From Klebsormidium nitens (lineage: Eukaryota; Plantae; Klebsormidiophyceae), in contig DF237072.1 of the NCBI GenBank assembly GCA_000708835.1, positions 62,001 through 126,000 of the forward strand: 64,000 bases of DNA. Direction: 5' to 3'. The notes under the pieces are model-generated. The model saw only the letters and a program-made list of their open reading frames with translations, was not told the DNA's origin and made no database searches. Position 1 is the stretch's first letter. Every line of letters starts with the position of its first letter. Made by a program: the position numbers and the translations under genes. Shown piece after piece: positions 1 through 64,000 of this stretch.

Positions 1-23
1 AAGTGGATGCACGCCCAACTTAC

Positions 24-2970
24 CTCAATAAAGCCTTTCGTGTTCAGCGGCACCAGCCCCCCTTTCAGAAAGTCGGTGTTCGGTTTTCCGCCAACGGTCA
101 TGTATACGATTTCAGCGTCGAAGCTTCGGCCGTCGGCGGTGGAGTACACCCCGTCCGCGTTCTTTGAAGCACGAGTGTTCACGTGGATCTGGAGACGGGA
201 TGACCGCATGGCAAACTATCTGGTGTCTCGGAACGAAGTTAGCGCCGTCTCGTCGAAGAAAAGTTGGACTAGTTCAATCGAGTAAGTGACCCGACTGCTT
301 CAATTCGTTGGATCGAACAGGGCAAGCCAGTGGCTGAAGCGCAAACTGCAGTCGTGCCAGAATTTTCCTTGGTTGCCAGGTGATGCGGGGCCTTATCAAA
401 TATTAACTTCATGTCAACATACATTGCAATACCGTGGCATCAGACACAGCTGAATTTTGATGAAGCACCTGCCGCCTTAACCCAACCTCACGTTCAACTA
501 ATCGTGCCCCTGACGCAGGGGTGCAAAGTCTGCTAAAGCTTGCCTTCCAAAACATAGGAATCGCCGAGTCTGGGGCTCACTGGAAAGCTAGGCAGGTCGG
601 CTGATTGAGCACACGTGATCTTTCTCTCGCTGTGGGCAATCCCAACTTCGGTTCGACCATAAGCCTAGATCGTCAACCCTGAACCTTGAATCCTACTCGC
701 AAAACTAGTGATCACTCCCCTCCACATTGAACGCCGACTCTTGACACCAACAGATGTCGTTTCCTTGAATGAGCACTAACAGGATTCATGGAATGTGAAC
801 TAGGGCCGGCGGAGTTTCCTGGAGCCTCACCTCTACTCCTTGTCTTTCGAGATGATCCTTCGCCGCAACCCCAATCTCCGCAGGCTTGTCGGCAATCAGC
901 CGCTCTCCAGATGTAAGCAGAGTGATCTTCTTGTTTGGCATTTTACTTAAGACCTCCCCTGCTAATTCAACCCCCACTATGCCCCCTCCAATGATAAGAA
1001 TACGTGTGGCAGATCGCAGCCGAGCGTGCTCTTGCTGCAGATGTCGAAAGGAAGGTAAACGTTTTGAGGATGCCCGCAGGGGGAGTCACGTGTTCAGTGC
1101 ATTGTTAGCGTTCTCCGGAGCAACTTGCCAGGATCAGATTCCCTACAAGCTCGGGTAAGCTATGGTCAGGATTTTCAAGCTATGATCAGGATTTTCAATC
1201 CTAGGCCGGGGACGATGCGTGAAAGTCGGAGAGACACCCTTTCGGCGGGACCTGCCTCTTGGCACCATAAGCGCAGCCAGTGATGCAAGCTGCGACTTCC
1301 AGTTGAAACTGACAGCTGAGAGCGAGACGTGGTGAACATTCCCAAGCTGCCTACTTACATACTGATCGTCCCTACCAGGCATAGCTACTCACACCGCATG
1401 ACACAGTGTTGAAACGTCAAGAAACAGGTGGCAAAAATACATGGTAATTTCTTCTCCTAAATAGTGGATGGCACGTCCTACCTGAATGATGTTCTGGCGC
1501 TCCTCGAGCGAGTGGCAGAAGGCCTTGATAGGACCTTCCGCATACGTTGACCCAGGCGCAAGGATGAGCCACTCATACGCAAGGTCCCAGGGCCCTGTCA
1601 GCGCGCCGTTGTCCACTGTCACATGGTCTTCATGCACTGCAAGGACGCGCCCCTTGACCATCCGACCTGTAGGCAATGTGAGAGTCGATTGGATAAGGTA
1701 GACGGTCCTCCCTTGCGCGATTTGCCTACTTGAGATCGAGAGGTCAGTTAGTCAAGTCGACAGGGTTTGACAACCCTGCCTCCTCCAGTTGCATTTTGTG
1801 ATACGCAGCAATTGGTACGGCCTGATTGCCAAACATGGAAACATGCCTTCGTCTGGAAGGAGTTTTGCTCTGAAGAATGGGAATACGGGTGCAAAGATTG
1901 GGATTCGACGGCTGGTGCCAGCAAGGGACAAGGACTTGAAAGCCATTCACAAACCAATTATTTAAGTCTTGAACTGTCACTCAATTTGCCAGTGTTACGT
2001 ACTATCCAGTACAAATCATGGCACAATTGGACAAGTGTCACACAACCCATCACACAACTACTCTCCTTCAGCTTGCTCAGCAGTGTTATTTTGAGGCATA
2101 TAAGTCGACCACTATCGCATGTGCAACCAGATCCTGTTTGGTACAGATTGCCCAGCAATACAGCCCTATGAACCAGGGCGGCCCGGACTCAATGCTTTGC
2201 ATTCGTCATTTTCTCATAAGACCTTGCGACGGCTCATCAGTGGGTGGGTTGACCTCAACCCTGTTACACGCACTATTCAGTGAGCCACCAAGCTCACCTA
2301 TGTCTGGAATGTCCTCATAATCAATGAGCACCTTCTTGTGCTGGTGTGGTGCGACGAAGGTCTGGAGCGTACCTGAATTCAGCTCGTGGTAGTCCTTCCT
2401 GTGAGAAGGAAGAAGGATGCAATCTGGGGAGTGGAAGAGCAACTGTTTAAAGTAAGAGGTGGTTTCGAATGAAAGCTGTAAGCGCTGGATATGAGCATGG
2501 CCTACTGCAAGCATCCATGCTCAGAGAAAGAGATGTCTTGAAGCTCTTTTGAAACGCGAACTCTTGATTCTTTTGAGCCTTGCATCAAAAAGCTTCGAAT
2601 GCAGCTAGGGATGGTCGTTCTAGGCGAGCATGGCAGGCTCCAGAGAACCGCTTGTGATTGAGTATCATGAGCAGCTTCTGCTGATACGTGCATGCGGACT
2701 TCCTTGTTGCAAACCACCAGACCTGAGCAACTCAACAAACTGCAAGTGAGGGTGGTTCAAAGCAGATACTCACCCATCAATGATTGTGACATCAGCATGT
2801 CCATTCAGACCCCTGGCAGCATTCAAGCCCCCAGGGCCAGCACCAACAATCACCACTTTTGGCTTCTCTGGTCCAAACAACTTCAGTCTGGACGTCCACA
2901 CGTGCAGTGCTGCCACTTGAGCTTGCAGCTGGCTAAGCAGAGAGTAGAGTGAGGCCATTGCGGTCTGCAT
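24..2970 (-). CDS. AIFM2/FSP1 (AMID)-like FAD/NAD(P)H-dependent oxidoreductase, pyridine nucleotide-disulfide oxidoreductase family; 3' end lies beyond the left edge
   Basis: Phase-compatible GT-AG exons at 2774-2970 (start could also be 2958), 2299-2399, 1482-1666, 831-1034 and 24-188. The spliced protein has KVVIVGAGPGG (FAD GxGxxG), KDYHEL, YEWLILAPGSTY, RILIIGGGIVGVELAGE (NAD(P)H GxGxxG) and VYMTVGGKPNTDFL...LNTKGFIE, in the order typical of AIFM2-like proteins. Confidence 0.88.
1157..1198 (+). repeat. 20-bp tandem duplication in an intron
   Basis: AAGCTATGGTCAGGATTTTC AAGCTATGATCAGGATTTTC. Confidence 0.9.
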
Positions 2971-4559
2971 TCTGAGGCACCAAGCTGTGGCACAGGACAA
3001 GGCCAGCTAAGCGCCACCTCGGACTCGTAGCTTGCTGCCACCCGCAGCCTTAGAGGACACAATTAGCTTCAAGAGGACATTGCAGCTTTCATTGAAAGCT
3101 GCATCAGCACGAGCTGCTGAGAAAGTCGACAGAAGACTTCTGCGATGTACTTTCGCGGTGAACTTCACAGAGTACGCCTTGTATCAGAACACCACGAGTC
3201 CTACTTCTGTGGGGCCCTCGCATTGGCAGGACAGCAAGCTGGGCCGCAAAAAGCAGTACCGCTGAGAACAACTCTGAGCTCCTTTGCTTCTAGATAGCTG
3301 AATCTCAGCACAATCTCAGCTGCTCCTCGACTTTGAAATTGATGCACCTTTGCTTCAGCAGACTACCGCGGCGGCCTTTCCGAGAATCTGCAGTGTGTTG
3401 GAACTGGCCAGTTGGAACCAGGTGAAATGGGGTGCAGTTTGCATGCATGCTTGCGCTGTCAGTGTGAGATTCGTTCGTGCCCCAATGCTGAGCTGGAAGC
3501 CTGATCTGTCACGCGAGCGGGTTGCGTATTAATTGAACTTTAATAGAAGTAGGACTACCGTATGTCGACGGCGCCAACTCCCACCGCTCAGATGAGCGCG
3601 GCCGAGAACGTCGTCGGCTTTAGCCACTCACAGCGCTGATGACGCACAGCTGCACCGTACAGCTTGCACAGCTGCGCAACCCCGGCGCGCAGAACTTGAA
3701 TGCGCCGGCAGTAAACCCTGCGCAGATCTTCCTAGTTTGCTTCCCGTGCACGATTTGACCCTGCACTGATCATGGAACACTTTGAAATGAACTGCCTGGT
3801 TTGATTGACTAGCTAACTTCCTCCTAACTTCACGGCTCTGGCACTCTGCCCGGCCGGTCAGCTTGCAGGCCGTAGCACTTGCATGAGCTAAAGACGTTTG
3901 AACAACTGTCATTTGAAGAAATGAGCCCAACTATAGAGCAACAATTAAAGAGCTCAGAACCCGCTCAGAAACAGCAAGGCACTAGCAATTCTCCCCGTCG
4001 CCTGGCCCAGCAGAGCTACCGCTCTGCAATTGGATACTGGCATTTCGCTTGGGTGCATTCTGACTGCAATCACTTTGAAGGCTTCCGGACTCATCAACGT
4101 TATGCTCCTCTCTTCAGGTATGAAGAAGATCATCTCGGCTCAGAAGACTTGACGTGCTAGGTTGTGCAGTGGTTTTGTTGGCTTTGACCTTGCAGTGATA
4201 CCATGCAGGCTTTGGAGCTGCATGTTGTTGCAACCCAAGGCATTCTGCGTGTCACATGCCTAATCTTACGCAAACCTCCGTCTGCGGTAGCTCTACTGGG
4301 CAAAGCTTGTGGGAGTCGCAGAACACGTTGCTAGGGACTTAGCAAAAGCAGAGCTTAGGTTTGCAATTCAAAGAATAAACAGTAGGAAAGGACTCAAAAC
4401 TAAGTACAGTGTAGTCCGTTATGACCTTTCATTGATTTGGACGTCGTTTCAAGCTAGCATTGCAGCTGCATGGTCTTGTATACCGGAGCACCGGAGCGTC
4501 CATATCTCTGCTTTCTGGCATGCAGTGAACCATTCATGATTCTCATGGTATGATCATCA

Positions 4560-4588
4560 TGGGCATGGTGATCGGATCACCATGCCCA
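4560..4588. repeat. Perfect 14-bp inverted repeat with a 1-nt centre
   Basis: TGGGCATGGTGATC-G-GATCACCATGCCCA. Confidence 0.92.
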
Positions 4589-6414
4589 ATATCTGAGAGC
4601 TAATTTATGACAGTGAAGCATGGAAGACGGAACAAGTATCTGCATGACTTGTTCTTCAGATTGAATCGTCCTTGCTATCTTGTGGACCGCTTGTTGAAGT
4701 GGTGAGGATGCTTCCGGCTCTGCCATTCGTATACTAGTGGTAGCGAGTGGCCGCGCCCGCCCTATAGCCCTCTTCTAAAGAACTAAAGAATCAGTTTTTT
4801 AATACGAGAATAGTGCATGACACAAGTCATTCCCAACAAGTCCATCCTGCATGATATAGTCCCTGTCAACGTCAGTGCAGCCTCGTGTACACGCTAAGTA
4901 GATTCACCATCATTGATGCATATATGCACCATGTATGCATTAACATTCTGATTTTGATGCATCGAACATGCATCATGGCATCCGATCATGGCATGCCTGG
5001 CCGGGCAGCCACCGCTGAGGCTGCCGGCCAACGATCCGATTAATCAGGTGGAGCACCGTACGCAGCGGCGTGCCGCCTACCGCGCACTGCATGCGGCATG
5101 CACTACTTGCACTTACGCAAAACTACCGACCGATCATATGACAGTGAGCATGCACTGAGGCGATGCCATGATGGCCCAAATCTGAGTCCGACTGAGATGC
5201 ATGCGGCATGGTCGGTTGGATTCCTTTTGGTAATCAGCCAGATCAAGAGGAGGGAATCTTTCGTAGAGTATGCGTATAAGGCTGCTTGCCATCGTCTTTT
5301 TGAAAGGCGTCCACCAATCATTTTTTGGGAAGGTTTATCGTCTTAAGGGAGACCGACGTTGACGATCGACAGAATCGGCTGCCGTATACAGAGGTGTCAA
5401 AGGAGTCCTTGGCGCTACACATCTTTGGCATAGGTGGCTGACCCATGTTCTCGAAACCTTCAGATCAATCAGCGCAGCATCCCTCCCACCGGAACTGTCC
5501 CTAAACTTACTCGATGAACGAACGACGCCTTGCCTGAGCGGGCCGTCATGATTTCTTTTGTTCGCTTTGCCGTTTGATCTTGGATGCTTGATCTCTTTCT
5601 TGAGCGGCTCCAGAAAGCTTTGACGACAACCAATCTTCAACAATTCATCAAGTACCTGCTCAGAAATGGACGTTAGAGGATAACAAAGCTTTGTTAAGAT
5701 TTCTAGGTTGTATGATAAAATACTCCAAGCTTTGAAACACTGTGCAGAAGCTGAAAGAAGCAACGGACAAACAAAAACTAAGTGATGGCCGTGGGGTTAC
5801 TATAGACAGGCCAAAACCGAAACCATTCCTAGGCAACTTTACGATAGCGCAGAAGTCTGGAAAACACACGACGTGCCACCTACCATCTCAGACTGGAAAC
5901 GACCTGCAAAAGAAAGAACACAAATGAGGAGCTAAGCCTATTCTGTCTCAAAGGTAAGTCTCATGAGCACGCTCAGCTTCCATTGTGCACATCCGTTTGT
6001 GCAACCATCGACTTTAGCTCTTCGTGCCCCCTTCACGTAGTCAAGCAGACCTAAGGCAAATCAATACCCCAGTTGCAAGATCTTCGTCCCCTGCTTTTGC
6101 TTTCAAAAAATTTCCAGATCCTACTTGATAGCAAACAAATACTAAGCAAGTCAATCAAGCGAACGGTAAGAAAGGTTTGATAAGCTTGCCCTTCATGCCG
6201 TACGCCCTGAGGCTTCCGGTCGTCCTGCCGTTGCAGCCCTCCCCGCCCCTAGTTCGCAAAGAAACTCACGTTACAGAGTGCAGCGCTAGTGATGGGCTCA
6301 CGCTTGAACTCAACGCCACTGATTATTGATAGTACCATTTATGTACGGCGAGATGTTGGAATCGCGTCTTAATCTAACGTCCTTGAAACTTGAAGTACTA
6401 GACCCTTAAACCTC

Positions 6415-9400
6415 CTAAAGCCCGTTGACCCGCGTTACTAACAAGCGAAGCTCCTCCGCAGCCCTCTCTTCTCCCGCCTCTCTACAGCGTTTCGCCAACT
6501 CGTCCCATAACCCACTTTCGGCTCTCGGTTGTGCTAGAACCAACGCCTCGAAGACGAGCGGGATGCTCCACGACTCAAATAGCTCAGCCCGAATTGCGGG
6601 CCCGTCGGAACTACTCTTTAGCCCAAGCTTGCCGCTTGCTAAGCTGAGGGCGACGTTTCCAGGGGTGCACCGCAAAAGGTGCTCTAGAGCGGCAACTAAT
6701 TCTTGTACTCTTTCCGGCGAAACCTCACCCCCGCGTCCGTTGAGGAGGCTTTTGATCTCCGGCAGCCATGCGGAAATGACGTGGTTCACCAAAGAGTAGT
6801 CCCAGGCGGTCTTGTTCCACCAAGCGTGACGGAGTTGCTCTCTCAAGCCCTCGCTCGTGACGTCATCCCAAGGGGGCGCCAAAGGGCGCAGCTCGAGGGC
6901 GGGCCACCGAGCCCCCCCCGAGCCACGTGGCAAGAGTGACGTCAGCGCGGCCAGCGCGACGTCCGAGGTGACGTCAGCCGCGAATGTCGCGCGCTGCTCC
7001 GCGACGAGCCGGACGTGTTCGCGCGACTGCGCGAGCGCTTCCAGCGACTTCGCCAACTCGTTGGCTTGAAGTTGGTCGCCTTCGAGAGACGCCTTTAGAG
7101 CGCAACAGCAGAGAGCCTCCACGCAGTCTTTCGGCGACCCGTGTAGCGTCCGCTGCAGAAACCGCAACGCGGCTTCGTCTGATGTCCACTCTCGCAGCAG
7201 CTCGGCGCATCTCAGAACCGCTAGGTACTGGTCGCCCTCCGCTTCCGTTGCTGATTCCGTTCCGTTGAGCGATTCCGCTATGGGGAGCAAGCTCTTGAGC
7301 GCCTCGCTGACCTCCCCGTCGCTCTTCTTTTCCGGACGTCCGTTTTGGCCGCTCACGGGCGTTGTCCGCAATAGCATCGTTGCGCGCCTGTATGCCAAGT
7401 CCGTATGCCCCGGGTAAACTTCTAACAGCTGGTCACACACCGCGAGCGCCTGGTCAACCCCCAATATGAGCCCCGTGACAGATACGCTATGGCTCGCCAA
7501 AGATTGGAGACCCAGCCGCCACGCGTGCGTCGCTTCCTCAGACCCGCCCTTGCTTTCGCTCGCTCTGAAACTAAATTCGTTGGCTGCGATTTGAAAGACG
7601 TGTAAAACGGCCACCTCTGACCCCCGGATGAGTTCAAGCCTAGACTGGTCAAGCCACGTTTCTTCTGGAGACACCAAGACTTGCGCGAAGCCGAGCCTAG
7701 AGGAGGTGCAGTTCGGTAAGACTCCGTATGCTAGCAAATGCGCGCAACTAACCCACAGCACGACACTATCCGAGGGGGTTAGGCCACTCAGAAACACACG
7801 CCCGGCGTTTTCTACTTGTGTTTCGTGCGACGGCGCATCTGCGGTTGCTTGCGCGAGCAATGATTGGACTTCGGCGATAACCGCTTGATGGTCGCCTGAT
7901 TCTGAATGGAGGTGCGGTTGTCGGAGAGTGAGGTCTAACAGGGCTGCGCTAAGGTTAACAGGGTCGCTGTCCTCCTTAACCCGCGTGGTTAAGGAGGAGG
8001 TTATGCTAGAACACGCGCGCTGGCAGATGCGAAGCTTGCCTTCGAGAGTGGTTCGAGTGTTGAGGTAGAAGACCCACAGCGCGTAAGAGCTAGGGTTGAA
8101 GCGGACCTACACGGAGGCAGAAACGGTGTACCAAGCTCTCACTAACTACAGGAAAGAGCAAAATCAAGCAACCAACTTGAGAGATTCGCAGATTCTGCAC
8201 ACGCAGCACGTAGACCAGATTGGTTGTTGACAAGCAAGTCCTTCCAGAGGAACTTTCAGAAGTCATCAGCGCGCAAACGAAAGATAAGAAGCAGACCAAG
8301 CAGCTTTGGGCAACTGAAAGACAACAAGGCGGGTTTGCTCTGCAATAGACACGCTGACCTATCCCATGGAAGTGAATCGAAACTGCCAATCGAAGGACCT
8401 CAAACGAACAACGGCTTCCGAGACAGCAACGGATGCACTCTTCCAAAATACGGACTACGTCAAAATGGGAACGCCTTTGCATGCTCGAATCAGTGTTTCG
8501 AGGGGTCATGATGCTCGACCAACAACACAAAGCAAGACGCAACAGACCGGTCCGATAGATGGGCCCAGCGATCCCACTCCTGCTTCTTGATGTCTACGGC
8601 TTGCGAAAACTTGGCGACGCACTTCCGGGACCAATTAACGCCTTTGAATAGATTGACTCTGTGTCTTGCAGCCGTGACGCTGGAGTTACAAAACTAGACG
8701 GACTCTCAGAAAGCAGATCGCTCAGGGAAGAGTACACTTACTGCTGCCTCGCTTTTTTTCTCCGGCTCGCAAATGAACGAGCAACACACTTTTCAGAAAG
8801 CGCATGCGCTTAACGCACGACTTGCACAGTTGTGCGTCGGAAAGACCACCATTGACTTCCACCCAGAACGGACAGAGTTCTCCAAGATAGCGACGGAACC
8901 CTAAAGAGCAAATAAATTAAAAGGAAAAGGCCAGGCGAGCTCACTGCTGCCTCCATCATCTCCACAGCTTCTTGGTCGTCCTTGGCCCTCCGTATGAAGA
9001 GCTCCAGATACACGGCCCAGAGACAGGGCACCTGCCGGTTCCCCTCGAGGGCGCGGGCTAAAATCGCCAGCGCCTGTGGGAATAAGTAAACAACAAAATA
9101 AATGAAAAACAATGGTACACCATGGGCAGATAGCACATTCCATGCTGTCATCAATAACGACGTTCAGTAACGCAAATTTAGCCAAGGCTAACAGGTCAGT
9201 CCATGAGTAACGCCCACCGGTTTTGCAGGCAAAACGATTGATATTCTTTCAAAGCGGAATCTGATGGGTGTTTAAGGAGGCATAAGCAGATGCATCCGCA
9301 TTTTGGCGCCTCCTCTACTGGACTCTTTTTGTACCCGTCGCTCCACGATCTGGTATTGACTTTCGCGTAACAAGCATACATAACATGAATAGATTCACCT

Positions 9401-12400
9401 AGATAGAACGGAAATTGACGTATAAAACATGGAACACACACCTGGTCCAGCTTCTCGGTGTTTCGGGTCTCCAGATTGTTGTCGACGATGTCCAAAGCCC
9501 GTTGAAGAGCCTCCTCCCAGGACTCGTTCCCGTCCTGGAAGAATACACTGGCGATTGAGCAGAACAGCGTGGGGTGAAGACATTCTTTTTTGAAAGGCCT
9601 GTTTAACAAACCGCAATTTTGGGTCCAATTCGAACGCAGGACGCATTTGGGGCCAACAGAAGTCAGAGGCAAGTCCTAAAAGGGAGCTTACAACAGATAC
9701 CATCAAGCAAGTCACGACCTGACATTCGCTTTCAGAACCCATTGAAGAGCAACAACAGCGAACGGATTTGTCAAACAGGCCCAAGATGATCCTGGCGAAA
9801 TCCCGCTTCGCTGGTCTATTCCGAGCGAGGCCAACCGATTCATTTCACATTCAAATAACAGACATAATCTCCTCTCTAGTTGAGCAATTCACGATGCTTT
9901 TTCTAGGTCTCGAATCTATGAAAAAATCCGCATGAATAACAAGGTCAGTCTACTGGACAGGAACAAAGTAACAACCCCAATCAAAACGATCACCTCGGTC
10001 CGCACCCAAACCCCGCCTAAGCACCGAAGTTACCGCACCCGTCCCCCAAGCATGACGTTAACATTCATATGGCTTATTATTCGTACAACTGAGACTTACA
10101 CGCTTTTGGGCAAGTTTGGCAAGCGATAGCTCAAAGCCTACTTCACTACTAACACACGGTCCTTGACAATTTCAGAACAAAAACATACAAGAGCCAGCAG
10201 ACTCAAAAAGAATCCCCCGACTCCCTGGACGTGCCAGCCAACAGCCAACGCTCAACACAAGCCTTCACCACTTGCCACCTTGAAACAACTCCCCGCAAAG
10301 AAAACCATGTCTCACCCCGTTCTCTACCGCTTCCACCCGTTCCCAGTACCGCCACGTCGACGGCGCAGTCCCGTCGTCCTCCCGCTCTAGTTCGCCTATA
10401 AACGGCATGCCCGCAGTGACCGGCCGCACAAGCCCGGGGGACAGAACCGGGGAGGCGACGGCGCGGGGCGTGCTGAAACCACGGCCGCTCGGGAGGGGCC
10501 TTTCTCGGTGGTCCATCAGGTAGTTGCCGACGCGGTAGATTGGAATGGGCGCTTCGTTCCTGAGAGAAAGTGACGGAGGTTGGGCTTATGATTTTCGTTT
10601 TGTTGATCAAGGGTTTGAAGCCAGTCCGCTTTGACGGGGGGTGTTAAAACCGCGGTTGCACGCGGAGGGGCCTTTCTCGGTGGTCCATCAGGTAGTTGCC
10701 GACGCGGTAGAGTGGGATCGTCGCTTCGTTCCGGAGACAAAGTGACGGAGCTTGAGACATCGCTTTGTTAAGAGATGCACTTTCGCCTGAGTCGGTCCAC
10801 CACTTGCGCGGCCCACGTTTCAGAAATTATCACCTTTTCCCCAGGTCTCTTTCAAGCACGACAAGATCTCAAGGGTCTTTAGTCTTCTAAATGCTTTGAA
10901 AACTAGGACTTTGGGGCGTAAAATGGATAACACTACCACTTCTTGAGTGCTGACTCAACCAGCGGCGGCGCCGGGATGCCCCTTCCGCCCGAGTCGGTCC
11001 ACCACTTGCGCGGCGCACGCTTCGAGAATGAAAACCCGTTCCCAGGTCCTTGTTGAGCACGATAAGACCACAAGGGTCTTAGTCTTCTAAATGCTTTTGT
11101 AGATTCGGAGTTTGAGGCGTGGACTGGAGGGACATACCACTTTTTGAGTGCTGGCTCGACCAGGAACGGGGCCGTGATGCCCTTTCGCCAGGTTTGTTGC
11201 ACCACTTGCGCGGCGCGTTCTTCAAGAGTCGTGACCTTGTTTTCGGTATCTTTTCCTCGCAGGGTGTCGGTTGCCGCGCCGTACCTGCCGTGACAAGAAG
11301 ACGGGCCACAATAAGCGTAGGAAGAAGATCAGGAGCTGCCTATGTGTTTCTCCGCACTTAAACACTTCCGTCAGGAAGAGCGAGCTGAAAGGAAACGAAA
11401 AAGCCTGAACTAAGGACAGCTTAAGACTTGAAGGCCTGAGGCGGCAACGTCTCTGCCCCGGAAGGCGTCTCTTGTCTGCCACGGTCCCCAAATCTGTAGC
11501 ACAAGCAGCGGAACGGCAAAATGATTGAAAAGCGGCCCCTAGCCCGCAGCATTTGCGGCTGATAATCACATGTAGTCCAATCCTTGCTGCAGATCTTTCT
11601 TCCTTGGCTCCTGCCAACGCATTTTTCGCCAGAACATGTTATCCCTGTCACAAGAAGAATGGAAACTGACTGTGAGCTGGCTCAAGAGCCCCTTCTCTTT
11701 CGACATATCATCGCGCATGCTGATACTTGCACCCCGTCTCGCTACACCTCTCACGGATCGCCCTCTATCGCACACAGCGGCCAACCTCTTCCAAACAAAC
11801 TGATGCCCGTCACAACAGACTGAAATCTTACCCTCGAAGTTGCGCCAACAGCCCCTTCTCCTTCAGCACGTAGTCGCGGGCGTGCTGATACTCGCACCCT
11901 TTCTCGCTGCACCGCCCGGACAATACTTCCGTCGCACACAGCGGCCAGTTTGGAAGCACGGCGTTGCTCCACGTCAGCGACTCAAGCTTCCGTCCCCAAA
12001 CCGTTCCGTACTGGGGGGTCAGCCGGAACGACCGGAAGGCTGTGAGCGCCCCTGTGAAAGCACCCCCCGGGGGAGCGGTTTCGGCCAGCAGCGTGGCAAG
12101 TCGCTCTTGGAGCGGGTTTGGGGGTTTGGGCGCATCCAACGGTTTGAGGTTTTGCCGTGGGTCCAGATTTAGAGCCTCTGCGGATTGGGGGGCTTTTGAG
12201 GAACTCGGTGTATCAGGCATCGATGGATTAACGGACTTGGGGGCTGGTTCGGAGCCGCACTTCGGAGATGCTCCCCTGACTTCGAAGCTGCTGTGGTGCG
12301 GAGAAGTCGACGTGCTTGCCTCAATGGGGGTTGGCTCCACTTCGAGCGAGGCGCTTGACGCAAGCGCTGGAATTGATTCAGGCAGAGGCTCTGAGAGCAC

Positions 12401-15400
12401 ATCGGCAGTAAGAGCCTGCAAAAAAGGGGAGGCGGTAACTTAGCAATCTGGAAAACGTGCACTACTGGCAGTTGAACAATGGCCTGAGGATATTTCGCAG
12501 CACTTTGCCTGCTGACGTTAAAGAAATGAAAGTCACAAAGGGAAGTATGAGGGTCCTGGTCGGAGCCGCAGAACCAGTCCTGTCGGAATCTTGAGAGACA
12601 CACAAGAGTCAGTATTGCCAACGACAACGGACAAATTCAGATACACATGCACGGATTAGTGCGGCTTTGACGTCAATTTCCTTCAGTCCTCACAATACGC
12701 CTGCTGATAACCCTCTTTTCAAGGAAGCTGGCGCTCCTCGGTATCCATCATCAGAAAGCCCAACTAGCCTGGCTATTAGCAGAGCCACAGTATTCAGGAT
12801 GGATTGCGTAACCGGGCTAGAAAGCTCACGGGAGATCAATGTCATAATAACTTGGCCGTTTAAGCAGTAATCGGAACCGGCATATCCATGTCGCCAGGAC
12901 ATGTTGTGTCTGCAGTCACCTTCGGCTTTGGACCACAAGCTCTCAAATGCACTCAGTTCTGACTCAGTGAGTAGCGCTTTCAATCCCAAAGAATTAGTCA
13001 CGAGCTTTGCCAAACTCTTCGTAGCCCACTTACTGGATCGTTCCGCGCGGTCGTCTCCTTCGCAGCCAACCCGTTTTCACCATCCGCCTCACTCGGCCCC
13101 TCCTTCTCCTCCCCTCTCAACCTCTTCGGCAGATGGCCGTCCGCCTCCACCCGATACCGAACCGGCGCTTTCCCGTCACTCTCAGGGGGACGTTTTCTCC
13201 CTACTTCTTGCCCCCCTGCACGAGCCCCTTTCTCTGCTACTTGGCCCAAGCGTGCGCCGCTCTCTGCCGCTGGTTGTGCGGACTCCACGAAAACGTGCAT
13301 TCCCGCTGCAATTGCTTGGACTCTTAGACCTTCCGCTCCCCCTTGGCTCCCTCCTTCCCGCTCCCCCTTCCGCGCCTCCGAGCTCGATACGACTAAAAAC
13401 GCGGAACCTTCCGGCGACTCCCCTCCGATAGGCTGAGGCAAATCCGTCCCGGCCAAGTCTACCGGGCTCTCCATCAGTCCCTTGCTAAGTCCTCCCTTCT
13501 GCCCGGGGGCACCTGCACCAGGGGCTTGCTCGCCGACACGGTCTGGCGCACCGACGTCTCGACCCCCCCGCAGATCCGCACTCGAACTACGCCTCTCAGT
13601 GGCTCCTTCTCCGTGCGCTGTCTCCCCGGAGATTGCCCCCCCGGGCGCTTTTCGGCCGTCCGCGATGTCTCTTTCGAACTCCGGCACTGAGGCCACGGTA
13701 ACTGGATCCCCAACCGCTAGCCCCCCCGGAACTTCACGCTGCTTCGTCTCACCAGCACCGCTTGGCAAAGCTGCATACGTTCCCGCAGCCTCTGGAGATG
13801 CATGCCTTCGGGCCGCTCCGTGCGCTCCCCGCCTATCGGCAGTCAGCTCCTTGACTGAAACAATTGCCCCCCGAGATGCCGCCCCCTCGTCCCTGGAAAC
13901 CACTTCTGAAACACCACCTGAGACGCCTGCCTTTTCTGGCAATCCGCTAACGTGATTGGCCGGTTCTGCGCGCGGCTCGCGCTCTTCCAGCTGGCTCACC
14001 ACATACCCCCCTTCATGCTCCTCATGCGTCCAGACTGCACCGTCCCCCCCAGTTGCGATTCCGGGACCCGCGCCCGAGGCGGCCACCACTAAAACCTCAG
14101 CTAACCCCTCTGCTAACCCCTCTCTCGCCTCCACTGCCTGCCGCACACCATCCTCGATCCGCAAACCACCATTTCCTGCACCTAACCTCTTCTCTTGTGC
14201 ATCCGTCCCGCCATCTCGTTGCCCCCTCCCACGCACCTGCCGCAGCCGCTTCTCCATCCTGTCCCGCAGTTCGAGCTCCACCCGTAGCCGCCGGTTCGCC
14301 TCCAACTTCTCCCGCATCACCAGAACCCTCTCCCTCGCTTCCCGCTCGGCCTTCTCTGCCTCGGAAAGGGCCCTCTGCAACTCTTCCCGATTCCTCCCCC
14401 ACTCCGCCGCCTCCGCCTCCCCCTCCCGCAGCCCTGCCCAGCAGCGCTCCTCTTCTTGGGCCAGCGCCGCCAGCTGGCGCTCCGCTGACGTCGCACCCGG
14501 CTCCGCTGACGTCACCCCGAGCTCGAGCGGCACCAACGCACCGGCGGCTGCTGACAGCTCCGCTGGAACGGGGGCCAAGGTTTTGGGCACAGATGGAGCG
14601 GGCTCGCCAGAAGTAATTCCCTGAGGGGTAGAGATAGGCTTCGAAGGGGACCTGGGTCCCAACGGAGCTGCGGTTGCGCCGTCGGGTGCTGCCTGCAGAG
14701 CGACCCCAGTAAGCTCCTTTTCTAGCTTTGGCTGCTTGAGCGGGGGGCGGGAGACGTCAGCAGGGGAGGCTTTCCGTTTTGGGGGGCTGGCTCGGCCAGA
14801 TTCTGCAGCGCCTTTCCCTTCGAGAGGCTCTTTGAGAGGGGCCGGAACATTGGCGGACCTCAGTTCCTTCATTCCCGTCTGTGACATCAGCGTGGTGCTT
14901 GGTTTGGCTGCAGGAACTGCGACTGGGCCTTGAGGCTCGTCTGGCTTGTGTTTGGACTTAGGATTGGGATTCCCCCTCTCCAATTCCACCATGCCGACTC
15001 CTGTCCGGGACCCATCGTCCACACCTTGACCCTTTTGCGGTAGCACAGTCTGTTTCTTCTGGGGAGCCCGCGGCAAAGATTCTGACCCCTTCTCACCCAC
15101 ACCACCTTTGCTGGAGTTCGACACTCCAACTACTGTTTTAGGGGATACCACCCCGCCTGGCGCAGCCTTCACTTCCCCTAACCGAGCGAACACTCCCGGT
15201 GCCCCACCTCCAGTTGCAACTTTTTGGGGACTCCCCCCGGCCGGCCGCTTGTTCTCTTCCTTGACCCCAACAGGTTGCGCGACCGCTTTCCGTTTCTGGC
15301 CGACTGGGGGGGTTGCGGGCCGTCCCCCCTTGCTCGTTTGCTTCATTTCCTGCTCCATTGACGCCACCTTTCTCCGCATCTCCTCAAGAGCTGTCTCGAC

Positions 15401-16110
15401 GGACACCGCTTTCGCCACAATCTTTGTGTTTGGCCCTGGTTTCTGGCCCCCTATTACTGACACCACCAACCCCTTGCCCCCGACTGCTAACGACCCTTTC
15501 AGAGGCCCCAGTCTCCCAGCAAACCGGGACAAGGGCCCTGGGTTCCCCCCCCCCGATTCGGGCCTCCCCCCGTTACTCCTGCTCTCGCTCTCCTCGGCAG
15601 GAACGCTACCCTCGCGGACATTCCTCCCGCCCTCTAGTTTCTGCAGCTGCTGCCGAACGCGCTCCATCTCGCTCTGGAGCGACTCCCCCGCCGAGGCCTC
15701 GTCCTCACTGTCGTCGCTGAAAGTGAACACCAGATCGGTGCCGTCCTCCTTGCCAACAAGGCCCCCACTTCGGAGGTTCGCCAGGAAACTCTCAGCCTTA
15801 GCCGCGCCGTCGACACTTTCACTTCTCTTAGTGACGCCGATAGGAAGCGCCTTCTGGGGGGGCCCTTTTGCTGGCAGACGAGCCCCACCGGAAGAGGCGA
15901 GCCCCCTCTTCTCGGTGAGAGCTTTGGAGGGTCTCGATGGGGGCGTGGACCTGTTGACGCGGCTCTGTGGGGGCTGGCTGGAGCTGCGCTCCGGTGCATT
16001 GTCACGGGCAGCAACGGAGAGGAGAGTGCTCGAACTGGGTATCTTTCTCAGGGGGCTCTGCTTGGAGGGGATCCGGGGCTTTGCGGCTTGGGGTGGAGGT
16101 GGGGGGGCAA
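6415..16110 (-). CDS. ZFC3H1/Red1-like zinc finger C3H1 domain protein with C-terminal HAT/TPR-like repeats (nuclear exosome adaptor family); first exon(s) unresolved
   Basis: Phase-compatible exons at 13034-16110, 11832-12415, 11138-11284, 10316-10559, 9442-9534, 8945-9073 and 6415-8106 (stop TAG). Contains LVFTFSDDSEDE, a coiled coil, FRSFRL...WSNAVLPNWPLCATEVLSGRCSEKGCEYQHARDY (zf-C3H1-type CCCH), PIPIYRVG, and HAT-like ALAILARALEGNRQVPCLWAVYLELF and YALWVFYLN. A phase-1 upstream exon is required; 17056-17273 (weak GTGATG donor) is only a candidate. Confidence 0.82.
10664..10750 (-). repeat. Intronic copy of the acceptor and 5' end of exon 10316-10559
   Basis: 48 identical bp at 10664-10711 and 10492-10539 (offset 172). 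The acceptor CAG has become CCG in the copy. Confidence 0.95.
10785..11225 (-). repeat. About 200-bp tandem array: the 3' end of exon 11138-11284 plus flanking intron, followed by two decayed copies
   Basis: ACCACTTGCGCGGC recurs at 10799, 11001 and 11201 (periods 202 and 200). AAGGGTCTT(T)AGTCTTCTAAATGCTTT and TTGAGTGCTG also recur. Confidence 0.92.
11670..11783 (-). repeat. Decayed intronic copy of the 3' end of the zinc-finger exon (source 11832-11947)
   Basis: Minus-strand TGGCCGCTGTGTGCGA...AGCGAGACGGGGTGCAAGTATCAGCATGCGCGA...GAGAAGGGGCT aligns with the WPLCA...RCSEKGCEYQHAR...EKGLL exon. It has indels, an in-frame TGA and no donor. Confidence 0.9.
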
Positions 16111-19100
16111 CTGTGGAAGATGAATCATAACTTTAGTCATTCTTTATGCTGGAAATCTGATTGATTTGGTGCAGCTTAGGCCGCTGCATTGGAAGAGGGT
16201 CGCTCGATCCTCTTTGAAGAGGTGGGTGTCGGCAAAGTTAGACAAGCACAGTATGAACATGGGTCACATTCTAGAGGACCTTCAAAGTGCACATGTCACA
16301 GAATGCAGACAACAACGTTCAAGGCGGCTGAGAACCAGAGACAGCGGAGTGCCGGCAGCATAAACTGAAAACTATTGTAGGTCAACCGGCACCGATCCAG
16401 ACTGACACAAAGAAAGCATGCTTACAGAACTACGTTCCTCAGACTTACTGAAGAAGCATTGAAGCAAAGCATCATAACCAGTGCGGGTGCCCATTTCAAG
16501 TAGTGCAGTATCTTAGGAGCGGATCGGGTCAACAAACTCCAAGTTCCAACCATCAAGCCATAGGTGTTGCCAGGAATGTCAGGCACTTGGTTCAGATCGG
16601 CCTTTTTTATTGACTTCAAGGGTTGACCAGAGATGTTGACTTGCTGGGTTGACAAGAGTCAAACACCGACATCGAGGATTTAAAACATGTTCATGTTTCT
16701 ACTGCCTCTGCTTCATCATGGGCAGCGGCAAAGATAAGCCATCAGCGACCATTTCCAAAATAAGATCACTGAAGTTGTTCGCGCATGCACGATGGAAAAG
16801 AACCCCATCTGAAGCCAACCAAAAGATGCATTCGTGCCAAGCGTTTCTGCCCTAAGAGATCCAGTTGTGCATCATCAACCACTCCAGATTCTGCAAAACG
16901 CAGGCCTAAACAGGCCTAAACATCCATTTCGGCAACATCCTGTCCTCAATAACCATCACAGAGTCCAACAGAGAACAAAGTCCATTATTCAAAATCCGCA
17001 CAAACACCTACACTCACAAGCTGATGGTGAGCAGAATAAGTCAACCACTCAATCATCACCTTTTTCCTCCTGCGCGACACTCGTGACAAACAGGCTGGCC
17101 CCCAACATGCTCAGGTCATCTTTCACAAGCGGAATGATCATTCCCCGTGCCAGTCCCAGGAGGGCACCATTCTCGCCTTCGGCTGCCGCAAGCACAGAGA
17201 CCATTTCCCCAGCATGGTCCCCCTCATTGCGTATCGGCGACCACTCTTCGTTCGCACCAGTTTCTGACTCCATTCTTCCACGGTGTTACATCATCCCAAT
17301 GTTATGCATCGTCGGCAAAGGGCTAGTCGTTTGCATCTTGCAGGCTTTTAATGTGACTTTTAAGGCTTGTGTACCATGCTGGACCATACTGGACCAATGC
17401 TTGCAAGCCTGCGCTCCATCGCCATTGGCATTGGTTGCTCAGCTCACGGTGACACTAACAATGTCCCCACTCCAGACATAGCAAGCAGTGGGAACAAAGA
17501 GGACGGGTTATTCCTTCGTTAACCTCCCGGTTAACGACACTGAACATGCTTGGCGATCTGCGCACACACCCAGAAGTAGGTTGGGCGGTCGGAGGGTTAC
17601 GGATTAGGGTTCATGAACTGGCGTCACCCTCTTACGGAGCCACATTTCTGCTGAACAAAGGACAGTCTTTCAGCTGGTGAGGTGAAATCGGGCGGCAAGC
17701 CCGTTTTTCTGCCACTGATTTTGCCACAGTTTAACTCAGACACGTTCTCTGCTGAGCAGTTGGTGCAGTTGATCAAGCACAATTCGATGCCAGAAGAGCT
17801 GCAGTAAAAGAAGATGCAAGGCGCCCAAACGATCTGCAGTGTAGAAGACTGCAATTCTCTGCACATATAAGCAGACTGCAGTTTGAGGTACACACCAGCA
17901 CGGCAGCAGCTGAAGTGTGAAAGCTTCTTGGGTACCAGGTAAGGTTGATTCCAGGCCCAATCAAAATCCAGTGTCCTTGATGGTGTCTGCTGTGGAATCA
18001 TACTCTAGAACAAGCCACATCCTTTTGTGAATGAGAACCTGTTGTGTTGAGCTTCTCAGACCTGAAATGACACTGTTGTGAAAGGAGACAGCTTTATAGC
18101 CTGTGCTTATCAAAAGCTGACCACTGGAGTATATTCAGAGACTGCCTTCCTTCTGCAGCTTCTTCGTTCTTGGCAGAACTGATGGCAGTTCATCTTGAAC
18201 AGATGGCAACCCAAGGTGGCAGAGCGCCTTTGACCTTACTGGGAAACTGGCATCTGGTTCTGGACTTCTGACAATAGCCTAGCACGTTCATCACGTACAT
18301 GAAGCAGACAGCTTCTGGGTTTGACGTATTTCAAGTTATGCAATTGGGGCTCAAAAACAGCACACATTCTTTGACCTGGCGATTTCATCTTTCAACAATA
18401 TCCCTGAAAGTGCTTTCTGGCTGAAACCCCACCCGGATTGATCAGCTCCCATCTACCATGGTGTCTGCCCTTGGTCGTAGTAATCTTTAGCCGCTATCTT
18501 TGTGTGCCTTGATTCCTTTCCAACACTCAGATCAGCAACAAAGGGATTATTAGTGGTCATTAAGTCCACAGAATTTTAATCTCATGAAGTCCACAGATTT
18601 GGTTGTTCCAGTTTCCTGTATGTGAGGAAGCTGTTACGAAAGGCTTGGTTTTTCCAGTTCCTGCGATTTGAAGAAGCTGTCATGGAGATTCTGAGAAGTA
18701 ACACAGTTTTTGTGTCTGCAGAGGAGTGCAAAGTGTGCAGCCCTGCATCAGTACATTCGTCGTTCGAGCAATCACTTCTTACGCCAACTTCCTGTTGCTC
18801 AGATTAGGGACTAGGTGAGTGCTGCTTGGTTGTCTTTGCCCTCTTTGCTGCACAATAAGAGGAATTCTGTTCGTGTGGCTATTATCAATAGTAGTGAAGA
18901 AAATTGGTGGGGAAAAAGCTCGAAGTCTACCAGGCGGATGATGCTACTTTCAAAGACAAGCCAAAAACTTCTCATCAAGCAATCTGGCATACTTTGTTTG
19001 TGAAGTCTCCTGCCAAGAAGTTGCGGGTCAAGTTTTGATGATGATTTCTTTCCTGCAATTCAAAGTCTGCGAATTTAAATCCTCCGTCCAGATCAATCTC

Positions 19101-19196
19101 CTGACACTCAAGTGCTCATATACCGAACATTTCCTCAGTGTTCAGTGACCATTACTACCTTGCTTTGACGAGAACTATCTTCATCCTCTTTTGCAG

Positions 19197-22100
19197 ATCC
19201 CTGTTTCAACAGCGCTGCGAAATTGCAGCATGCAACCGGCGGTCCCTTCAACAGATTCTCCTGTCCTTCGAGGATTTCCCTTGCCCTCTGATCAGATTGC
19301 TGACCCTTCTCGGGAGACAGCAGTTAGCTTCGAGTCTCAGCTTTATGAGGCCGAGCCCCCCAAAACCCCGCTTAACCCGGTCTTAACCCAGTCAACCAGT
19401 CCTAGTGGAGGAACTGGTTTGGCTGAACTCAAGGGGTTTCGTTTGGGTGACGTCGACAACCCCCGGGGAACAGCTGTCAGCTTTGCTGCGGGTTATCAGC
19501 CAGGGGCATCAACACCGGAAGTCAAAACCCGCTCAATACTGTCCGACGTCCCTGCACCCCGGCCCCTAAAACCTCCCCCTGACCAGCTCAAAAGACGGGC
19601 CGACGCTGACCCCCCGGTGCTAAAGGGGTTTCGTTTGACACCGGATGAGGCCCACGCCCGCGACGCCGCGCTGAGCTTCTTCAGAGGCAGCTCCCCAGGG
19701 AGTGAAGAACCGTTGCAATCGCCAGCCTCAAACCCTTCCTTCGGGGGGGGCGTTTCCTCCTTTTCTCACCCCCCCGCAAGTCACGCCTCGGCAGTGGCAC
19801 CGAAGCAAGGGGGTGATGTCGAGTCGCCCGTTCTGAGGGGTTTCCGGCTCCCCGACGGGGGCCCTTCCAGCCCCCCCACTAGAGACGCCGCAGTCAGTTT
19901 CGATGGGCCGCAGTCTCCAGCGGTCATTTCACACCGCCCGTTGCTGCGCCCTGTCACAGAAGACCCCCCCTCCGCCCCCGACGTCGGCCTCTGCATCGTT
20001 CTAACTGCCGACAGTTCCCCAAACCCCAGCCTCGGGAACTCCTTCAACAGTCCCAAAACCATAAGCCCTGGAAACACTAGCCCGGCTGGTCGGTCAATCA
20101 TCAGCCGGGGAGAGGGGCTCGGCGGCCTGCCCAAGGGCCGGCTGACGTGGAATGATGTCATCAATGGGGCTTCTGAAGAGAATGCAGGGACGGGCAAGGG
20201 GTTAGGCGAAGCAGGTGCCACTGAAGCGGCAGATGCAGATTGCGGAGAGGAGTCTGATGACGTCAGCGATGGACAAGAGGAACCGGAGGGCGTAGTGTTC
20301 AAGCGGGTTGTGGCGGAGGGGGATGATGTCACCCTAGGTGCGGGGGCGCGCAAGGGCGAAGATGATGACGTCAGCACGGCCGAGGTGGGGTCAACGTCAG
20401 AGAGCCGTATGGGAAGAAATGACGTGAAGCTGACCTTAGATGTCGAAAAGGGAGGTTTCAAAGGAGTGGTTGCATCCGGTCAAAGGATGGGAGCGGAGCA
20501 AGGGCAGGGGATGAAGGGAGGGGGAAGCGACACAAAAGAGGACGGAACGGCACAGCTTCAAGGGAAGTCTGCAGCAGCGTCGGGGAGCCCATCCGGTCCC
20601 GTAGAAAGAAGCGTGGAGTCGCTTGAAGAAGATTGGCACGGGGAAGGGGAGGCTGAAACGGAGGCGGCAAGGGGCAGCGGATCGAGATATAAGGTCACAG
20701 GGAACGCTTGGACCGGGATGGATCTGAACGGAACGGATTGGGGCAGACCGGAACCGACGGGAGTGCAACGGACTACCGGTGGGAAGCGGCCGGACGCGCA
20801 GCCGCAGAAGGAGTGGGCGGACTCCCATGAGGACGTCAACGAGCCGGTCATCTCAGCTGCACGGGCGTTCAGTCCGAAGCAGAAGGCGCCAGTTTTAGGG
20901 TCACCTTTTCGGGCCGAGGGCCTGCGTTCCGGGGGGGATGTGTCGAGGTCACCCAGCTTCGAAAGGCTGCCGAGCTTTTCGGACAGGGAGGGGTCCGAAG
21001 TCGTGTCCGCAGCGAAGGCGTTCAGCCCGAAAGGGGGGGGTAAGACCAGGCTGGGGAGTACGGAAAAGTCGGCCACTCAGGACGAGGAGGAGACGGGGGC
21101 GAAGAACGGGCGGCAGAGTGTCGATGGTCGGGGGCACAACGCGCACGGGTCTGCAGAGTTCGAGCATATTGCTGAACATGTTTCAGCTGCCAGCTTGGAA
21201 GCATCCGGAGATAGTGCTGGAGCTGTGACTTCATCGCGGGTGACGTCAGCGGAGGTTGCCGGTGATGTCAGCGGGGAAACGGGGGGGCAAGGCCACGGGA
21301 GAGAGCCAGGAAGTGGGGTTGTGAAGCCGGGGGCCAAGGGCGGGACGGCCAAAGAGGTGCCAAGCAAGCGGGTGCTCAAGGAAATCGTCTGGGAAGGAAA
21401 CGGGAGCGAAGTTTCGCATGAGGAGGGAAAGGGAGTTCGTGAACCTGTCGCGGCGACTGGAACGGCTCTGCCGGGGAGCGAGCCTGGCTCCAAGCAGAAG
21501 GCGGCCCCTCCAGCAATGGAGCCAAAACCTGCGGTCAAAGAACCCGGTGAAACACCCCGGCCGAAGCCTCGGCGGCGCAAACCAGAGGGGAACGGCCCGG
21601 TTGTTGGCAACCGGGACTCGGGATCACCAGACGGGTTGACTCTTCTCGCTGCTCAGTACGAGGATTCGCCTCCTCGGAAGGTCCCTCCTTCAGAGCCATC
21701 TCAAGCATCTCGGCCTCAGCAAGAACATGTCTTCAGACCAGCGGGAGATGCAGTCAGGGGCGTGGATAGAATTAGAGAAGGGGGGCGGATCTTGAGTCCG
21801 GAAAGCGGCGCCCGTATTCCGAAAACGGTCCACTCGGGCGCAAACCCCCCTGTCAAACGGAGTCAGCCTAAACCCCGGTCAGAAGAAGTCTGGAGCGAGG
21901 ACGGGGGATGGACTGGAAACACTATGGACGCTCCTTCGAGTCCGGACACGCTTCCAACGGGTACGAACTCCCCTAAGAAGCAGACTCAACCGAGGCCCCG
22001 GGTTTTAGAGTCTGCTCCAGGATCCCCACTTAAAGCCGGAGAGTCTCCGAGAGCGCCTCGGAAACCGGCGCCCAAACCCTCAAACTCCGCCAGCGAGCCC

Positions 22101-25100
22101 CCGCCAACGGCTTCCTTGAGCACAGGGGGGCAAACCAAGCAGCAAACCGCACCCCCCCCTGCAAAGCGTCCAGCCAGACCCCCTGGTTCGGAGGACGGAG
22201 CACCCGGTTCAAACAGGCCTGGTCTCGGAGAAATAGGGGGTTTCGAAAACACGGTGACCCTCCGCCCGGTAAAGACCAGTCGCCCCGACTCCAGCGGCCA
22301 AGATATACCCCGTACTCAACCCTTGAGCCCAGCCCCTTCAAGCAGTCCTTCTCATGTGGGTATGTTCCCTGGTTTGAACGCTGCTGCGCGACAATCGGCC
22401 CGAAACACTCCGGACGATTCGGACCATCTCAGAATGCCGGAGCTTTCGGTCAGCCCCCGCGTCGCGCCTGCCAATCGCCCAAAGCCTCACCCCGTCCCCG
22501 GTGCAGGAAGCACTCCCCGGGCTGCGCCACGTGGCAGCCACGTGGCTCCACATCCGCCGCCGTCGGACCCACCCCGGGCTTCGAATGCTGCCCCCGGAAG
22601 CGTGCCACGTGGCAGCCACGTGGTTTCGAACCTCCCTGCAGGTTCTGACACCCCCCGGTCTTGTGACGCTCCGATGACAGACCCGTACCTCCTTTCCGAG
22701 CCCTACAAGCCCAGCACGTTCGGGGCCCCTGCCCGTCCCACTTCGGGGGGGCGCCCGCTCACTGCAGAACGCCCCCCCAGCGCGGACACGGCCAGCCGGT
22801 ACACGTATAGTGAACGGCCAATCAGTGCGGAGCGGTGGGTGGCGCCATCAGAGTCTGAAACCCTAACCCATCCTCCAAACCCGCCTGAGAACCTGCCGGG
22901 CAATCACGCGCGCTCTTTCCCGCCCGAGTTGGCGCACGTCCTTCCATTCCCCTTCTCTGGAGTGCCGCCCATGTTGGGACACGTGGCAGCACCTCACTGG
23001 CCGCTGGCGCTGGGGCCGGACAGTCAGTTTGTTAGGTCGTCGAGTGAGGGTTTTGGTGCAGTAGCCTCGCTTAACCGGAATGGGTTATTCCCCTTCCTGG
23101 ATCCCTACCAACAGCTGCAAGCGCAGTTGATGCAGCAGTACCCCGGGATTAGCTTCCCCCCGCCCGGTTTGGGGAACCCGTACGGAAGCCCGTTGACTAA
23201 ACCCGAAAACCCTCTGCCCGCGCACGCGTATACGCCCAGCCTTTCGCACCTGCCCGCCCCGTCTCAAGAGTTTCCACACCCACAGAGTCAGCCCCAAACC
23301 GGTTTGACCCAAACCCCTTTTGCGCACCTCCAAAGCAACGCACATCCATTTGGTTCGTTCCCTAACCCCGGGCTCCAGTATCCCCCCTTTTCCCACCCCT
23401 ACTTTCCGTATGGCATCCCTCCTCCTTTCTACTCCCCCCCTCCTTCTGTCTTCCCCTTCGCTTCTGCATCCGGGCCACTCAGTCAGGGTTCTGAAGCGGG
23501 GACTTCGCAGGGGGGTCCAATTGCCGGCAGTTTTGTCCCCCCTCCGGAGCCCAGGTCTGCAAGCCGGGAGGGGTTGGACAGGAGCGCGTCTGCCCGAAGC
23601 GAGCTTCTGAAGGCTAGGGACACCGCAATCCAGGTACGTTCTTAAGTTCAAGTGGGTTTCAGCTTCAGGTTCTTCTTGTGCACGTATGATTTCGATTATT
23701 TTGAATCAGAACCGAGACCTTGTAACCTGGTCCGGATGTCTCCCCTTAAACGTTCTCATCTAAGAGTCAGCCGTGTGTCCTTCACCTAATGTTGTGTGAT
23801 CCAATTTCTGTCAGAGGGTTTTGTGGGCGGGTTCTCTAGGTCTCGCCTTCATTCTTGTTCGTTTGTTTGTTAGCATGTGCATCGTACTCTAGGGCTGATC
23901 CTGGTCCTCCGGATGACAAATTTGACGTTCGGAAACATTACTTGGACGCTGCGACATGAGCCGGGGCTGATCAACAGTCTGAGATTAGAAACTCAGGATC
24001 GTGTTACAGACCTTCTTTGCTACGAAAGTTTTGTGGAGCCCTCCTTGCTATTCCTTTTTGCTCACAAGGGCTTGTGTATTCATGCAGAGGGCGCAACAAC
24101 GGGCTTCCAGAAAAGAAGCATTGGTTCCTCCTCAACCTGTGACCAAACCCCCCGAACCAAAGGCACCCCCCCCGCCAGATCTGAACCCTCTGAAACCCGC
24201 AAGTTCGGACCCCACAGGAAGAGCAAGATCCTTAGCAGGCTCCGCACCTCGCAAAACTTCCATAACCCAGAACCCCAAACCCCTGGGTCCTTCAAAAGTG
24301 GTACGGTCCCTAGAGTCGACGTCAGCGAAACAGCAACCACGGGTTGTCGTTGGCTCTGACGTCGTCCCTCCTGTGGCTGCCCCGTCATCCAGACGTCAGC
24401 AAGCGCCTAACCTCCACACCAACCCCCTCACAAACCCTCCCGTCAACCCCTCCACAAACCCTCAGCATAACCGGCTGCCAAACCCGGCTCCAAACCCTCC
24501 TCATATACCGGGGCACCCCCTCCATGCGGCGTCGGAAACCCTCCCCTCATACGACGACTTCCTAGAGTTTCTCCGCTTCCGGTCGGCTCTTGCGGCCCAA
24601 GCACCAGGCGCGCTGACGTCAGCATCCGCGCTCGCCGCCGCCTTCTCTCCTGCTGCCCCCCACCCCGGCTCGCTAATGGAGGGTATGCAAGGGTCAGCTA
24701 ACCCGTTCGGAGGTGCGCTGACGTCAGCAGTCCCGAACGCCCGTCCGCCAGCAGGTCTCCCCGTACTCCCAAGCGGGGCGTCTCGGAAAGCAGCCCAGGC
24801 TGGGCTGCTGACGTCAGCAACGGCTCGGGGGCGCGCCGCCGCTGACCACCAAAAGCTCGCATCGGCCGCTCGCACGATCCAAACGCTATGGCGGGAGCAT
24901 AAGCTGTTGAAGCGGGAGCGGCGCCTCCGGGAGGCCCCCGAGCGGCGGGCCGGGATGCTGCTGACGTGGCGCTTCCGGGCGCGCTTTTTGCACTTGAGAA
25001 GGGTCGCCGTTTTCCTACAGTCCCTCCGCAGGGGAGTGCTCTCGCGCCGGCGCTTCTGGGCGACACGAAAAGCGGTTCGGATCATTCAGAGCGGCTGGAA

Positions 25101-28100
25101 GCTCTTCCGGGCCTCACTCAGCGGATGGCAGCGGGGGAAGCTTAGAGAGTTGCGGGACTTCTATCGTTACGTGAGGGAGAACCTGGAGGTGGTGGGGTTG
25201 GAAGCGCCGTCGTTTCGAAGCTTTGCGCGGCTGATGGAGAGACTGATGGCCGCCACGGAAGGGGCGCGTGTGCGGCGTCGATTGCGGGGCCGGAAGGCGA
25301 TCGCACTTGTCAGTGAGATGCGGGTGAGAGAATTGGCATCTTCCTGACGTTTTCCCTTCTCGTCTTTCCCTTATTTTTTCCCCTTTTTCTTTGTGGGAAT
25401 ATACTCTTGCGCGGCGAAGGCGATGGCATCCGTCAGGGCGAAGCGGGTGAGAGATCTGGCAATCTCTTGCCGTCCTGACAATATTTTGTCTTCTCGTCTT
25501 TCTGTGTCTCGTCCATTCTCTCTTTCCGTTCATGTTTCCCCCTTCCTGCTTCCTGCACTCGTCGTAGCTGCAATTGTTTTCATGACTTCATCACGAGTCT
25601 TGTCTAATTACGAGGATTTGGATCTGGCAGTTCAGCCTTAAACACTTAACTGAAATAGCTGCGTCGTGCGAAAAGTTTCTACGTTCGGGCAGATGCACTC
25701 GTGTCTTACTGAACACAAGTGTCCATATCTCCATCTTCGTGTGCGGAACAGTCGGCTTCGAATGAAATGGTCTATATGAGTACCTTTCTGTTTCTCTTTT
25801 CTGCATGTAAACCGGCTAAGACCAGGGTTCTCAGGTTTCGTCGCAGCTAGACAATCAGGAAAATGCATGCCCCTTGGATACTCTTTCTTCAACTGCACTT
25901 ACTCAGCTGATTCAGTTTATCCGGTCAGTCCAGCAGCACGCTATTTGCCATCCTTTGAGGTTTCCAGTGCTGCCAAAACCTGCGCTTTCCTACAATATGC
26001 AATTCCGTGGCCCTCCAATCCAGTCCAAGGTTGTCAAAGAAGGTCGTGTTTGAACCCGTGTGTGCAGGATATACGGGACCTCTTGCGGCAACTAGAGGTG
26101 GAGAAAGCGCGGGGCGGTGCCACGCCCGACCGCCAGCTGGAAAAGACGCTCCGTGTGCAGCTCCGCCAGAAGCACGTCCTGCTCGAGAGAGCCGCGCACA
26201 CCCCTCTCCTCTCTAGTTCCCCGTCCAATGTGAATACGCCCCTCTCATCCCCGCACCCGAGCTCAGCTGGGTTTGGACGCAACCAAAGGGGATTTGGACG
26301 CAACGGAAGGGGGTTCGGACCGGATCAAAGCGGCTCCGGACGCGATCTAGCGAGAGTCGGACGGACTTCGGTGGAACCCGGGCGGAATTCGGGCGGCTTT
26401 GGACGGAATCCGGAGGGGCTCGGACGCGACCAAAGCGTTCCAGACGCACTGCGCGCGTGGGCGTCCGGATCCGTCGGCGGACATCCAGAAGAGCGGCGCC
26501 GGTCCTTGTTCGAAAACGGCAGCGGCAACGGACGGGCTCCCAGGAGCACTTTCGAGAAAAACGAGGCGCTGGCCGCCGCTTATGCAGAAAACTCCCGCTC
26601 TAGTTTTGCGAGCAGCGCAAACCCTAGCCGCGCCTTTTCACACCAGGGCGGGGCGACGCGAGCACGCGCACCGGTGGCGGAGAGCAACCGGATCTCCTTC
26701 CGGGGGGCTTCGATTGGCTTTGGAAATATACCCCCGGCAGTGGCAACAAGCCGGCCAACGGATCGGACAGGACGTGGACGGGCTTTTGTAGCCGACGAAA
26801 GTGCGGCGGGCATGTTCGGACAGTTTGCCGGGCCCGTGTTTCGGACTTTCGACGAGGGGCTGAGCTTATCTCCGGTCAGGGTGAATTCTCCGCCGGCTAG
26901 AAGCAGGGCTACAACAGCGGAACAGGCGGACGAAAGTCTGCGGGAGACAAGACCTGGCGCGGCGCAGGATGCTACAAAACGGGGCCAAAGGAAAAGCGTT
27001 AGGAGTGACGAGGAGGGTTGGATTGAGTTCGAGGACGTTCCATATGAGTCGGAGTCAGACGGCATGCCAGACGCAGTCGAGTTCAACCGTCATTCACTTC
27101 CGCTGAACGAAGATCGTTTCACGGATAACCGGCCAGGTCCAAGGAGACAGGGAAGGGGAGCCTACGACGTGGAAGACTTGGCTCGGGCCAGTGCGAGCGC
27201 GCACCGCCATCTACCAGCTGACGGGAGCCAAGCGGCTGCCTCCCGGCAAAACGGGTCAAGCGCTAGCCGTGGGACAGCAGTGCGGCTCCCAAACCGGGTT
27301 AGCTATGACGACATCCCGATAACCGCCTCCGCCACGCCGCGCCCCCACCCGGACTTGCACGTGGACGTTCCCAGTCGCTCCAACCCCCCCTCGCAAAACC
27401 CGTCTCCTTCCGAGAATCCCGGAAGGGGTCCCGCCAAGCGCCCGTTCCTACGCGCTCGCTCCGGACGCCTCGGGACGAGCTTCACGATACCGGACCACCT
27501 CAAACTGTCCGTCAACGAGACGCCACGTGGCGCGTCTGGGGACGTGCCAAGTGGCACCACCGGGGACGCGCCAGGTGGCGGCGCCGGCCCTGCTTTAGAT
27601 TCTGCGGAGCTCGGGCCGAGCACTGCGCCAGGAAATCTGGGACGGTCGTTGTTTGCGGACGGGCATAGGGTCAAGAGGAGGGTTAAGCGTAACCCGCTCG
27701 AGGGAGAGATTTCGATCTTGGAGAGAGATGAGGAAGGGGAAGAGAGCGAGGAGCCGCCGAAACGGGCGTTCCTGCAGCGGAAGTCGAAGGCGATGCCAAT
27801 GCAGAAGCTGGATTGGTCGAAGGTAGGTGCCGGGAGTTGAGTTGTGTCTGGTGTGGTTTTGTTGCACAGTTGCTCCCACGGGCAATAAGGTACACGCTCG
27901 CTTGAAAATATGCCTTCAACACGCTGCAAACTTTCTTGTTAGCAACCGGAATATTTTCCCCCAGGAATTGCTTAATGGTGACCCAATAGAGCAGATCAAC
28001 AAAGGTAGGTAGCGGAGTTTGAGAATGGGGCCTGTTGAAGAATGTCCAGCACCTGCAGAGCAATGCGTAGTAACTCGTTTGCAGCCAGCCTCAAACTCGC

Positions 28101-29525
28101 AAGAGTTTCTAACCGCTCTAAGCGTTCTCAAAAGCTCTTCGCTTCTCATTGTCTCCCTGAGACAGGATTGGTTCCTCTTAGTGAAACTCAGGGGGACTTT
28201 CAAACCGATGGTTAGTCTTAACCCTCCCAGGTTAAGCCCCTTGTTGAAGCTCTTCGGATTGTAGGTAGAGTCTTGGATCAGCATGGTTTCTCTCCACCTT
28301 GCAGGTTAAGTCCCTGGTCGAGGCCCGTCTGGACCCTGAAAAGTTTGCCGCCTCGTGTCGCACTGGCGCCTCAAAGAAAGATGAGCCGCCGCCCCTGCCG
28401 GTAGGTCTGTCTTGTCACTTCCTTTCTGAGAGTCCTCTCTTGGCGTCTTTGTCCGGACCGAATTGAACGCTCTGTATACGGTTGTACAGCAAAGGCACTT
28501 CTTCCTTGTACTCATTTTTATAAGAACCCTTGACGACCCTTGACGTTTTATCCAACAACAACCTGTCCAGGCCCCAAGAGCGATTCGTCATTGCTTGTGG
28601 GCAAATTACGAGTGGCTCTCACTCTGGCAATCAGTTGCAAAGCCCGTATCTAATCTGACACTCAGTCGCTGAAGTTTGGATTCAAGGAGTAAGTTTGAGG
28701 CGAAGAAGTAACAAATGTATTCCCGCTTTGTGAAAATTTCAAATAGGCCCTTGGCCATGAGGTCAAACAAGGCAGTCGTATTCAAAGATTGTCAATCGTA
28801 GGACAACTTTTTGAGAACCCGCAGAACGTTTGCTGGTCTTCTTTTTGGACACCTAACAAAATACACCCTGCTTCTTACAGGACTACAAAAACGTGAAGAG
28901 CCGGCTTCTGGCTTATCGTGAGCCCAACAAAAAGTATTCCTCAGTCGAAGAAGAGCCCTCCTTCGAACCAGGCGACCAGGCCCCTTCTCTTAGACTGCCC
29001 ACGTCGCCACGAAGGAAACCGGGTAAGAGCGCAGCGCGAGACCTGAAACGGAGCGGATCGGAGGAGAGCTTCGACGGCGGAAAGCGGAACGGACACGTGG
29101 CAGCCCGTGAGAGGACGGAGAAGGTTGTGAGGAATGGGCGGGGGGGTTTGGAGGGCGCCAGAAAAGAGGCGTGGGTGGCCAGTGACACTGACAGCGAGGG
29201 GCGGTCTCTCGGATCTCAGAACCGGAGACCCCCCCGCAAGGCGGAAAGTCGGAAGAAGCATAAGGGAGACGAGGCGAGCACGCCCCGAAGAACCGGAAGA
29301 GGTGCGGCTGGGCGTTTGCATCAGGAGGGAAGCGAAGAGGAACCCGGAGAGGACGGAGTCGCGAGTCAAGGGGAGCTGTCGTCGACAGGGGAGCTTTTGG
29401 AACGGATGTACCAAAAGTTGCAACGCGATGGGGGGGTGGAGTTCAGCAGTCTGTTCCCCAGGAGGAGAGGGGGGGAGAGCGTCATTCCTAGGCTCAGGGG
29501 TGACGAGGACATGTTCAGCGACCAG
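19197..29525 (+). CDS. Very large (>2700 aa), P/S/G-rich, mostly disordered protein with IQ calmodulin-binding motifs, a coiled coil and two tau-like motifs; both ends unresolved
   Basis: Exons at 19197-23633, 24088-25323, 26068-27822, 28305-28400 and 28881-29525 join in frame through GT-AG introns, all phase 0. IQ-like segments are ARTIQTLWREHK, AVFLQSLRRGVLSRRRF and AVRIIQSGWKLFRA. Possible further small exons at 30071-30113 and 30267-30310 (low confidence); alternatively the last exon reads through to the stop at 29624. The start lies upstream of the acceptor at 19196. Confidence 0.7.
25425..25500 (+). repeat. Decayed intronic copy of the exon end and donor at 25304-25370
   Basis: GCAtccGTCAGgGcGAaGCGG|GTGAGAGAtcTGGCA...CCTGAC...TTCTCGTCTTTC parallels the real junction GCACTTGTCAGTGAGATGCGG|GTGAGAGAATTGGCA...CCTGAC...TTCTCGTCTTTC. 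Confidence 0.85.
26269..26436 (+). repeat. Coding 21-bp / 7-aa repeat, 8 units
   Basis: GFGRNQR GFGRNGR GFGPDQS GSGRDLA RVGRTSV EPGRNSG GFGRNPE GLGRDQS; 168 bp = 8 x 21. Confidence 0.85.
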
Positions 29526-31166
29526 GTGAGCAGATTTGGTGACCTTACTTTGACGGCAGCCTATTTTCAAGTAGCAGAATCTGCTCCCGTATTACCTACT
29601 TTTAGTAGCGTTAGAGAAGACTGACGGCTTTTTGACCTGTCAAGGAGATGGAGTCCCGTGATATCTTCAGTATCGCGGTCTACGAGTTGTAAAACCGGTT
29701 TGAACGTGGAAGCCCGTTGTATCTTTCATGGTCGAATGTCGTCGCTTTCATTACCGACTGCCCTTTCCTTGAGATCGGATCTTGTTTACAATGCTGTTGC
29801 CTTTAGATGCGGAACTTGACAAAGCAGCTTTCCAAGCTGGTTCATACCTCTCTTACTGCTCGGTGGCTGATAAGATCAGGCATGCTTAAATTGGCATCGC
29901 TGTTCCTGCGCAGAGGCAATCGACATTCAGTAATCCATGTAGACCGTTTATGAGGTCAATTTGAAACTTGGATTTGAAAGCTCAAATGCCTCGTGCGTGT
30001 CAACTTCATTCCAATCTTGTTTCAAACGTCCCGCACTTTGAACAGCGGCAACCTCCCCGCTTCTCCACAGCCTGTCGATACCTCGAAACTGCAACGCTTA
30101 CTTTACAGCCCAGGTGACAACATCGTTAGGATAGGCGCTGCTTTTTATTACTGCCGGTCGGCGCTGTCAATTTCGTCTGTCGATCGTTTTCCTAACTTTG
30201 TTTGTCCTTCTCTCCTTCCGAAATCTCCTGCGGTGCTAACTCAGCCACTCGCAACGCATCTTGCAGGGCAACAGCTTGTACAGTCGGCTGACGAGGGAAT
30301 CAGGATTTGACAGGCTCGAGTTGGGCCGTTTGACCTTCGTAGCCGCTTCTGATGGGCTGAAAGAGCGTTGATTGAAGCACCGATGCTTCTCGTGAATATA
30401 GCTGATTCGTCAAGAGTAAACGTGAGATGAGTTGAGAGCATGCTGGTTTTCATGGCAGCGATGAGTGAACCCCTTCAGATTGGGGGACCTACCAATTTGT
30501 GGACGGTCTTTAAAGACTGCAAATATTGTGACTTTGAAACACAGCTTCTGTCGAGAGGGCTTGTAAAATCAGACTTGCTATTCTGATTCAAGGTGGCGCA
30601 AGCGGCGGGCCTACATACTCTTTGGCAGCAAGCTTCACATCACATCCTTTTCAGTTGTGGCCGCGCGATATTGCTTGAATGAAAGTAGTTTGTCCAACAC
30701 TTTTGGACGTATATTGCCAGCCGCAGTCCGCGCGCCGAAACAGCTCCCTTGAATTGACCGTCGAGTGGCAGGTCAAGTGCATAATGCAAATCGAAAGAAT
30801 GGTCACGTGCAGCTATGAACGAATAGATTAGTGTCGATGGTCGCAAAGATGTATGGCGCCTGTGTTTTCCAATGGCTTAATTGGATTTCGTTCGGAAGTT
30901 CATGAGAAAGACTGAGGGGAGACGTCTTCAATCGAAGGCGCTCGAATGACAGAGTGAGGTTAATCACTGATCGATCAGCAATTACTAGCTCGACCTCTTC
31001 CGACATGTGAATTCAGACAGTGCTGATGATGTCGGCCGGCGTTCATGTACGGTTTGAAATTGATCAATCTATCGAAACTATAATATTTTGTGCATTCCGA
31101 TATTGTCCGCAACGTAATTTCAAGTCTACTTCTATGGCATTGACGACTAGCTATCTGTGTCGCTTA

Positions 31167-31196
31167 GTATAACATTGAATGTATAACATTGAATGT
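31167..31196 (+). repeat. 14-bp tandem duplication, intergenic
   Basis: GTATAACATTGAAT x2. Confidence 0.9.
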
Positions 31197-32353
31197 CAAT
31201 GCACAACTGAACTTACATCCAGCTGCACGGGGCCGGGACATTCTCGCGAAGCAGCCTGGGTGCATGTAACTTTCGTCACAGCAGTCTTAGTATGTAGCAC
31301 TAGATGTACTTGCATCAACAACGTTAGTGGGCCGGGCGCGGGCCCGGCTTAGGCGTCTTCCAACAAAAACGGCAAGTCAAAGCCGGCGCGCCCAGCTGTC
31401 TAACCGATCCGGTTATGCCATGATGGTCTGCACGGCCATCATTTATGATCGATGCCATGAGGAGCTGAGCTTGAATTGATGGCCGCACACGAATTCTCCT
31501 CAGCCTTGATCAGACGACGACGGTGGTTTTAGTACTGAGCGGGGCCGATTTGGGGATGTATAACCTTAATGGATATTCTGCCAGCTATATTCGCGTGACT
31601 CGATTGTGAGTCCTCATGCATCATGATGACTAGCTCGGCGCATAATATTAGTTGATATATAGCATATGACTTCGTATGTCTCCAAATGTTACCATAATAC
31701 CTTCCATGATGCCCGGCCTCCGATGACGTCAGCATCAGAAGACACTCAGAGCCTAGATTGTTGAAAGTGGCCGGACTCGATATTGATAACAATTGATTGC
31801 ATGGACGGTGCGGTAGCGCGCGGCTCATGCAGACGGGTGAAACGGCGTCGAAACTTTAAGTTACCGACACGATGGTAAACAGAGTATTGATCAACGGATG
31901 CACAACGAGAGCGCAAAGTTAGGAAGTGACGGATCGAGTTTTCTTTCAGGACTCACGAGCATAACGGCAAGTGCGATTGGCCATCATTACAACATCCAAC
32001 TTAGGTTTCCTGTTTGGTGCCCATGCACTGAGGCCATTGGCCCGCTCCTCAGACGCTTATTGCCACGTTGCAAAAATAAAGATAACTCGTCGAAAGAGTG
32101 TCGACCTAAAATATGCAAGTGAACAAAGCCTGATGGCCATCTTGGCTACTATCGAGCAGTCCTGAGTATCTTGGCCAACAACGCTGCAGATTATCTTGTC
32201 TTTATTATAGCGCACCTGTCAATAACACCTGCATCTAAAAATCTGTCCTCAAAAAACCTATGTGCGTGCAAGTCATGAACAAGATTAGAGAGTAAGAAGT
32301 GAGTCTTAATGGTCCGATACGGCTACTGGCAGCTTTGAACGGCCTGCAAAGTT

Positions 32354-35300
32354 TCACCAAGGAACCTTTCCCACGAAGCCCGGGGGCGTATGTGGATGGA
32401 AGCTCCCCGCAATGCCGCTGATAGCAGACCACGTTCCAAAGCCCGCTGCTATGCATCCTAAAAGCATTATTGATGTGCAAACAATGGTTTCCAGCCACGA
32501 TACCCGTTTGCCATATATTCGAAGGTAGCAGGCGCATGGAAGGATGACCGAAACCGTCATGCTGAGGAACGAACCAATGAAGGCCATCACGTAGCCTGCA
32601 AGTACGGGCAAAGACGTTGGAGATATTGGAGAGAAGCAATTAAAGAAACGCACATGAGATAGTGAAAGAATGAAAACTCCATTTTAACAACACACAGTCG
32701 AACAGTCTATGAGTCCTCTTTCAAGCCGTGCATCTTCTTCATTCCTCCACTTGTACACCCCCGGTCGGAAGGAATTCGGACGTGCTTGCGTCATTCAGAA
32801 GACTTGGCGGTTGTAAGGAGCAACGGCAAAACTATCATGTGTGCAGACGCAAATCCGTTGTTTCCAAAAAATCCAGAGACTTTGATATACTCAAGTCACC
32901 TTCTTGAGGCCAGTAAGAACACAATCAGAAACTGACGCAAAGAGTTTCGAAGCCCGCACCTCCGAGAATGCGCATTGAACCAAGGCGATCGGGAGCCGAC
33001 ATGCACGTCCTAAGCGCCGATAAAAAGAAAGCATAAGATTGGAAAAACTCACCGAAGAAGGGGACAAGAAGGGCCACTAAAATAGTGCTCCCGACGAGGG
33101 CCGTTCGGATGAGGTAGCTGAGAGTGACGAAGCTGGACGCCGAAACGGACATCGGAACCAATTCCTCTACCGCCATTGCGACGGGGGTCATCGTCAGAGC
33201 GAACTTTGTGAACGGGTTAACGACCTGAACGGGAGGGGGTTAAAGAAGGTTTTTCACTCTGTCAAGCTGCCAAATCATCGTCAGAGCGGACTTGGTGACT
33301 GGATACTAACGAAGGGGAGGAAGTTCAGTGTCTTGAGATGTCTGTCGCTCGGTTTTGAGAATTGACTAGAATCAAATAACTGGTCTACGAAGTGCGTGCT
33401 TCCGAGACAGAGATCGGTATTCATGGCGATGCGATGTGCGGGTGGACGTAAGCTCTGAAAAAGGAGAAAGAAAGGGGGAGGTGTTCCGATTTCTTCGGCT
33501 CAAACGTAAAATCTACAGGACGAGACTCCGGAGCCGGATCTCAAACTTCGCGAACTCACAGCTCATGGTCGGGGTGAATGTATGCCTTGGAGTGGCAGGC
33601 GTTCTCTCCATGCAAAAGGCGTCGCTGTTTCGTTTCCGAGCGTGTAGGGCAGCTCTGCGTATTGGCCTTTTGAGGCCCTGTCACTGCAATCCCATACAGT
33701 CACCACCAGGGTAACCGCTAGCTAGAGGGAATGACCGCTAGCTAGAGGGAAAGACAACCCTACGGGGCAGATGAAGTTCCGTCACCTGTTCTTCTCTTAT
33801 GGGTGACTGCATGCGAAACAGTCTACCACTGTCCGGATGACAAGCCTCAAGACCACAAACCGCTTGCACTTATTCTGCGTGGTATGTCATCGCGTCTTCA
33901 AAACAGAAGCAGCTTACACTTTTCAGTATTTCAAGGCCCGATAAAGCAAAGCAACAGGGTTCAAGTTGGCTTACCGTTGTCCAGATGGCAATCTTAGACG
34001 CCAGGAACTGCTTTGGCAGGTTCAGCGTGATCTGGGACTGCGTCTCTGCTCCAAACATGGTGAAGCCCGTAACGGCAATGCCACCGTAGATGAGCGTACA
34101 CATGGCGAAACTGCGGAATAAGAAAGCTGGCATGCAGATTGAAGCTTCTCTGGCACCATGAGTCGTTAAACGCTCGAGTCGTTAGCTTCTTTGTAAATGC
34201 GTCACTGCTCCGATATGGTAAAGCTTGTGAAGACATCGAAATGCAAACCCGTGATCCCCCAGACGTCAGCCACTCGGCGTGGCTGTCGGACTGTATTTTC
34301 GGCACCGTACTCTATAGCCCGTGAAGGGATATAGCCCCTAAAAAAGCGAATGCAAACAACCGTAGCCGTGAAGGGATACGAAGGCAGAGCAAGTGTTCAG
34401 AGCAACTTACATGATGGTCAGCAGGAGCTGAATTTGGCCTTTGTCCGACAATCAGTTCAGGATGTTTGAAAAAAACACGTGGCGTAAGTGGCGGAAATAA
34501 GACGCAAACGGGAAGTCTGCCCTCAGGTAAAGAAGCTCATAAAGCAAAGAAACGAATAAGGAGGAAAATCACCGATTCACGTGATCTTCAGTAGACATGC
34601 TTGGTCGGAATCGAGTTACCCAGAGAAAGGCGGCTTCGAGAAGAGCAGAAAGCAAACACGCCGAGTGTGACAACGGACAAAATTAAGCAAGCAGAAAAAA
34701 CGAAGAAGAAAGCAACTAGATTCGAGAAAAGGGACTCACGTTATGGTTAGCAGGAGAGGAAACTGGCTATTGTTGGATAGCGAATTGTAGATGTTCGGGA
34801 AAACGGCGTGCCCCAAGTAGCAGAACCCCAAATTTCGGACGCTAACAAAAAGCTTGCGCTTAATCAAAGAAGTTCTTCAAACAAACAAATAAAGAACGAG
34901 CTATGTAAACAACTCACATAATCGTCAGAGGGATCGCAACATGCTTTGCTCGAAGCGAGGTATCTTTGGCGAAGGCTGCTTCCGGAAGAGCAGGCAGCAA
35001 AACAGGCCAAGCACGACAATTCTGAAACCAAGCAAGCAGAGAAAAGGAAGAAAGGAATATGGCCTCGAGGAAAGGACTCTCGTAATGGTCAGCAGGATTG
35101 GAACTGGCTGCTTTCGAACAGCGAGTTTCAGATGTCCGGCGAAACGGCCTTGTTCATAGAAGCAGGAGTAAGTGAAACTAGCGCAGCCCTGAATGGCTCC
35201 ACAGAAACAGCATAAATCGAGAGGCACTCACGTGATGGTCAGCAGGAGCGGAAACTGGCTTTTGTTGGACAGCGAGTTGTAGATGTTTGGAAAGACGGCG

Positions 35301-38300
35301 TGCCCCGAGTAGCAGAACCCAAACAGGCCGACGCTGACGGGCAACGTGCCCCAGCGAATCAGCGGACCTCCCTGGGAGAAGCCAATCCCATCGAACTCGC
35401 CGATCCACGCGACGGCGAAGACAACTAGAATGGCGGCTAGCACGCCCGCGGCTGCAAGGAGATGAGAAGGTTGCTGAGAATGCACTCCAGGATTTTCTTT
35501 TTTAGCAGGTTCCAGGAGTCGGGGTGCGTACTGCAAGTACTCAGGGCACATCTTGTGATTATCGGAGTGGTGTTCAGAGTAACGCGCAGCACGTGTCGTC
35601 TTGAGGAAAAAGATTCATTTTACGAACTAGCTTTGGAGGTCAGAGGAGAGCGGGCGAACCAGTCCTGAGACAGAGACAATCCGCGTGTCTTTGGGCACTT
35701 CAGTGCTCGAACATGGCGCTAAGCAATCTCGAAAGGAAGAGGAGGGGGCAGCACATGCGGTGTTTGTGAGAAAAACAAGTGCTCTGTCCGAAAGCGCTAG
35801 AGTTATGCGGGCGTCGGCGTTAATGCCAATGATCTAAAGAACAAGTGTGCCCCTTGGAACCGCAAACATCCTGACACTGTGATTCAAAAGTCGGATCACA
35901 ATAAAGAGTCAACGATCCGAAGCATAAGGGTAAACGAACCCTTGGCTCTGCGTCAATCGATCTGGCTTGTGGTGCTTATTTTCCACCAGTAAGAACTGAA
36001 CACAAAGAACTGAAGATGAGCCGCAGTCAGAAGTAGAAGACGCGCAGAATGAGCACTCTGCCAACGCAAGACGACGAACAGCTCTTGTGACAAGCGAGAG
36101 GTGAAAGGTTTCTTTCTGCACCTTTTAGGGTTTCGGGGATCGCTCAGGCGATCGACAGAAGGCGTCATGTCTGGCCTCACCCGATATGTACGAGAGTAGG
36201 CTGAGGTTTTTCAGCCACACAGTCGGCAACACTGCCAGTGCCGTGAGCAGCATAAAGAAAGTCTTGCTCTCCAGGGGGGCGCCGAAGACTGTGACAGAAG
36301 CCCCCGGGAAGAGCGACGACAGGTTGTCGCCCTCCAGGATAAGAAACTCCACGCAGCAGGCCTGCTCGGCAAAGGACACGTGGCACTCAGTGATTTGCGA
36401 ATCCAGAAAGGGGGACACAGCTAAAGACAGGAGTAAGCGAGCAGATGCTAAAGGATATTGTTGAGAACTGTCAAGAACTCGAGAAGTGGTGAACCTACGA
36501 CTGCGTTTCAACTTTCGCGTTGAATCCATTTCAACAAACTGAAAGCACGTGTAATGCTTGGCATGTTGGAGGCTGTCAAATGAGGCAAGAGACCACCTTT
36601 GTGCGTGCCTTCTTTCGGGGGACTTCATGCAAGTGAATTCCGAACTTCAAGAGATGCGTCTTTGAACATTCACTTCTACCAGACAGCGGGAAGCTACTTA
36701 CATACACTTCGAAGTAAAACAGCGTCTGCACGAGATAAAAGAGGCGCGTTTGTCCACAGTAGTGGGACAGTTTCAGAGATGCGAACTAGGGACTCACGTA
36801 AAGCTCGATGTATAACACTAGCTGCGGTAGACGGTGGGGTGGCAAGGAGGGGAGACAGACACAGGGGAGAAGCAGTGAGCCAAGGTTGTACGACTTGTCT
36901 GCAGCTGTTGCACGCACAGACTGACGGCGACAGGACCACGGTTGAGATAAGAAGAATAAGGCTTGATAAGTGACTTGCCGTGGCTGTCACGATTGCAAAC
37001 ACTCTAGTTGGCTGGAAGCTGCTTCGACTTTGGCTGGGAGCTATTCCGTGAGCAGTAGATGCACAAAGAGCACCGCTATCCACGTGCATTCATTTGAAAA
37101 CGAATCGACCGCGAGCACTCTTCTTCAATGCCTTCGAAAACAGCCCCTCTCACAACGTAACACCAAAGGACGAGCAATACAACAAGCACAAACAGGCACG
37201 CACCAACGGAGCCTGAACATGTATCTAGACTGGCGATGCGAAAAAAAATTCAAGGTTGTGCCTATGCGAGTCATGCTGATACCGAACAGAGGCAACTGAA
37301 TAGAGTTTTAGTTATGCAATGTTCGTGCCCAAAGTTTCGCTTCTTCAGACAATCCGATGATTCTTTTGGTAACCACAAAAGCAGATTTTAGTCGAACGTT
37401 TCCCGCAGCCAACATGCTTGCTCCTCCAATCCCGCGAAAGCCGCCTGATGTACATCGACCCTCGATCAACTGCTCCAAAGAAGGGAGGAAAAGCAAAGGC
37501 AAATGCTTACCGAGATAAGAATCCGGCCCGTCAGGCCAAAGGCGGCTTCCCCGATATCTGGATACGTCTGTACATGGGGGGACGACTGGAGGCAGCGTAT
37601 GAGAAGAACGCCAGTGTAGCAGCAACAGACGGCTAAAAGGAGCAGAACCCCGAGACTGAGCCAGCCCCCCTGAAGGAGACCGTAGGGGGTGGAGAGAATA
37701 CCGACGCCTGCTAGAACGTTCATGCCTGCGGGAAGAGTTAGAGCAGTTTAAGAAAGAGAAAAGAGAAGGCAGGAGAGTGGAAATGTGGGCGCAGATTACG
37801 GCTGGAAGGAGAAAAACGCCGGAACTGAGCCAGCCCCCTTGAAGGAGACCGTAGGGGGTGGACAGAATGCTGACGCCTGCTACAACGTTCATGCCTGTAG
37901 GAAAAGTTGGAAACGGTTTATCTCTAGGGAAAGAAATGTCTGCAGACCGGAAAAGGATCAAATTTCTGGATTTTGGGGAGAGTAGGAGGCCCGACTATGA
38001 CTTGTAGGGCCAGGGCAGGGCAAAAAGGAGCGAGATTTCGAAGGTCAGCAAGTTCGTCCATAGAGGTAAGGCCTCAAAGCACACCAGAGCGCTGCTAGGA
38101 CGTTAACGTGTAACACAAATCAAAACGGGATGGAAAGAAAAAAGCTTTCTTCCTTTCGGACCCAAGCTTTGCAGACCGATAGCGCAGGACGTCGAACTTG
38201 GCAATATTCATGAAAATGAAAGACAGGTGGTGTTTACATTACACCGTGGCCTTTACTCGAGCTTACTCCTCGTGAAATCCTGAGACCCTGGCCGATTTCC

Positions 38301-40344
38301 CAGACTGGAAACTAAAAGTTCTCCTAATCTGATCCCCATTGACCTGGGCAGTTAGAAATCGACGAACCCCAGAAAGGTCCCACAACTAATTAGCGCCTGC
38401 ATGGCCGTGCACGAACTTGATCTTTGGTTTGGCCGTTCTTCTTTGAAAACCCAAACAACGAACAACACTATGGTGAGTAGATTCTTAAAATCTTCAAGCA
38501 CACAGATTTGAACTTCCAAGAAACTACGTCCGAGTATGGGCTAGCCCGAGGCCTTGCTACAAGTTTTGACTGGACATTCTCCTCCCAGGTCATAAGAAGC
38601 TCACCATTGAAGAGCGCCTGAGTAAAGGTGCTGTTCCCAAGATTCATCTCGTCCGGGTCGAAGTATCTACTGTCTGGCGGCAGCGACCGCGCCGACGGCA
38701 GCCGGTCGTACGACTTTATCGGGAGAGGGGGTAGCGGCACCTGTGCGTCAGATTCTATCCTGCTAGGCGGTTTCTCTGGAAGGAGTGGGCTGGCTGCGCG
38801 CTCTAGTGCGGACTCCGGCTCGGAAGTTGTGTGGTCGAGTTGCTGGGAGTTTGTGGAGTTCCAGCGTGCGTAGAAAGGGGAAAGAGGGGTGTTGGCACCG
38901 GACTGGTGCGGGCTGAAGAGGGCGGAGCGGTAGGACTGGCCGGTGTAGGCGTCCATCGATGCTCTGCAGACAAGATATCAGCCATCTTTCTTATTGGTCC
39001 TTCCTCGTTTAGTTGTTTATCTTCTATATTCATTGCTGATTTCGTTCTATTCCATATCTTGCACGGCTGAAGAGGGCGAAGCGGTAGGACCGGCCGGTGT
39101 ATGCGATGAAGGATTACATCAACCGTCTTCTTCTTTGTCCTTTCTTCTGATTTGGACCTCTAGTTTTCTCTACGTATTTTCAGAGTTCCTCTGACTAATT
39201 GTTTTCTGGTAATCAGAGGTGCAAAAGTCTGCTCGGATGTTGGTCGCTCGGCTGATTGTCGCTTCCACTACTTGAATAAAGACTTGTAAACAATCTAACC
39301 ACAGAGTGCCGGCGAGTTCACTGGAACACATTCAGGCTGATTTGGTGGCGTGTTTGCCAGTGAAGAAAGAGGCCATTGGCGGCATTTCAGATCCACAGGA
39401 GAGAAGGAAGATAAGCACAGTGCTTGCTTTCCGCGTATGGCGGAATGGGAGCCGACAAACAAAACTCTTGGAAGAAACTTGCTCGTCTACACTGTCACTC
39501 AGGCCAAGAACAATAAAACGCCTGCATCCTCTGCGTACAACAGTCTCAGTCTTTGCAAGGGAATCTAATCGCCACCCTCCCATGCTGGCGAGATAAAGCA
39601 GCATCAGAACAGCAGGACCACAACATCTGTACCTCTACTAGCTCAACCAGTCAACATACCCGTTCTGCTTTTCATACCGCACATCGCTCGCCGGAAAGTT
39701 CACCACTCTCAAAAGTCCAATTATCTGAACCAGAGCCAAAGCTGGTGGCAAATTTGATCCAGACTCAAAAGTGGCGGTCATCCAGGCTTTTTCATGGTCT
39801 AAATCTAGCAAGTGCACCGCAACTTTGCGCGGAGCTTGATGAGCACTTATTCACCAGTATCTTGCGGTTGATTTCGAAGCAGATGAAGAGCAGAGCGATG
39901 CCAAGGGCTTATACTCTTGGAAAAGGCCGTTCACCAGTCAATGATCAGGAGGTTCTTTCAAGCAAGCAGGAGATTAAAGCACTGAAATCTGAAGGGGGTT
40001 TGCTGGAAGTCCAGCACCATTGACCGATCGATGCATCAAAATTGCCATTCAGCAAACCACTGATCAATCAGGAGGTTAAGCACCCCTTTAGATCAAGAAC
40101 AAAAGCCACAACAGCAAATCCGCGGAAATTCTCACCTGTAGCTTTGGGGCCAATGGTGCCCCACGGGTGTCTCCGGCCTCCCCTTCGGTGAATTGCTCGG
40201 GGAAGACAGCGGAGTAGTCTCAGCATCTGGATCATCATCCTCTACTGGACGCACCTCTTCATCGTCGTCCTGCTCAAAGTAAAACTCATGCTGGCGGGAC
40301 GAGTTTGGCCCGCCCTTCCCTGAGGGGATCGTCATGCCGACCAT
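32354..40344 (-). CDS. AVT1: AVT1-type vacuolar amino acid transporter (Aa_trans/AAAP family)
   Basis: Exons at 40136-40344, 38605-38963, 37511-37725, 36702-36725 (24-nt microexon), 36181-36361, 35232-35451, 33975-34110, 33053-33224 and 32354-32595. Motifs: [119 protein letters not shown]. The ATG at 40344 is the most plausible start. Confidence 0.93.
33275..33320 (-). repeat. Decayed copy of the AVT1 exon 8 acceptor and 5' end (source 33188-33236)
   Basis: TCATCGTCAGAGCG occurs at 33188 and 33275 with continuing partial similarity. The acceptor is lost. Confidence 0.75.
33714..33751 (+). repeat. 20-bp-period tandem duplication in an AVT1 intron
   Basis: ACCGCTAGCTAGAGGGAA occurs twice, 20 bp apart. 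Confidence 0.9.
34404..35160 (-). repeat. Three decayed copies of the AVT1 exon 6 3' end and donor
   Basis: Copies at about 35075-35160 (donor mutated), 34733-34850 (about 35 in-frame codons [30 protein letters not shown] with intact GTGAGT) and 34404-34490 (donor GTAAGT). Anchor GGT(C/T)AGCAGGA lies at 35237 (source), 35087, 34745 and 34416. Confidence 0.93.
36702..36725 (-). CDS. AVT1: 24-nt microexon of AVT1 (TLFYFEVY), absent from the ORF track
   Basis: Minus strand reads ttttatctcgtgcag|ACG CTG TTT TAC TTC GAA GTG TAT|gtaagt. It supplies the missing segment between GRILIS and ACCVE, which is ILLYLELY-like in plant AVT1. Confidence 0.88.
37795..37905 (-). repeat. Upstream copy of the AVT1 exon 3 acceptor and 5' end with intact AG
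   Basis: ttttcctacag|GC ATG AAC GTT GTA GCA GGC... encodes [24 protein letters not shown]. It is offset 169 bp from the real exon at 37725. Confidence 0.95.
39062..39180 (-). repeat. Decayed copy of the AVT1 exon 2 acceptor and 5' end (source about 38908-39030)
   Basis: GGCTGAAGAGGGCG(G/A)AGCGGTAGGAC(T/C)GGCCGGTGTA occurs at 38911 and 39065. The acceptor is lost in the copy. Confidence 0.88.
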
Positions 40345-40859
40345 TGTACCAGAATAGGGACTCTGTTGGACCAAAAGCTGGTGCTATCGCTGTTGCGATG
40401 CCGAATCTACAAGCAAACAAGCTGCCACTCAAAGATATGAGGAGCGTTTGATGTGCATCATGTCGATATTCCACCACCTTCAACAACTTTGGGAGGCGGA
40501 TACCGTACCCACAGCAACAGAATTTGTTGCCACGACCTGGCTGACTTCTGACAATCTGAAAAATACTTCAAAGGTGAGCCCACAGGTCTTGATCACAGAT
40601 AGCGATGGCAACAAAAACGTGCGCCTTCTGCCAGAATCCAAGCCTTAAACTTAACTTTGAGAATCTTCCTGAATCCTGTGCTGGGAATCGGATAAGAGTC
40701 TCATCACTTCCCGCTCGCCGTTCCGGTTGGCTTCCGGCGGACTCGAATGGCTTCCTTTGACAAGCATGACTCACACAACCCATACCGCAAGTTGACGTTC
40801 CGGCGGACTCCCCTCAAATTGGGATTCCAGAATTTAGGGGCACGCCGCACACAATTCCA

Positions 40860-41340
40860 AATTTCCATCCCATTCCATTCATAGGGATAAACTTTAATTG
40901 TAATAAGGAACTTACGGTAGACGAGTACGGGTGGGGTTAGTTTGGTGGTTAGGGTGGGTTCGGGTGCGGAGCGAGTCATTTTGTCCTTAGGGTTTTAGTG
41001 TTGGTTAAGTCGGAAATCCAGTACTTTCATTACCTTAAGATCCTTATTACTATTAAGTTTATGGTGTAGTCCAACGTGATGATTCCGAAACGAATTTATT
41101 ATGAATTATTTCCAACAATCCAACAAAGTGGAATTAATAATGCTGATTCCGACAAGAATCCGAATGCCCTATGGTTTCACTTAAAAGGGGAGTTTTTGGC
41201 TGTTTTTGGCAGTTTTACGCCTTCCGAGGACCATTTCAAGATTATTTTACCTTTCCAAAATTTTACTTTCCGAATCAGAAATCCGAATTTCTGACTTTCC
41301 GAACGCAAGTAATTATTCATTTATTCGGAATCATCACGTT
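40860..41340. promoter_or_regulatory. AT-rich, probably bidirectional promoter between the divergent AVT1 and ARP3 genes, with a telo-box
   Basis: The most AT-rich stretch of the window by eye. TAGGGTTT (AAACCCTA on -) lies at 40988-40995, and about nine TCCGA/TCGGA words lie between 41009 and 41330. Confidence 0.6.
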
Positions 41341-41676
41341 GGACTACGGGTATCCCCATTCTCCTCATTTTTGATCTCTCAAGCATGCCTGCTGCGAGCT
41401 TAGAGAGAAAGGAAGCTGTTGACAAAATTGTTGCACCTCCCCACATCCGCAGTACTTTTCTGGAAGGCGCAGTATCAGCCATTTCTCTGGCCGCCTACGT
41501 AGGCCCTTTTGCGCATGAGGCCTTGAGCTGCGGTGATTGGGCAGACCTGTCTTCCTAGCTCCTTGTCAAGTTCTGCTGCATTTGAAGAACCACCGGGTTC
41601 CAGTGCTGACGATATGGTACTAAGTTGATCAGCAAATGCGATTCTAGGATCTAAGAGTGCAGTAGCACCACCAGCT

Positions 41677-44600
41677 ATGGAGGCCAGGAACCGACCAGCG
41701 GTGGTTATTGACAATGGAACAGGGTAAGTCTTATGTGTTTTTCACAGAGTTGTGCAAGTGCGGCTGGCAAGACATTCTGCCTATTTGTGGTGGTAGGTGT
41801 TGGTCTGGTGTTTTGTGCTTTTTAAACAGGCTCGCATGGATGTTTAAGTTATTTTGTTGGAGTTGGCAGTATAACCCCCTACTTCTCTTGGCTGATCATG
41901 CCAAGTCAATTTACCGGGTCCTGAGTAGATAGCAATCTAGATTAGGCAGGAAAGTAGCCAAAAGTAATCGGTTGTTTCCCGCCCTTGAGTGTGCGAATCG
42001 CAACTTGGAGGGGGGCCTGATGTAGTTTTGGAACAGCTAGGGACTGATCGTATGTCACCAGGAGCAGTTGCAGATTCAATTGTTCAGAGCACTACCTAAC
42101 TCGAATTGACCCACTTTGTATGTGCAATCACAGCGTGCGTGCAGTAGGAAGGTTTGAGTCCTTAATAAATAACGAGGGGGATATTTTTAGTACTGTCTTC
42201 GCAGTCTTGAGGACTCCGCTGGCAACTGTTTCCTTCTAGAGGCCTGCAGACGACAAGCCCTCCTACAGCTGAGGGCTGGGTCTTTTGATGTTGGTGGTGC
42301 TAAGCAAGGGGGACAGGTATATGGGGCACTTTACTGAAGCAGAGTCAAAAGCTGACTACAATCTGCTCTGATCACTGGCTATCTACATGGCACATGTTTA
42401 CGATGTCTTGTTGCAGGTTTCTTATTTCGATCATGGTTTCGATTGTGGATCGGTGCAGGCTACATATTGACTTTGTACATGTTGAGTGTGACACGTTATT
42501 GTTTGCCACTTATTTTGTTGCACTTTGGCACAGGTACACAAAGATGGGGTTCGCAGGCAACGTGGAGCCGGCCTTTATAATTCCAACAGTTGTGGCCACT
42601 AATGAGACATACGTTAAGTCGGGGGGAAGTGTGACGTCAGCGCAGCACAGCGCTGGCGTCATGGCGGATCTGGACTTCTACATCGGTGATGAGGCAACGC
42701 CCCGAGCGAGCTCGTATAACATAAACTACCCCATCAGGCATGGGCAGGTGAGGAACCTTTTCCACAGATCCTAGAACAGCTGAAAGTTTCAACGGCCGGG
42801 TGAATGCCTTTTGTTGATGGAAGGCATGGGAATCTTGTCCATGTTCCATTGAAGGTGCACTTCTGGTTATTTTCTTCTCTGACTTGACCCTTGGGGCGTT
42901 GCTTCTTCTTTGAGCAGGACAAGGCACTGAATCGAATAAATAGAGGAGCGAGATATTGGGCGAAAAGGTATCTCAAAAGCTTATGGATCGTTGGAGTAAC
43001 CGCTTCTCAAAAGAGTTGGACCCCAAGAGTTGCTTTTACACAAAGTGCAGAAGTGTTGTTTTCCGAAGCCCACCTTCTACGCGGGGACTAATGCTATTGT
43101 GAGAGAGTTTTCGATCCGCCGCGGAAAGATCAACGATCTTCGTCGACATCAACGATATCGCACTTGATGCATTTCACTTTGCAGCATTCTGTCATCATTT
43201 GACGGAGCTAAGAAGGCTGTTCCTTCATGTGTCTGCAAATGACGTCAGCATGACAGCAGTGCAGAATGATAGGCCGCTGTTATTACCTTTCCAGGTAGAC
43301 AACTGGGACTCCATGGAGCGCTTCTGGCAGCAGTGCATCTTCAACTACCTGCGCTGCGACCCGGAAGACCACTTCTTCTTACTGACCGAAAGCCCGCTTA
43401 CCCCCCCCGAAAACCGAGAATACATGGCCGAGATCATGTTCGAAACGTTCAACGTGCCGGGACTGTACATAGCAGTGCAAGCAGTGCTGGCGCTAGCGGC
43501 CAGCGACACGAGCGGAAAGGTGACATTCTTTCTTCGTTCCTTTTGGCATCGTCAGCAGGAGAGATTGCGGGACGTTAAAAGCGAGCGGCATCCTGAGAAT
43601 TTCCGAAAGCACTGAGGTTACAATGTTTGGAAATGGCGTGTGCGAGGCGACTTGAAGGCGGAAGGACAATGTTGAGAGGACCGATGATGTTGGTGGCGTG
43701 CGATTTCAACAAGTTTCATTTCATACTTCAATTCAGCGAAGCTGTCCTTAGCCGATAACATGTTGGAGACGTTCAGATTGCCAAGGCTGTTCAAAGTAGT
43801 CCAGGTGTTGTACTCTGACGCTTGATCAGACCATAGGAAGATTCTGTTTTCGGGCGGAAGACAAGGTCAGGCTTCGTCAGGCCGTACTTAACTCTCAAAG
43901 CGGCAGGCCCAGTCGTGAACCAGTGATCCTGTGACACGTGTTTCGTCTGTTCGAAGTCTGTCTGGGGACGCTATGGGAGATGCGTCGACCATGTAACTCT
44001 CTCTCGCAGAGCCACTTTATCAACCCGGCCGCCGATCTCCGAACGGGAAGGATCAACCACCCACTTAAAAGCCGCTCCACCATCTTGAAAGTCACGCAGA
44101 TCCATATACCTAGTTCTCTATGTGTCTTCAGGCACCGCTTCCCGTCATCTTGCTGAACTGCCAGCTCAACTAACCAGCTTTCCTGTCTGCTCCGTTTCAG
44201 ATGGAGCTAACGGGTACGGTCATCGACAGCGGCGATGGCGTCACCCACGTGGTTCCGGTGGTGGATGGGTACGTCATCGGCAGCAGCATCAAGTCAATAC
44301 CAATTGCCGGAAGGTGGGCATCCCTGGTGCCCGTATCATTGATTCATACGTATCCCCAAGGTTGAACCTTCTCGTTGCTCAATTCTGACCGTGAGTCGGA
44401 AATCACATGCTTGCAAAACGCTTTCCAGGTCCGGTTATGGGACCCCTTTAACATTCCGCCGTTCTGTATTGTTGGCTCTGTTCCATCTTCCAACCTGCAG
44501 ACGCCACGTGCCTCTACCTGAGCAAAGTCTTCCGAATCCTTGGAATGCTCTCGAAGAGAGACTGTGACTCTCCTGATGCTCTAGTTTTTCTCTCTCCCAA

Positions 44601-47600
44601 AAGTTTGTGAATAGTATGTTGACTGTGTGACACCGACACTTCCCGCTGCTTTGTCTTTCTTACAGTTCAGCACCGAGTGTTTGGCATACGACATCAATGA
44701 AACACTTTTCGCTCCTCCTTTCCAGAGACCTGACGAACTTCGTACAACAACTGATGCGCGATCGAGGGGAGCCAGTTCCGCCGGAGGACTCTTTGGACGC
44801 AGCTCGACGAATAAAAGAACTGTACTCGTACACGTGTGCAGACATCGTGAAGGTACGGCCAGCCAATCAATGCTATAATGGGGCCTGCGGACCAGATAGC
44901 GAAAGTGATGCTTGGAAGACTTTGTCTTTTCGCAATTGAAGAGTCTTGAGAACAGCTCTGCCGAAGCTTTTCTCAGCAATTATCGTAAGGATCTAGGACA
45001 AACGATTAGTGCACTGTCGTAAGGTGGGCTCATCTTCAGGACCAAATTGCTGGAATCGGTATTCAAGTCACCTGGCTCGACGAGAGGTCCCTCGGTTTGA
45101 CGCGATGCACGCGAGCAAGAAATGAAAGGAGCTTCGACATCCTCGTGCTCAGACCCTCCTAATGAGGTACATTCTCAATCGACGATCTGATCAGGCCATT
45201 GCTGACAGTATGACCTTTGTTTGCATTCGAGACAACCCAGAATAAATTGACCCTCTTTCCGTATCCTCTGTTGCAAACCGCTGCATGCTGTCGCTCTTCC
45301 GCCTATGCAGGAACACACCAAGCCCGCGCAAAAGCTCTACAACTTTATCAAACGTTTCAACCCGTCTTGACCACGGGAAGCACGCCACCCTTTTCTCCTC
45401 GCGGGCTGTTGCCAACGATCGTATCCAAGCCACTGCTGACGTGTCAATATTGCAGGAGTACGTGAAACACGACAAGGAGCCTTCCAAGTATATAAAGCAA
45501 TGGACGGGGCTCAACAGCCGGACGCGGCAGCCGTACTCTGTGGACGTGGGCTACGAGCGGTTCCTGGCTCCCGAGGTCGGTTTTTCGCTGAATTTCTGAC
45601 GTCACCCGTGTCTCAAACCTTATTTCGCTCGAGTCTTATAAGTTGCTCTCTTCTGAACACCCGGTATGTGTCCGAGGCCGCCTGGCTCCCGAGGTTTGTT
45701 TCGCCTCTGGTTTTTTCACTCCGACTCAGAGATTGGACGTCACCTGTGTCCCGAGACATATTTGGTCCGAGTGTTCATGACTTGCTCTCTTCTGAACACC
45801 CCAAATATGTGTGACGTCGCCTGGCTCTCAAGGTTTGTTTTCGCTTCTGGTTTCATCGACCTGCTCTCGTCTGAACACCCCAGTTTGTGCGACGTTGCCT
45901 GGTTTCCGAGGTCCTCTTTCTTCTGGGCTTTACTGTGGATCCGGGATATATCTAAAGGCACCTAGCTCCCCTCGTAAAGTAGTGCACCGCAATTCACTCC
46001 AGGCCCGGCGTGTGCAACGACCGATTTTTTCTGACATGGAACAGTGGAACGAGGCTTGAGTCGCTTCTTTGTCGTTTTGAACTGGTTTTTACTTCGAACC
46101 TGATATCTTCCTGACGTCACCAAGATGCCAGAGAATGGTTTGGCCTTTGGTTCTCTTACCCTTCTTATACCCGCAACTCCAACCACTTCTTTTGTCATCT
46201 GGCTCCCCGGATTGTCTCGCTTCTGGTTTACTTGACCTGCTTTTGTCTTGGAACCCTCTTTGTCTTGACGTCATCTGGCTTCCGGGCTATAATTTGCTCT
46301 CTGATCTTATGGACATAAAGCTCGAAAAGAACTGCAGTCGGTGGTGTGGTGTTCAATTCTGCGTCACTGCATCTACCGCACATATGTGGACTCTTGTCAG
46401 CGAGAAGGCGATGATGTGACCCGTTGACGACGATTCGTGCCAGGAAATGCTTGTACGCTTGACGCCTTGCGATTGAGCACGTATCTGCCTACTTTCAAAA
46501 CCTATAAGTAGTTCATCCTGACTCGAGATTCTGACATTCTCCATGATCCACATTGGAACACGCATGGGGAACGTAAGGCTTCTCAAGTCGTGTGACAAGG
46601 TGTGTGATGGAAGAGTATGTAAAGCTCTCGTCCCGCGGCGCATTGGCTTTGCGGATCAAGCCAGACATTTTTCAGATCTGACTTCTAAACCGTATGCATT
46701 TGAGATTTTGAGTTCTCCGTTTCGCTTGAAGCAAGTGTCCCATCGTCGAGGACGTGCAACACGCGAGCCCGTTTACAAGGTTGTGAACCGGTTCCCTTCG
46801 GAATGTTCTCTGGGTCGTCAGTCCCGTATGGAAGGGACAATCCTGATTAGAAGCCCTCTCTATCTAACCGTCCGCTTGTGTCTGACTTAGGTGGTCAATC
46901 GATCAGTCGCTCAATTGAGCAAACGCTCAATCAGTGTCCTCGGTCTGCCCCCACAAGTATTGAGGCGGCGATGTAATCCATCGATGCTTTCTTGCTTGAA
47001 ACCACGACGTAAGTGCTTGGACACGTCTTGGCATGTAGGTTATACTTCACTATCAGCGTCCAAGACTTCAATACCCCGAGGTCGCTCGTGACTTGTTTTC
47101 TGCAAACTCGTTCTGAGTTGTTGATGTCAAGGATGTTTGGAGCTCTTCGCGGGCAGTGCGCTTGTAAGGACATTCGGAAAGTCCTGTACGAACACCTCAG
47201 TGTGGCAAGGACGACAGTAAGCTCTGGCAGTGTGGTGCCAGTCTCCATTGCCAGGATCTGTATGCCTCGATGTGCGTTAGGGTGTCACATCAGCAAGTTG
47301 TGGAGTCCGGCAATCTTGCTCAAAAACCCCTGTTAAAGGGTACGATTCTGCTTACCTTGCTGATGCCGCACACTTCTTTCGGCTCAGTATTTGCAAGTTC
47401 TTGAAACGACTGATCACCCCTTTTTTGCGCATTTCTTAAAAAGCCCAGCGAGGGTCTTTTGCACCAATTCGGAAGGCATCTGCCTTATCCCCAAATGCTT
47501 TGTCCTCGTCCAGCTATTCATGTTTTTCTATTGAATGCTAGTTTCTTTGGTCGCACTTTCCTCACTTTCCTCATCCCGTCATATCAGATTCATCTTCATT

Positions 47601-50600
47601 GTTTACTCGTATTGCCGGCAATCCAGGTCGATTACGACGTCTTCGCCTGTGGGGAATACTTCAACACCGAATCCTTGTCGGACTCGAATCGCCGTTGCAA
47701 AAATTTGGTTGCCTAAGTTGGGCTCCGAATTGTTTATTGCCAGTGCCTTTGCCATCTTAACCTTTATAGCGAGATTCCGTGTCTATCTGTTCATTACGTC
47801 CTTTGAGGATTCGATAGTGCCTTCGCCACGAATGTAGGATGGATGCAGCTGCGAGCTGCACCATGCTTTGCGCACACTCCTCTGAAATAAGCATTCTTCT
47901 CAAAAGGTGTTCGTTCGAGCACCTTCTGTAGCAAGTTTTAGGATCCTCTGAGGAACCTGCCTCTTCACTAACGAAGATTCTCTTTCAGGGGCAATGACAC
48001 ATTTCTACCTTGGGACCTTACCATCCCAAGCCTGTCCGAACTCGGACGCCTTCTTTAATGAAAAAGCGTGTTGCGCACTCCGGCCCCATAGCCGCCTTGT
48101 TTCTTGAAAATACACGTCGCGCACTCATTGCGCGATAATGCCTAACCTGTTACAATCGCGTTTGGGACCCATTGCCCGATACGGCTTCTTTGCTTGAAGT
48201 GTGTGTTGCGCATCCGACGCCCTTGCCATTCCAAATCGAGGGATTGAACGATGATCGGTCAGCTGCAATCGTTCTCTGGCACTGAGTCTCTAGGTTGCGG
48301 ACGCCCCGGACGCCCCGCCTGAGCAAAGGTTTCTGTTTGCTTCCAATCCTGTACTTCTTTTGGAACTGTTTAATTCTGGACGGATGCTGTTGAATTTCGT
48401 GGGACAGGCGGCTTCGCTGCTGCCTCTCTCCACTCTCAAAGCTCTCAAAGCAGCGGCACTGCCTGAAGCAGATCAGCGGGTTCAGAAATGTCTGCAGTGC
48501 TTACTGGGAGGCGCGAGAAGAGAGCTTCCTCTCAAGAAGCATCCATCCCCATTGACGGATTTGGACCTGGTTGCAAGGCTTTCTTCGAACAGGGTCCCAT
48601 ATCCTGTTGTGCTTAGACGAGTGTTGACCTTCTGTCTGAGTCCTTTTGTTCAAAGGCTGTTTGAGGTCGGCGATGATCAACTGATAGCGCGACAAGCTGT
48701 CTTGAAAGCTTGTCACGCAAATCGCCTTGCACGCTCCCCGACGACTTGATTTTGCTCAGCTCTCTACGTGGCTTAGGTCATTTTCTGCACTGTCTGTCGA
48801 GTTTTTGTCTCGCGAGCGTTCCGGCTATCGAGTCCGGTCAGGACTTGCTGCTTGGTCTTCTTCTATGTGTTTCGCTGAGCGCTTATTGCATTTGACGACC
48901 TCCGACTGGAGGAAAGCTTTCCGAGACCGCTTTATCCGCGGTTGACATGCAAGACCTCAATAGTGAGATTTTGGGTGAGATGGGAATGACAGCGAAAACC
49001 TGCCAACGCCCACTTTGAAACGACGGACTATCAACCTCGAGTTTCTCCAACTTTCGGGGATTGAGGTGCACCCCACAAACACCGTTGAGCTGAAGCCAAT
49101 GCCCGCTACTTAGTCTACGCTGACCTTCCTTGCAGCTTGTTCCCTCTTTTGATGCTCTTGTCACTTCGGAGACTGGGGCACATCTTCTATCATGAGATCC
49201 GGACAGCTGCACCAAAATTCTATCCGTTTTGGAATGCGAAAGCTCTAACGTCCTACTCGTCTGATGCGCAGCTCTACTTCGCTTCTGCGATTTACAGCCG
49301 TGGCTCCGAAACCGCTGCTGGATTGTTTTTTTTTAGTATTGGCCTTTTGGACACTCTGGCAAATGGTGTTTTGCAAGATTTGACCGAAACTCCGTCTGGG
49401 TCGCGAGATCTCTAACGTCCTATTCTTTTGATGCGCAGCTCTACTTCGCCCCTGAGATCTACAGCAGTGACTTCAGTACGCCGCTGCCAGAGGTTGTCGA
49501 CAAATGCATACAGAGCAGTCCGATTGACACGCGGCGAGCGCTCTACAACGTGAGTGCCGACACATATTTGGTTCTTCCGTCGAAGCTTCTTCAAAGGAGT
49601 GTTGCCAGACTGATGCTGGGTCGTGCGGGCCTACAACAAAGGCTCAGATCCAAGGTGTAATCTTGGAGGAAGTGGCTGCATCGCTCGCAAACGGTGCACC
49701 GTTACGGGGCTGCCCACTACTTTGCGTTCGCGTCGGTTGCTTTTGCGGGTAAAAGTAAACTAGTCACATGGTTTCGCTAAACAGTTGCAATACGTCGTGC
49801 TTTTTTTTGAGAACTTTCCAAAGAACGGCAACCACTTCTGCAACCACCGTTTTTCTCACGTTGTTCCGCCTCTGTTCGTTCTTCCTCATTGAAAACTCGT
49901 CATTTTGCGTCAGCTCGGCGCCTAAGAAGTTGCACCGGGCTCTATAATTTCCGCATCTCGTTCCATCCTTAGGGCCAGTTACGCTCCCTGAACGTTCCGT
50001 TCGTTCTCCGTCACAGAACATTGTGCTTTCCGGCGGCTCCACCCTCTTCAAGGACTTCCAACGGCGACTTCAGCGCGACATCAAGAAACTTGTGGACACG
50101 CGGATTGCCGCTTCCGAGTCGCTTTCGAGAAAGGATGCCACCTTCAAGGTGAGCGACCCTTTGAATCATCTAGAATTAATTCCGCTGTAGGTAATTCTGG
50201 GACTTTTAGTCAGCTCAGAGGGTCCACCATTGTTGCAAGCCTCTTGGGGCTTCGCTCGACTCGCAACCTTATCCGAACTCGCATTGTAGTCCAGGTCTCC
50301 CCCTTTAGCACTTGCGGCCGAGATGGTAGGACCTATCGAAGTAGGCGTTCCTTCGCCCATTCGTTTTCTTCCCCTCTGATCACACTCAGAAGGCTTATTT
50401 GTGCTTATTCCCCGATCTGATTCCGTTCCGTTACGTTCCGTCCGTACCTGGCAGATTCCTGACTGTTCAAATTCGTCCTGCAGACTCAGGCGGTGGACGT
50501 AAACGTTGTGAGCCACCCGATGCAACGGTTTGCGGCCTGGTTTGGGGGCAGCGTTATGGCGTCCCTACCAGATTTTTACACCGTGAGCCGCAAAGCCTTC

Positions 50601-51336
50601 GTAGATTTGTTTGGAACACTTGCTTATGCTTTTGAACCATGGGGCAGCTTACGTCTCTCTTCGGATTGTGCTTTGAAGAGAAAGGTGACAATGAGAGCGC
50701 CATCCATCTAGCAGCTCGTCGGAATTTTTTCATATCAAGGGTGATGCTTTCGGAACCGCTTGCTCCGTTGCCGCATCTTGAGAGCAGACTCCGTTTGGTA
50801 GGAGGGATCAGGTCTTGACCACGAAGAAAGATTTTGTGTCAAGTTCGCGATACTTGCGAAGTGGGCTTCTTGGCTGAAGGAGCGGTTGAATATGGATTCC
50901 CCGACTCTGAGTTGGAGCTGTATATCCGCAGTACCTAAATGTCGGGTCGAAAATGGTTCAGGCCCACTGACTGGAACATGGGGTTGAGACGAAAGAACGC
51001 AACCCTTGGCCATGAAACGTCAGGTAAAGTATAACAGTTTTAAGCTCTGGAAAGGTGCAGAAGTCGACCTTTGCGGTACAGCCAAAAGCGAAGTCACTCG
51101 CTGCCTTATGGAACCAGCAACCAGAAGAAACGGTGACTGGATTGGCTGCACAGTGCAGGAAAAGTTGGGCTTGTGCCGAATCCGTATAAGATCTCCGCCA
51201 CACCCGCACGTAACTCCTTAAGATTGAAAATTTACATTGTTTCGTTGCGCTGCAGTCCTGCCATACAAGAGCTGAGTACGAAGAGATTGGCCCCAGCATC
51301 TGCCGTTCGAACCGAGTGTTTAAGGGGCTCACGTGA
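41677..51336 (+). CDS. ARP3: Actin-related protein 3 (Arp2/3 complex subunit)
   Basis: Exons at 41677-41723, 42534-42747, 43295-43519, 44201-44313, 44726-44852, 45456-45575, 49439-49549, 50017-50148, 50484-50582 and 51256-51336. Motifs: [113 protein letters not shown]. Intron 6 is 3.9 kb. Confidence 0.97.
45563..46290 (+). repeat. Irregular tandem array derived from the ARP3 exon 6 3' end, donor and adjacent intron
   Basis: CCTGGCTCCCGAGGT-like units at 45563 (real junction), 45681, 45820 and 45898, with weaker ones near 46200 and 46275. TTGCTCTC(T/G)TCTGAACACCC-like blocks recur near 45643, 45782 and 45862. Confidence 0.9.
47025..49320 (+). repeat. Series of progressively decayed copies of the ARP3 exon 7 acceptor and 5' end
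   Basis: A near-perfect copy at 49243-49282 (intact GCGCAG acceptor; offset 167 from 49410). Older copies lie at about 49144-49170, 48748-48775, 47630-47670 and 47025-47085; the last reads [13 protein letters not shown] versus [15 protein letters not shown] in the real exon. Confidence 0.72.
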
Positions 51337-52788
51337 AAGGAGTGGGACGTCGTTTTCCAGCCAAGTTAACCACCTTGAGGCCAATGATTACACAACAGAC
51401 GTACAGCCGATGACCGTGACCCGATGACCCCTGGCGCATGACCGAGATGCATTCGTGATTTTCGATTGCCATGTACGCTGTTGATGTCGTCCATCCACGT
51501 TGGGACATGGCCTTGAGTTTTTCCTTACCGCGTTCTCAGCCTACTGCCGCTTGTGTCCGGCCTAGCCTGGCTCGGTGCATGCAGGCAGCTTTCAGTCTTA
51601 GCAGCCGGCAGCATCTATTTTGCAAAGTTATGTAGCTAGTATACATTGCCTGGTACGCAGTGTCAACGTCACTGAGTGTCACAGCATCATCCAATGTTGC
51701 CCAGCGCCGCCGCTGCAGGCCCTGCGCGGCCAGCATGACACAGAACTATCTTTGATTCCTGTAATAACTTCAGCAATTGAAGCTGAGTCTGGCAAGCTGC
51801 ATACCAGTTGGCCAATGCATGATCATTGCTTCACGTAACCTAACGACACTTTAATACACATAGCTGGCAACGTACACGTTTATATGAAGAATTTTTTTAT
51901 AACGAAATTATACATAGTGTACTTAAACCTTCAAGTATAACGAATTGCAAGCTAGCCTCGACCATGCAGGCATCATTCACACTCATGCAACTTCATGCAA
52001 GCTATAGCTTGCAATTTATATCTCCGTACGCGTGCGTACGTAATCATTGCCGACACATGTCGGATCCTCGGAAATTAAGTTCGGCGATTGAAGGTGACTG
52101 TTCAACGTCAGAAATACTTAAACCTGTCCTTTGTGACTGAAGGTGCGATGTATCTAGCTCGCCTCTCCTTTTCAATGCTTCCCTCTTCCAATTGGGGACG
52201 TACACGAATGATGCTTTTGCATGCCAGGATGGAAGAAAGCTAGTTCTGCATACTCGAGTCCCTATTGTCTGGCAGTGCTGCTTTTGAGGCTTCATGACAG
52301 CTTAAAATCATGGACGCTGCATGATCCCATGCATCATGCATGCATAAATTGCCGAGCTTGATGCAGCTAGAACCGCTGAACCGCGGCGCGGCCCGCGCTT
52401 TCAGTAGAATAACGTACACCGACATTTCCAAAACTTTGTTGTACTGATCCGACATCACGACGGTCACATATGATCCGCAAGGTACAGTCTCGAGTCCAAC
52501 GATTTTGGCAACTGTGACAGCATTGAACATGCGGATGGCAGAGACGGAATTCAATATCACCGATCTCTCTTGCACTACTCGTGGTTGACAGTGAGTGATT
52601 CCAAGTTAGCAAGCCTGACTGAGGAACGTCGGATCAGATCAGATACACCAGAAGCAGCTCAGGAATCTGTCTACTTGGCATCCACTTAGGCAATCGACCT
52701 TGAGTACAGTGCTTATAAATCTTTTACCTACACCTATGCTGTAGATCGAGTCCGACTTTGTTGCAACCGACCACGTACAACGCTGGCA

Positions 52789-54204
52789 TCAGCATCGAAA
52801 TGAGCAGTCTCTAGGCCACTTGACGTTGACATCTAAGCGAGGGTATTTCTTCTGGAAATTCATGAAGCCCAAGAATAGACGGTCCAAATCTACTACCATA
52901 GCACTTATGATTGGAGCAAACCTAAGCGTTTGCAAATCAATGTGTATGCTCTTTAAACCTGCTGCACTTCTCGTCAATTTGATGATACTTTCGAGCACTC
53001 CTCTTGGGATGTTCTCAAAACCTACCCTCAAATGTTGAAGCTTTGTGAAGGGTGCAAAGAGATGATTATCCTGCTGGAACTTCAGAAGTCCGGTCATGTT
53101 GTGAGGAATGTCTATGCTCTCAAGATGCGGTAATGGAGCAAGCAGTTCTGAAAGCATCATCCTTGGTATAGGAGTCCCCTCATGAGCTGCAAGAGTCGAC
53201 GCCGCTCTCATTGTCAACTCTTTCACGTCAGGGCACAATCTGAAGAGAGTCGTGAGCTGATTAAATGGTTCAAAAGCATAGGCAATATCGAGCACCGAAA
53301 CTTGCCAAGGTGCCACTTTGACGATGTTCCAATCCTCCCCACCGCCAAGTACAAGGTGGTCAAGGCGGGGTGCATCTACTACCAACCTTTCACACACATA
53401 GGCTTCAAGGTACCTCAGCTCTGGAGTCTGCAGTGTCACAGCAGGGATACTGCTTTCTGACGAAATTGAGAGGCGTTGCAGGGTGCTCGACTTGATGACG
53501 GGACTCTCCAGCTGCTCCACTTCTTCTATGACGAGGTTCTCCAAGCTGGGACATGCGCTGAGAATGCTGGTAACGCACGCATCGTTCAAGAACACACACT
53601 GAAGCTCCAGCGTTCTCAACGAGGCCAGCGCGCACCTTGCCGAGAGCGGCTTATACAGGTTTGCTCTACACCGGAGCAATCTCAATACCCTCAGCTTTGG
53701 GCAGGTACAAAGAACTTTGAACAGGATGTGTGTTTGCTCATCGTTTACTTGGCATATGTCTGCTCCGGAAACCTCAAACACCTCCAAGTTGGGCTTCGCC
53801 TGCGGAACCGCCAGCAGAAATGCCAACGACATGTCATTGTCAGCATGTTGTGGAGGCCTGCTGAGACGGATGAACTTCAGTGCTTGATTTTCCTGGAGGA
53901 ATCGAATCGCCCCAGCGCTCATAACTTGGCCAGCATCACGCCACCAAAGTACGTTCTCTACTTGAGGAATAAGGCGATCAAACTGGCGACACACCGCTCG
54001 CAACTGGCATAACTTCTCCAAGGCGGCAGATCTGCAGCCTGATGAATCTTTTTGTATTGCACCATAGTCAGAGTCGAAGCAAGAGATGTCGTCCCGATCA
54101 GCCTGAGCCGCGAGGACTAGGATGCGAAGGATGAGATCGTCCGACAGCCGCTCCAAAGGGCTCGACGGTCCTATACTTGACACACCGGCCCCACTATCCA
54201 TCAT
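52789..54204 (-). CDS. Intronless F-box/LRR (RNI-like) protein, 471 aa
   Basis: Uninterrupted ORF. N-terminal F-box-like LERLSDDLILRIL...LCQLRAVCRQF is followed by LRR-like segments (CPKLRVLRL, LASLRTLEL, CPSLENLVI, TPELRYLE, CPDVKELTM, LPHLESIDI, FTKLQHLRV). Confidence 0.82.
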   Translation of the reverse strand: MMDSGAGVSSIGPSSPLERLSDDLILRILVLAAQADRDDISCFDSDYGAIQKDSSGCRSAALEKLCQLRAVCRQFDRLIPQVENVLWWRDAGQVMSAGAIRFLQENQALKFIRLSRPPQHADNDMSLAFLLAVPQAKPNLEVFEVSGADICQVNDEQTHILFKVLCTCPKLRVLRLLRCRANLYKPLSARCALASLRTLELQCVFLNDACVTSILSACPSLENLVIEEVEQLESPVIKSSTLQRLSISSESSIPAVTLQTPELRYLEAYVCERLVVDAPRLDHLVLGGGEDWNIVKVAPWQVSVLDIAYAFEPFNQLTTLFRLCPDVKELTMRAASTLAAHEGTPIPRMMLSELLAPLPHLESIDIPHNMTGLLKFQQDNHLFAPFTKLQHLRVGFENIPRGVLESIIKLTRSAAGLKSIHIDLQTLRFAPIISAMVVDLDRLFLGFMNFQKKYPRLDVNVKWPRDCSFRC

Positions 54205-54459
54205 GTGGATCCCGCAAAACTATCCCCAACTCTGCCCACTTTGCACACAAGGAAGAACTACGTTCCGGACGCTCACTTGTCTCCCACAAGCTCAGGAAGT
54301 CCTGGTCGTTGCAATGCAGAAGACGGTAGACCATGCAGTGCCAAGTCGTTCATCGGCCAAGCTCTAGCTCTGACTCTGACTCTGAGTATGGCCCGCCTGC
54401 GCTCTACCTGTCAATGTCGGTCGCCAAAAATTTGGCCGGTTTTAGCCTCGGTTTCTCGG

Positions 54460-54495
54460 CGGGCCTGAGTATAAGGGGCCCTATTTAAAATACGA
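54460..54495 (-). promoter_or_regulatory. Candidate core promoter of the F-box/LRR gene
   Basis: TATA-like TTTAAATA on - at about 54482-54489, next to a GGGCCC palindrome and about 280 bp upstream of ATG 54204. Confidence 0.35.
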
Positions 54496-56077
54496 AAGAT
54501 CGAAGGAGCGAAAGAACCGTCGTCTATCAAGCGTCGGGCATAACTGAGCAGCGACCAACTTTTGGGGACGGGTGGAGCGCGGTCGTTGGAACCCGGTCAG
54601 AACCCTGCCAATGTGCGCATGCGGCCGCGACCTGGTATGGACGCGGCGCCGGGTCGGCCGGGCGAGCGGGCTCAGCGGGAAACACGACAATGCAGTGCCG
54701 ACTATAGGGACTTGGAGATCGATACATAAAGGGGCCACTTTTCAAACTTAGCATCGACAGAGGTCCACGTGATGAGACGTCATTTGAAGAAGCCTGCCAC
54801 TCATTCAAGTTGCGGTGCAGCCAGCTGGACTAAAAGCAGCGATTAAGAGTGAAAGAGTATCATACCGGTGATCGGCAGATTCAATGAATCCTGTGCTCAA
54901 TCACCTAGCTGCACTAGACTGTCACACCGCCGAATATAATATAGCGGTTCAGCATTCAAAACAGGGAACACTGAAGGCTCAATATTGCAGGCGCACGCGC
55001 ACGGGATAACGAAACGCCCACAAGCATGCTGCAAGCTCGATCATAATCGTACGCCCCCTATGTATGCATCCGGGCCCGAATCCCGTTGATCCAGGAAACA
55101 TTAACTTATACATGTCCTTTTAAATGGTTATTCAGAAGCTAGAAGTTCAGGACCACCAGTGTTCCAAGCGGCCGAGCTGGATGATGTCTGAGTGGTCACC
55201 AGTCACACGTTTCATGACAATATCTTGCCCGGCATACTTCCGCGCACACCGGAGGATTACCGCGTTAGTGAAACAACTTTCCCGGGAAATTCTCAAAGAA
55301 AATGAATCAATTATGGGCTGCATCGTTTCTGAACGCACCAATCTAATCAATGGACGGCTACCCTACATACCAATCTACATGCACATACTTGCACCCGCGT
55401 TGCAGATCAGACCGTACGTATGCGTGTTCACCTCTTTATTACTAGACAGTTATATTCATGCCAATCGCTGGTGTGACATTCGTTTTTGAAAGCCGCTTCT
55501 CTGGCAACGTAGGAAGAGTGCACTGTCACATCAAAGGCATTAATGCGGACCTAATTGCAAGAACTTTGCCGGGAGTTCAGAAGGGCAGTTGCTTGAAGCT
55601 GCACCGACGTCACATCCACGTACGGCACATATGCACGAACGGCTGATAGCTTTTGGTGCACGATATTGACGCTATTGGTAACCGGAGAGCCTCTCTACCA
55701 TCTCTAGAAGCAGCTCACAGTGGTTCCGGATGCTTCAGGTGGGTTAGCGAAATTCATGACGCATGATGGCCGGAGTGACTCAGACGGCCTGCATGCAGCT
55801 CTCCTCGTACGTATGCACCTCACTGAAAGAAGTCAGTTAAACCATTAGGGAGACAACGAAGGATCGTTTCTTGGACTTCTTCACCCGTTAGTTCTCCAGT
55901 AGGAGCGCATACCAGAAGCCGCAAAAGGAAGAATGAAACGTACACCTAGTTTTCAAGTGCCGTACAATCCTGATCGTCAGTAACTAGATCGTAGTACTTG
56001 AGTATGCCAAACTCCGCGAAGGCTGATGTACTTATCTATGGAGTTAGTTCTTTGGCGTTCGACTGGAAGCATTGCAC

Positions 56078-57131
56078 TTACGTCACAGAAAGAGCCCACT
56101 TCCAAAAATCCTCGACGTCCTGTCTTGGGTCCAAGCAGACCCTCCAACCGGGGCTGTGGGGATTCTCATACTCCAACAGTGCAAAAAGGTGAAACTTATG
56201 GGACTCGCTACCTGGCCGTTTGCGGATCGTGCCGCAGAGACAGAACGCATCTTGCGAGCTTGCAAATTCAGGGGCCGAACGAATCCAGTTTAGCCCGTGC
56301 TGGCCCAGCAGACTGTCAATGGCCCCGCTCGCCTGAAACGTTGCATGCCAAAGTTCTTCAGAGGTGATGCTTCGGTCAAAATCCATTTCGGGTAAGTCAT
56401 CTTTCGTTATACCAGAGGACTTGAGAGCGTGAAATTCCAAGGCCGGCACTCGAGCTCCTGGTTTGAAAAGGTCACTCTCCTCACCAGCTCGCAATTTTGA
56501 GTACTCCCGCAACACTGCTGCTTTTGTTTCGCCAAAAGCAACCAAAGACGCAAGTGGAAAGCTCACGACTTGGCTCAAACTCCGACTCGGGTTCATCGAA
56601 TTTTTCTCCTGCGTTTCTCTTGCGTTCCTACTATCGAGGGTCATAACATCCAAACGCAACGGGGAGATCGTACAACCTGACCAGCATTACTATCTTTCCC
56701 ACCACTGCTAATGTTGAACCAGTTTTAAGCTAGCTAATAAATGGGCCACGGTTCTTTACAGGGTGTGAATCGGAGAGGCCGTGTCCTGGCCGTGTTGTTT
56801 CAAGATGAGACAGTTGATGCGCTCTCTCCTTCATTCTCGCTCTCATCAGACGTATCCTTGTACCCACCCAAAGCCTCTATCTCGTCACGGTTGTCCAGTC
56901 TGTCTTTTACCGCCTCGCAGAACGCTCCGGAGAAGAGCTCAAGTGATTCTTGACCGTCATCGATGATGGCGCAAAACAAGCTGTTCCAAATCTCATCTCA
57001 TGAGTCTGCACCAGTTTCGTAGAAGGCGCGGTAGGCACACATGGCACGTAGCAAAGAGGCAGGGTCTTGCGCCGCAAGTTTGGCCAAGACAATGAGCAGG
57101 ATGTCGCTTGGGAGGTCTTGTAAAGCGCCCA
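56078..57131 (-). pseudogene. Frameshifted pseudogene of the F-box-like family at 57827 and 61083
   Basis: MGALQDLPSDILLIVLAKLAAQDPASLLRA ends at a stop at 56998. Family blocks continue in shifted frames: IWNSLF...EIEALGGYK, RLMRAR, IVMLVRLYDLPVAFGCYDP (followed by stops), and LFALLEYENPHSPGWRVCLD...EDFWKWALSVT. At least three frameshifts are needed to connect them. Confidence 0.8.
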
Positions 57132-57462
57132 TCTCGCTCTGAATTTCAGCTGCAATTGAGCAATCTGGTAAAGTCACAGAAGCAAACCTGTTTACTACGT
57201 CCTGAACTTGGAAAATCAAGAGGCAAACATGAAAGAAAGAGGGCGCGGACGCGATCAAACCGCGTCGCGTCGCGACGGGCCCCACGCGTCGGGACCTGCA
57301 AACCTCGAAATTGCTTCCTTCTTAACTGCAAGTCACGTGCGTCTGCATGAGACTTTACACCTAAAACCAAGCTTTCCTGAGATTGTCCCCTTGTGAACGC
57401 CCTGTGATTTTTTACAAGGAAGCTGGGCCAGAGAGTCGGCAATCGCACCAGTTGAGCGGAGC

Positions 57463-57535
57463 GTCGGACCCTTGTATTTCCGGTGCAAATATGCGCGCAG
57501 CAAGCATATTTGCACCGGAAATACAAGGGTCCGAC
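57463..57535. repeat. Perfect 32-bp inverted repeat with a 9-nt spacer
   Basis: GTCGGACCCTTGTATTTCCGGTGCAAATATGC (57463-57494), spacer GCGCAGCAA, then GCATATTTGCACCGGAAATACAAGGGTCCGAC (57504-57535). Confidence 0.97.
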
Positions 57536-57826
57536 CGTCTCCCTAGCAGATCTGAACAAAAATACTTCGCCAGCTGTAAGACCGCGGCAGCCTGAGACGC
57601 TGCCCTAAACCTCTCAACTAAGCGTCGGCGTCGCGGGCCCCAGGGCGAGCACGCGGCCGGCCAAGTGCGGCCCGCGCGGCCGCCAATCCCCAAAAGGTTG
57701 ATTGGGCGACACGTCGCAGTGATGCTTGGCTTTTCGACAGCGGTATGATTGAACAAAGTCAGGACATCGACGTCACAAACAAGCCCTGACATCAGAATCA
57801 ACTGGAGATCCTTCGTGGCTGCTGAG

Positions 57827-58819
57827 ATGGGGTTGGCGCGTCTGACCTTGGTAGAGCTCCCAAGCGAAATGCTTCTGATCATCCTGAGTAAGCTGGCGCT
57901 CCAAGATCTGCATTCCTTTATGCGGGTCACCAGAACTTGCAAGACCTTTCATGCCAAGGCAGCGCACGATCTGAGTCTCTGGAGGACTGCCTTTCACGCC
58001 CCTTCAGCCGCGGCAAAAGGACTGATCCAGTTTCAAAACGGAAATGCTTGCAAAGAAGAGCTTGCGAGCTTAGACGCGAACGTTGAAGCATTGGGCGGCT
58101 ATAAGCGCTTTGTAGCAGCACGTTGGAGGGATACGGACAGTCCAGAAGTTGAACAAAACGCTTCGAAACAAAGAGCATCAGAACAAAGCCCAGCTCGTTC
58201 GACAGCCCCTGATTCCGGCGTCTGCTCTCGTTCCGAAAAGCCTTCTCAGAAGGGGGTGATAGAAACTGTTCTTATCCTGGTCAGGTTTCATGAAAGCCCT
58301 GTGGCTTTCGGGACTTATGCTCCTTGTACCGACAAAGAACATTTCAAAGTCGACGGACAGTTCTTTTGGCATAGCGACGCGAAACTCCCAAGTAATCTGG
58401 TGTGCATCGATCTTCAGTCGCTGATTCCAATCGCCGAAATGAGAGCGGCAATTGAGCGGGAGGCCTGGAGGGCAGGTCATGACGTCAGCCCGTCACATCA
58501 CTACCTTTTCGCGGGCACCATTCTTTGCACTGAAGTGTACGCTCTCACAAAAAAGAGCGGTAACGAAGGCGGTTCTGAAGTAGGTGAAAATGCGCTTCGG
58601 TATGGAAGATTCTCCATACATAGAGCAGAGGTTAGCAGTCATCCGTGGGGGCTCATTGTCTCTCAGATTGGCAATGTCATCTTCAACGAGAGCAGTTCCG
58701 ACGATGTTTTCTCAAATGCTCGTGAAGACTCTAGGGCTGTCTTGGATTTTGAAACTCCGGGCAGATCGGAGTGGGCATTCTTCATGGCGGGAGATTTGAT
58801 GGGTTTGGAAGAGGACTGA
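57827..58819 (+). CDS. Intronless F-box-like protein of an uncharacterised family, 330 aa
   Basis: First ATG at 57827 within the ORF listed as 57749-58819. N-terminal LVELPSEMLLIILSKLALQD...CKTF...W is F-box-like, and it shares several blocks with 61083-62099. Confidence 0.75.
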   Translation: MGLARLTLVELPSEMLLIILSKLALQDLHSFMRVTRTCKTFHAKAAHDLSLWRTAFHAPSAAAKGLIQFQNGNACKEELASLDANVEALGGYKRFVAARWRDTDSPEVEQNASKQRASEQSPARSTAPDSGVCSRSEKPSQKGVIETVLILVRFHESPVAFGTYAPCTDKEHFKVDGQFFWHSDAKLPSNLVCIDLQSLIPIAEMRAAIEREAWRAGHDVSPSHHYLFAGTILCTEVYALTKKSGNEGGSEVGENALRYGRFSIHRAEVSSHPWGLIVSQIGNVIFNESSSDDVFSNAREDSRAVLDFETPGRSEWAFFMAGDLMGLEED

Positions 58820-58831
58820 GCTACTGATTTG

Positions 58832-58874
58832 GACAGGAATCATATCGACAGGACTCATATCGACAGGAACCATC
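58832..58874 (+). repeat. 15-bp micro-tandem repeat, about 3 copies
   Basis: GACAGGAATCATATC GACAGGACTCATATC GACAGGAACCATC. Confidence 0.9.
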
Positions 58875-61082
58875 AGCAGCTAGACTGATCATTTCGAAAC
58901 CAATCTAGAAAGCTCTTTCACAGTAGCAGGGCGATCGAGATGCATATCTACTTAAATATACCCAGAATCCGGTTACATTTGGACTCGACTAATACTGTCA
59001 ACTGGGTTGCAATTGCCCCCGGAGTCTGTTTCGTTGTTTCAAAGACTTTCCTGTCAGATATTGAGGTAAAGCGGTGCATTACTAGTTTCCAGTCTAATCT
59101 ATTTGCCAACCAGGCTTGGAACTGGAAGTGTAGAACATACAGAAGTATGTTAGATCATTGGCGCGTTCTGAATAAGATGACACTGAAACGGTAGCAGACT
59201 CCCACCCATTACCTCACTCGGATTGCATGAAGCAATATTGCACTATGACGTCGCTCAAGTACCGATAAACTTCAGCGATTTTGATGCAAAATATAATGAA
59301 CGGTGAGGACCCCAGGATGCGAGTTGAACTACGGATTTGTACGCGTGACTGCGTTCAAAGCCTCGTGACACCATAGGCATAGAGCGGCGGATCAGGAATG
59401 AAACAACACGGAGCAGACGTTGCGTCCATTGGTTTCATTAATTAAGAACGCTTCAAGTTCAGACATCTTGTTATTGAAGTTCCACTAAAGAGCCGCAGGG
59501 TGTGAATTTTTATTGTGCGAGCCACGTATCAGTGCAGTGGTGACTGAATGCATGATCTGTTCTGAGTTCGAACGGACCCCGAGGATTTGCAATCGAATTG
59601 AGAATGGGACATTCTGTTCCTTTTTCATTGTGCGGACAGCAGAACGCAAAGATCGTGTCGCGGCGTCAAGGGTCATCCGTTGAATTGTTGCAGTGCACCG
59701 CCTCCTCTAACGATTCCTCCCACGATTAACGCAAGAAAGCATGAGAATCACATATGCGCAAAGTGAAGCAGAAGAGAATGTAAGACTAATTAATCTATTG
59801 ATCTGCTCTGCAGGAAGCGCCGAAGAAGGAAAAGGCCTGGAAATCCGGGAATCGGAATTTCATTCCAGACAGCTGCAAAACATTCTTTGGAGTTGGGCAC
59901 AGCTTTGTGGGCGCAGATCCGCCTCCGTTCTGCTGTGCTCTGCTTGAAGTACTTTGTTTTGAATTTTGACTTTCAAGAGAGCTGTTTGTTCCTGCGGGCA
60001 ACAGGTTTTAATGCGACCCCGTCCAGGCTGTTTCAAATTGTCCGAGACGGCGCTCGCTGAGCCGGCATTGATTCGGTGCCTCTCTTCCGCTTCCTCCGTT
60101 TTTCTACGTTTCTTTCCATTCCTTTCCTTTCAGATGCGCATTGATCTCTGCAAGTCCTTGCCTTTGAGTTCCACCCCTGCCCTCGGTGACCGGGAGTTCC
60201 GCTTCCGACCATTCCGAACTCTGTAACTAGACTGTGGTTGGTATAATCAAAACACGGGTTGCCAGCATGATTACGAGGAATACCTTCGTTCGGCGGTTTT
60301 ATCTCGTCCAGGAGGCATTTCTCTTCTCGTTTACTTTACGTTTCCTCTGCGTGCGCGACGGATCCCCATCCTCGGCGGCCGCCGCTTTCGAGGGTTCCGC
60401 TCGGACGCGCGCGCGCAGCTGTCGCTGAAGCGGAGACTCCGGGATGTGAGGAGCTTGCAGCGCACGCGCTTGCGTCATCTGGCCCGTCTGGTCCTTTCAG
60501 ATCCTTTGGAAAATGAGCCGCGCGGTAACCGCCCTTCAAACGCAATTACTAAGTGGCGGCTAGTCCGGGCGCCGGCGCCGCGCCCGGGCGCCAGCGCCGC
60601 ACGCGCGCGCGCAGTTTTGCCTGTGGAAGCCTCAGCAGCGGCCTCAGCCTCAGACCGGGCGCGGGCATCTGACATAATTGACAATAGGTTGGCCGAAGGT
60701 GCAGCTACTGTGGGCGGTCCGCAAACCTGATAGGAAAGCAAAGAGGTCAGTGCGTGGCGGAGAAGCCAGATCGCTTCGTAACGTAAATGATAGAAGAGGT
60801 CGATCAACTGCGGCCATTGGGCGAGCGGTGCGAAGACGCGCGCGCGTCCCAGCGCTTCGCTCTCAAAGCTAAGAGGTCGCGCGCGAACCGACGCGCTGAA
60901 GTCAGGGTTTTAGATCCAGGAACAGCGTCGCCGCCGTTTGATTATGAGGCGCGGCCGCGCGCCGGCGCACTGACATACACGCGGGCTTGTGAAGTTGTGC
61001 TGCTCGACTCAGCCGCTAAACAAAGCCGAAATTGTACGGTCCTGAATCTTCATCATGTAGGTAAATTGGTAAAGAACCTATC

Positions 61083-62099
61083 ATGGCCCGGGCGCCAGGC
61101 TTTCAGGAACTCCCTCACGAGATCCTCTTGCTCATCCTGAACAAGCTTGCTAGTCAGGACACCCTGGCCTTTCTGCGGTCCACTTGGGTCTGCAAGGCTC
61201 TTTACACAGCGGCAGAGGAGATTCCGGGGGTCTGGAAACAACAGTTTAACGCGCCTCTTGGAGCGAAGCTAGAAATGGTTGCGGAATTTCAAAACGGAAA
61301 CTTCTACAAAAGAGAGAGACTTTTTTTGGACGCGACGATAAATGTCATGGGGGGATATAAGCGTCTGTTGGCAGCGCGATGGGAAACGAGGGGCTGTGAA
61401 AGTTCCGAAAAGAATCTTCATGAACAAACGCAAGGGCCAGATAACACCTTTACCGATTGCCCCAGGTGCAGCTTGCAGTCAGCAGAGAACAGTTACGTAT
61501 TGATCCTGGTCAGACTACGCGGAAATTCTGTCGCCTTCGGTGTCTATGATACGCAGAAGAAGCAGGCGTGCTTGAAATTGGGTAAGCATGACGCGTGGGT
61601 TAAAGAAAACGGGTTAGGACCAGTTACGGGCATTCTTCTTCGGCCTTTAGTATCTCGCGAAAAGGTCAAAGCTGAGCTCAGGCGGGAGAACCTGAAAAAC
61701 GCCGCTGGCAAATTTGACCAAGAACTGCTTAGACCTGATCTGGTAAGCGTCGAGTTTTACGCTTTCGGCGAGCCAATCATTTCCAGGAATGGCTCATTCG
61801 CTACACCAGGAATGCTTCGTTACGGAAGCTTTGTAGCGCAGAAAGCTAAGACCAACTGGATCTCGAATCCTTGGTGGCCCTTCGAGTGGTTTAGCTTGGT
61901 TGGCACGGTTTGCCGGCCCCGGTTGTGCCGTCCCGGGCGCGCAGAGGGGAAGAATAGACTGTCAAAAGTGCCTGGTTCAGGAGCCCGGGAACTTTTTGCG
62001 GTGCTGGATTTCGAAACGTGGCAACGGCCTGGCTGGAGGTTCTACTGGGACAAGCTGCATAACCCGGACGCCTTTTGGAAGTGGGCTCGGTTGCTGTGA
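61083..62099 (+). CDS. Intronless F-box-like protein of the same family, 338 aa
   Basis: FQELPHEILLLILNKLASQD...CKAL...W, FQNGN, MGGYKRLLAARW, VLILVR...VAFGVYD, LRYGSF and FAVLDFET...GWRF all align with the 57827 gene. Confidence 0.78.
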   Translation: MARAPGFQELPHEILLLILNKLASQDTLAFLRSTWVCKALYTAAEEIPGVWKQQFNAPLGAKLEMVAEFQNGNFYKRERLFLDATINVMGGYKRLLAARWETRGCESSEKNLHEQTQGPDNTFTDCPRCSLQSAENSYVLILVRLRGNSVAFGVYDTQKKQACLKLGKHDAWVKENGLGPVTGILLRPLVSREKVKAELRRENLKNAAGKFDQELLRPDLVSVEFYAFGEPIISRNGSFATPGMLRYGSFVAQKAKTNWISNPWWPFEWFSLVGTVCRPRLCRPGRAEGKNRLSKVPGSGARELFAVLDFETWQRPGWRFYWDKLHNPDAFWKWARLL

Positions 62100-63193
62100 A
62101 AACAAAGTATCCAATCTAGTACGACCGTTGTGTAATCTGAGTGGTTTCTAGTAGACTTTGTCCCTTGTAGTTAAGAATCAGTTGTCTAAGGGAGTTTCTC
62201 CCTTGTAAGGATCAGCTGACATTGACAAGCCATTTTGGAACTCGGATTCCGTGCGTCTACTCAAATCCACAGCCTTTCGAGTTTTGCAGGCGGCCCGTTC
62301 TCAGCTGTTTTAGGCTGCGTAACCGACAACAGTCTATGCCGAACATGTAAGCGGTGGGCATGTTACGATGCATTCAATTCATTTTGTAAATGCTCGAGCA
62401 CCATAAGTCGTGAAATTTAGGCCCTGTAACAACAGCCGTCAGCTAGGGAAACATGTAGTCACTGCGTTTGGACCAAAGACGCGGCTAACAGCATGCATTT
62501 ACGGTCCAAAGTCGCTCACATTGATCCTAAACCTCATCTAGACGTTCAAGCAAAGCGCGTAGGGCCTTCTCATGGGCACATCATTCCATGCCATGATAAA
62601 ACTAAGCCAGTTAAGTGAGATGGTATGCATGCTTTTCTGCACGATGCGCATTTATAGCTCAAATTGGTGATGCGGCGTCAAAAGACGGTGCAGCGCTTGA
62701 AGCGAGCATTGCTTGCCAAGGCCGGGCGGAATAGGAGCATGCGTCAAATCAAGCTAGTCTCGTGAAGCATTGACGGAAATCAGAATCTTCCAGATTTCTG
62801 TATCTACAACATGGCCCTTTCTCTGAAAAATGATGGGCGCCTTGGGAACAATGATATGAGATACGACTTAACGTTCGTGTGTAATCGTAGGCCAGAGATC
62901 TAACTTAATCGGAAAGGGGCCCATAATTATGGATACGTTCCAGGTTTGAAGTCTTTACGGAACCATTTTTAGAGGCAACCAAGTGCATACCTGGAATGGA
63001 TTACATCTCCGGAATAGGGCCGGCTGCTGCGCGCGCGAGCTGTTTACCAATCATTAACAAAGGCCCAGATTCTCTCCGAAATGAAGCTAGGCAATACTCT
63101 CAGTGTGACTGGCTTCAGAGCGCATTCCGAGCTCCTTAATCCTATACGAAACTATGATCGTGTACTCAACATATGCATTATAGGTTCCCTGCT

Positions 63194-63925
63194 TTACATG
63201 TTCTTCGACGCAGCCCCGCGCCCCGTGGCGCGTATTGCGAGCTCCTTTAGAATCAGGCCGTAGCACGACCCGCTTTCTGTCGTCTTATCGTACTGCAGAA
63301 GTTCTTGCACCCGCGCCAGACCGTCCTGGAGAGTGCGCAACCTGCACGAAGGGAATGCAACTGGATCGGCCTACAAGATACGTTGGGCTTTTCCGACCGG
63401 TACCAGACTCGTTGAGATATTCACGTCAAACTCGATCACGCTGCCAGTGTTCGAATTTTCGCGCGATGCAAAACAGGCAAGAATTCAGAAACAATAGGCC
63501 GTGCGCAGGCAAAAAAATTCGAGGGTCTGGCAAGGGCCACCTTCATGCAAGTGGTGGGTGGATCGACCCCGGTTTGAAAAGCGTCAGACCGGCTTTGGGT
63601 TTGCTGGCTTTGAAGGCGGGAAAAAAGTCTCCCAAGAAAGTTTGAAACAATCAAGACGGTAAAAGCCCCCGTGCGCTGCCGTTTCTCTCGGACTGGATCT
63701 AGAACCAGGAGTTTGCTTCCCTTGCTTTTGGCCCTACCTCGCGGGGTCGTCCAGGATCGCCCGGATGACGTCATTCAGGCGGCCCGTGATGTCATCCGTC
63801 TCCAGGTTGACCGTGAACGTGTCGTAGTCCAGCAGTCTGCTCCGCTCGAAGGGCCGGTCGAACGCGCGGAAGAAGCTCACCGGAATGCACCCCATTGAGA
63901 TGGCCTTCCAGAAACGGGCTGTGTC
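63194..63925 (-). CDS. Last two exons of an exostosin-family (GT47) glycosyltransferase; the gene continues beyond the right edge
   Basis: Exons at 63738-63925 and 63194-63341 (phase 2, stop TAA) encode DTARFWKAISMGCIPVSFF...PFERSRLLDYDTFTV...LRTLQDGLARVQELLQY...LILKELAIR, which matches the GT47 C-terminal pattern R-x-x-x-A-I-x-x-GCIPV...PF...LDY. Confidence 0.8.
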
Positions 63926-64000
63926 CTGCGGACAGTTAAAAGTAACCAGGACGGTCTTTAACTCAGGAATCATCAGCGGCAAGAATATAAAGCTCCGAAA

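Follow-up and report, generated by a model that had tools for sequence, protein, structure and literature searches.

The palindromic 8-mer TGACGTCA occurs at 19 exact sites in the 64-kb stretch of algal DNA analyzed here (the window), against an expectation of 0.99–1.17, an excess of ~16-fold. It is the top-ranked 8-mer by count in the window, with a mean spacing of about one site per 3.4 kb. All 19 coordinates given in a preliminary description of this DNA were re-found with none extra, and its estimate of about one copy from base composition agreed with dinucleotide shuffles of the window, in which the mean was 0.99 and the maximum was 3. Markov models of orders 0–4 predicted 0.9–2.6 copies and, together with the shuffles, rule out chance or composition as the source of the excess. 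The excess fell from 16-fold for the exact word to 1.7-fold with one mismatch and 1.0-fold with two mismatches. These results show that it is sharply specific to the exact palindrome.

We also counted the palindrome in two relatives, one close and one distant, taken from Logan SRR23617307 and JGI metagenome 3300060284. The syntenic DNA of the close relative contained 7 copies vs 0.43 expected (~16-fold) and the distant relative 11 vs 1.26 expected (~9-fold). In 80 ARP3 loci of other eukaryotes (320 kb), no excess was observed (6 copies vs 4.0), ruling out a general trait of eukaryotic ARP3 loci. A metagenome scan with ARP3 exon 3 returned controls only and no close relative. These results show that the excess is common to the alga and its two relatives but not to the ARP3 loci of other eukaryotes.

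The sites occupy 9 separate loci of the window and are clustered ~30–150 bp apart (P ~1e-4); the spacings within clusters (79, 32, 108, 105, 90, and 154) showed no helical or nucleosomal regularity. Outward of the octamer, G was preferred at +1, C at +2, and A or G at +3, giving the extended consensus TGCTGACGTCAGCA. As previously described, a GC flank was present on at least one side of 13 of the 19 sites, and the 12-mer GCTGACGTCAGC was present at three (24614, 24719, and 24809). Single copies of the full 14-mer were present in the window and in the distant relative and three copies in the close relative, most sites having one flank or none. All seven CpG-transition variants listed earlier were also found (2787, 14882, 20153, 20324, 21263, 57787, and 63787), with an extra one at 47122. 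Two of these decayed copies, both TGATGTCA, are aligned with TGACGTCA in the distant relative: 20153..20160 and 20324..20331, the latter being TGAGGTCA in the close relative.

Coding context and codon choice

Coding-like DNA, defined as the long ORFs, the ARP3 exon supported by RNA, and a short exon on the minus strand (63734-63982), contained 13 sites vs 0.27 expected (48-fold), and the remainder of the window contained 6 vs 0.89 (7-fold). Seven of the 13 sites are read as xTG-ACG-TCA and six as GAC-GTC. The preliminary description had placed 13 sites in exons of five genes and in both frames; the number and the frames held, but the sites are spread over at least six ORFs or genes. Four further sites (43240, 45597, 46112, and 46266) are intronic in ARP3 according to RNA contig joints.

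Codon choice was then evaluated in the long ORFs, which hold 11 sites. Shuffling of codon order gave an expectation of 0.20, and synonymous-codon shuffling with the amino acids kept gave 0.89, with none of 1,000 shuffles reaching 11. Of 29 TS dipeptides, 10 were encoded by ACGTCA, and of 27 DV dipeptides, 13 were encoded by GACGTC. A codon or dipeptide artefact is ruled out by the 11 sites vs 0.89 with amino acids kept. In the distant relative, the codon immediately 5' of the ARP3 exonic site 42632 is changed from GTG to ATG, replacing V with M while nTG and the motif are kept. The use of two frames, the presence in introns, and this V-to-M change with retention of the motif indicate that TGACGTCA is not a peptide motif, and the earlier proposal that the pressure acts on DNA rather than protein is borne out. 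The palindrome is thus a real DNA-level signal that biases codon choice in exons. The excess survives the amino-acid-preserving null, on which the preliminary description had made its proposal depend, and is limited neither to this window nor to a few low-complexity genes, being present at 9 loci here and in two related organisms.

These data also bear on whether the sites are a by-product of LTSA/DDVS peptides in low-complexity proteins, of local repeats, or of a mobile element family. TS and DV dipeptides are somewhat frequent, and once the amino-acid sequence is taken into account, 0.89 copies are expected instead of 0.20, still far below the 11 sites observed. Three low-complexity ORFs account for nine of the 19 sites, an echo array for three of the intronic sites, and a 21-bp tandem repeat for one; set against this are the two frames, the intronic sites, the V-to-M change, and the orthologous positions of sites in conserved genes. 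Compared in pairs over 60 nt, the flanks of the sites reached at most 50% identity and averaged 28%, near the random control (24%), and TGTCCAAG, a motif that accompanies repeat families, has 0 or 1 copies in the window. The unrelated flanks rule out a repeat family, mobile element, or MITE carrying the palindrome, the sole exception being the intron echo array. A by-product origin is therefore largely refuted in the window, and we consider it extremely improbable.

Sites at orthologous positions and in the ARP3 locus

The sites were compared one by one with the relatives. The minus-strand ORF 6415-7860 contains TGACGTCA at 6858..6865 (DDVT, GAC-GTC frame), which the distant relative lacks at the corresponding position, and TGACGTCAGC at 6937..6944 (LTS frame; not retained in the distant relative) and 6969..6976 (ADVT). 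A G-box, GCCACGTGGC, is located at 6922-6931, 13 bp upstream of site 6937. The site at 12668..12675 (TGACGTCA) has no convincing ORF and is probably non-coding, and that at 31724..31731 (TGACGTCAGCA) lies in no long ORF. In the minus-strand ORF 12998-15730, TGACGTCAGC is read on the minus strand at 14507..14514 (VTS), within a 21-bp tandem repeat whose second copy is TGACGTCG.

The 1484-aa ORF 19191-23645 carries three copies of TGACGTCAGC. The copy at 20258..20265 (DDVS) is conserved in the close relative and, displaced by 3 bp, is TGACGTGG in the distant relative; that at 20366..20373 (DDVS) is TGACATCA in the close relative; and that at 21241..21248 (VTS) is found in the window only, the close relative differing at 7 of the 8 positions. 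In ORF 24001-25347, all three sites encode LTS. The GCTGACGTCAGC site at 24614..24621 is identical at 8 of 8 bases in the three organisms, the GCTGACGTCAGC site at 24719..24726 is conserved in the close relative and is TGATGTCA in the distant relative, and the 8-mer at 24809..24816, within the full 14-mer at 24806-24819, is kept in all three. In the F-box ORF 57749-58819, TGACGTCAGC at 58480..58487 (HDVS) is again present in the window only, the close relative differing at 5 of 8 positions amid 81% identity over 145 aligned columns. The last site, TGACGTCA at 63766..63773 (NDVI), is located in the minus-strand exon-like ORF 63734-63982, with TGATGTCA 21 bp away at 63787.

Retention at orthologous positions exceeded that of control 8-mers: 4 of 7 sites vs 16% (P = 0.015) in one test and 2 of 9 vs 4% (P = 0.05) in a second, or 3 of 10 when site 42632 is counted, each test comprising 7–10 sites. 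The comparison with sister species suggested in the preliminary description thus gave retention above control words.

In ARP3, whose nearest matches among named hits are land-plant proteins, splicing is evident from GT..AG joints in RNA contigs. The plus-strand site 42632..42639 (TGACGTCAGC) lies in exon 2, encodes VTS in a variable loop, and is conserved in the distant relative. RNA contigs of three studies span this site without differences and, together with the presence of the palindrome in other organisms, rule out an assembly artefact. Intron 2 contains TGACGTCAGCA at 43240..43247 (plus strand), ~50 nt before the 3' splice site. The 3.9-kb intron 45576-49438 is built of ~139-bp echo units and contains TGACGTCA on the plus strand at 45597..45604, in the first echo unit and 22 nt into the intron, and at 46112..46119 and 46266..46273. 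The unit homologous to the first one has GGACGTCA at 45737. The three sites in this array are partly non-independent, as noted before.

The positions of these intronic sites raise the question of an RNA-level element, a splicing enhancer or RNA-binding-protein site, for which the sense transcript would be read as UGACGUCAGC. Every site of known context lies in transcribed DNA, and one site is 22 nt past a 5' splice site and another ~50 nt before a 3' splice site, but the distance to splice sites is not fixed. Within ARP3, splice-site association was unsupported, with two of four intronic sites and no exonic site near a junction. Among one-sided sites, the AGC extension is on the sense side in 8 and on the other in 2, a bias that is not significant and that codon context can yield. 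Furthermore, a GC flank on one side is independent of one on the other (double-flanked sites: 3 vs 3.4 expected), and a perfect 8–14 bp palindrome would be pointless for a single-strand reader. We regard an RNA-level role as very unlikely.

A possible bZIP-type reader or HIP1-like process

TGACGTCA is the canonical CRE/C-box, for which GCN4 and the plant group D bZIPs have a preference (PMC10163045). The palindrome that ranks second by enrichment in the window is the plant G-box GCCACGTGGC (5 vs 0.06 expected); the G-box word CACGTGGC was found 16 times vs 1.7 expected, 7 of the 16 copies being in one local repeat. A local repeat at 22528..22626, in the coding sequence of the 1484-aa ORF, carries four G-box palindromes (CCACGTGG, three being GCCACGTGGC), which are partly conserved in the close relative. 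Another GCCACGTGGC, at 27522..27531 in ORF 25867-27840, is conserved in the close relative and is CCAAGTGG in the distant relative. The G-box as second palindrome and the tight homotypic clusters favor a bZIP-type reader over a purely HIP1-like reading. We therefore tentatively propose, with somewhat less than even confidence and on the basis of sequence comparison, that TGACGTCA is a selectively retained double-strand element read in gene bodies by a dimeric bZIP-type protein. Under this proposal, the algal lineage would keep TGACGTCA, in its extended form TGCTGACGTCAGCA, in great numbers within genes as a duplex element, and its putative reader would be a dimeric protein of the bZIP class. 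The sites would probably be intragenic regulatory or chromatin-organizing docking points rather than classical promoter elements, and selection may place them where the codons are tolerated, as in disordered proteins and the variable loop of ARP3.

The identity of sequence with the CRE/C-box, the palindromic form that suits a dimeric reader, and the co-enriched G-box agree with the bZIP reading. Transcription-factor sites typically tolerate mismatches and sit near promoters; the exact, mostly exonic or intronic sites are unlike these and count against it. Classical CREs lie close to promoters, number few per gene, and tolerate half-sites, whereas here nearly only the exact word is enriched, with 13 of 19 sites in coding-like DNA and four in introns of ARP3, at distances of up to 4.6 kb from its start codon. 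Also counting against a bZIP reader are the TRE TGASTCA, which was not enriched in the window (4 vs 9 expected, z ~-1.7, not significant alone), and the weak G-box enrichment in the distant relative (3 vs 1.65). The retention of sites is not exclusive to the bZIP reading, since a DNA-level attractor process would raise conservation too.

Three known systems are comparable in part. The consensus (+1 G, +2 C, +3 A) gives the same 14-bp palindrome as the CRE-type Maf recognition element (C-MARE), TGCTGACGTCAGCA, with TGC/GCA flanks; here, however, the GC flank is present on just ~40% of half-sites, and to our knowledge Maf proteins are known in animals only. At the M26/CRE meiotic hotspots of fission yeast, a CRE-like word also acts in coding DNA, via a bZIP dimer. 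Hotspot motifs, however, are expected to vanish by conversion instead of building up. A lineage-specific multiplication of motifs, as seen here, is also found in plant transcription-factor sites multiplied by MITEs (PMC5950925), but the present sites have unrelated flanks and many are at orthologous positions in coding exons.

The main rival to the bZIP reading is a eukaryotic analogue of HIP1, in which a non-regulatory DNA-level process upholds the palindrome and bZIP binding is incidental. Candidate processes are sequence-specific methylation with biased mismatch repair, biased gene conversion, and a chromosome-structure or self-marking role. HIP1 (GCGATCGC) of cyanobacteria is an over-represented palindromic octamer located inside ORFs in several frames and conserved above control motifs, and its function there is unknown (PMC5861425, PMC4390886). 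The 16-fold excess falls in the 15–300-fold range of HIP1, whose conservation within ORFs is likewise similar (PMC5861425). Here too, an octamer palindrome is over-represented, its in-ORF excess remains after amino-acid and codon control, and it is retained at orthologous positions in a small sample. The very sharp exact-match peak and the spread over exons, introns, unassigned DNA, and both frames are also HIP1-like, and the two lineage-specific sites, which differ at 5–7 of 8 positions amid 75–81% identity, resemble patch-wise writing. However, the density relative to expectation is ~7-fold lower outside coding-like DNA, where a neutral drive should fill unconstrained sequence fastest. The CpG observed/expected ratio of 0.90 leaves hardly any trace of methylation-driven decay, and neither a methyltransferase nor a repair enzyme is tied to TGACGTCA. 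HIP1 genomes are prokaryotic, with periodic spacing of 10–90 kb and cognate orphan methyltransferases that recognize internal sequences of the palindrome, whereas this eukaryote has spliced genes and a different word, clustered tightly and identical to a canonical transcription-factor site. The resemblance to HIP1 raised in the preliminary description thus holds for over-representation and positional conservation; given spliced eukaryotic genes, G-box co-enrichment, and clusters, it is an analogy only. We consider a HIP1-like process possible but rather unlikely. By the same analogy, the palindrome could perhaps, though we doubt it, be a genome-wide, selectively maintained counterpart of HIP1 in the alga and at least two relatives, written into exons at a cost to codon choice and serving a chromosome-level or self-marking role and not gene-by-gene regulation.

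Meaning of the palindrome excess

Short palindromes in great excess that prevail over codon choice are known in bacteria (HIP1 and uptake sequences), and full-text searches of the literature yielded no description of one in a eukaryote. New here are the excess in the relatives, the orthologous retention, the sharpness of the exact word, the coding-like bias, the clustering, the TGCTGACGTCAGCA consensus, and the CACGTGGC enrichment. Three comparable genomes are now usable for following gain and loss of TGACGTCA, and because the palindrome is the best-known bZIP site, the question is directly testable. If the bZIP reading is true, a transcription-factor family would have taken on the marking of gene bodies, at sites numbering in the tens of thousands; the alternative would be a DNA-level process that mimics a bZIP site.

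Abundance and form of the palindrome

An exact pattern search of the window returned 19 copies of the eight-letter CRE/C-box palindrome TGACGTCA, a bZIP site, all of which had been listed in the preliminary description, and no others. About one copy had been expected there, in agreement with 100 dinucleotide-preserving shuffles (mean 0.99, maximum 3), and Markov models of orders 0 to 4 predicted 0.9 to 2.6 copies. TGACGTCA was the commonest 8-mer in the window and had the top z-score under the second-order model. The 10-mer TGACGTCAGC was observed 16 times, compared with 0.2 expected. As previously described, GC flanked 13 of the 19 sites on one or both sides, and the 12-mer GCTGACGTCAGC was present at three; the GC flanks on the two sides were independent of each other (3 double-flanked sites vs. 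3.4 expected). The bases favoured next to the word were G (+1), C (+2), and A/G (+3), which extended it to a 14-bp palindrome, TGCTGACGTCAGCA, corresponding to the CRE-type Maf recognition element.

The exact word was enriched 16-fold and the 24 one-mismatch words, when pooled, 1.7-fold (43 vs. 25 expected), and no enrichment of two-mismatch words was observed in the window (251 vs. 249). Every CpG-transition variant reported earlier was found, with an additional copy at 47122, and the observed/expected ratio of CpG was 0.90. The sites were clustered, with 6 of the 18 inter-site gaps at most 160 bp long (P about 1e-4). The partner word of bipartite repeats was not present in the window, and no published report of iterated TGACGTCA in any eukaryote turned up in full-text searches of the literature.

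Location of the sites and codon-aware tests

A plus-strand gene with GT..AG introns, whose translation is actin-related protein 3 (ARP3), was defined by RNA contigs (four runs, three studies). It contains five sites: site 42632 lies in exon 2 and encodes VTS, in a loop whose sequence and length differ between solved ARP3 structures; site 43240 lies in an intron, ~50 nt upstream of a 3' splice site; and sites 45597, 46112, and 46266 lie in a 3.9-kb intron (45576-49438) seen in the RNA contigs. The RNA contigs over site 42632 showed no difference from the window, ruling out an assembly artefact. The three sites in the long intron are partly non-independent, as had been proposed, because this intron is built of ~139-bp echoes of the preceding exon end. 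These degenerate tandem units make up most of the intron; those at 45563, 45681, 45820, and 45898 copy the exon end including the 5' splice site, and a 167-bp duplication copies the 3' splice site together with the first part of the following exon (49236-49305 vs. 49403-49472). Two young units (45777-45840 vs. 45638-45701) are 81% identical, and one contains GACGTC (in TGACGTCG) and the other CCGAGGCC, a patch-like replacement creating a near-motif.

Eleven further sites fell in long GC-rich ORFs and one in a short exon-like ORF on the minus strand; sites 12668 and 31724 had no clear context. Three or four consecutive long GC-rich ORFs (1484, 448, 657, and 243 aa) occupy 19191-29624 on the plus strand, with synteny kept in both relatives described below. 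The encoded protein is disordered and rich in Pro and Ser, has IQ-like motifs at ~24880-25080, and gave no Pfam match; the ORFs may be exons of a single large gene. F-box genes and F-box-associated LRR genes are clustered at 52789-62099, collinear with locus L001 of the close relative at ~70-74% DNA identity. This cluster is nearly devoid of the motif, with a single site among four genes. An ENA metagenome contig with an LRR-gene homologue (L002) has an adjoining reverse-transcriptase ORF (2167-3729).

Based on local composition, 13 sites were found in coding-like DNA compared with 0.27 expected, and 6 in the remaining 46 kb compared with 0.89. Two reading frames were used, as noted earlier, with 7 sites read as xTG-ACG-TCA and 6 as GAC-GTC. 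Codon nulls were run on eight long ORFs (5,153 codons, 11 sites). The preliminary description had named loss of the excess under a codon- and dipeptide-preserving null as a refutation, but shuffling of synonymous codons with the amino acids kept gave a mean of 0.89 sites (maximum 5), and at least 11 sites in 0 of 1000 shuffles. Shuffling of codon order gave 0.20 sites. Thr-Ser was written ACGTCA in 10 of 29 cases (~5% predicted from codon usage) and Asp-Val GACGTC in 13 of 27 (~20% predicted). The enrichment survives these nulls, and therefore the excess acts on DNA, as had been proposed. The 60-nt flanks of the 19 sites were at most 50% identical (mean 28%, vs. 24% in the random control), so that the sites are not repeat or mobile-element copies. 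Given these two results, an origin as a by-product of peptides or repeats is very improbable.

Relatives, controls, and turnover

Syntenic contigs of other samples were found by protein searches with the window ORFs. Identity in aligned coding DNA was ~75% for a close relative (Logan SRR23617307; loci L001 and L003) and ~60% for a distant relative (JGI metagenome 3300060284), of which 57.6 kb was assembled by contig walking, in addition to a 20.2-kb ARP3 locus. TGACGTCA was observed 7 times in 23.5 kb of the close relative (0.43 expected) and 11 times in 77.9 kb of the distant relative (1.26 expected), where it was the top palindromic 8-mer of the 57.6-kb contig. The full 14-mer TGCTGACGTCAGCA had one copy in the window (24806-24819), three in the close relative, and one in the distant relative. 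By contrast, 80 control ARP3 loci of other metagenomic eukaryotes (320 kb) contained 6 copies of TGACGTCA vs. 4.0 expected, ruling out a general eukaryotic trait or a property of these genes. These results indicate that the excess is a lineage trait. Among named sequences, those matching the ARP3 exon best came from land plants, which suggests a plant-side (streptophyte) alga.

In aligned orthologous coding DNA, the close relative keeps 4 of 7 window sites, compared with 16% of all 8-mers (P=0.015), and the distant relative 2 of 9, compared with 4% (P=0.05), or 3 of 10 with the ARP3 loop site 42632. At the latter, the preceding codon changes from GTG to ATG in the distant relative, altering the residue and retaining the motif. 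All three organisms share sites 24614 and 24809 unchanged, amid ~59% identity, and the distant relative has TGATGTCA at site 24719. Conversely, the variants TGATGTCA at 20153 and 20324, described earlier as decayed, are real decayed copies, because the distant relative reads TGACGTCA at both. Turnover was also evident: sites 6858, 6937, 6969, 21241, and 58480 are lineage-specific. Compared with the orthologous sequence of the close relative, 21241 differs at 7 of 8 positions and 58480 at 5 of 8, within surroundings 75-81% identical, which would fit patch-wise writing.

Among other words in the window, the plant G-box GCCACGTGGC was the second most enriched palindromic decamer (5 vs. 0.06 expected), and CACGTGGC occurred in 16 copies (1.7 expected), 7 of them within one local coding repeat. 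The TRE (AP-1/GCN4 site) TGASTCA was, if anything, depleted (4 vs. 9); it stood at 0.3-0.5 of expectation in the window, L001 plus L003, and the JGI contig (total 9 vs. ~21), the opposite of the CRE. At geneA alignment column 4533 (window ~22539; L003), the G-box CCACGTGG of the window is replaced in the close relative by TGACGTAG, a C-box-like word. The telobox-like words CCAAACCC and AAACCCT recur in coding DNA at 24419-24510 and elsewhere (14 vs. 2.6 expected), and also head the 8-mer counts of the orthologue in the close relative.

Possible readers of the palindrome

The word is identical to the CRE/C-box preferred by plant group D bZIPs and GCN4 (PMC10163045). This identity, the palindrome of up to 14 bp, the co-enrichment of the G-box, and the homotypic clusters point to a dimeric bZIP-class protein that would read duplex TGACGTCA; an RNA-level element is unlikely. 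The exonic location and the near absence of tolerated variants count against a bZIP. A non-regulatory DNA process resembling HIP1, the highly iterated palindrome of cyanobacteria, is the alternative with the most substantial chance, though a doubtful one; the excess is weaker outside coding-like DNA, which argues against a simple neutral drive. In the reasoning applied to HIP1, retention at orthologous positions argues for selection (PMC5861425), and by the same logic the retention seen here favours selection over continual neutral replenishment. Judged from sequence, it is a tentative reading, somewhat short of an even chance, that TGACGTCA is a selectively kept gene-body element read by a candidate bZIP.

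Follow-up and report, generated by a model that had tools for sequence, protein, structure and literature searches.

Plant IQD scaffolds are basic, largely disordered proteins that carry calmodulin-binding IQ motifs and are associated with microtubules. Tau is also disordered and basic, and its tandem repeats have been placed on the lattice in a tau-microtubule model. In that model, V-K-S-K-I opens an ordered anchor (Ser258, Lys259 and Ile260) and residues Lys281, Leu282 and Leu284 of R2 contact the lattice. The same work describes Ser262 as universally conserved and finds that R1 residues 242-255, including P-D-L-K-N, are not ordered on the microtubule. In the green lineage, the disordered N-terminus of Arabidopsis COMPANION OF CELLULOSE SYNTHASE 1 (CC1) binds microtubules via spaced short hydrophobic motifs. 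The authors of that study regard CC1 as convergent with tau, without PGGG repeats, and report that aromatic residues are critical (PMC6382854).

Here we analyzed a gene of the streptophyte alga Klebsormidium nitens in a window of 64,000 nt (assembly GCA_000708835.1, contig DF237072.1, positions 62,001-126,000). All coordinates below are positions in this window, and all features lie on the + strand. A sequence-only reading of this DNA had proposed that two tau/MAP2-like motifs arise when exons are joined at 27822|28305 and 28400|28881. Transcript contigs from four studies confirmed both junctions. Four stretches are skipped in the contigs (runs X1, X5, X9 and X10), namely 25324-26067, 27823-28304, 28401-28880 and 29526-30266. 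All four have GT..AG ends, and in runs X5, X9 and X10 single contigs cross all four joints. The gene is therefore expressed, and it encodes a protein of ~2,746 residues.

The open frame and its first ATG place the inferred first coding exon at 19230..23633 (1,468 codons), with a GTACGT donor after 23633. The predicted 5' junction lies outside transcript-contig coverage, and its acceptor is kept in the related contig L004. A very basic exon (24088..25323, pI 12) with an IQ-like helical region follows, and its 3' junction is confirmed by RNA contigs. RNA contigs also support the next three exons and the introns between them. The 585-codon exon at 26068..27822 starts with a short coiled-coil-like segment, continues with a long variable disordered stretch and ends in conserved islands. 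A phase 0 GT-AG intron of 482 nt (27823..28304), whose joint is seen in four runs, splits motif 1. Beyond it, a 32-codon exon (28305..28400) completes motif 1 (28305-28346) and continues through a variable linker into K-K-[DE]-E-P-P-P-L-P. Another phase 0 GT-AG intron, of 480 nt (28401..28880), separates this proline-rich lead-in from motif 2. The 215-codon exon that follows (28881..29525) is mostly disordered, with more conserved islands and a predicted helix at residues 168-182. The last coding exon (30267..30371; 34 codons plus a TGA stop) is joined at 29525|30267 in four runs, and its ortholog is present in the related contigs L001, L005 and L006. All junctions are in phase 0, and therefore the motifs can be read straight from the exon-by-exon translation.

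Read in this way, both motifs have the letters that had been proposed, and each is created across an intron. Motif 1 reads K-L-D-W-S-K before the joint (first half at 27799-27822) and V-K-S after it. Motif 2 reads P-P-P-L-P before the joint (lead-in at 28383-28400) and D-Y-K-N-V-K-S-R-L after it. The core of motif 2 spans 15 codons (28881..28925) and is invariant in three relatives apart from a K/R exchange at codon 3 and an E/D exchange at codon 14. The two motifs share the pattern D-[WY]-x-x-V-K-[SP], then L or another hydrophobic residue, and further on [DE]-P-x-K. Basic residues precede both motifs, the proline-rich lead-in stands at motif 2, and the motif starts are 36 residues apart. The ~2,746 residues contain only two V-K-S sites, each of which follows D-[WY]-x-x. 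With D-[WYF]-x-x-V-K-S expected at 0.0013 sites per protein, the pair exceeds chance as a feature of this gene. Together the two sites form the core of two short linear motifs arranged in tandem.

A further conserved unit lies upstream (27436..27510) and consists of a K-R-P-F-L basic motif followed by I-P-D-H-L-K-L-S, invariant in orthologs. Its P-x-K-R-x-F-L-x3-S pattern recurs at 27754-27795, with a score reached by 4 of 2000 shuffles. The end of this unit (27487-27510), ~108 residues before motif 1, may be a degenerate third copy. A literature text search for the K-R-P-F-L-type basic motif returned nothing relevant.

We compared the motifs with tau using two short tau peptides (14 and 10 letters) from PMC4703892, with scores across junctions summed piecewise. 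The R1 and R2 sequences quoted in the sequence-only reading agree with the repeats printed there. Motif 2 matched R1 at 9 of 14 positions (54 raw, 27.7 bits, ungapped), and motif 1 matched R2 at 6 of 10, adding 15.3 bits (E ~0.36 locally). A match as good as that of motif 2 to repeat 1, which the sequence-only reading had called close, is expected about five times per proteome. Against the 120-residue repeat domain, the 27.7-bit match of motif 2 has E ~0.0015 for this protein and ~4.8 per proteome. Both motifs contain the front half of the repeat (hydrophobic-D-hydrophobic-x-x-V-x-S-basic-hydrophobic), with ~4.8 expected per proteome and with a Ser in motif 1 that is not conserved. Because tau R1 residues 242-255 are not ordered, the known contact leaves out about half of the letters that match.

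Profile scoring did not bear out the tau likeness. PF00418 was absent from each exon piece and from the ortholog pieces that contain motif 2 (hmmscan, E up to 10, scanned exon by exon). All residues after each V-K-S lie within one exon, and therefore the scan covered the segment of the repeat from which the HMM draws most of its signal. As had been pointed out from the letters, KxGS and PGGG are missing: the fourth residue after the V-K-S serine is Ala in both motifs. Equivalents of tau Ser262, Asn265 (the invariant Asn), Lys267 and PGGG are not present after either motif.

The algal protein resembles tau repeats in its disordered, basic context with tandem short motifs and, perhaps by chance, in a front half of the form [KP]-[LP]-D-hydrophobic-x-x-V-x-S with a basic and then a hydrophobic residue after it. 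Equivalents of Ser258, Lys259, Ile260, Lys281, Leu282 and Leu284 are all found. However, the alga has two clear copies at a 36-residue spacing, whereas tau has three to five at 31-32. In the alga the R2-like motif comes before the R1-like one. At codon 3 of exon 28305..28400, the Ser of motif 1 is replaced by Pro in three of five orthologs (L001, L005 and L006). The host is also an unrelated giant of ~2,746 residues. Overall, the gene model, the motifs and their constraint hold up, but the tau reading lacks a PF00418 match, anchor residues beyond V-K-S-K-I and the 31-32 period. We conclude that the tau likeness is analogy or coincidence, not membership in the tau/MAP2/MAP4 repeat family.

The motifs sit in a conserved, net-basic C-terminal island of the protein. 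Overall, the 585-codon exon (26068..27822) is 44-45% identical to L001, L005 and L006. The first part of the island (27607..27822) is nearly invariant across five taxa and contains an NLS-like K-R-R-V-K-R (27673-27690), an acidic run, a second K-R-x-F-L motif and the first half of motif 1. Against three relatives, pN/pS was 0.11-0.14 in the island versus 0.60-0.63 elsewhere, with pS of 0.55-0.68. Strong purifying selection acts on the island, whereas the bulk of the protein drifts. No other part of this rapidly evolving, disordered protein is as well conserved. Motif 1 and its intron position are kept in L001, L004, L005 and L006, and motif 2 is kept in L001, L005 and L006, the L004 contig ending before it. 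The motifs are kept despite many synonymous changes, and intron positions are kept as far as the related contigs reach.

AlphaFold models (pLDDT 58 and 53) contain almost no secondary structure. Positions 27607..27822 are modeled without any, with pLDDT peaks of 71-75 over the last 20 residues, and the motif 2 core forms a low-confidence short helix at residues 3-10. The disordered models, together with an island pN/pS of ~0.12, fit the earlier description of short constrained motifs in a huge disordered protein. The net charge is +5, +1 and +4 for the three island pieces and +51 for the whole protein. The island also holds NLS-like, proline-rich and aromatic-x-x-Val patterns that would suit other ligands.

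The basic clusters could be nuclear-import signals, which would make the protein a nuclear scaffold and the tau-like letters incidental. K-R-R-x-K-R is invariant in five taxa and by eye fits the classical monopartite pattern. The K-R-x-F-L unit is present twice, a K-R-x-F-L-x-R-K-S-K segment stands directly before motif 1, and the island is net basic. We nevertheless consider this explanation unlikely, as it does not account for the invariant aromatic, Val and Leu positions, nor for the invariant 15-codon motif 2 with its few basic residues. Nuclear import would be compatible with a role at the spindle, because importin-regulated spindle factors exist.

Other ligands are suggested by the motif cores themselves. 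L-P-x-Y and PPLP are established classes of WW-domain ligand, and motif 2 with its lead-in (P-P-P-L-P-D-Y) could bind a WW, SH3 or similar domain, such that the island would recruit a signaling or ubiquitin-ligase partner. E-P-P-P-L-P and D-Y are invariant across the intron in all orthologs. However, the N-V-K-S-R-L-L-A-Y-R downstream is equally invariant and is left unexplained, as is motif 1, which has no proline lead-in. Nedd4-type WW ligases are not known from the green lineage, which also counts against a WW ligand, and we judge such a role improbable.

Similarly small is the probability we assign to the D-[WY]-x-x-V cores being ATG8-interacting (AIM/LIR-type) motifs of a selective-autophagy receptor or substrate. 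Two further conserved acidic sites, F-E-D-V (27022-27045) and Y-D-D-I (27295-27321), bring the count to four of four that fit the minimal [WFY]-x-x-[LIV] after an acidic residue, and all are conserved in relatives. This core is extremely common, however. Known AIMs favor acidic or hydrophobic residues at the x positions, whereas in the tau-like motifs these are Ser/Lys and Lys/Asn.

The N-terminal region (19230..23633) is disordered and mildly acidic, and it carries three to four copies of a P-V-L-[KR]-G-F-R-L ... A-V-S-F motif that is kept in L005 and L006. Within the basic exon that follows, the full IQ consensus, [FILV]Q-x3-[RK]G-x3-[RK]-x2-[FILVWY], is met by one site only (25000..25056), flanked by two degenerate IQ-like sites. 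The consensus is kept in L004, L005 and L006. The gene product had been called an IQ-motif protein; the site and its conservation agree with this, but the Pfam IQ model (PF00612) gives 6.7 bits (E 9.7) at 25000-25056, below its cut-off of 20.3. The nearest protein-language-model clusters of the IQ-like region (ESM Atlas, score 0.89) all carry PF00612, which we treat as a lead only. In its basic, disordered and IQ-like features the algal protein resembles plant IQD scaffolds. It differs in being several times larger and in having no IQ67 or DUF4005 match in a Pfam search of every exon piece.

Searches for homologs recovered orthologs that keep the motifs in Klebsormidium-type algae, but phmmer, word-index and metagenome scans found no relatives beyond them. 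With exon 28881-29525 as query against 1.84 billion representatives, the sole phmmer hit was a Klebsormidium-like ORF fragment. Queries of a word index with the 585-residue exon, its island region and the L005 N-terminal ORF led only to the same four to five ORF fragments, among proteins whose length was 0.55-1.75 times that of the query, a range that excludes longer annotated models such as the alga's own full-length one. Metagenome scans with back-translated conserved peptides yielded no relative. Neither exon 28881-29525 nor an island profile built from five taxa brought up anything relevant among PDB sequences, and for the same exon the ESM Atlas gave low-score noise only (0.78). Across all exon and ortholog pieces, Pfam reported no NUSAP, ALMS, DUF4005 or IQ67, and the sole row was the sub-threshold IQ. 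A putative likeness of motif 2 to the NuSAP C-terminal charged helical domain found no Pfam support and was set aside, and the letters do not fit a D-box or a 14-3-3 site. As far as could be searched, the protein is an orphan scaffold restricted to Klebsormidium-type streptophyte algae.

These searches also bear on very old homology, in which the motifs would be remnants of an early-eukaryote tau/MAP2-type repeat. Common descent is favored by two neighboring matches to repeat front halves, one of R1 type and one of R2 type, and by the report of tau-like microtubule-binding domains outside animals, in the fungus Rhizopus delemar (PMC4815063). However, the alga lacks the whole C-terminal half of the repeat, which defines the family, no HMM matches and the match is within chance genome-wide. 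No intermediate relatives were found in any searched collection, and no clear tau/MAP2/MAP4 homologs are known in plants (PMC6382854). We regard such ancestry as very improbable.

The best reading of these data is that the island is a docking module of tandem linear motifs, maintained by selection, in an orphan scaffold with an IQ-like site. The module would act unfolded. As for what it docks on, our leading guess, a tentative one, is tubulin or the microtubule lattice. The aromatic, Val and Leu side chains, together with flanking Lys/Arg, would provide weak, multivalent contacts in a manner like that of tau/MAP2 repeats and plant CC1. Ca2+/calmodulin could bind the IQ-like helix ~900 residues upstream of the island. 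Such a protein may have a role at microtubules, basal bodies or the spindle. CC1 is likewise a green-lineage protein, and its binding mode is the one proposed here for the island. Unlike the algal protein, CC1 is small, sits in the membrane and belongs to the cellulose synthase complex, no sequence similarity between the two was seen, and microtubule binding has been shown for CC1 and is only proposed for the algal protein.

A narrower version of the microtubule-docking proposal is that a streptophyte alga independently evolved, or kept from a very old ancestor, a tau/MAP2-type half-repeat, with a V-K-S-basic-hydrophobic anchor after D-aromatic. This half-repeat would dock at tau's inter-dimer protofilament site and sit on a Ca2+/calmodulin-regulated giant disordered scaffold. 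We consider this version unlikely. If true, the half-repeat would be the green lineage's first tau-like microtubule anchor at the level of sequence, and it would define the repeat's minimal anchor.

If the island does not bind microtubules, the protein would be unremarkable: disordered, confined to one lineage and equipped with well-conserved docking motifs. Its main use would then be as a caution that any proteome should contain several ten-letter likenesses to a famous motif. If the island does bind microtubules, five to seven core residues of the tau repeat would be enough for binding, and evolution could arrive at them in a lineage said to lack clear tau/MAP2/MAP4 homologs (PMC6382854). 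The island would then offer a natural minimal version for dissecting how repeats grip tubulin, and the algae closest to land plants would gain a large Ca2+/calmodulin-linked microtubule scaffold in their known toolkit.

The two tau-like motifs lie in a large plus-strand gene that spans about 19.2 kb to 30.4 kb of the window, which is eukaryotic. We aligned contigs from four public sequencing runs (X1, X5, X9 and X10), each from a different study, over 24700-30600. The contigs skip 25324-26067, 27823-28304, 28401-28880 and 29526-30266, with GT..AG at each skip, and single contigs of 4.3-8.9 kb from X5, X9 and X10 cross all four joints. The RNA nature of the runs is our guess; we read them as mRNA because contigs spliced with canonical ends in four studies fit mRNA. 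The exon coordinates proposed in the sequence-only reading proved exact in the contigs of all four runs, including the start of its third exon, which had been left open-ended and now ends at 29525. The last exon (30267-30371, + strand, 34 codons) is likewise joined in contigs, all junctions are in phase 0 and the coding sequence comprises about 2,746 codons. Outside contig coverage, the 5' junction 23633/24088 is probable from its GT-AG context and an acceptor kept in L004, a closely related locus. Short contigs from X1, X5, X9 or X10, at depth 3-5 versus 27-133 for spliced contigs, cover parts of all four introns (25393-26079, 27795-28260, 28469-28909 and 29534-30104); they may represent unspliced RNA or carried-over DNA, two sources that contig depth does not rank.

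Exon-by-exon translation gives K-L-D-W-S-K/V-K-S-L-V for motif 1 and P-P-P-L-P/D-Y-K-N-V-K-S-R-L for motif 2, the slashes marking introns 27823-28304 and 28401-28880. The motifs start 36 residues apart. V-K-S occurs at just these two places in the whole protein, each time with D-[WY]-x-x ahead of it, where 0.0013 such sites are expected. Downstream of V-K-S the copies are loosely similar (L, a hydrophobic residue, A, then [DE]-P-x-K), although the significance of this likeness is weak (98 of 2000 shuffles). Ahead of motif 1 lies a basic unit, P-x-K-R-x-F-L-x3-S, of which a second copy stands about 108 residues farther upstream, before P-D-H-L-K-L-S (4 of 2000 shuffles), and because of this recurrence there may be a third, degenerate unit.

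When exon 28881-29525 was searched with phmmer against 1.84 billion representatives, a single protein came back, an ORF fragment; its contigs and three more from a word search yielded four related loci. Of these, L004 is closely related; L001, L005 and L006 make up a more distant group, about 45% identical across the 585-codon exon. As far as the contigs of these relatives reach, both motifs recur and their introns fall at identical codons. Only positions 3 (K/R) and 14 (E/D) of motif 2 vary, and motif 1 differs only by a change of the V-K-S serine to proline in L001, L005 and L006. The motifs sit in a conserved island, 27607 to 28925, broken by a variable 10-residue linker. By a simple Nei-Gojobori count, pN/pS is 0.11-0.14 in the island versus 0.60-0.63 in the remainder of the two exons, with pS at 0.55-0.68. 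Therefore, it is selection on the protein that keeps the island conserved, rather than low divergence.

Searches with phmmer and words (one with the island only), two metagenome scans and the PDB gave no relative beyond Klebsormidium-like contigs. This absence beyond the genus is provisional, because the word searches reach proteins of 0.55-1.75 times query length and miss long annotated ones. Neither protein collection returned the alga's own full-length protein (window 19230-30371), and the hits were all ORF fragments of exon size on related contigs; the annotated model is either absent from both or outside the search length limits. Relatives carry a Sel1-repeat gene downstream on the opposite strand (5953-6357 in the related contig L002; 17757-19121 in L006); instead, window ORF 36128-36628 (- strand) weakly matches an amino-acid transporter. 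Farther along, F-box and F-box-associated LRR genes cluster at 52789-62099 (ORFs 52792-54204, -; 57749-58816, +; 61083-62096, +).

AlphaFold2 with a five-taxon alignment predicts no secondary structure for the last 150 residues of exon 26068-27822 (mean pLDDT 58, peaking at 71-75 over the final 20). For exon 28881-29525 AlphaFold2 gives a mean pLDDT of 53 and two helices, one of low confidence at residues 3-10, in motif 2, and one better predicted at 168-182. Pro, Ser, Ala, Gly and Arg are abundant in the protein, whose net charge is +51; charges on the three pieces of the island are +5, +1 and +4. Among rival readings of the island, an NLS or importin site is unlikely, and a proline-rich L-P-x-Y ligand, a form that the L-P-D-Y of spliced motif 2 resembles, is somewhat less likely still. 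One full IQ consensus (25000-25056, + strand) is kept in relatives. It scores just 6.7 bits in Pfam. PF00612 is present in all of the nearest language-model clusters (0.89), which serves only as a lead. The exon that holds the IQ site has a pI of 12.

Other short motifs recur in this protein. Three to four copies of S-P-V-L-[KR]-G-F-R-L, each followed 8-14 residues on by R-[DE]-A-A-V-S-F, lie in the N-terminal exon (19250-19950) and are kept in L005 and L006; we know of no motif of this form. S-A-A-[KR]-A-F-S-P-K is duplicated at 20853-20882 and 21006-21035, 51 residues apart; L004 retains both copies and L006 one. Within the variable part of exon 26068-27822 are two conserved acidic islands, I-E-F-E-D-V-P-Y (27022-27045) and R-V-S-Y-D-D-I-P-I (27295-27321), each fitting the AIM/LIR-like core in its minimal form, [FY]-x-x-[VI]. 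As an explanation of the island with the tau-like motifs, AIM/LIR-type cores are as doubtful as the L-P-x-Y ligand.

The tau repeats quoted in the sequence-only reading agree with the four human repeats printed in PMC4703892. Scored piecewise on unjoined exons, motif 2 against a 14-mer of the first repeat (R1) gives 54 raw (27.7 bits) and motif 1 against a 10-mer of the second (R2) 27 raw (15.3 bits). In 5000 shuffles of the protein's residues the score never reached 54, and the Gumbel estimate for that fixed peptide is about 1e-5 per protein. Over any register of a 120-residue repeat domain, the E value is about 0.0015 in this protein but rises to about 4.8 in a proteome of 8.5 million residues. 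The match of motif 1 (E about 0.36 locally) is not independent of that of motif 2, because the repeats resemble each other on both sides. Since the finding came from a genome-wide read, the likeness alone is no argument for homology. Pfam, run piece by piece, found no PF00418 match on any exon or ortholog piece. The residues after each V-K-S are confined to single exons, and the scan therefore covered the discriminating half of the repeat. We reject membership in the tau/MAP2/MAP4 family on these grounds and consider ancient homology to tau repeats highly improbable; the motifs may nevertheless act in the way that this family does.

In a tau-microtubule model, the ordered R1 anchor is residues 256-267, using Ser258, Lys259, Ile260, Ser262, Asn265 and Lys267, and residues 242-255, P-D-L-K-N included, are not ordered (bioRxiv 10.1101/267153). 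The alga has equivalents of Ser258, Lys259 and Ile260 but lacks those of Ser262, Asn265 and Lys267, and PGGG. Motif 1 has counterparts of Lys281, Leu282 and Leu284, through which R2 contacts the lattice, but Leu in place of the basic residue after Ser. The tau likeness is suggestive, yet statistically unremarkable and incomplete.

The motifs reported from sequence are confirmed: they are real, well conserved and part of an orphan gene. The interpretation first given to them is partly supported. The island would act as a docking module. Its single likeliest ligand, tentatively, is the microtubule or tubulin, bound in an extended, multivalent manner, because the residues retained are the ones with which tau's anchor begins, the region is both unfolded and basic, and CC1 offers a green-lineage precedent of convergent tau-like binding (PMC6382854); the rest of the probability goes to partners that cannot be named. 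Interest is modest unless binding is demonstrated. What these data show is an island of tandem linear motifs, expressed, spliced and maintained by selection, in an orphan protein that is disordered and basic and has an IQ-like site.
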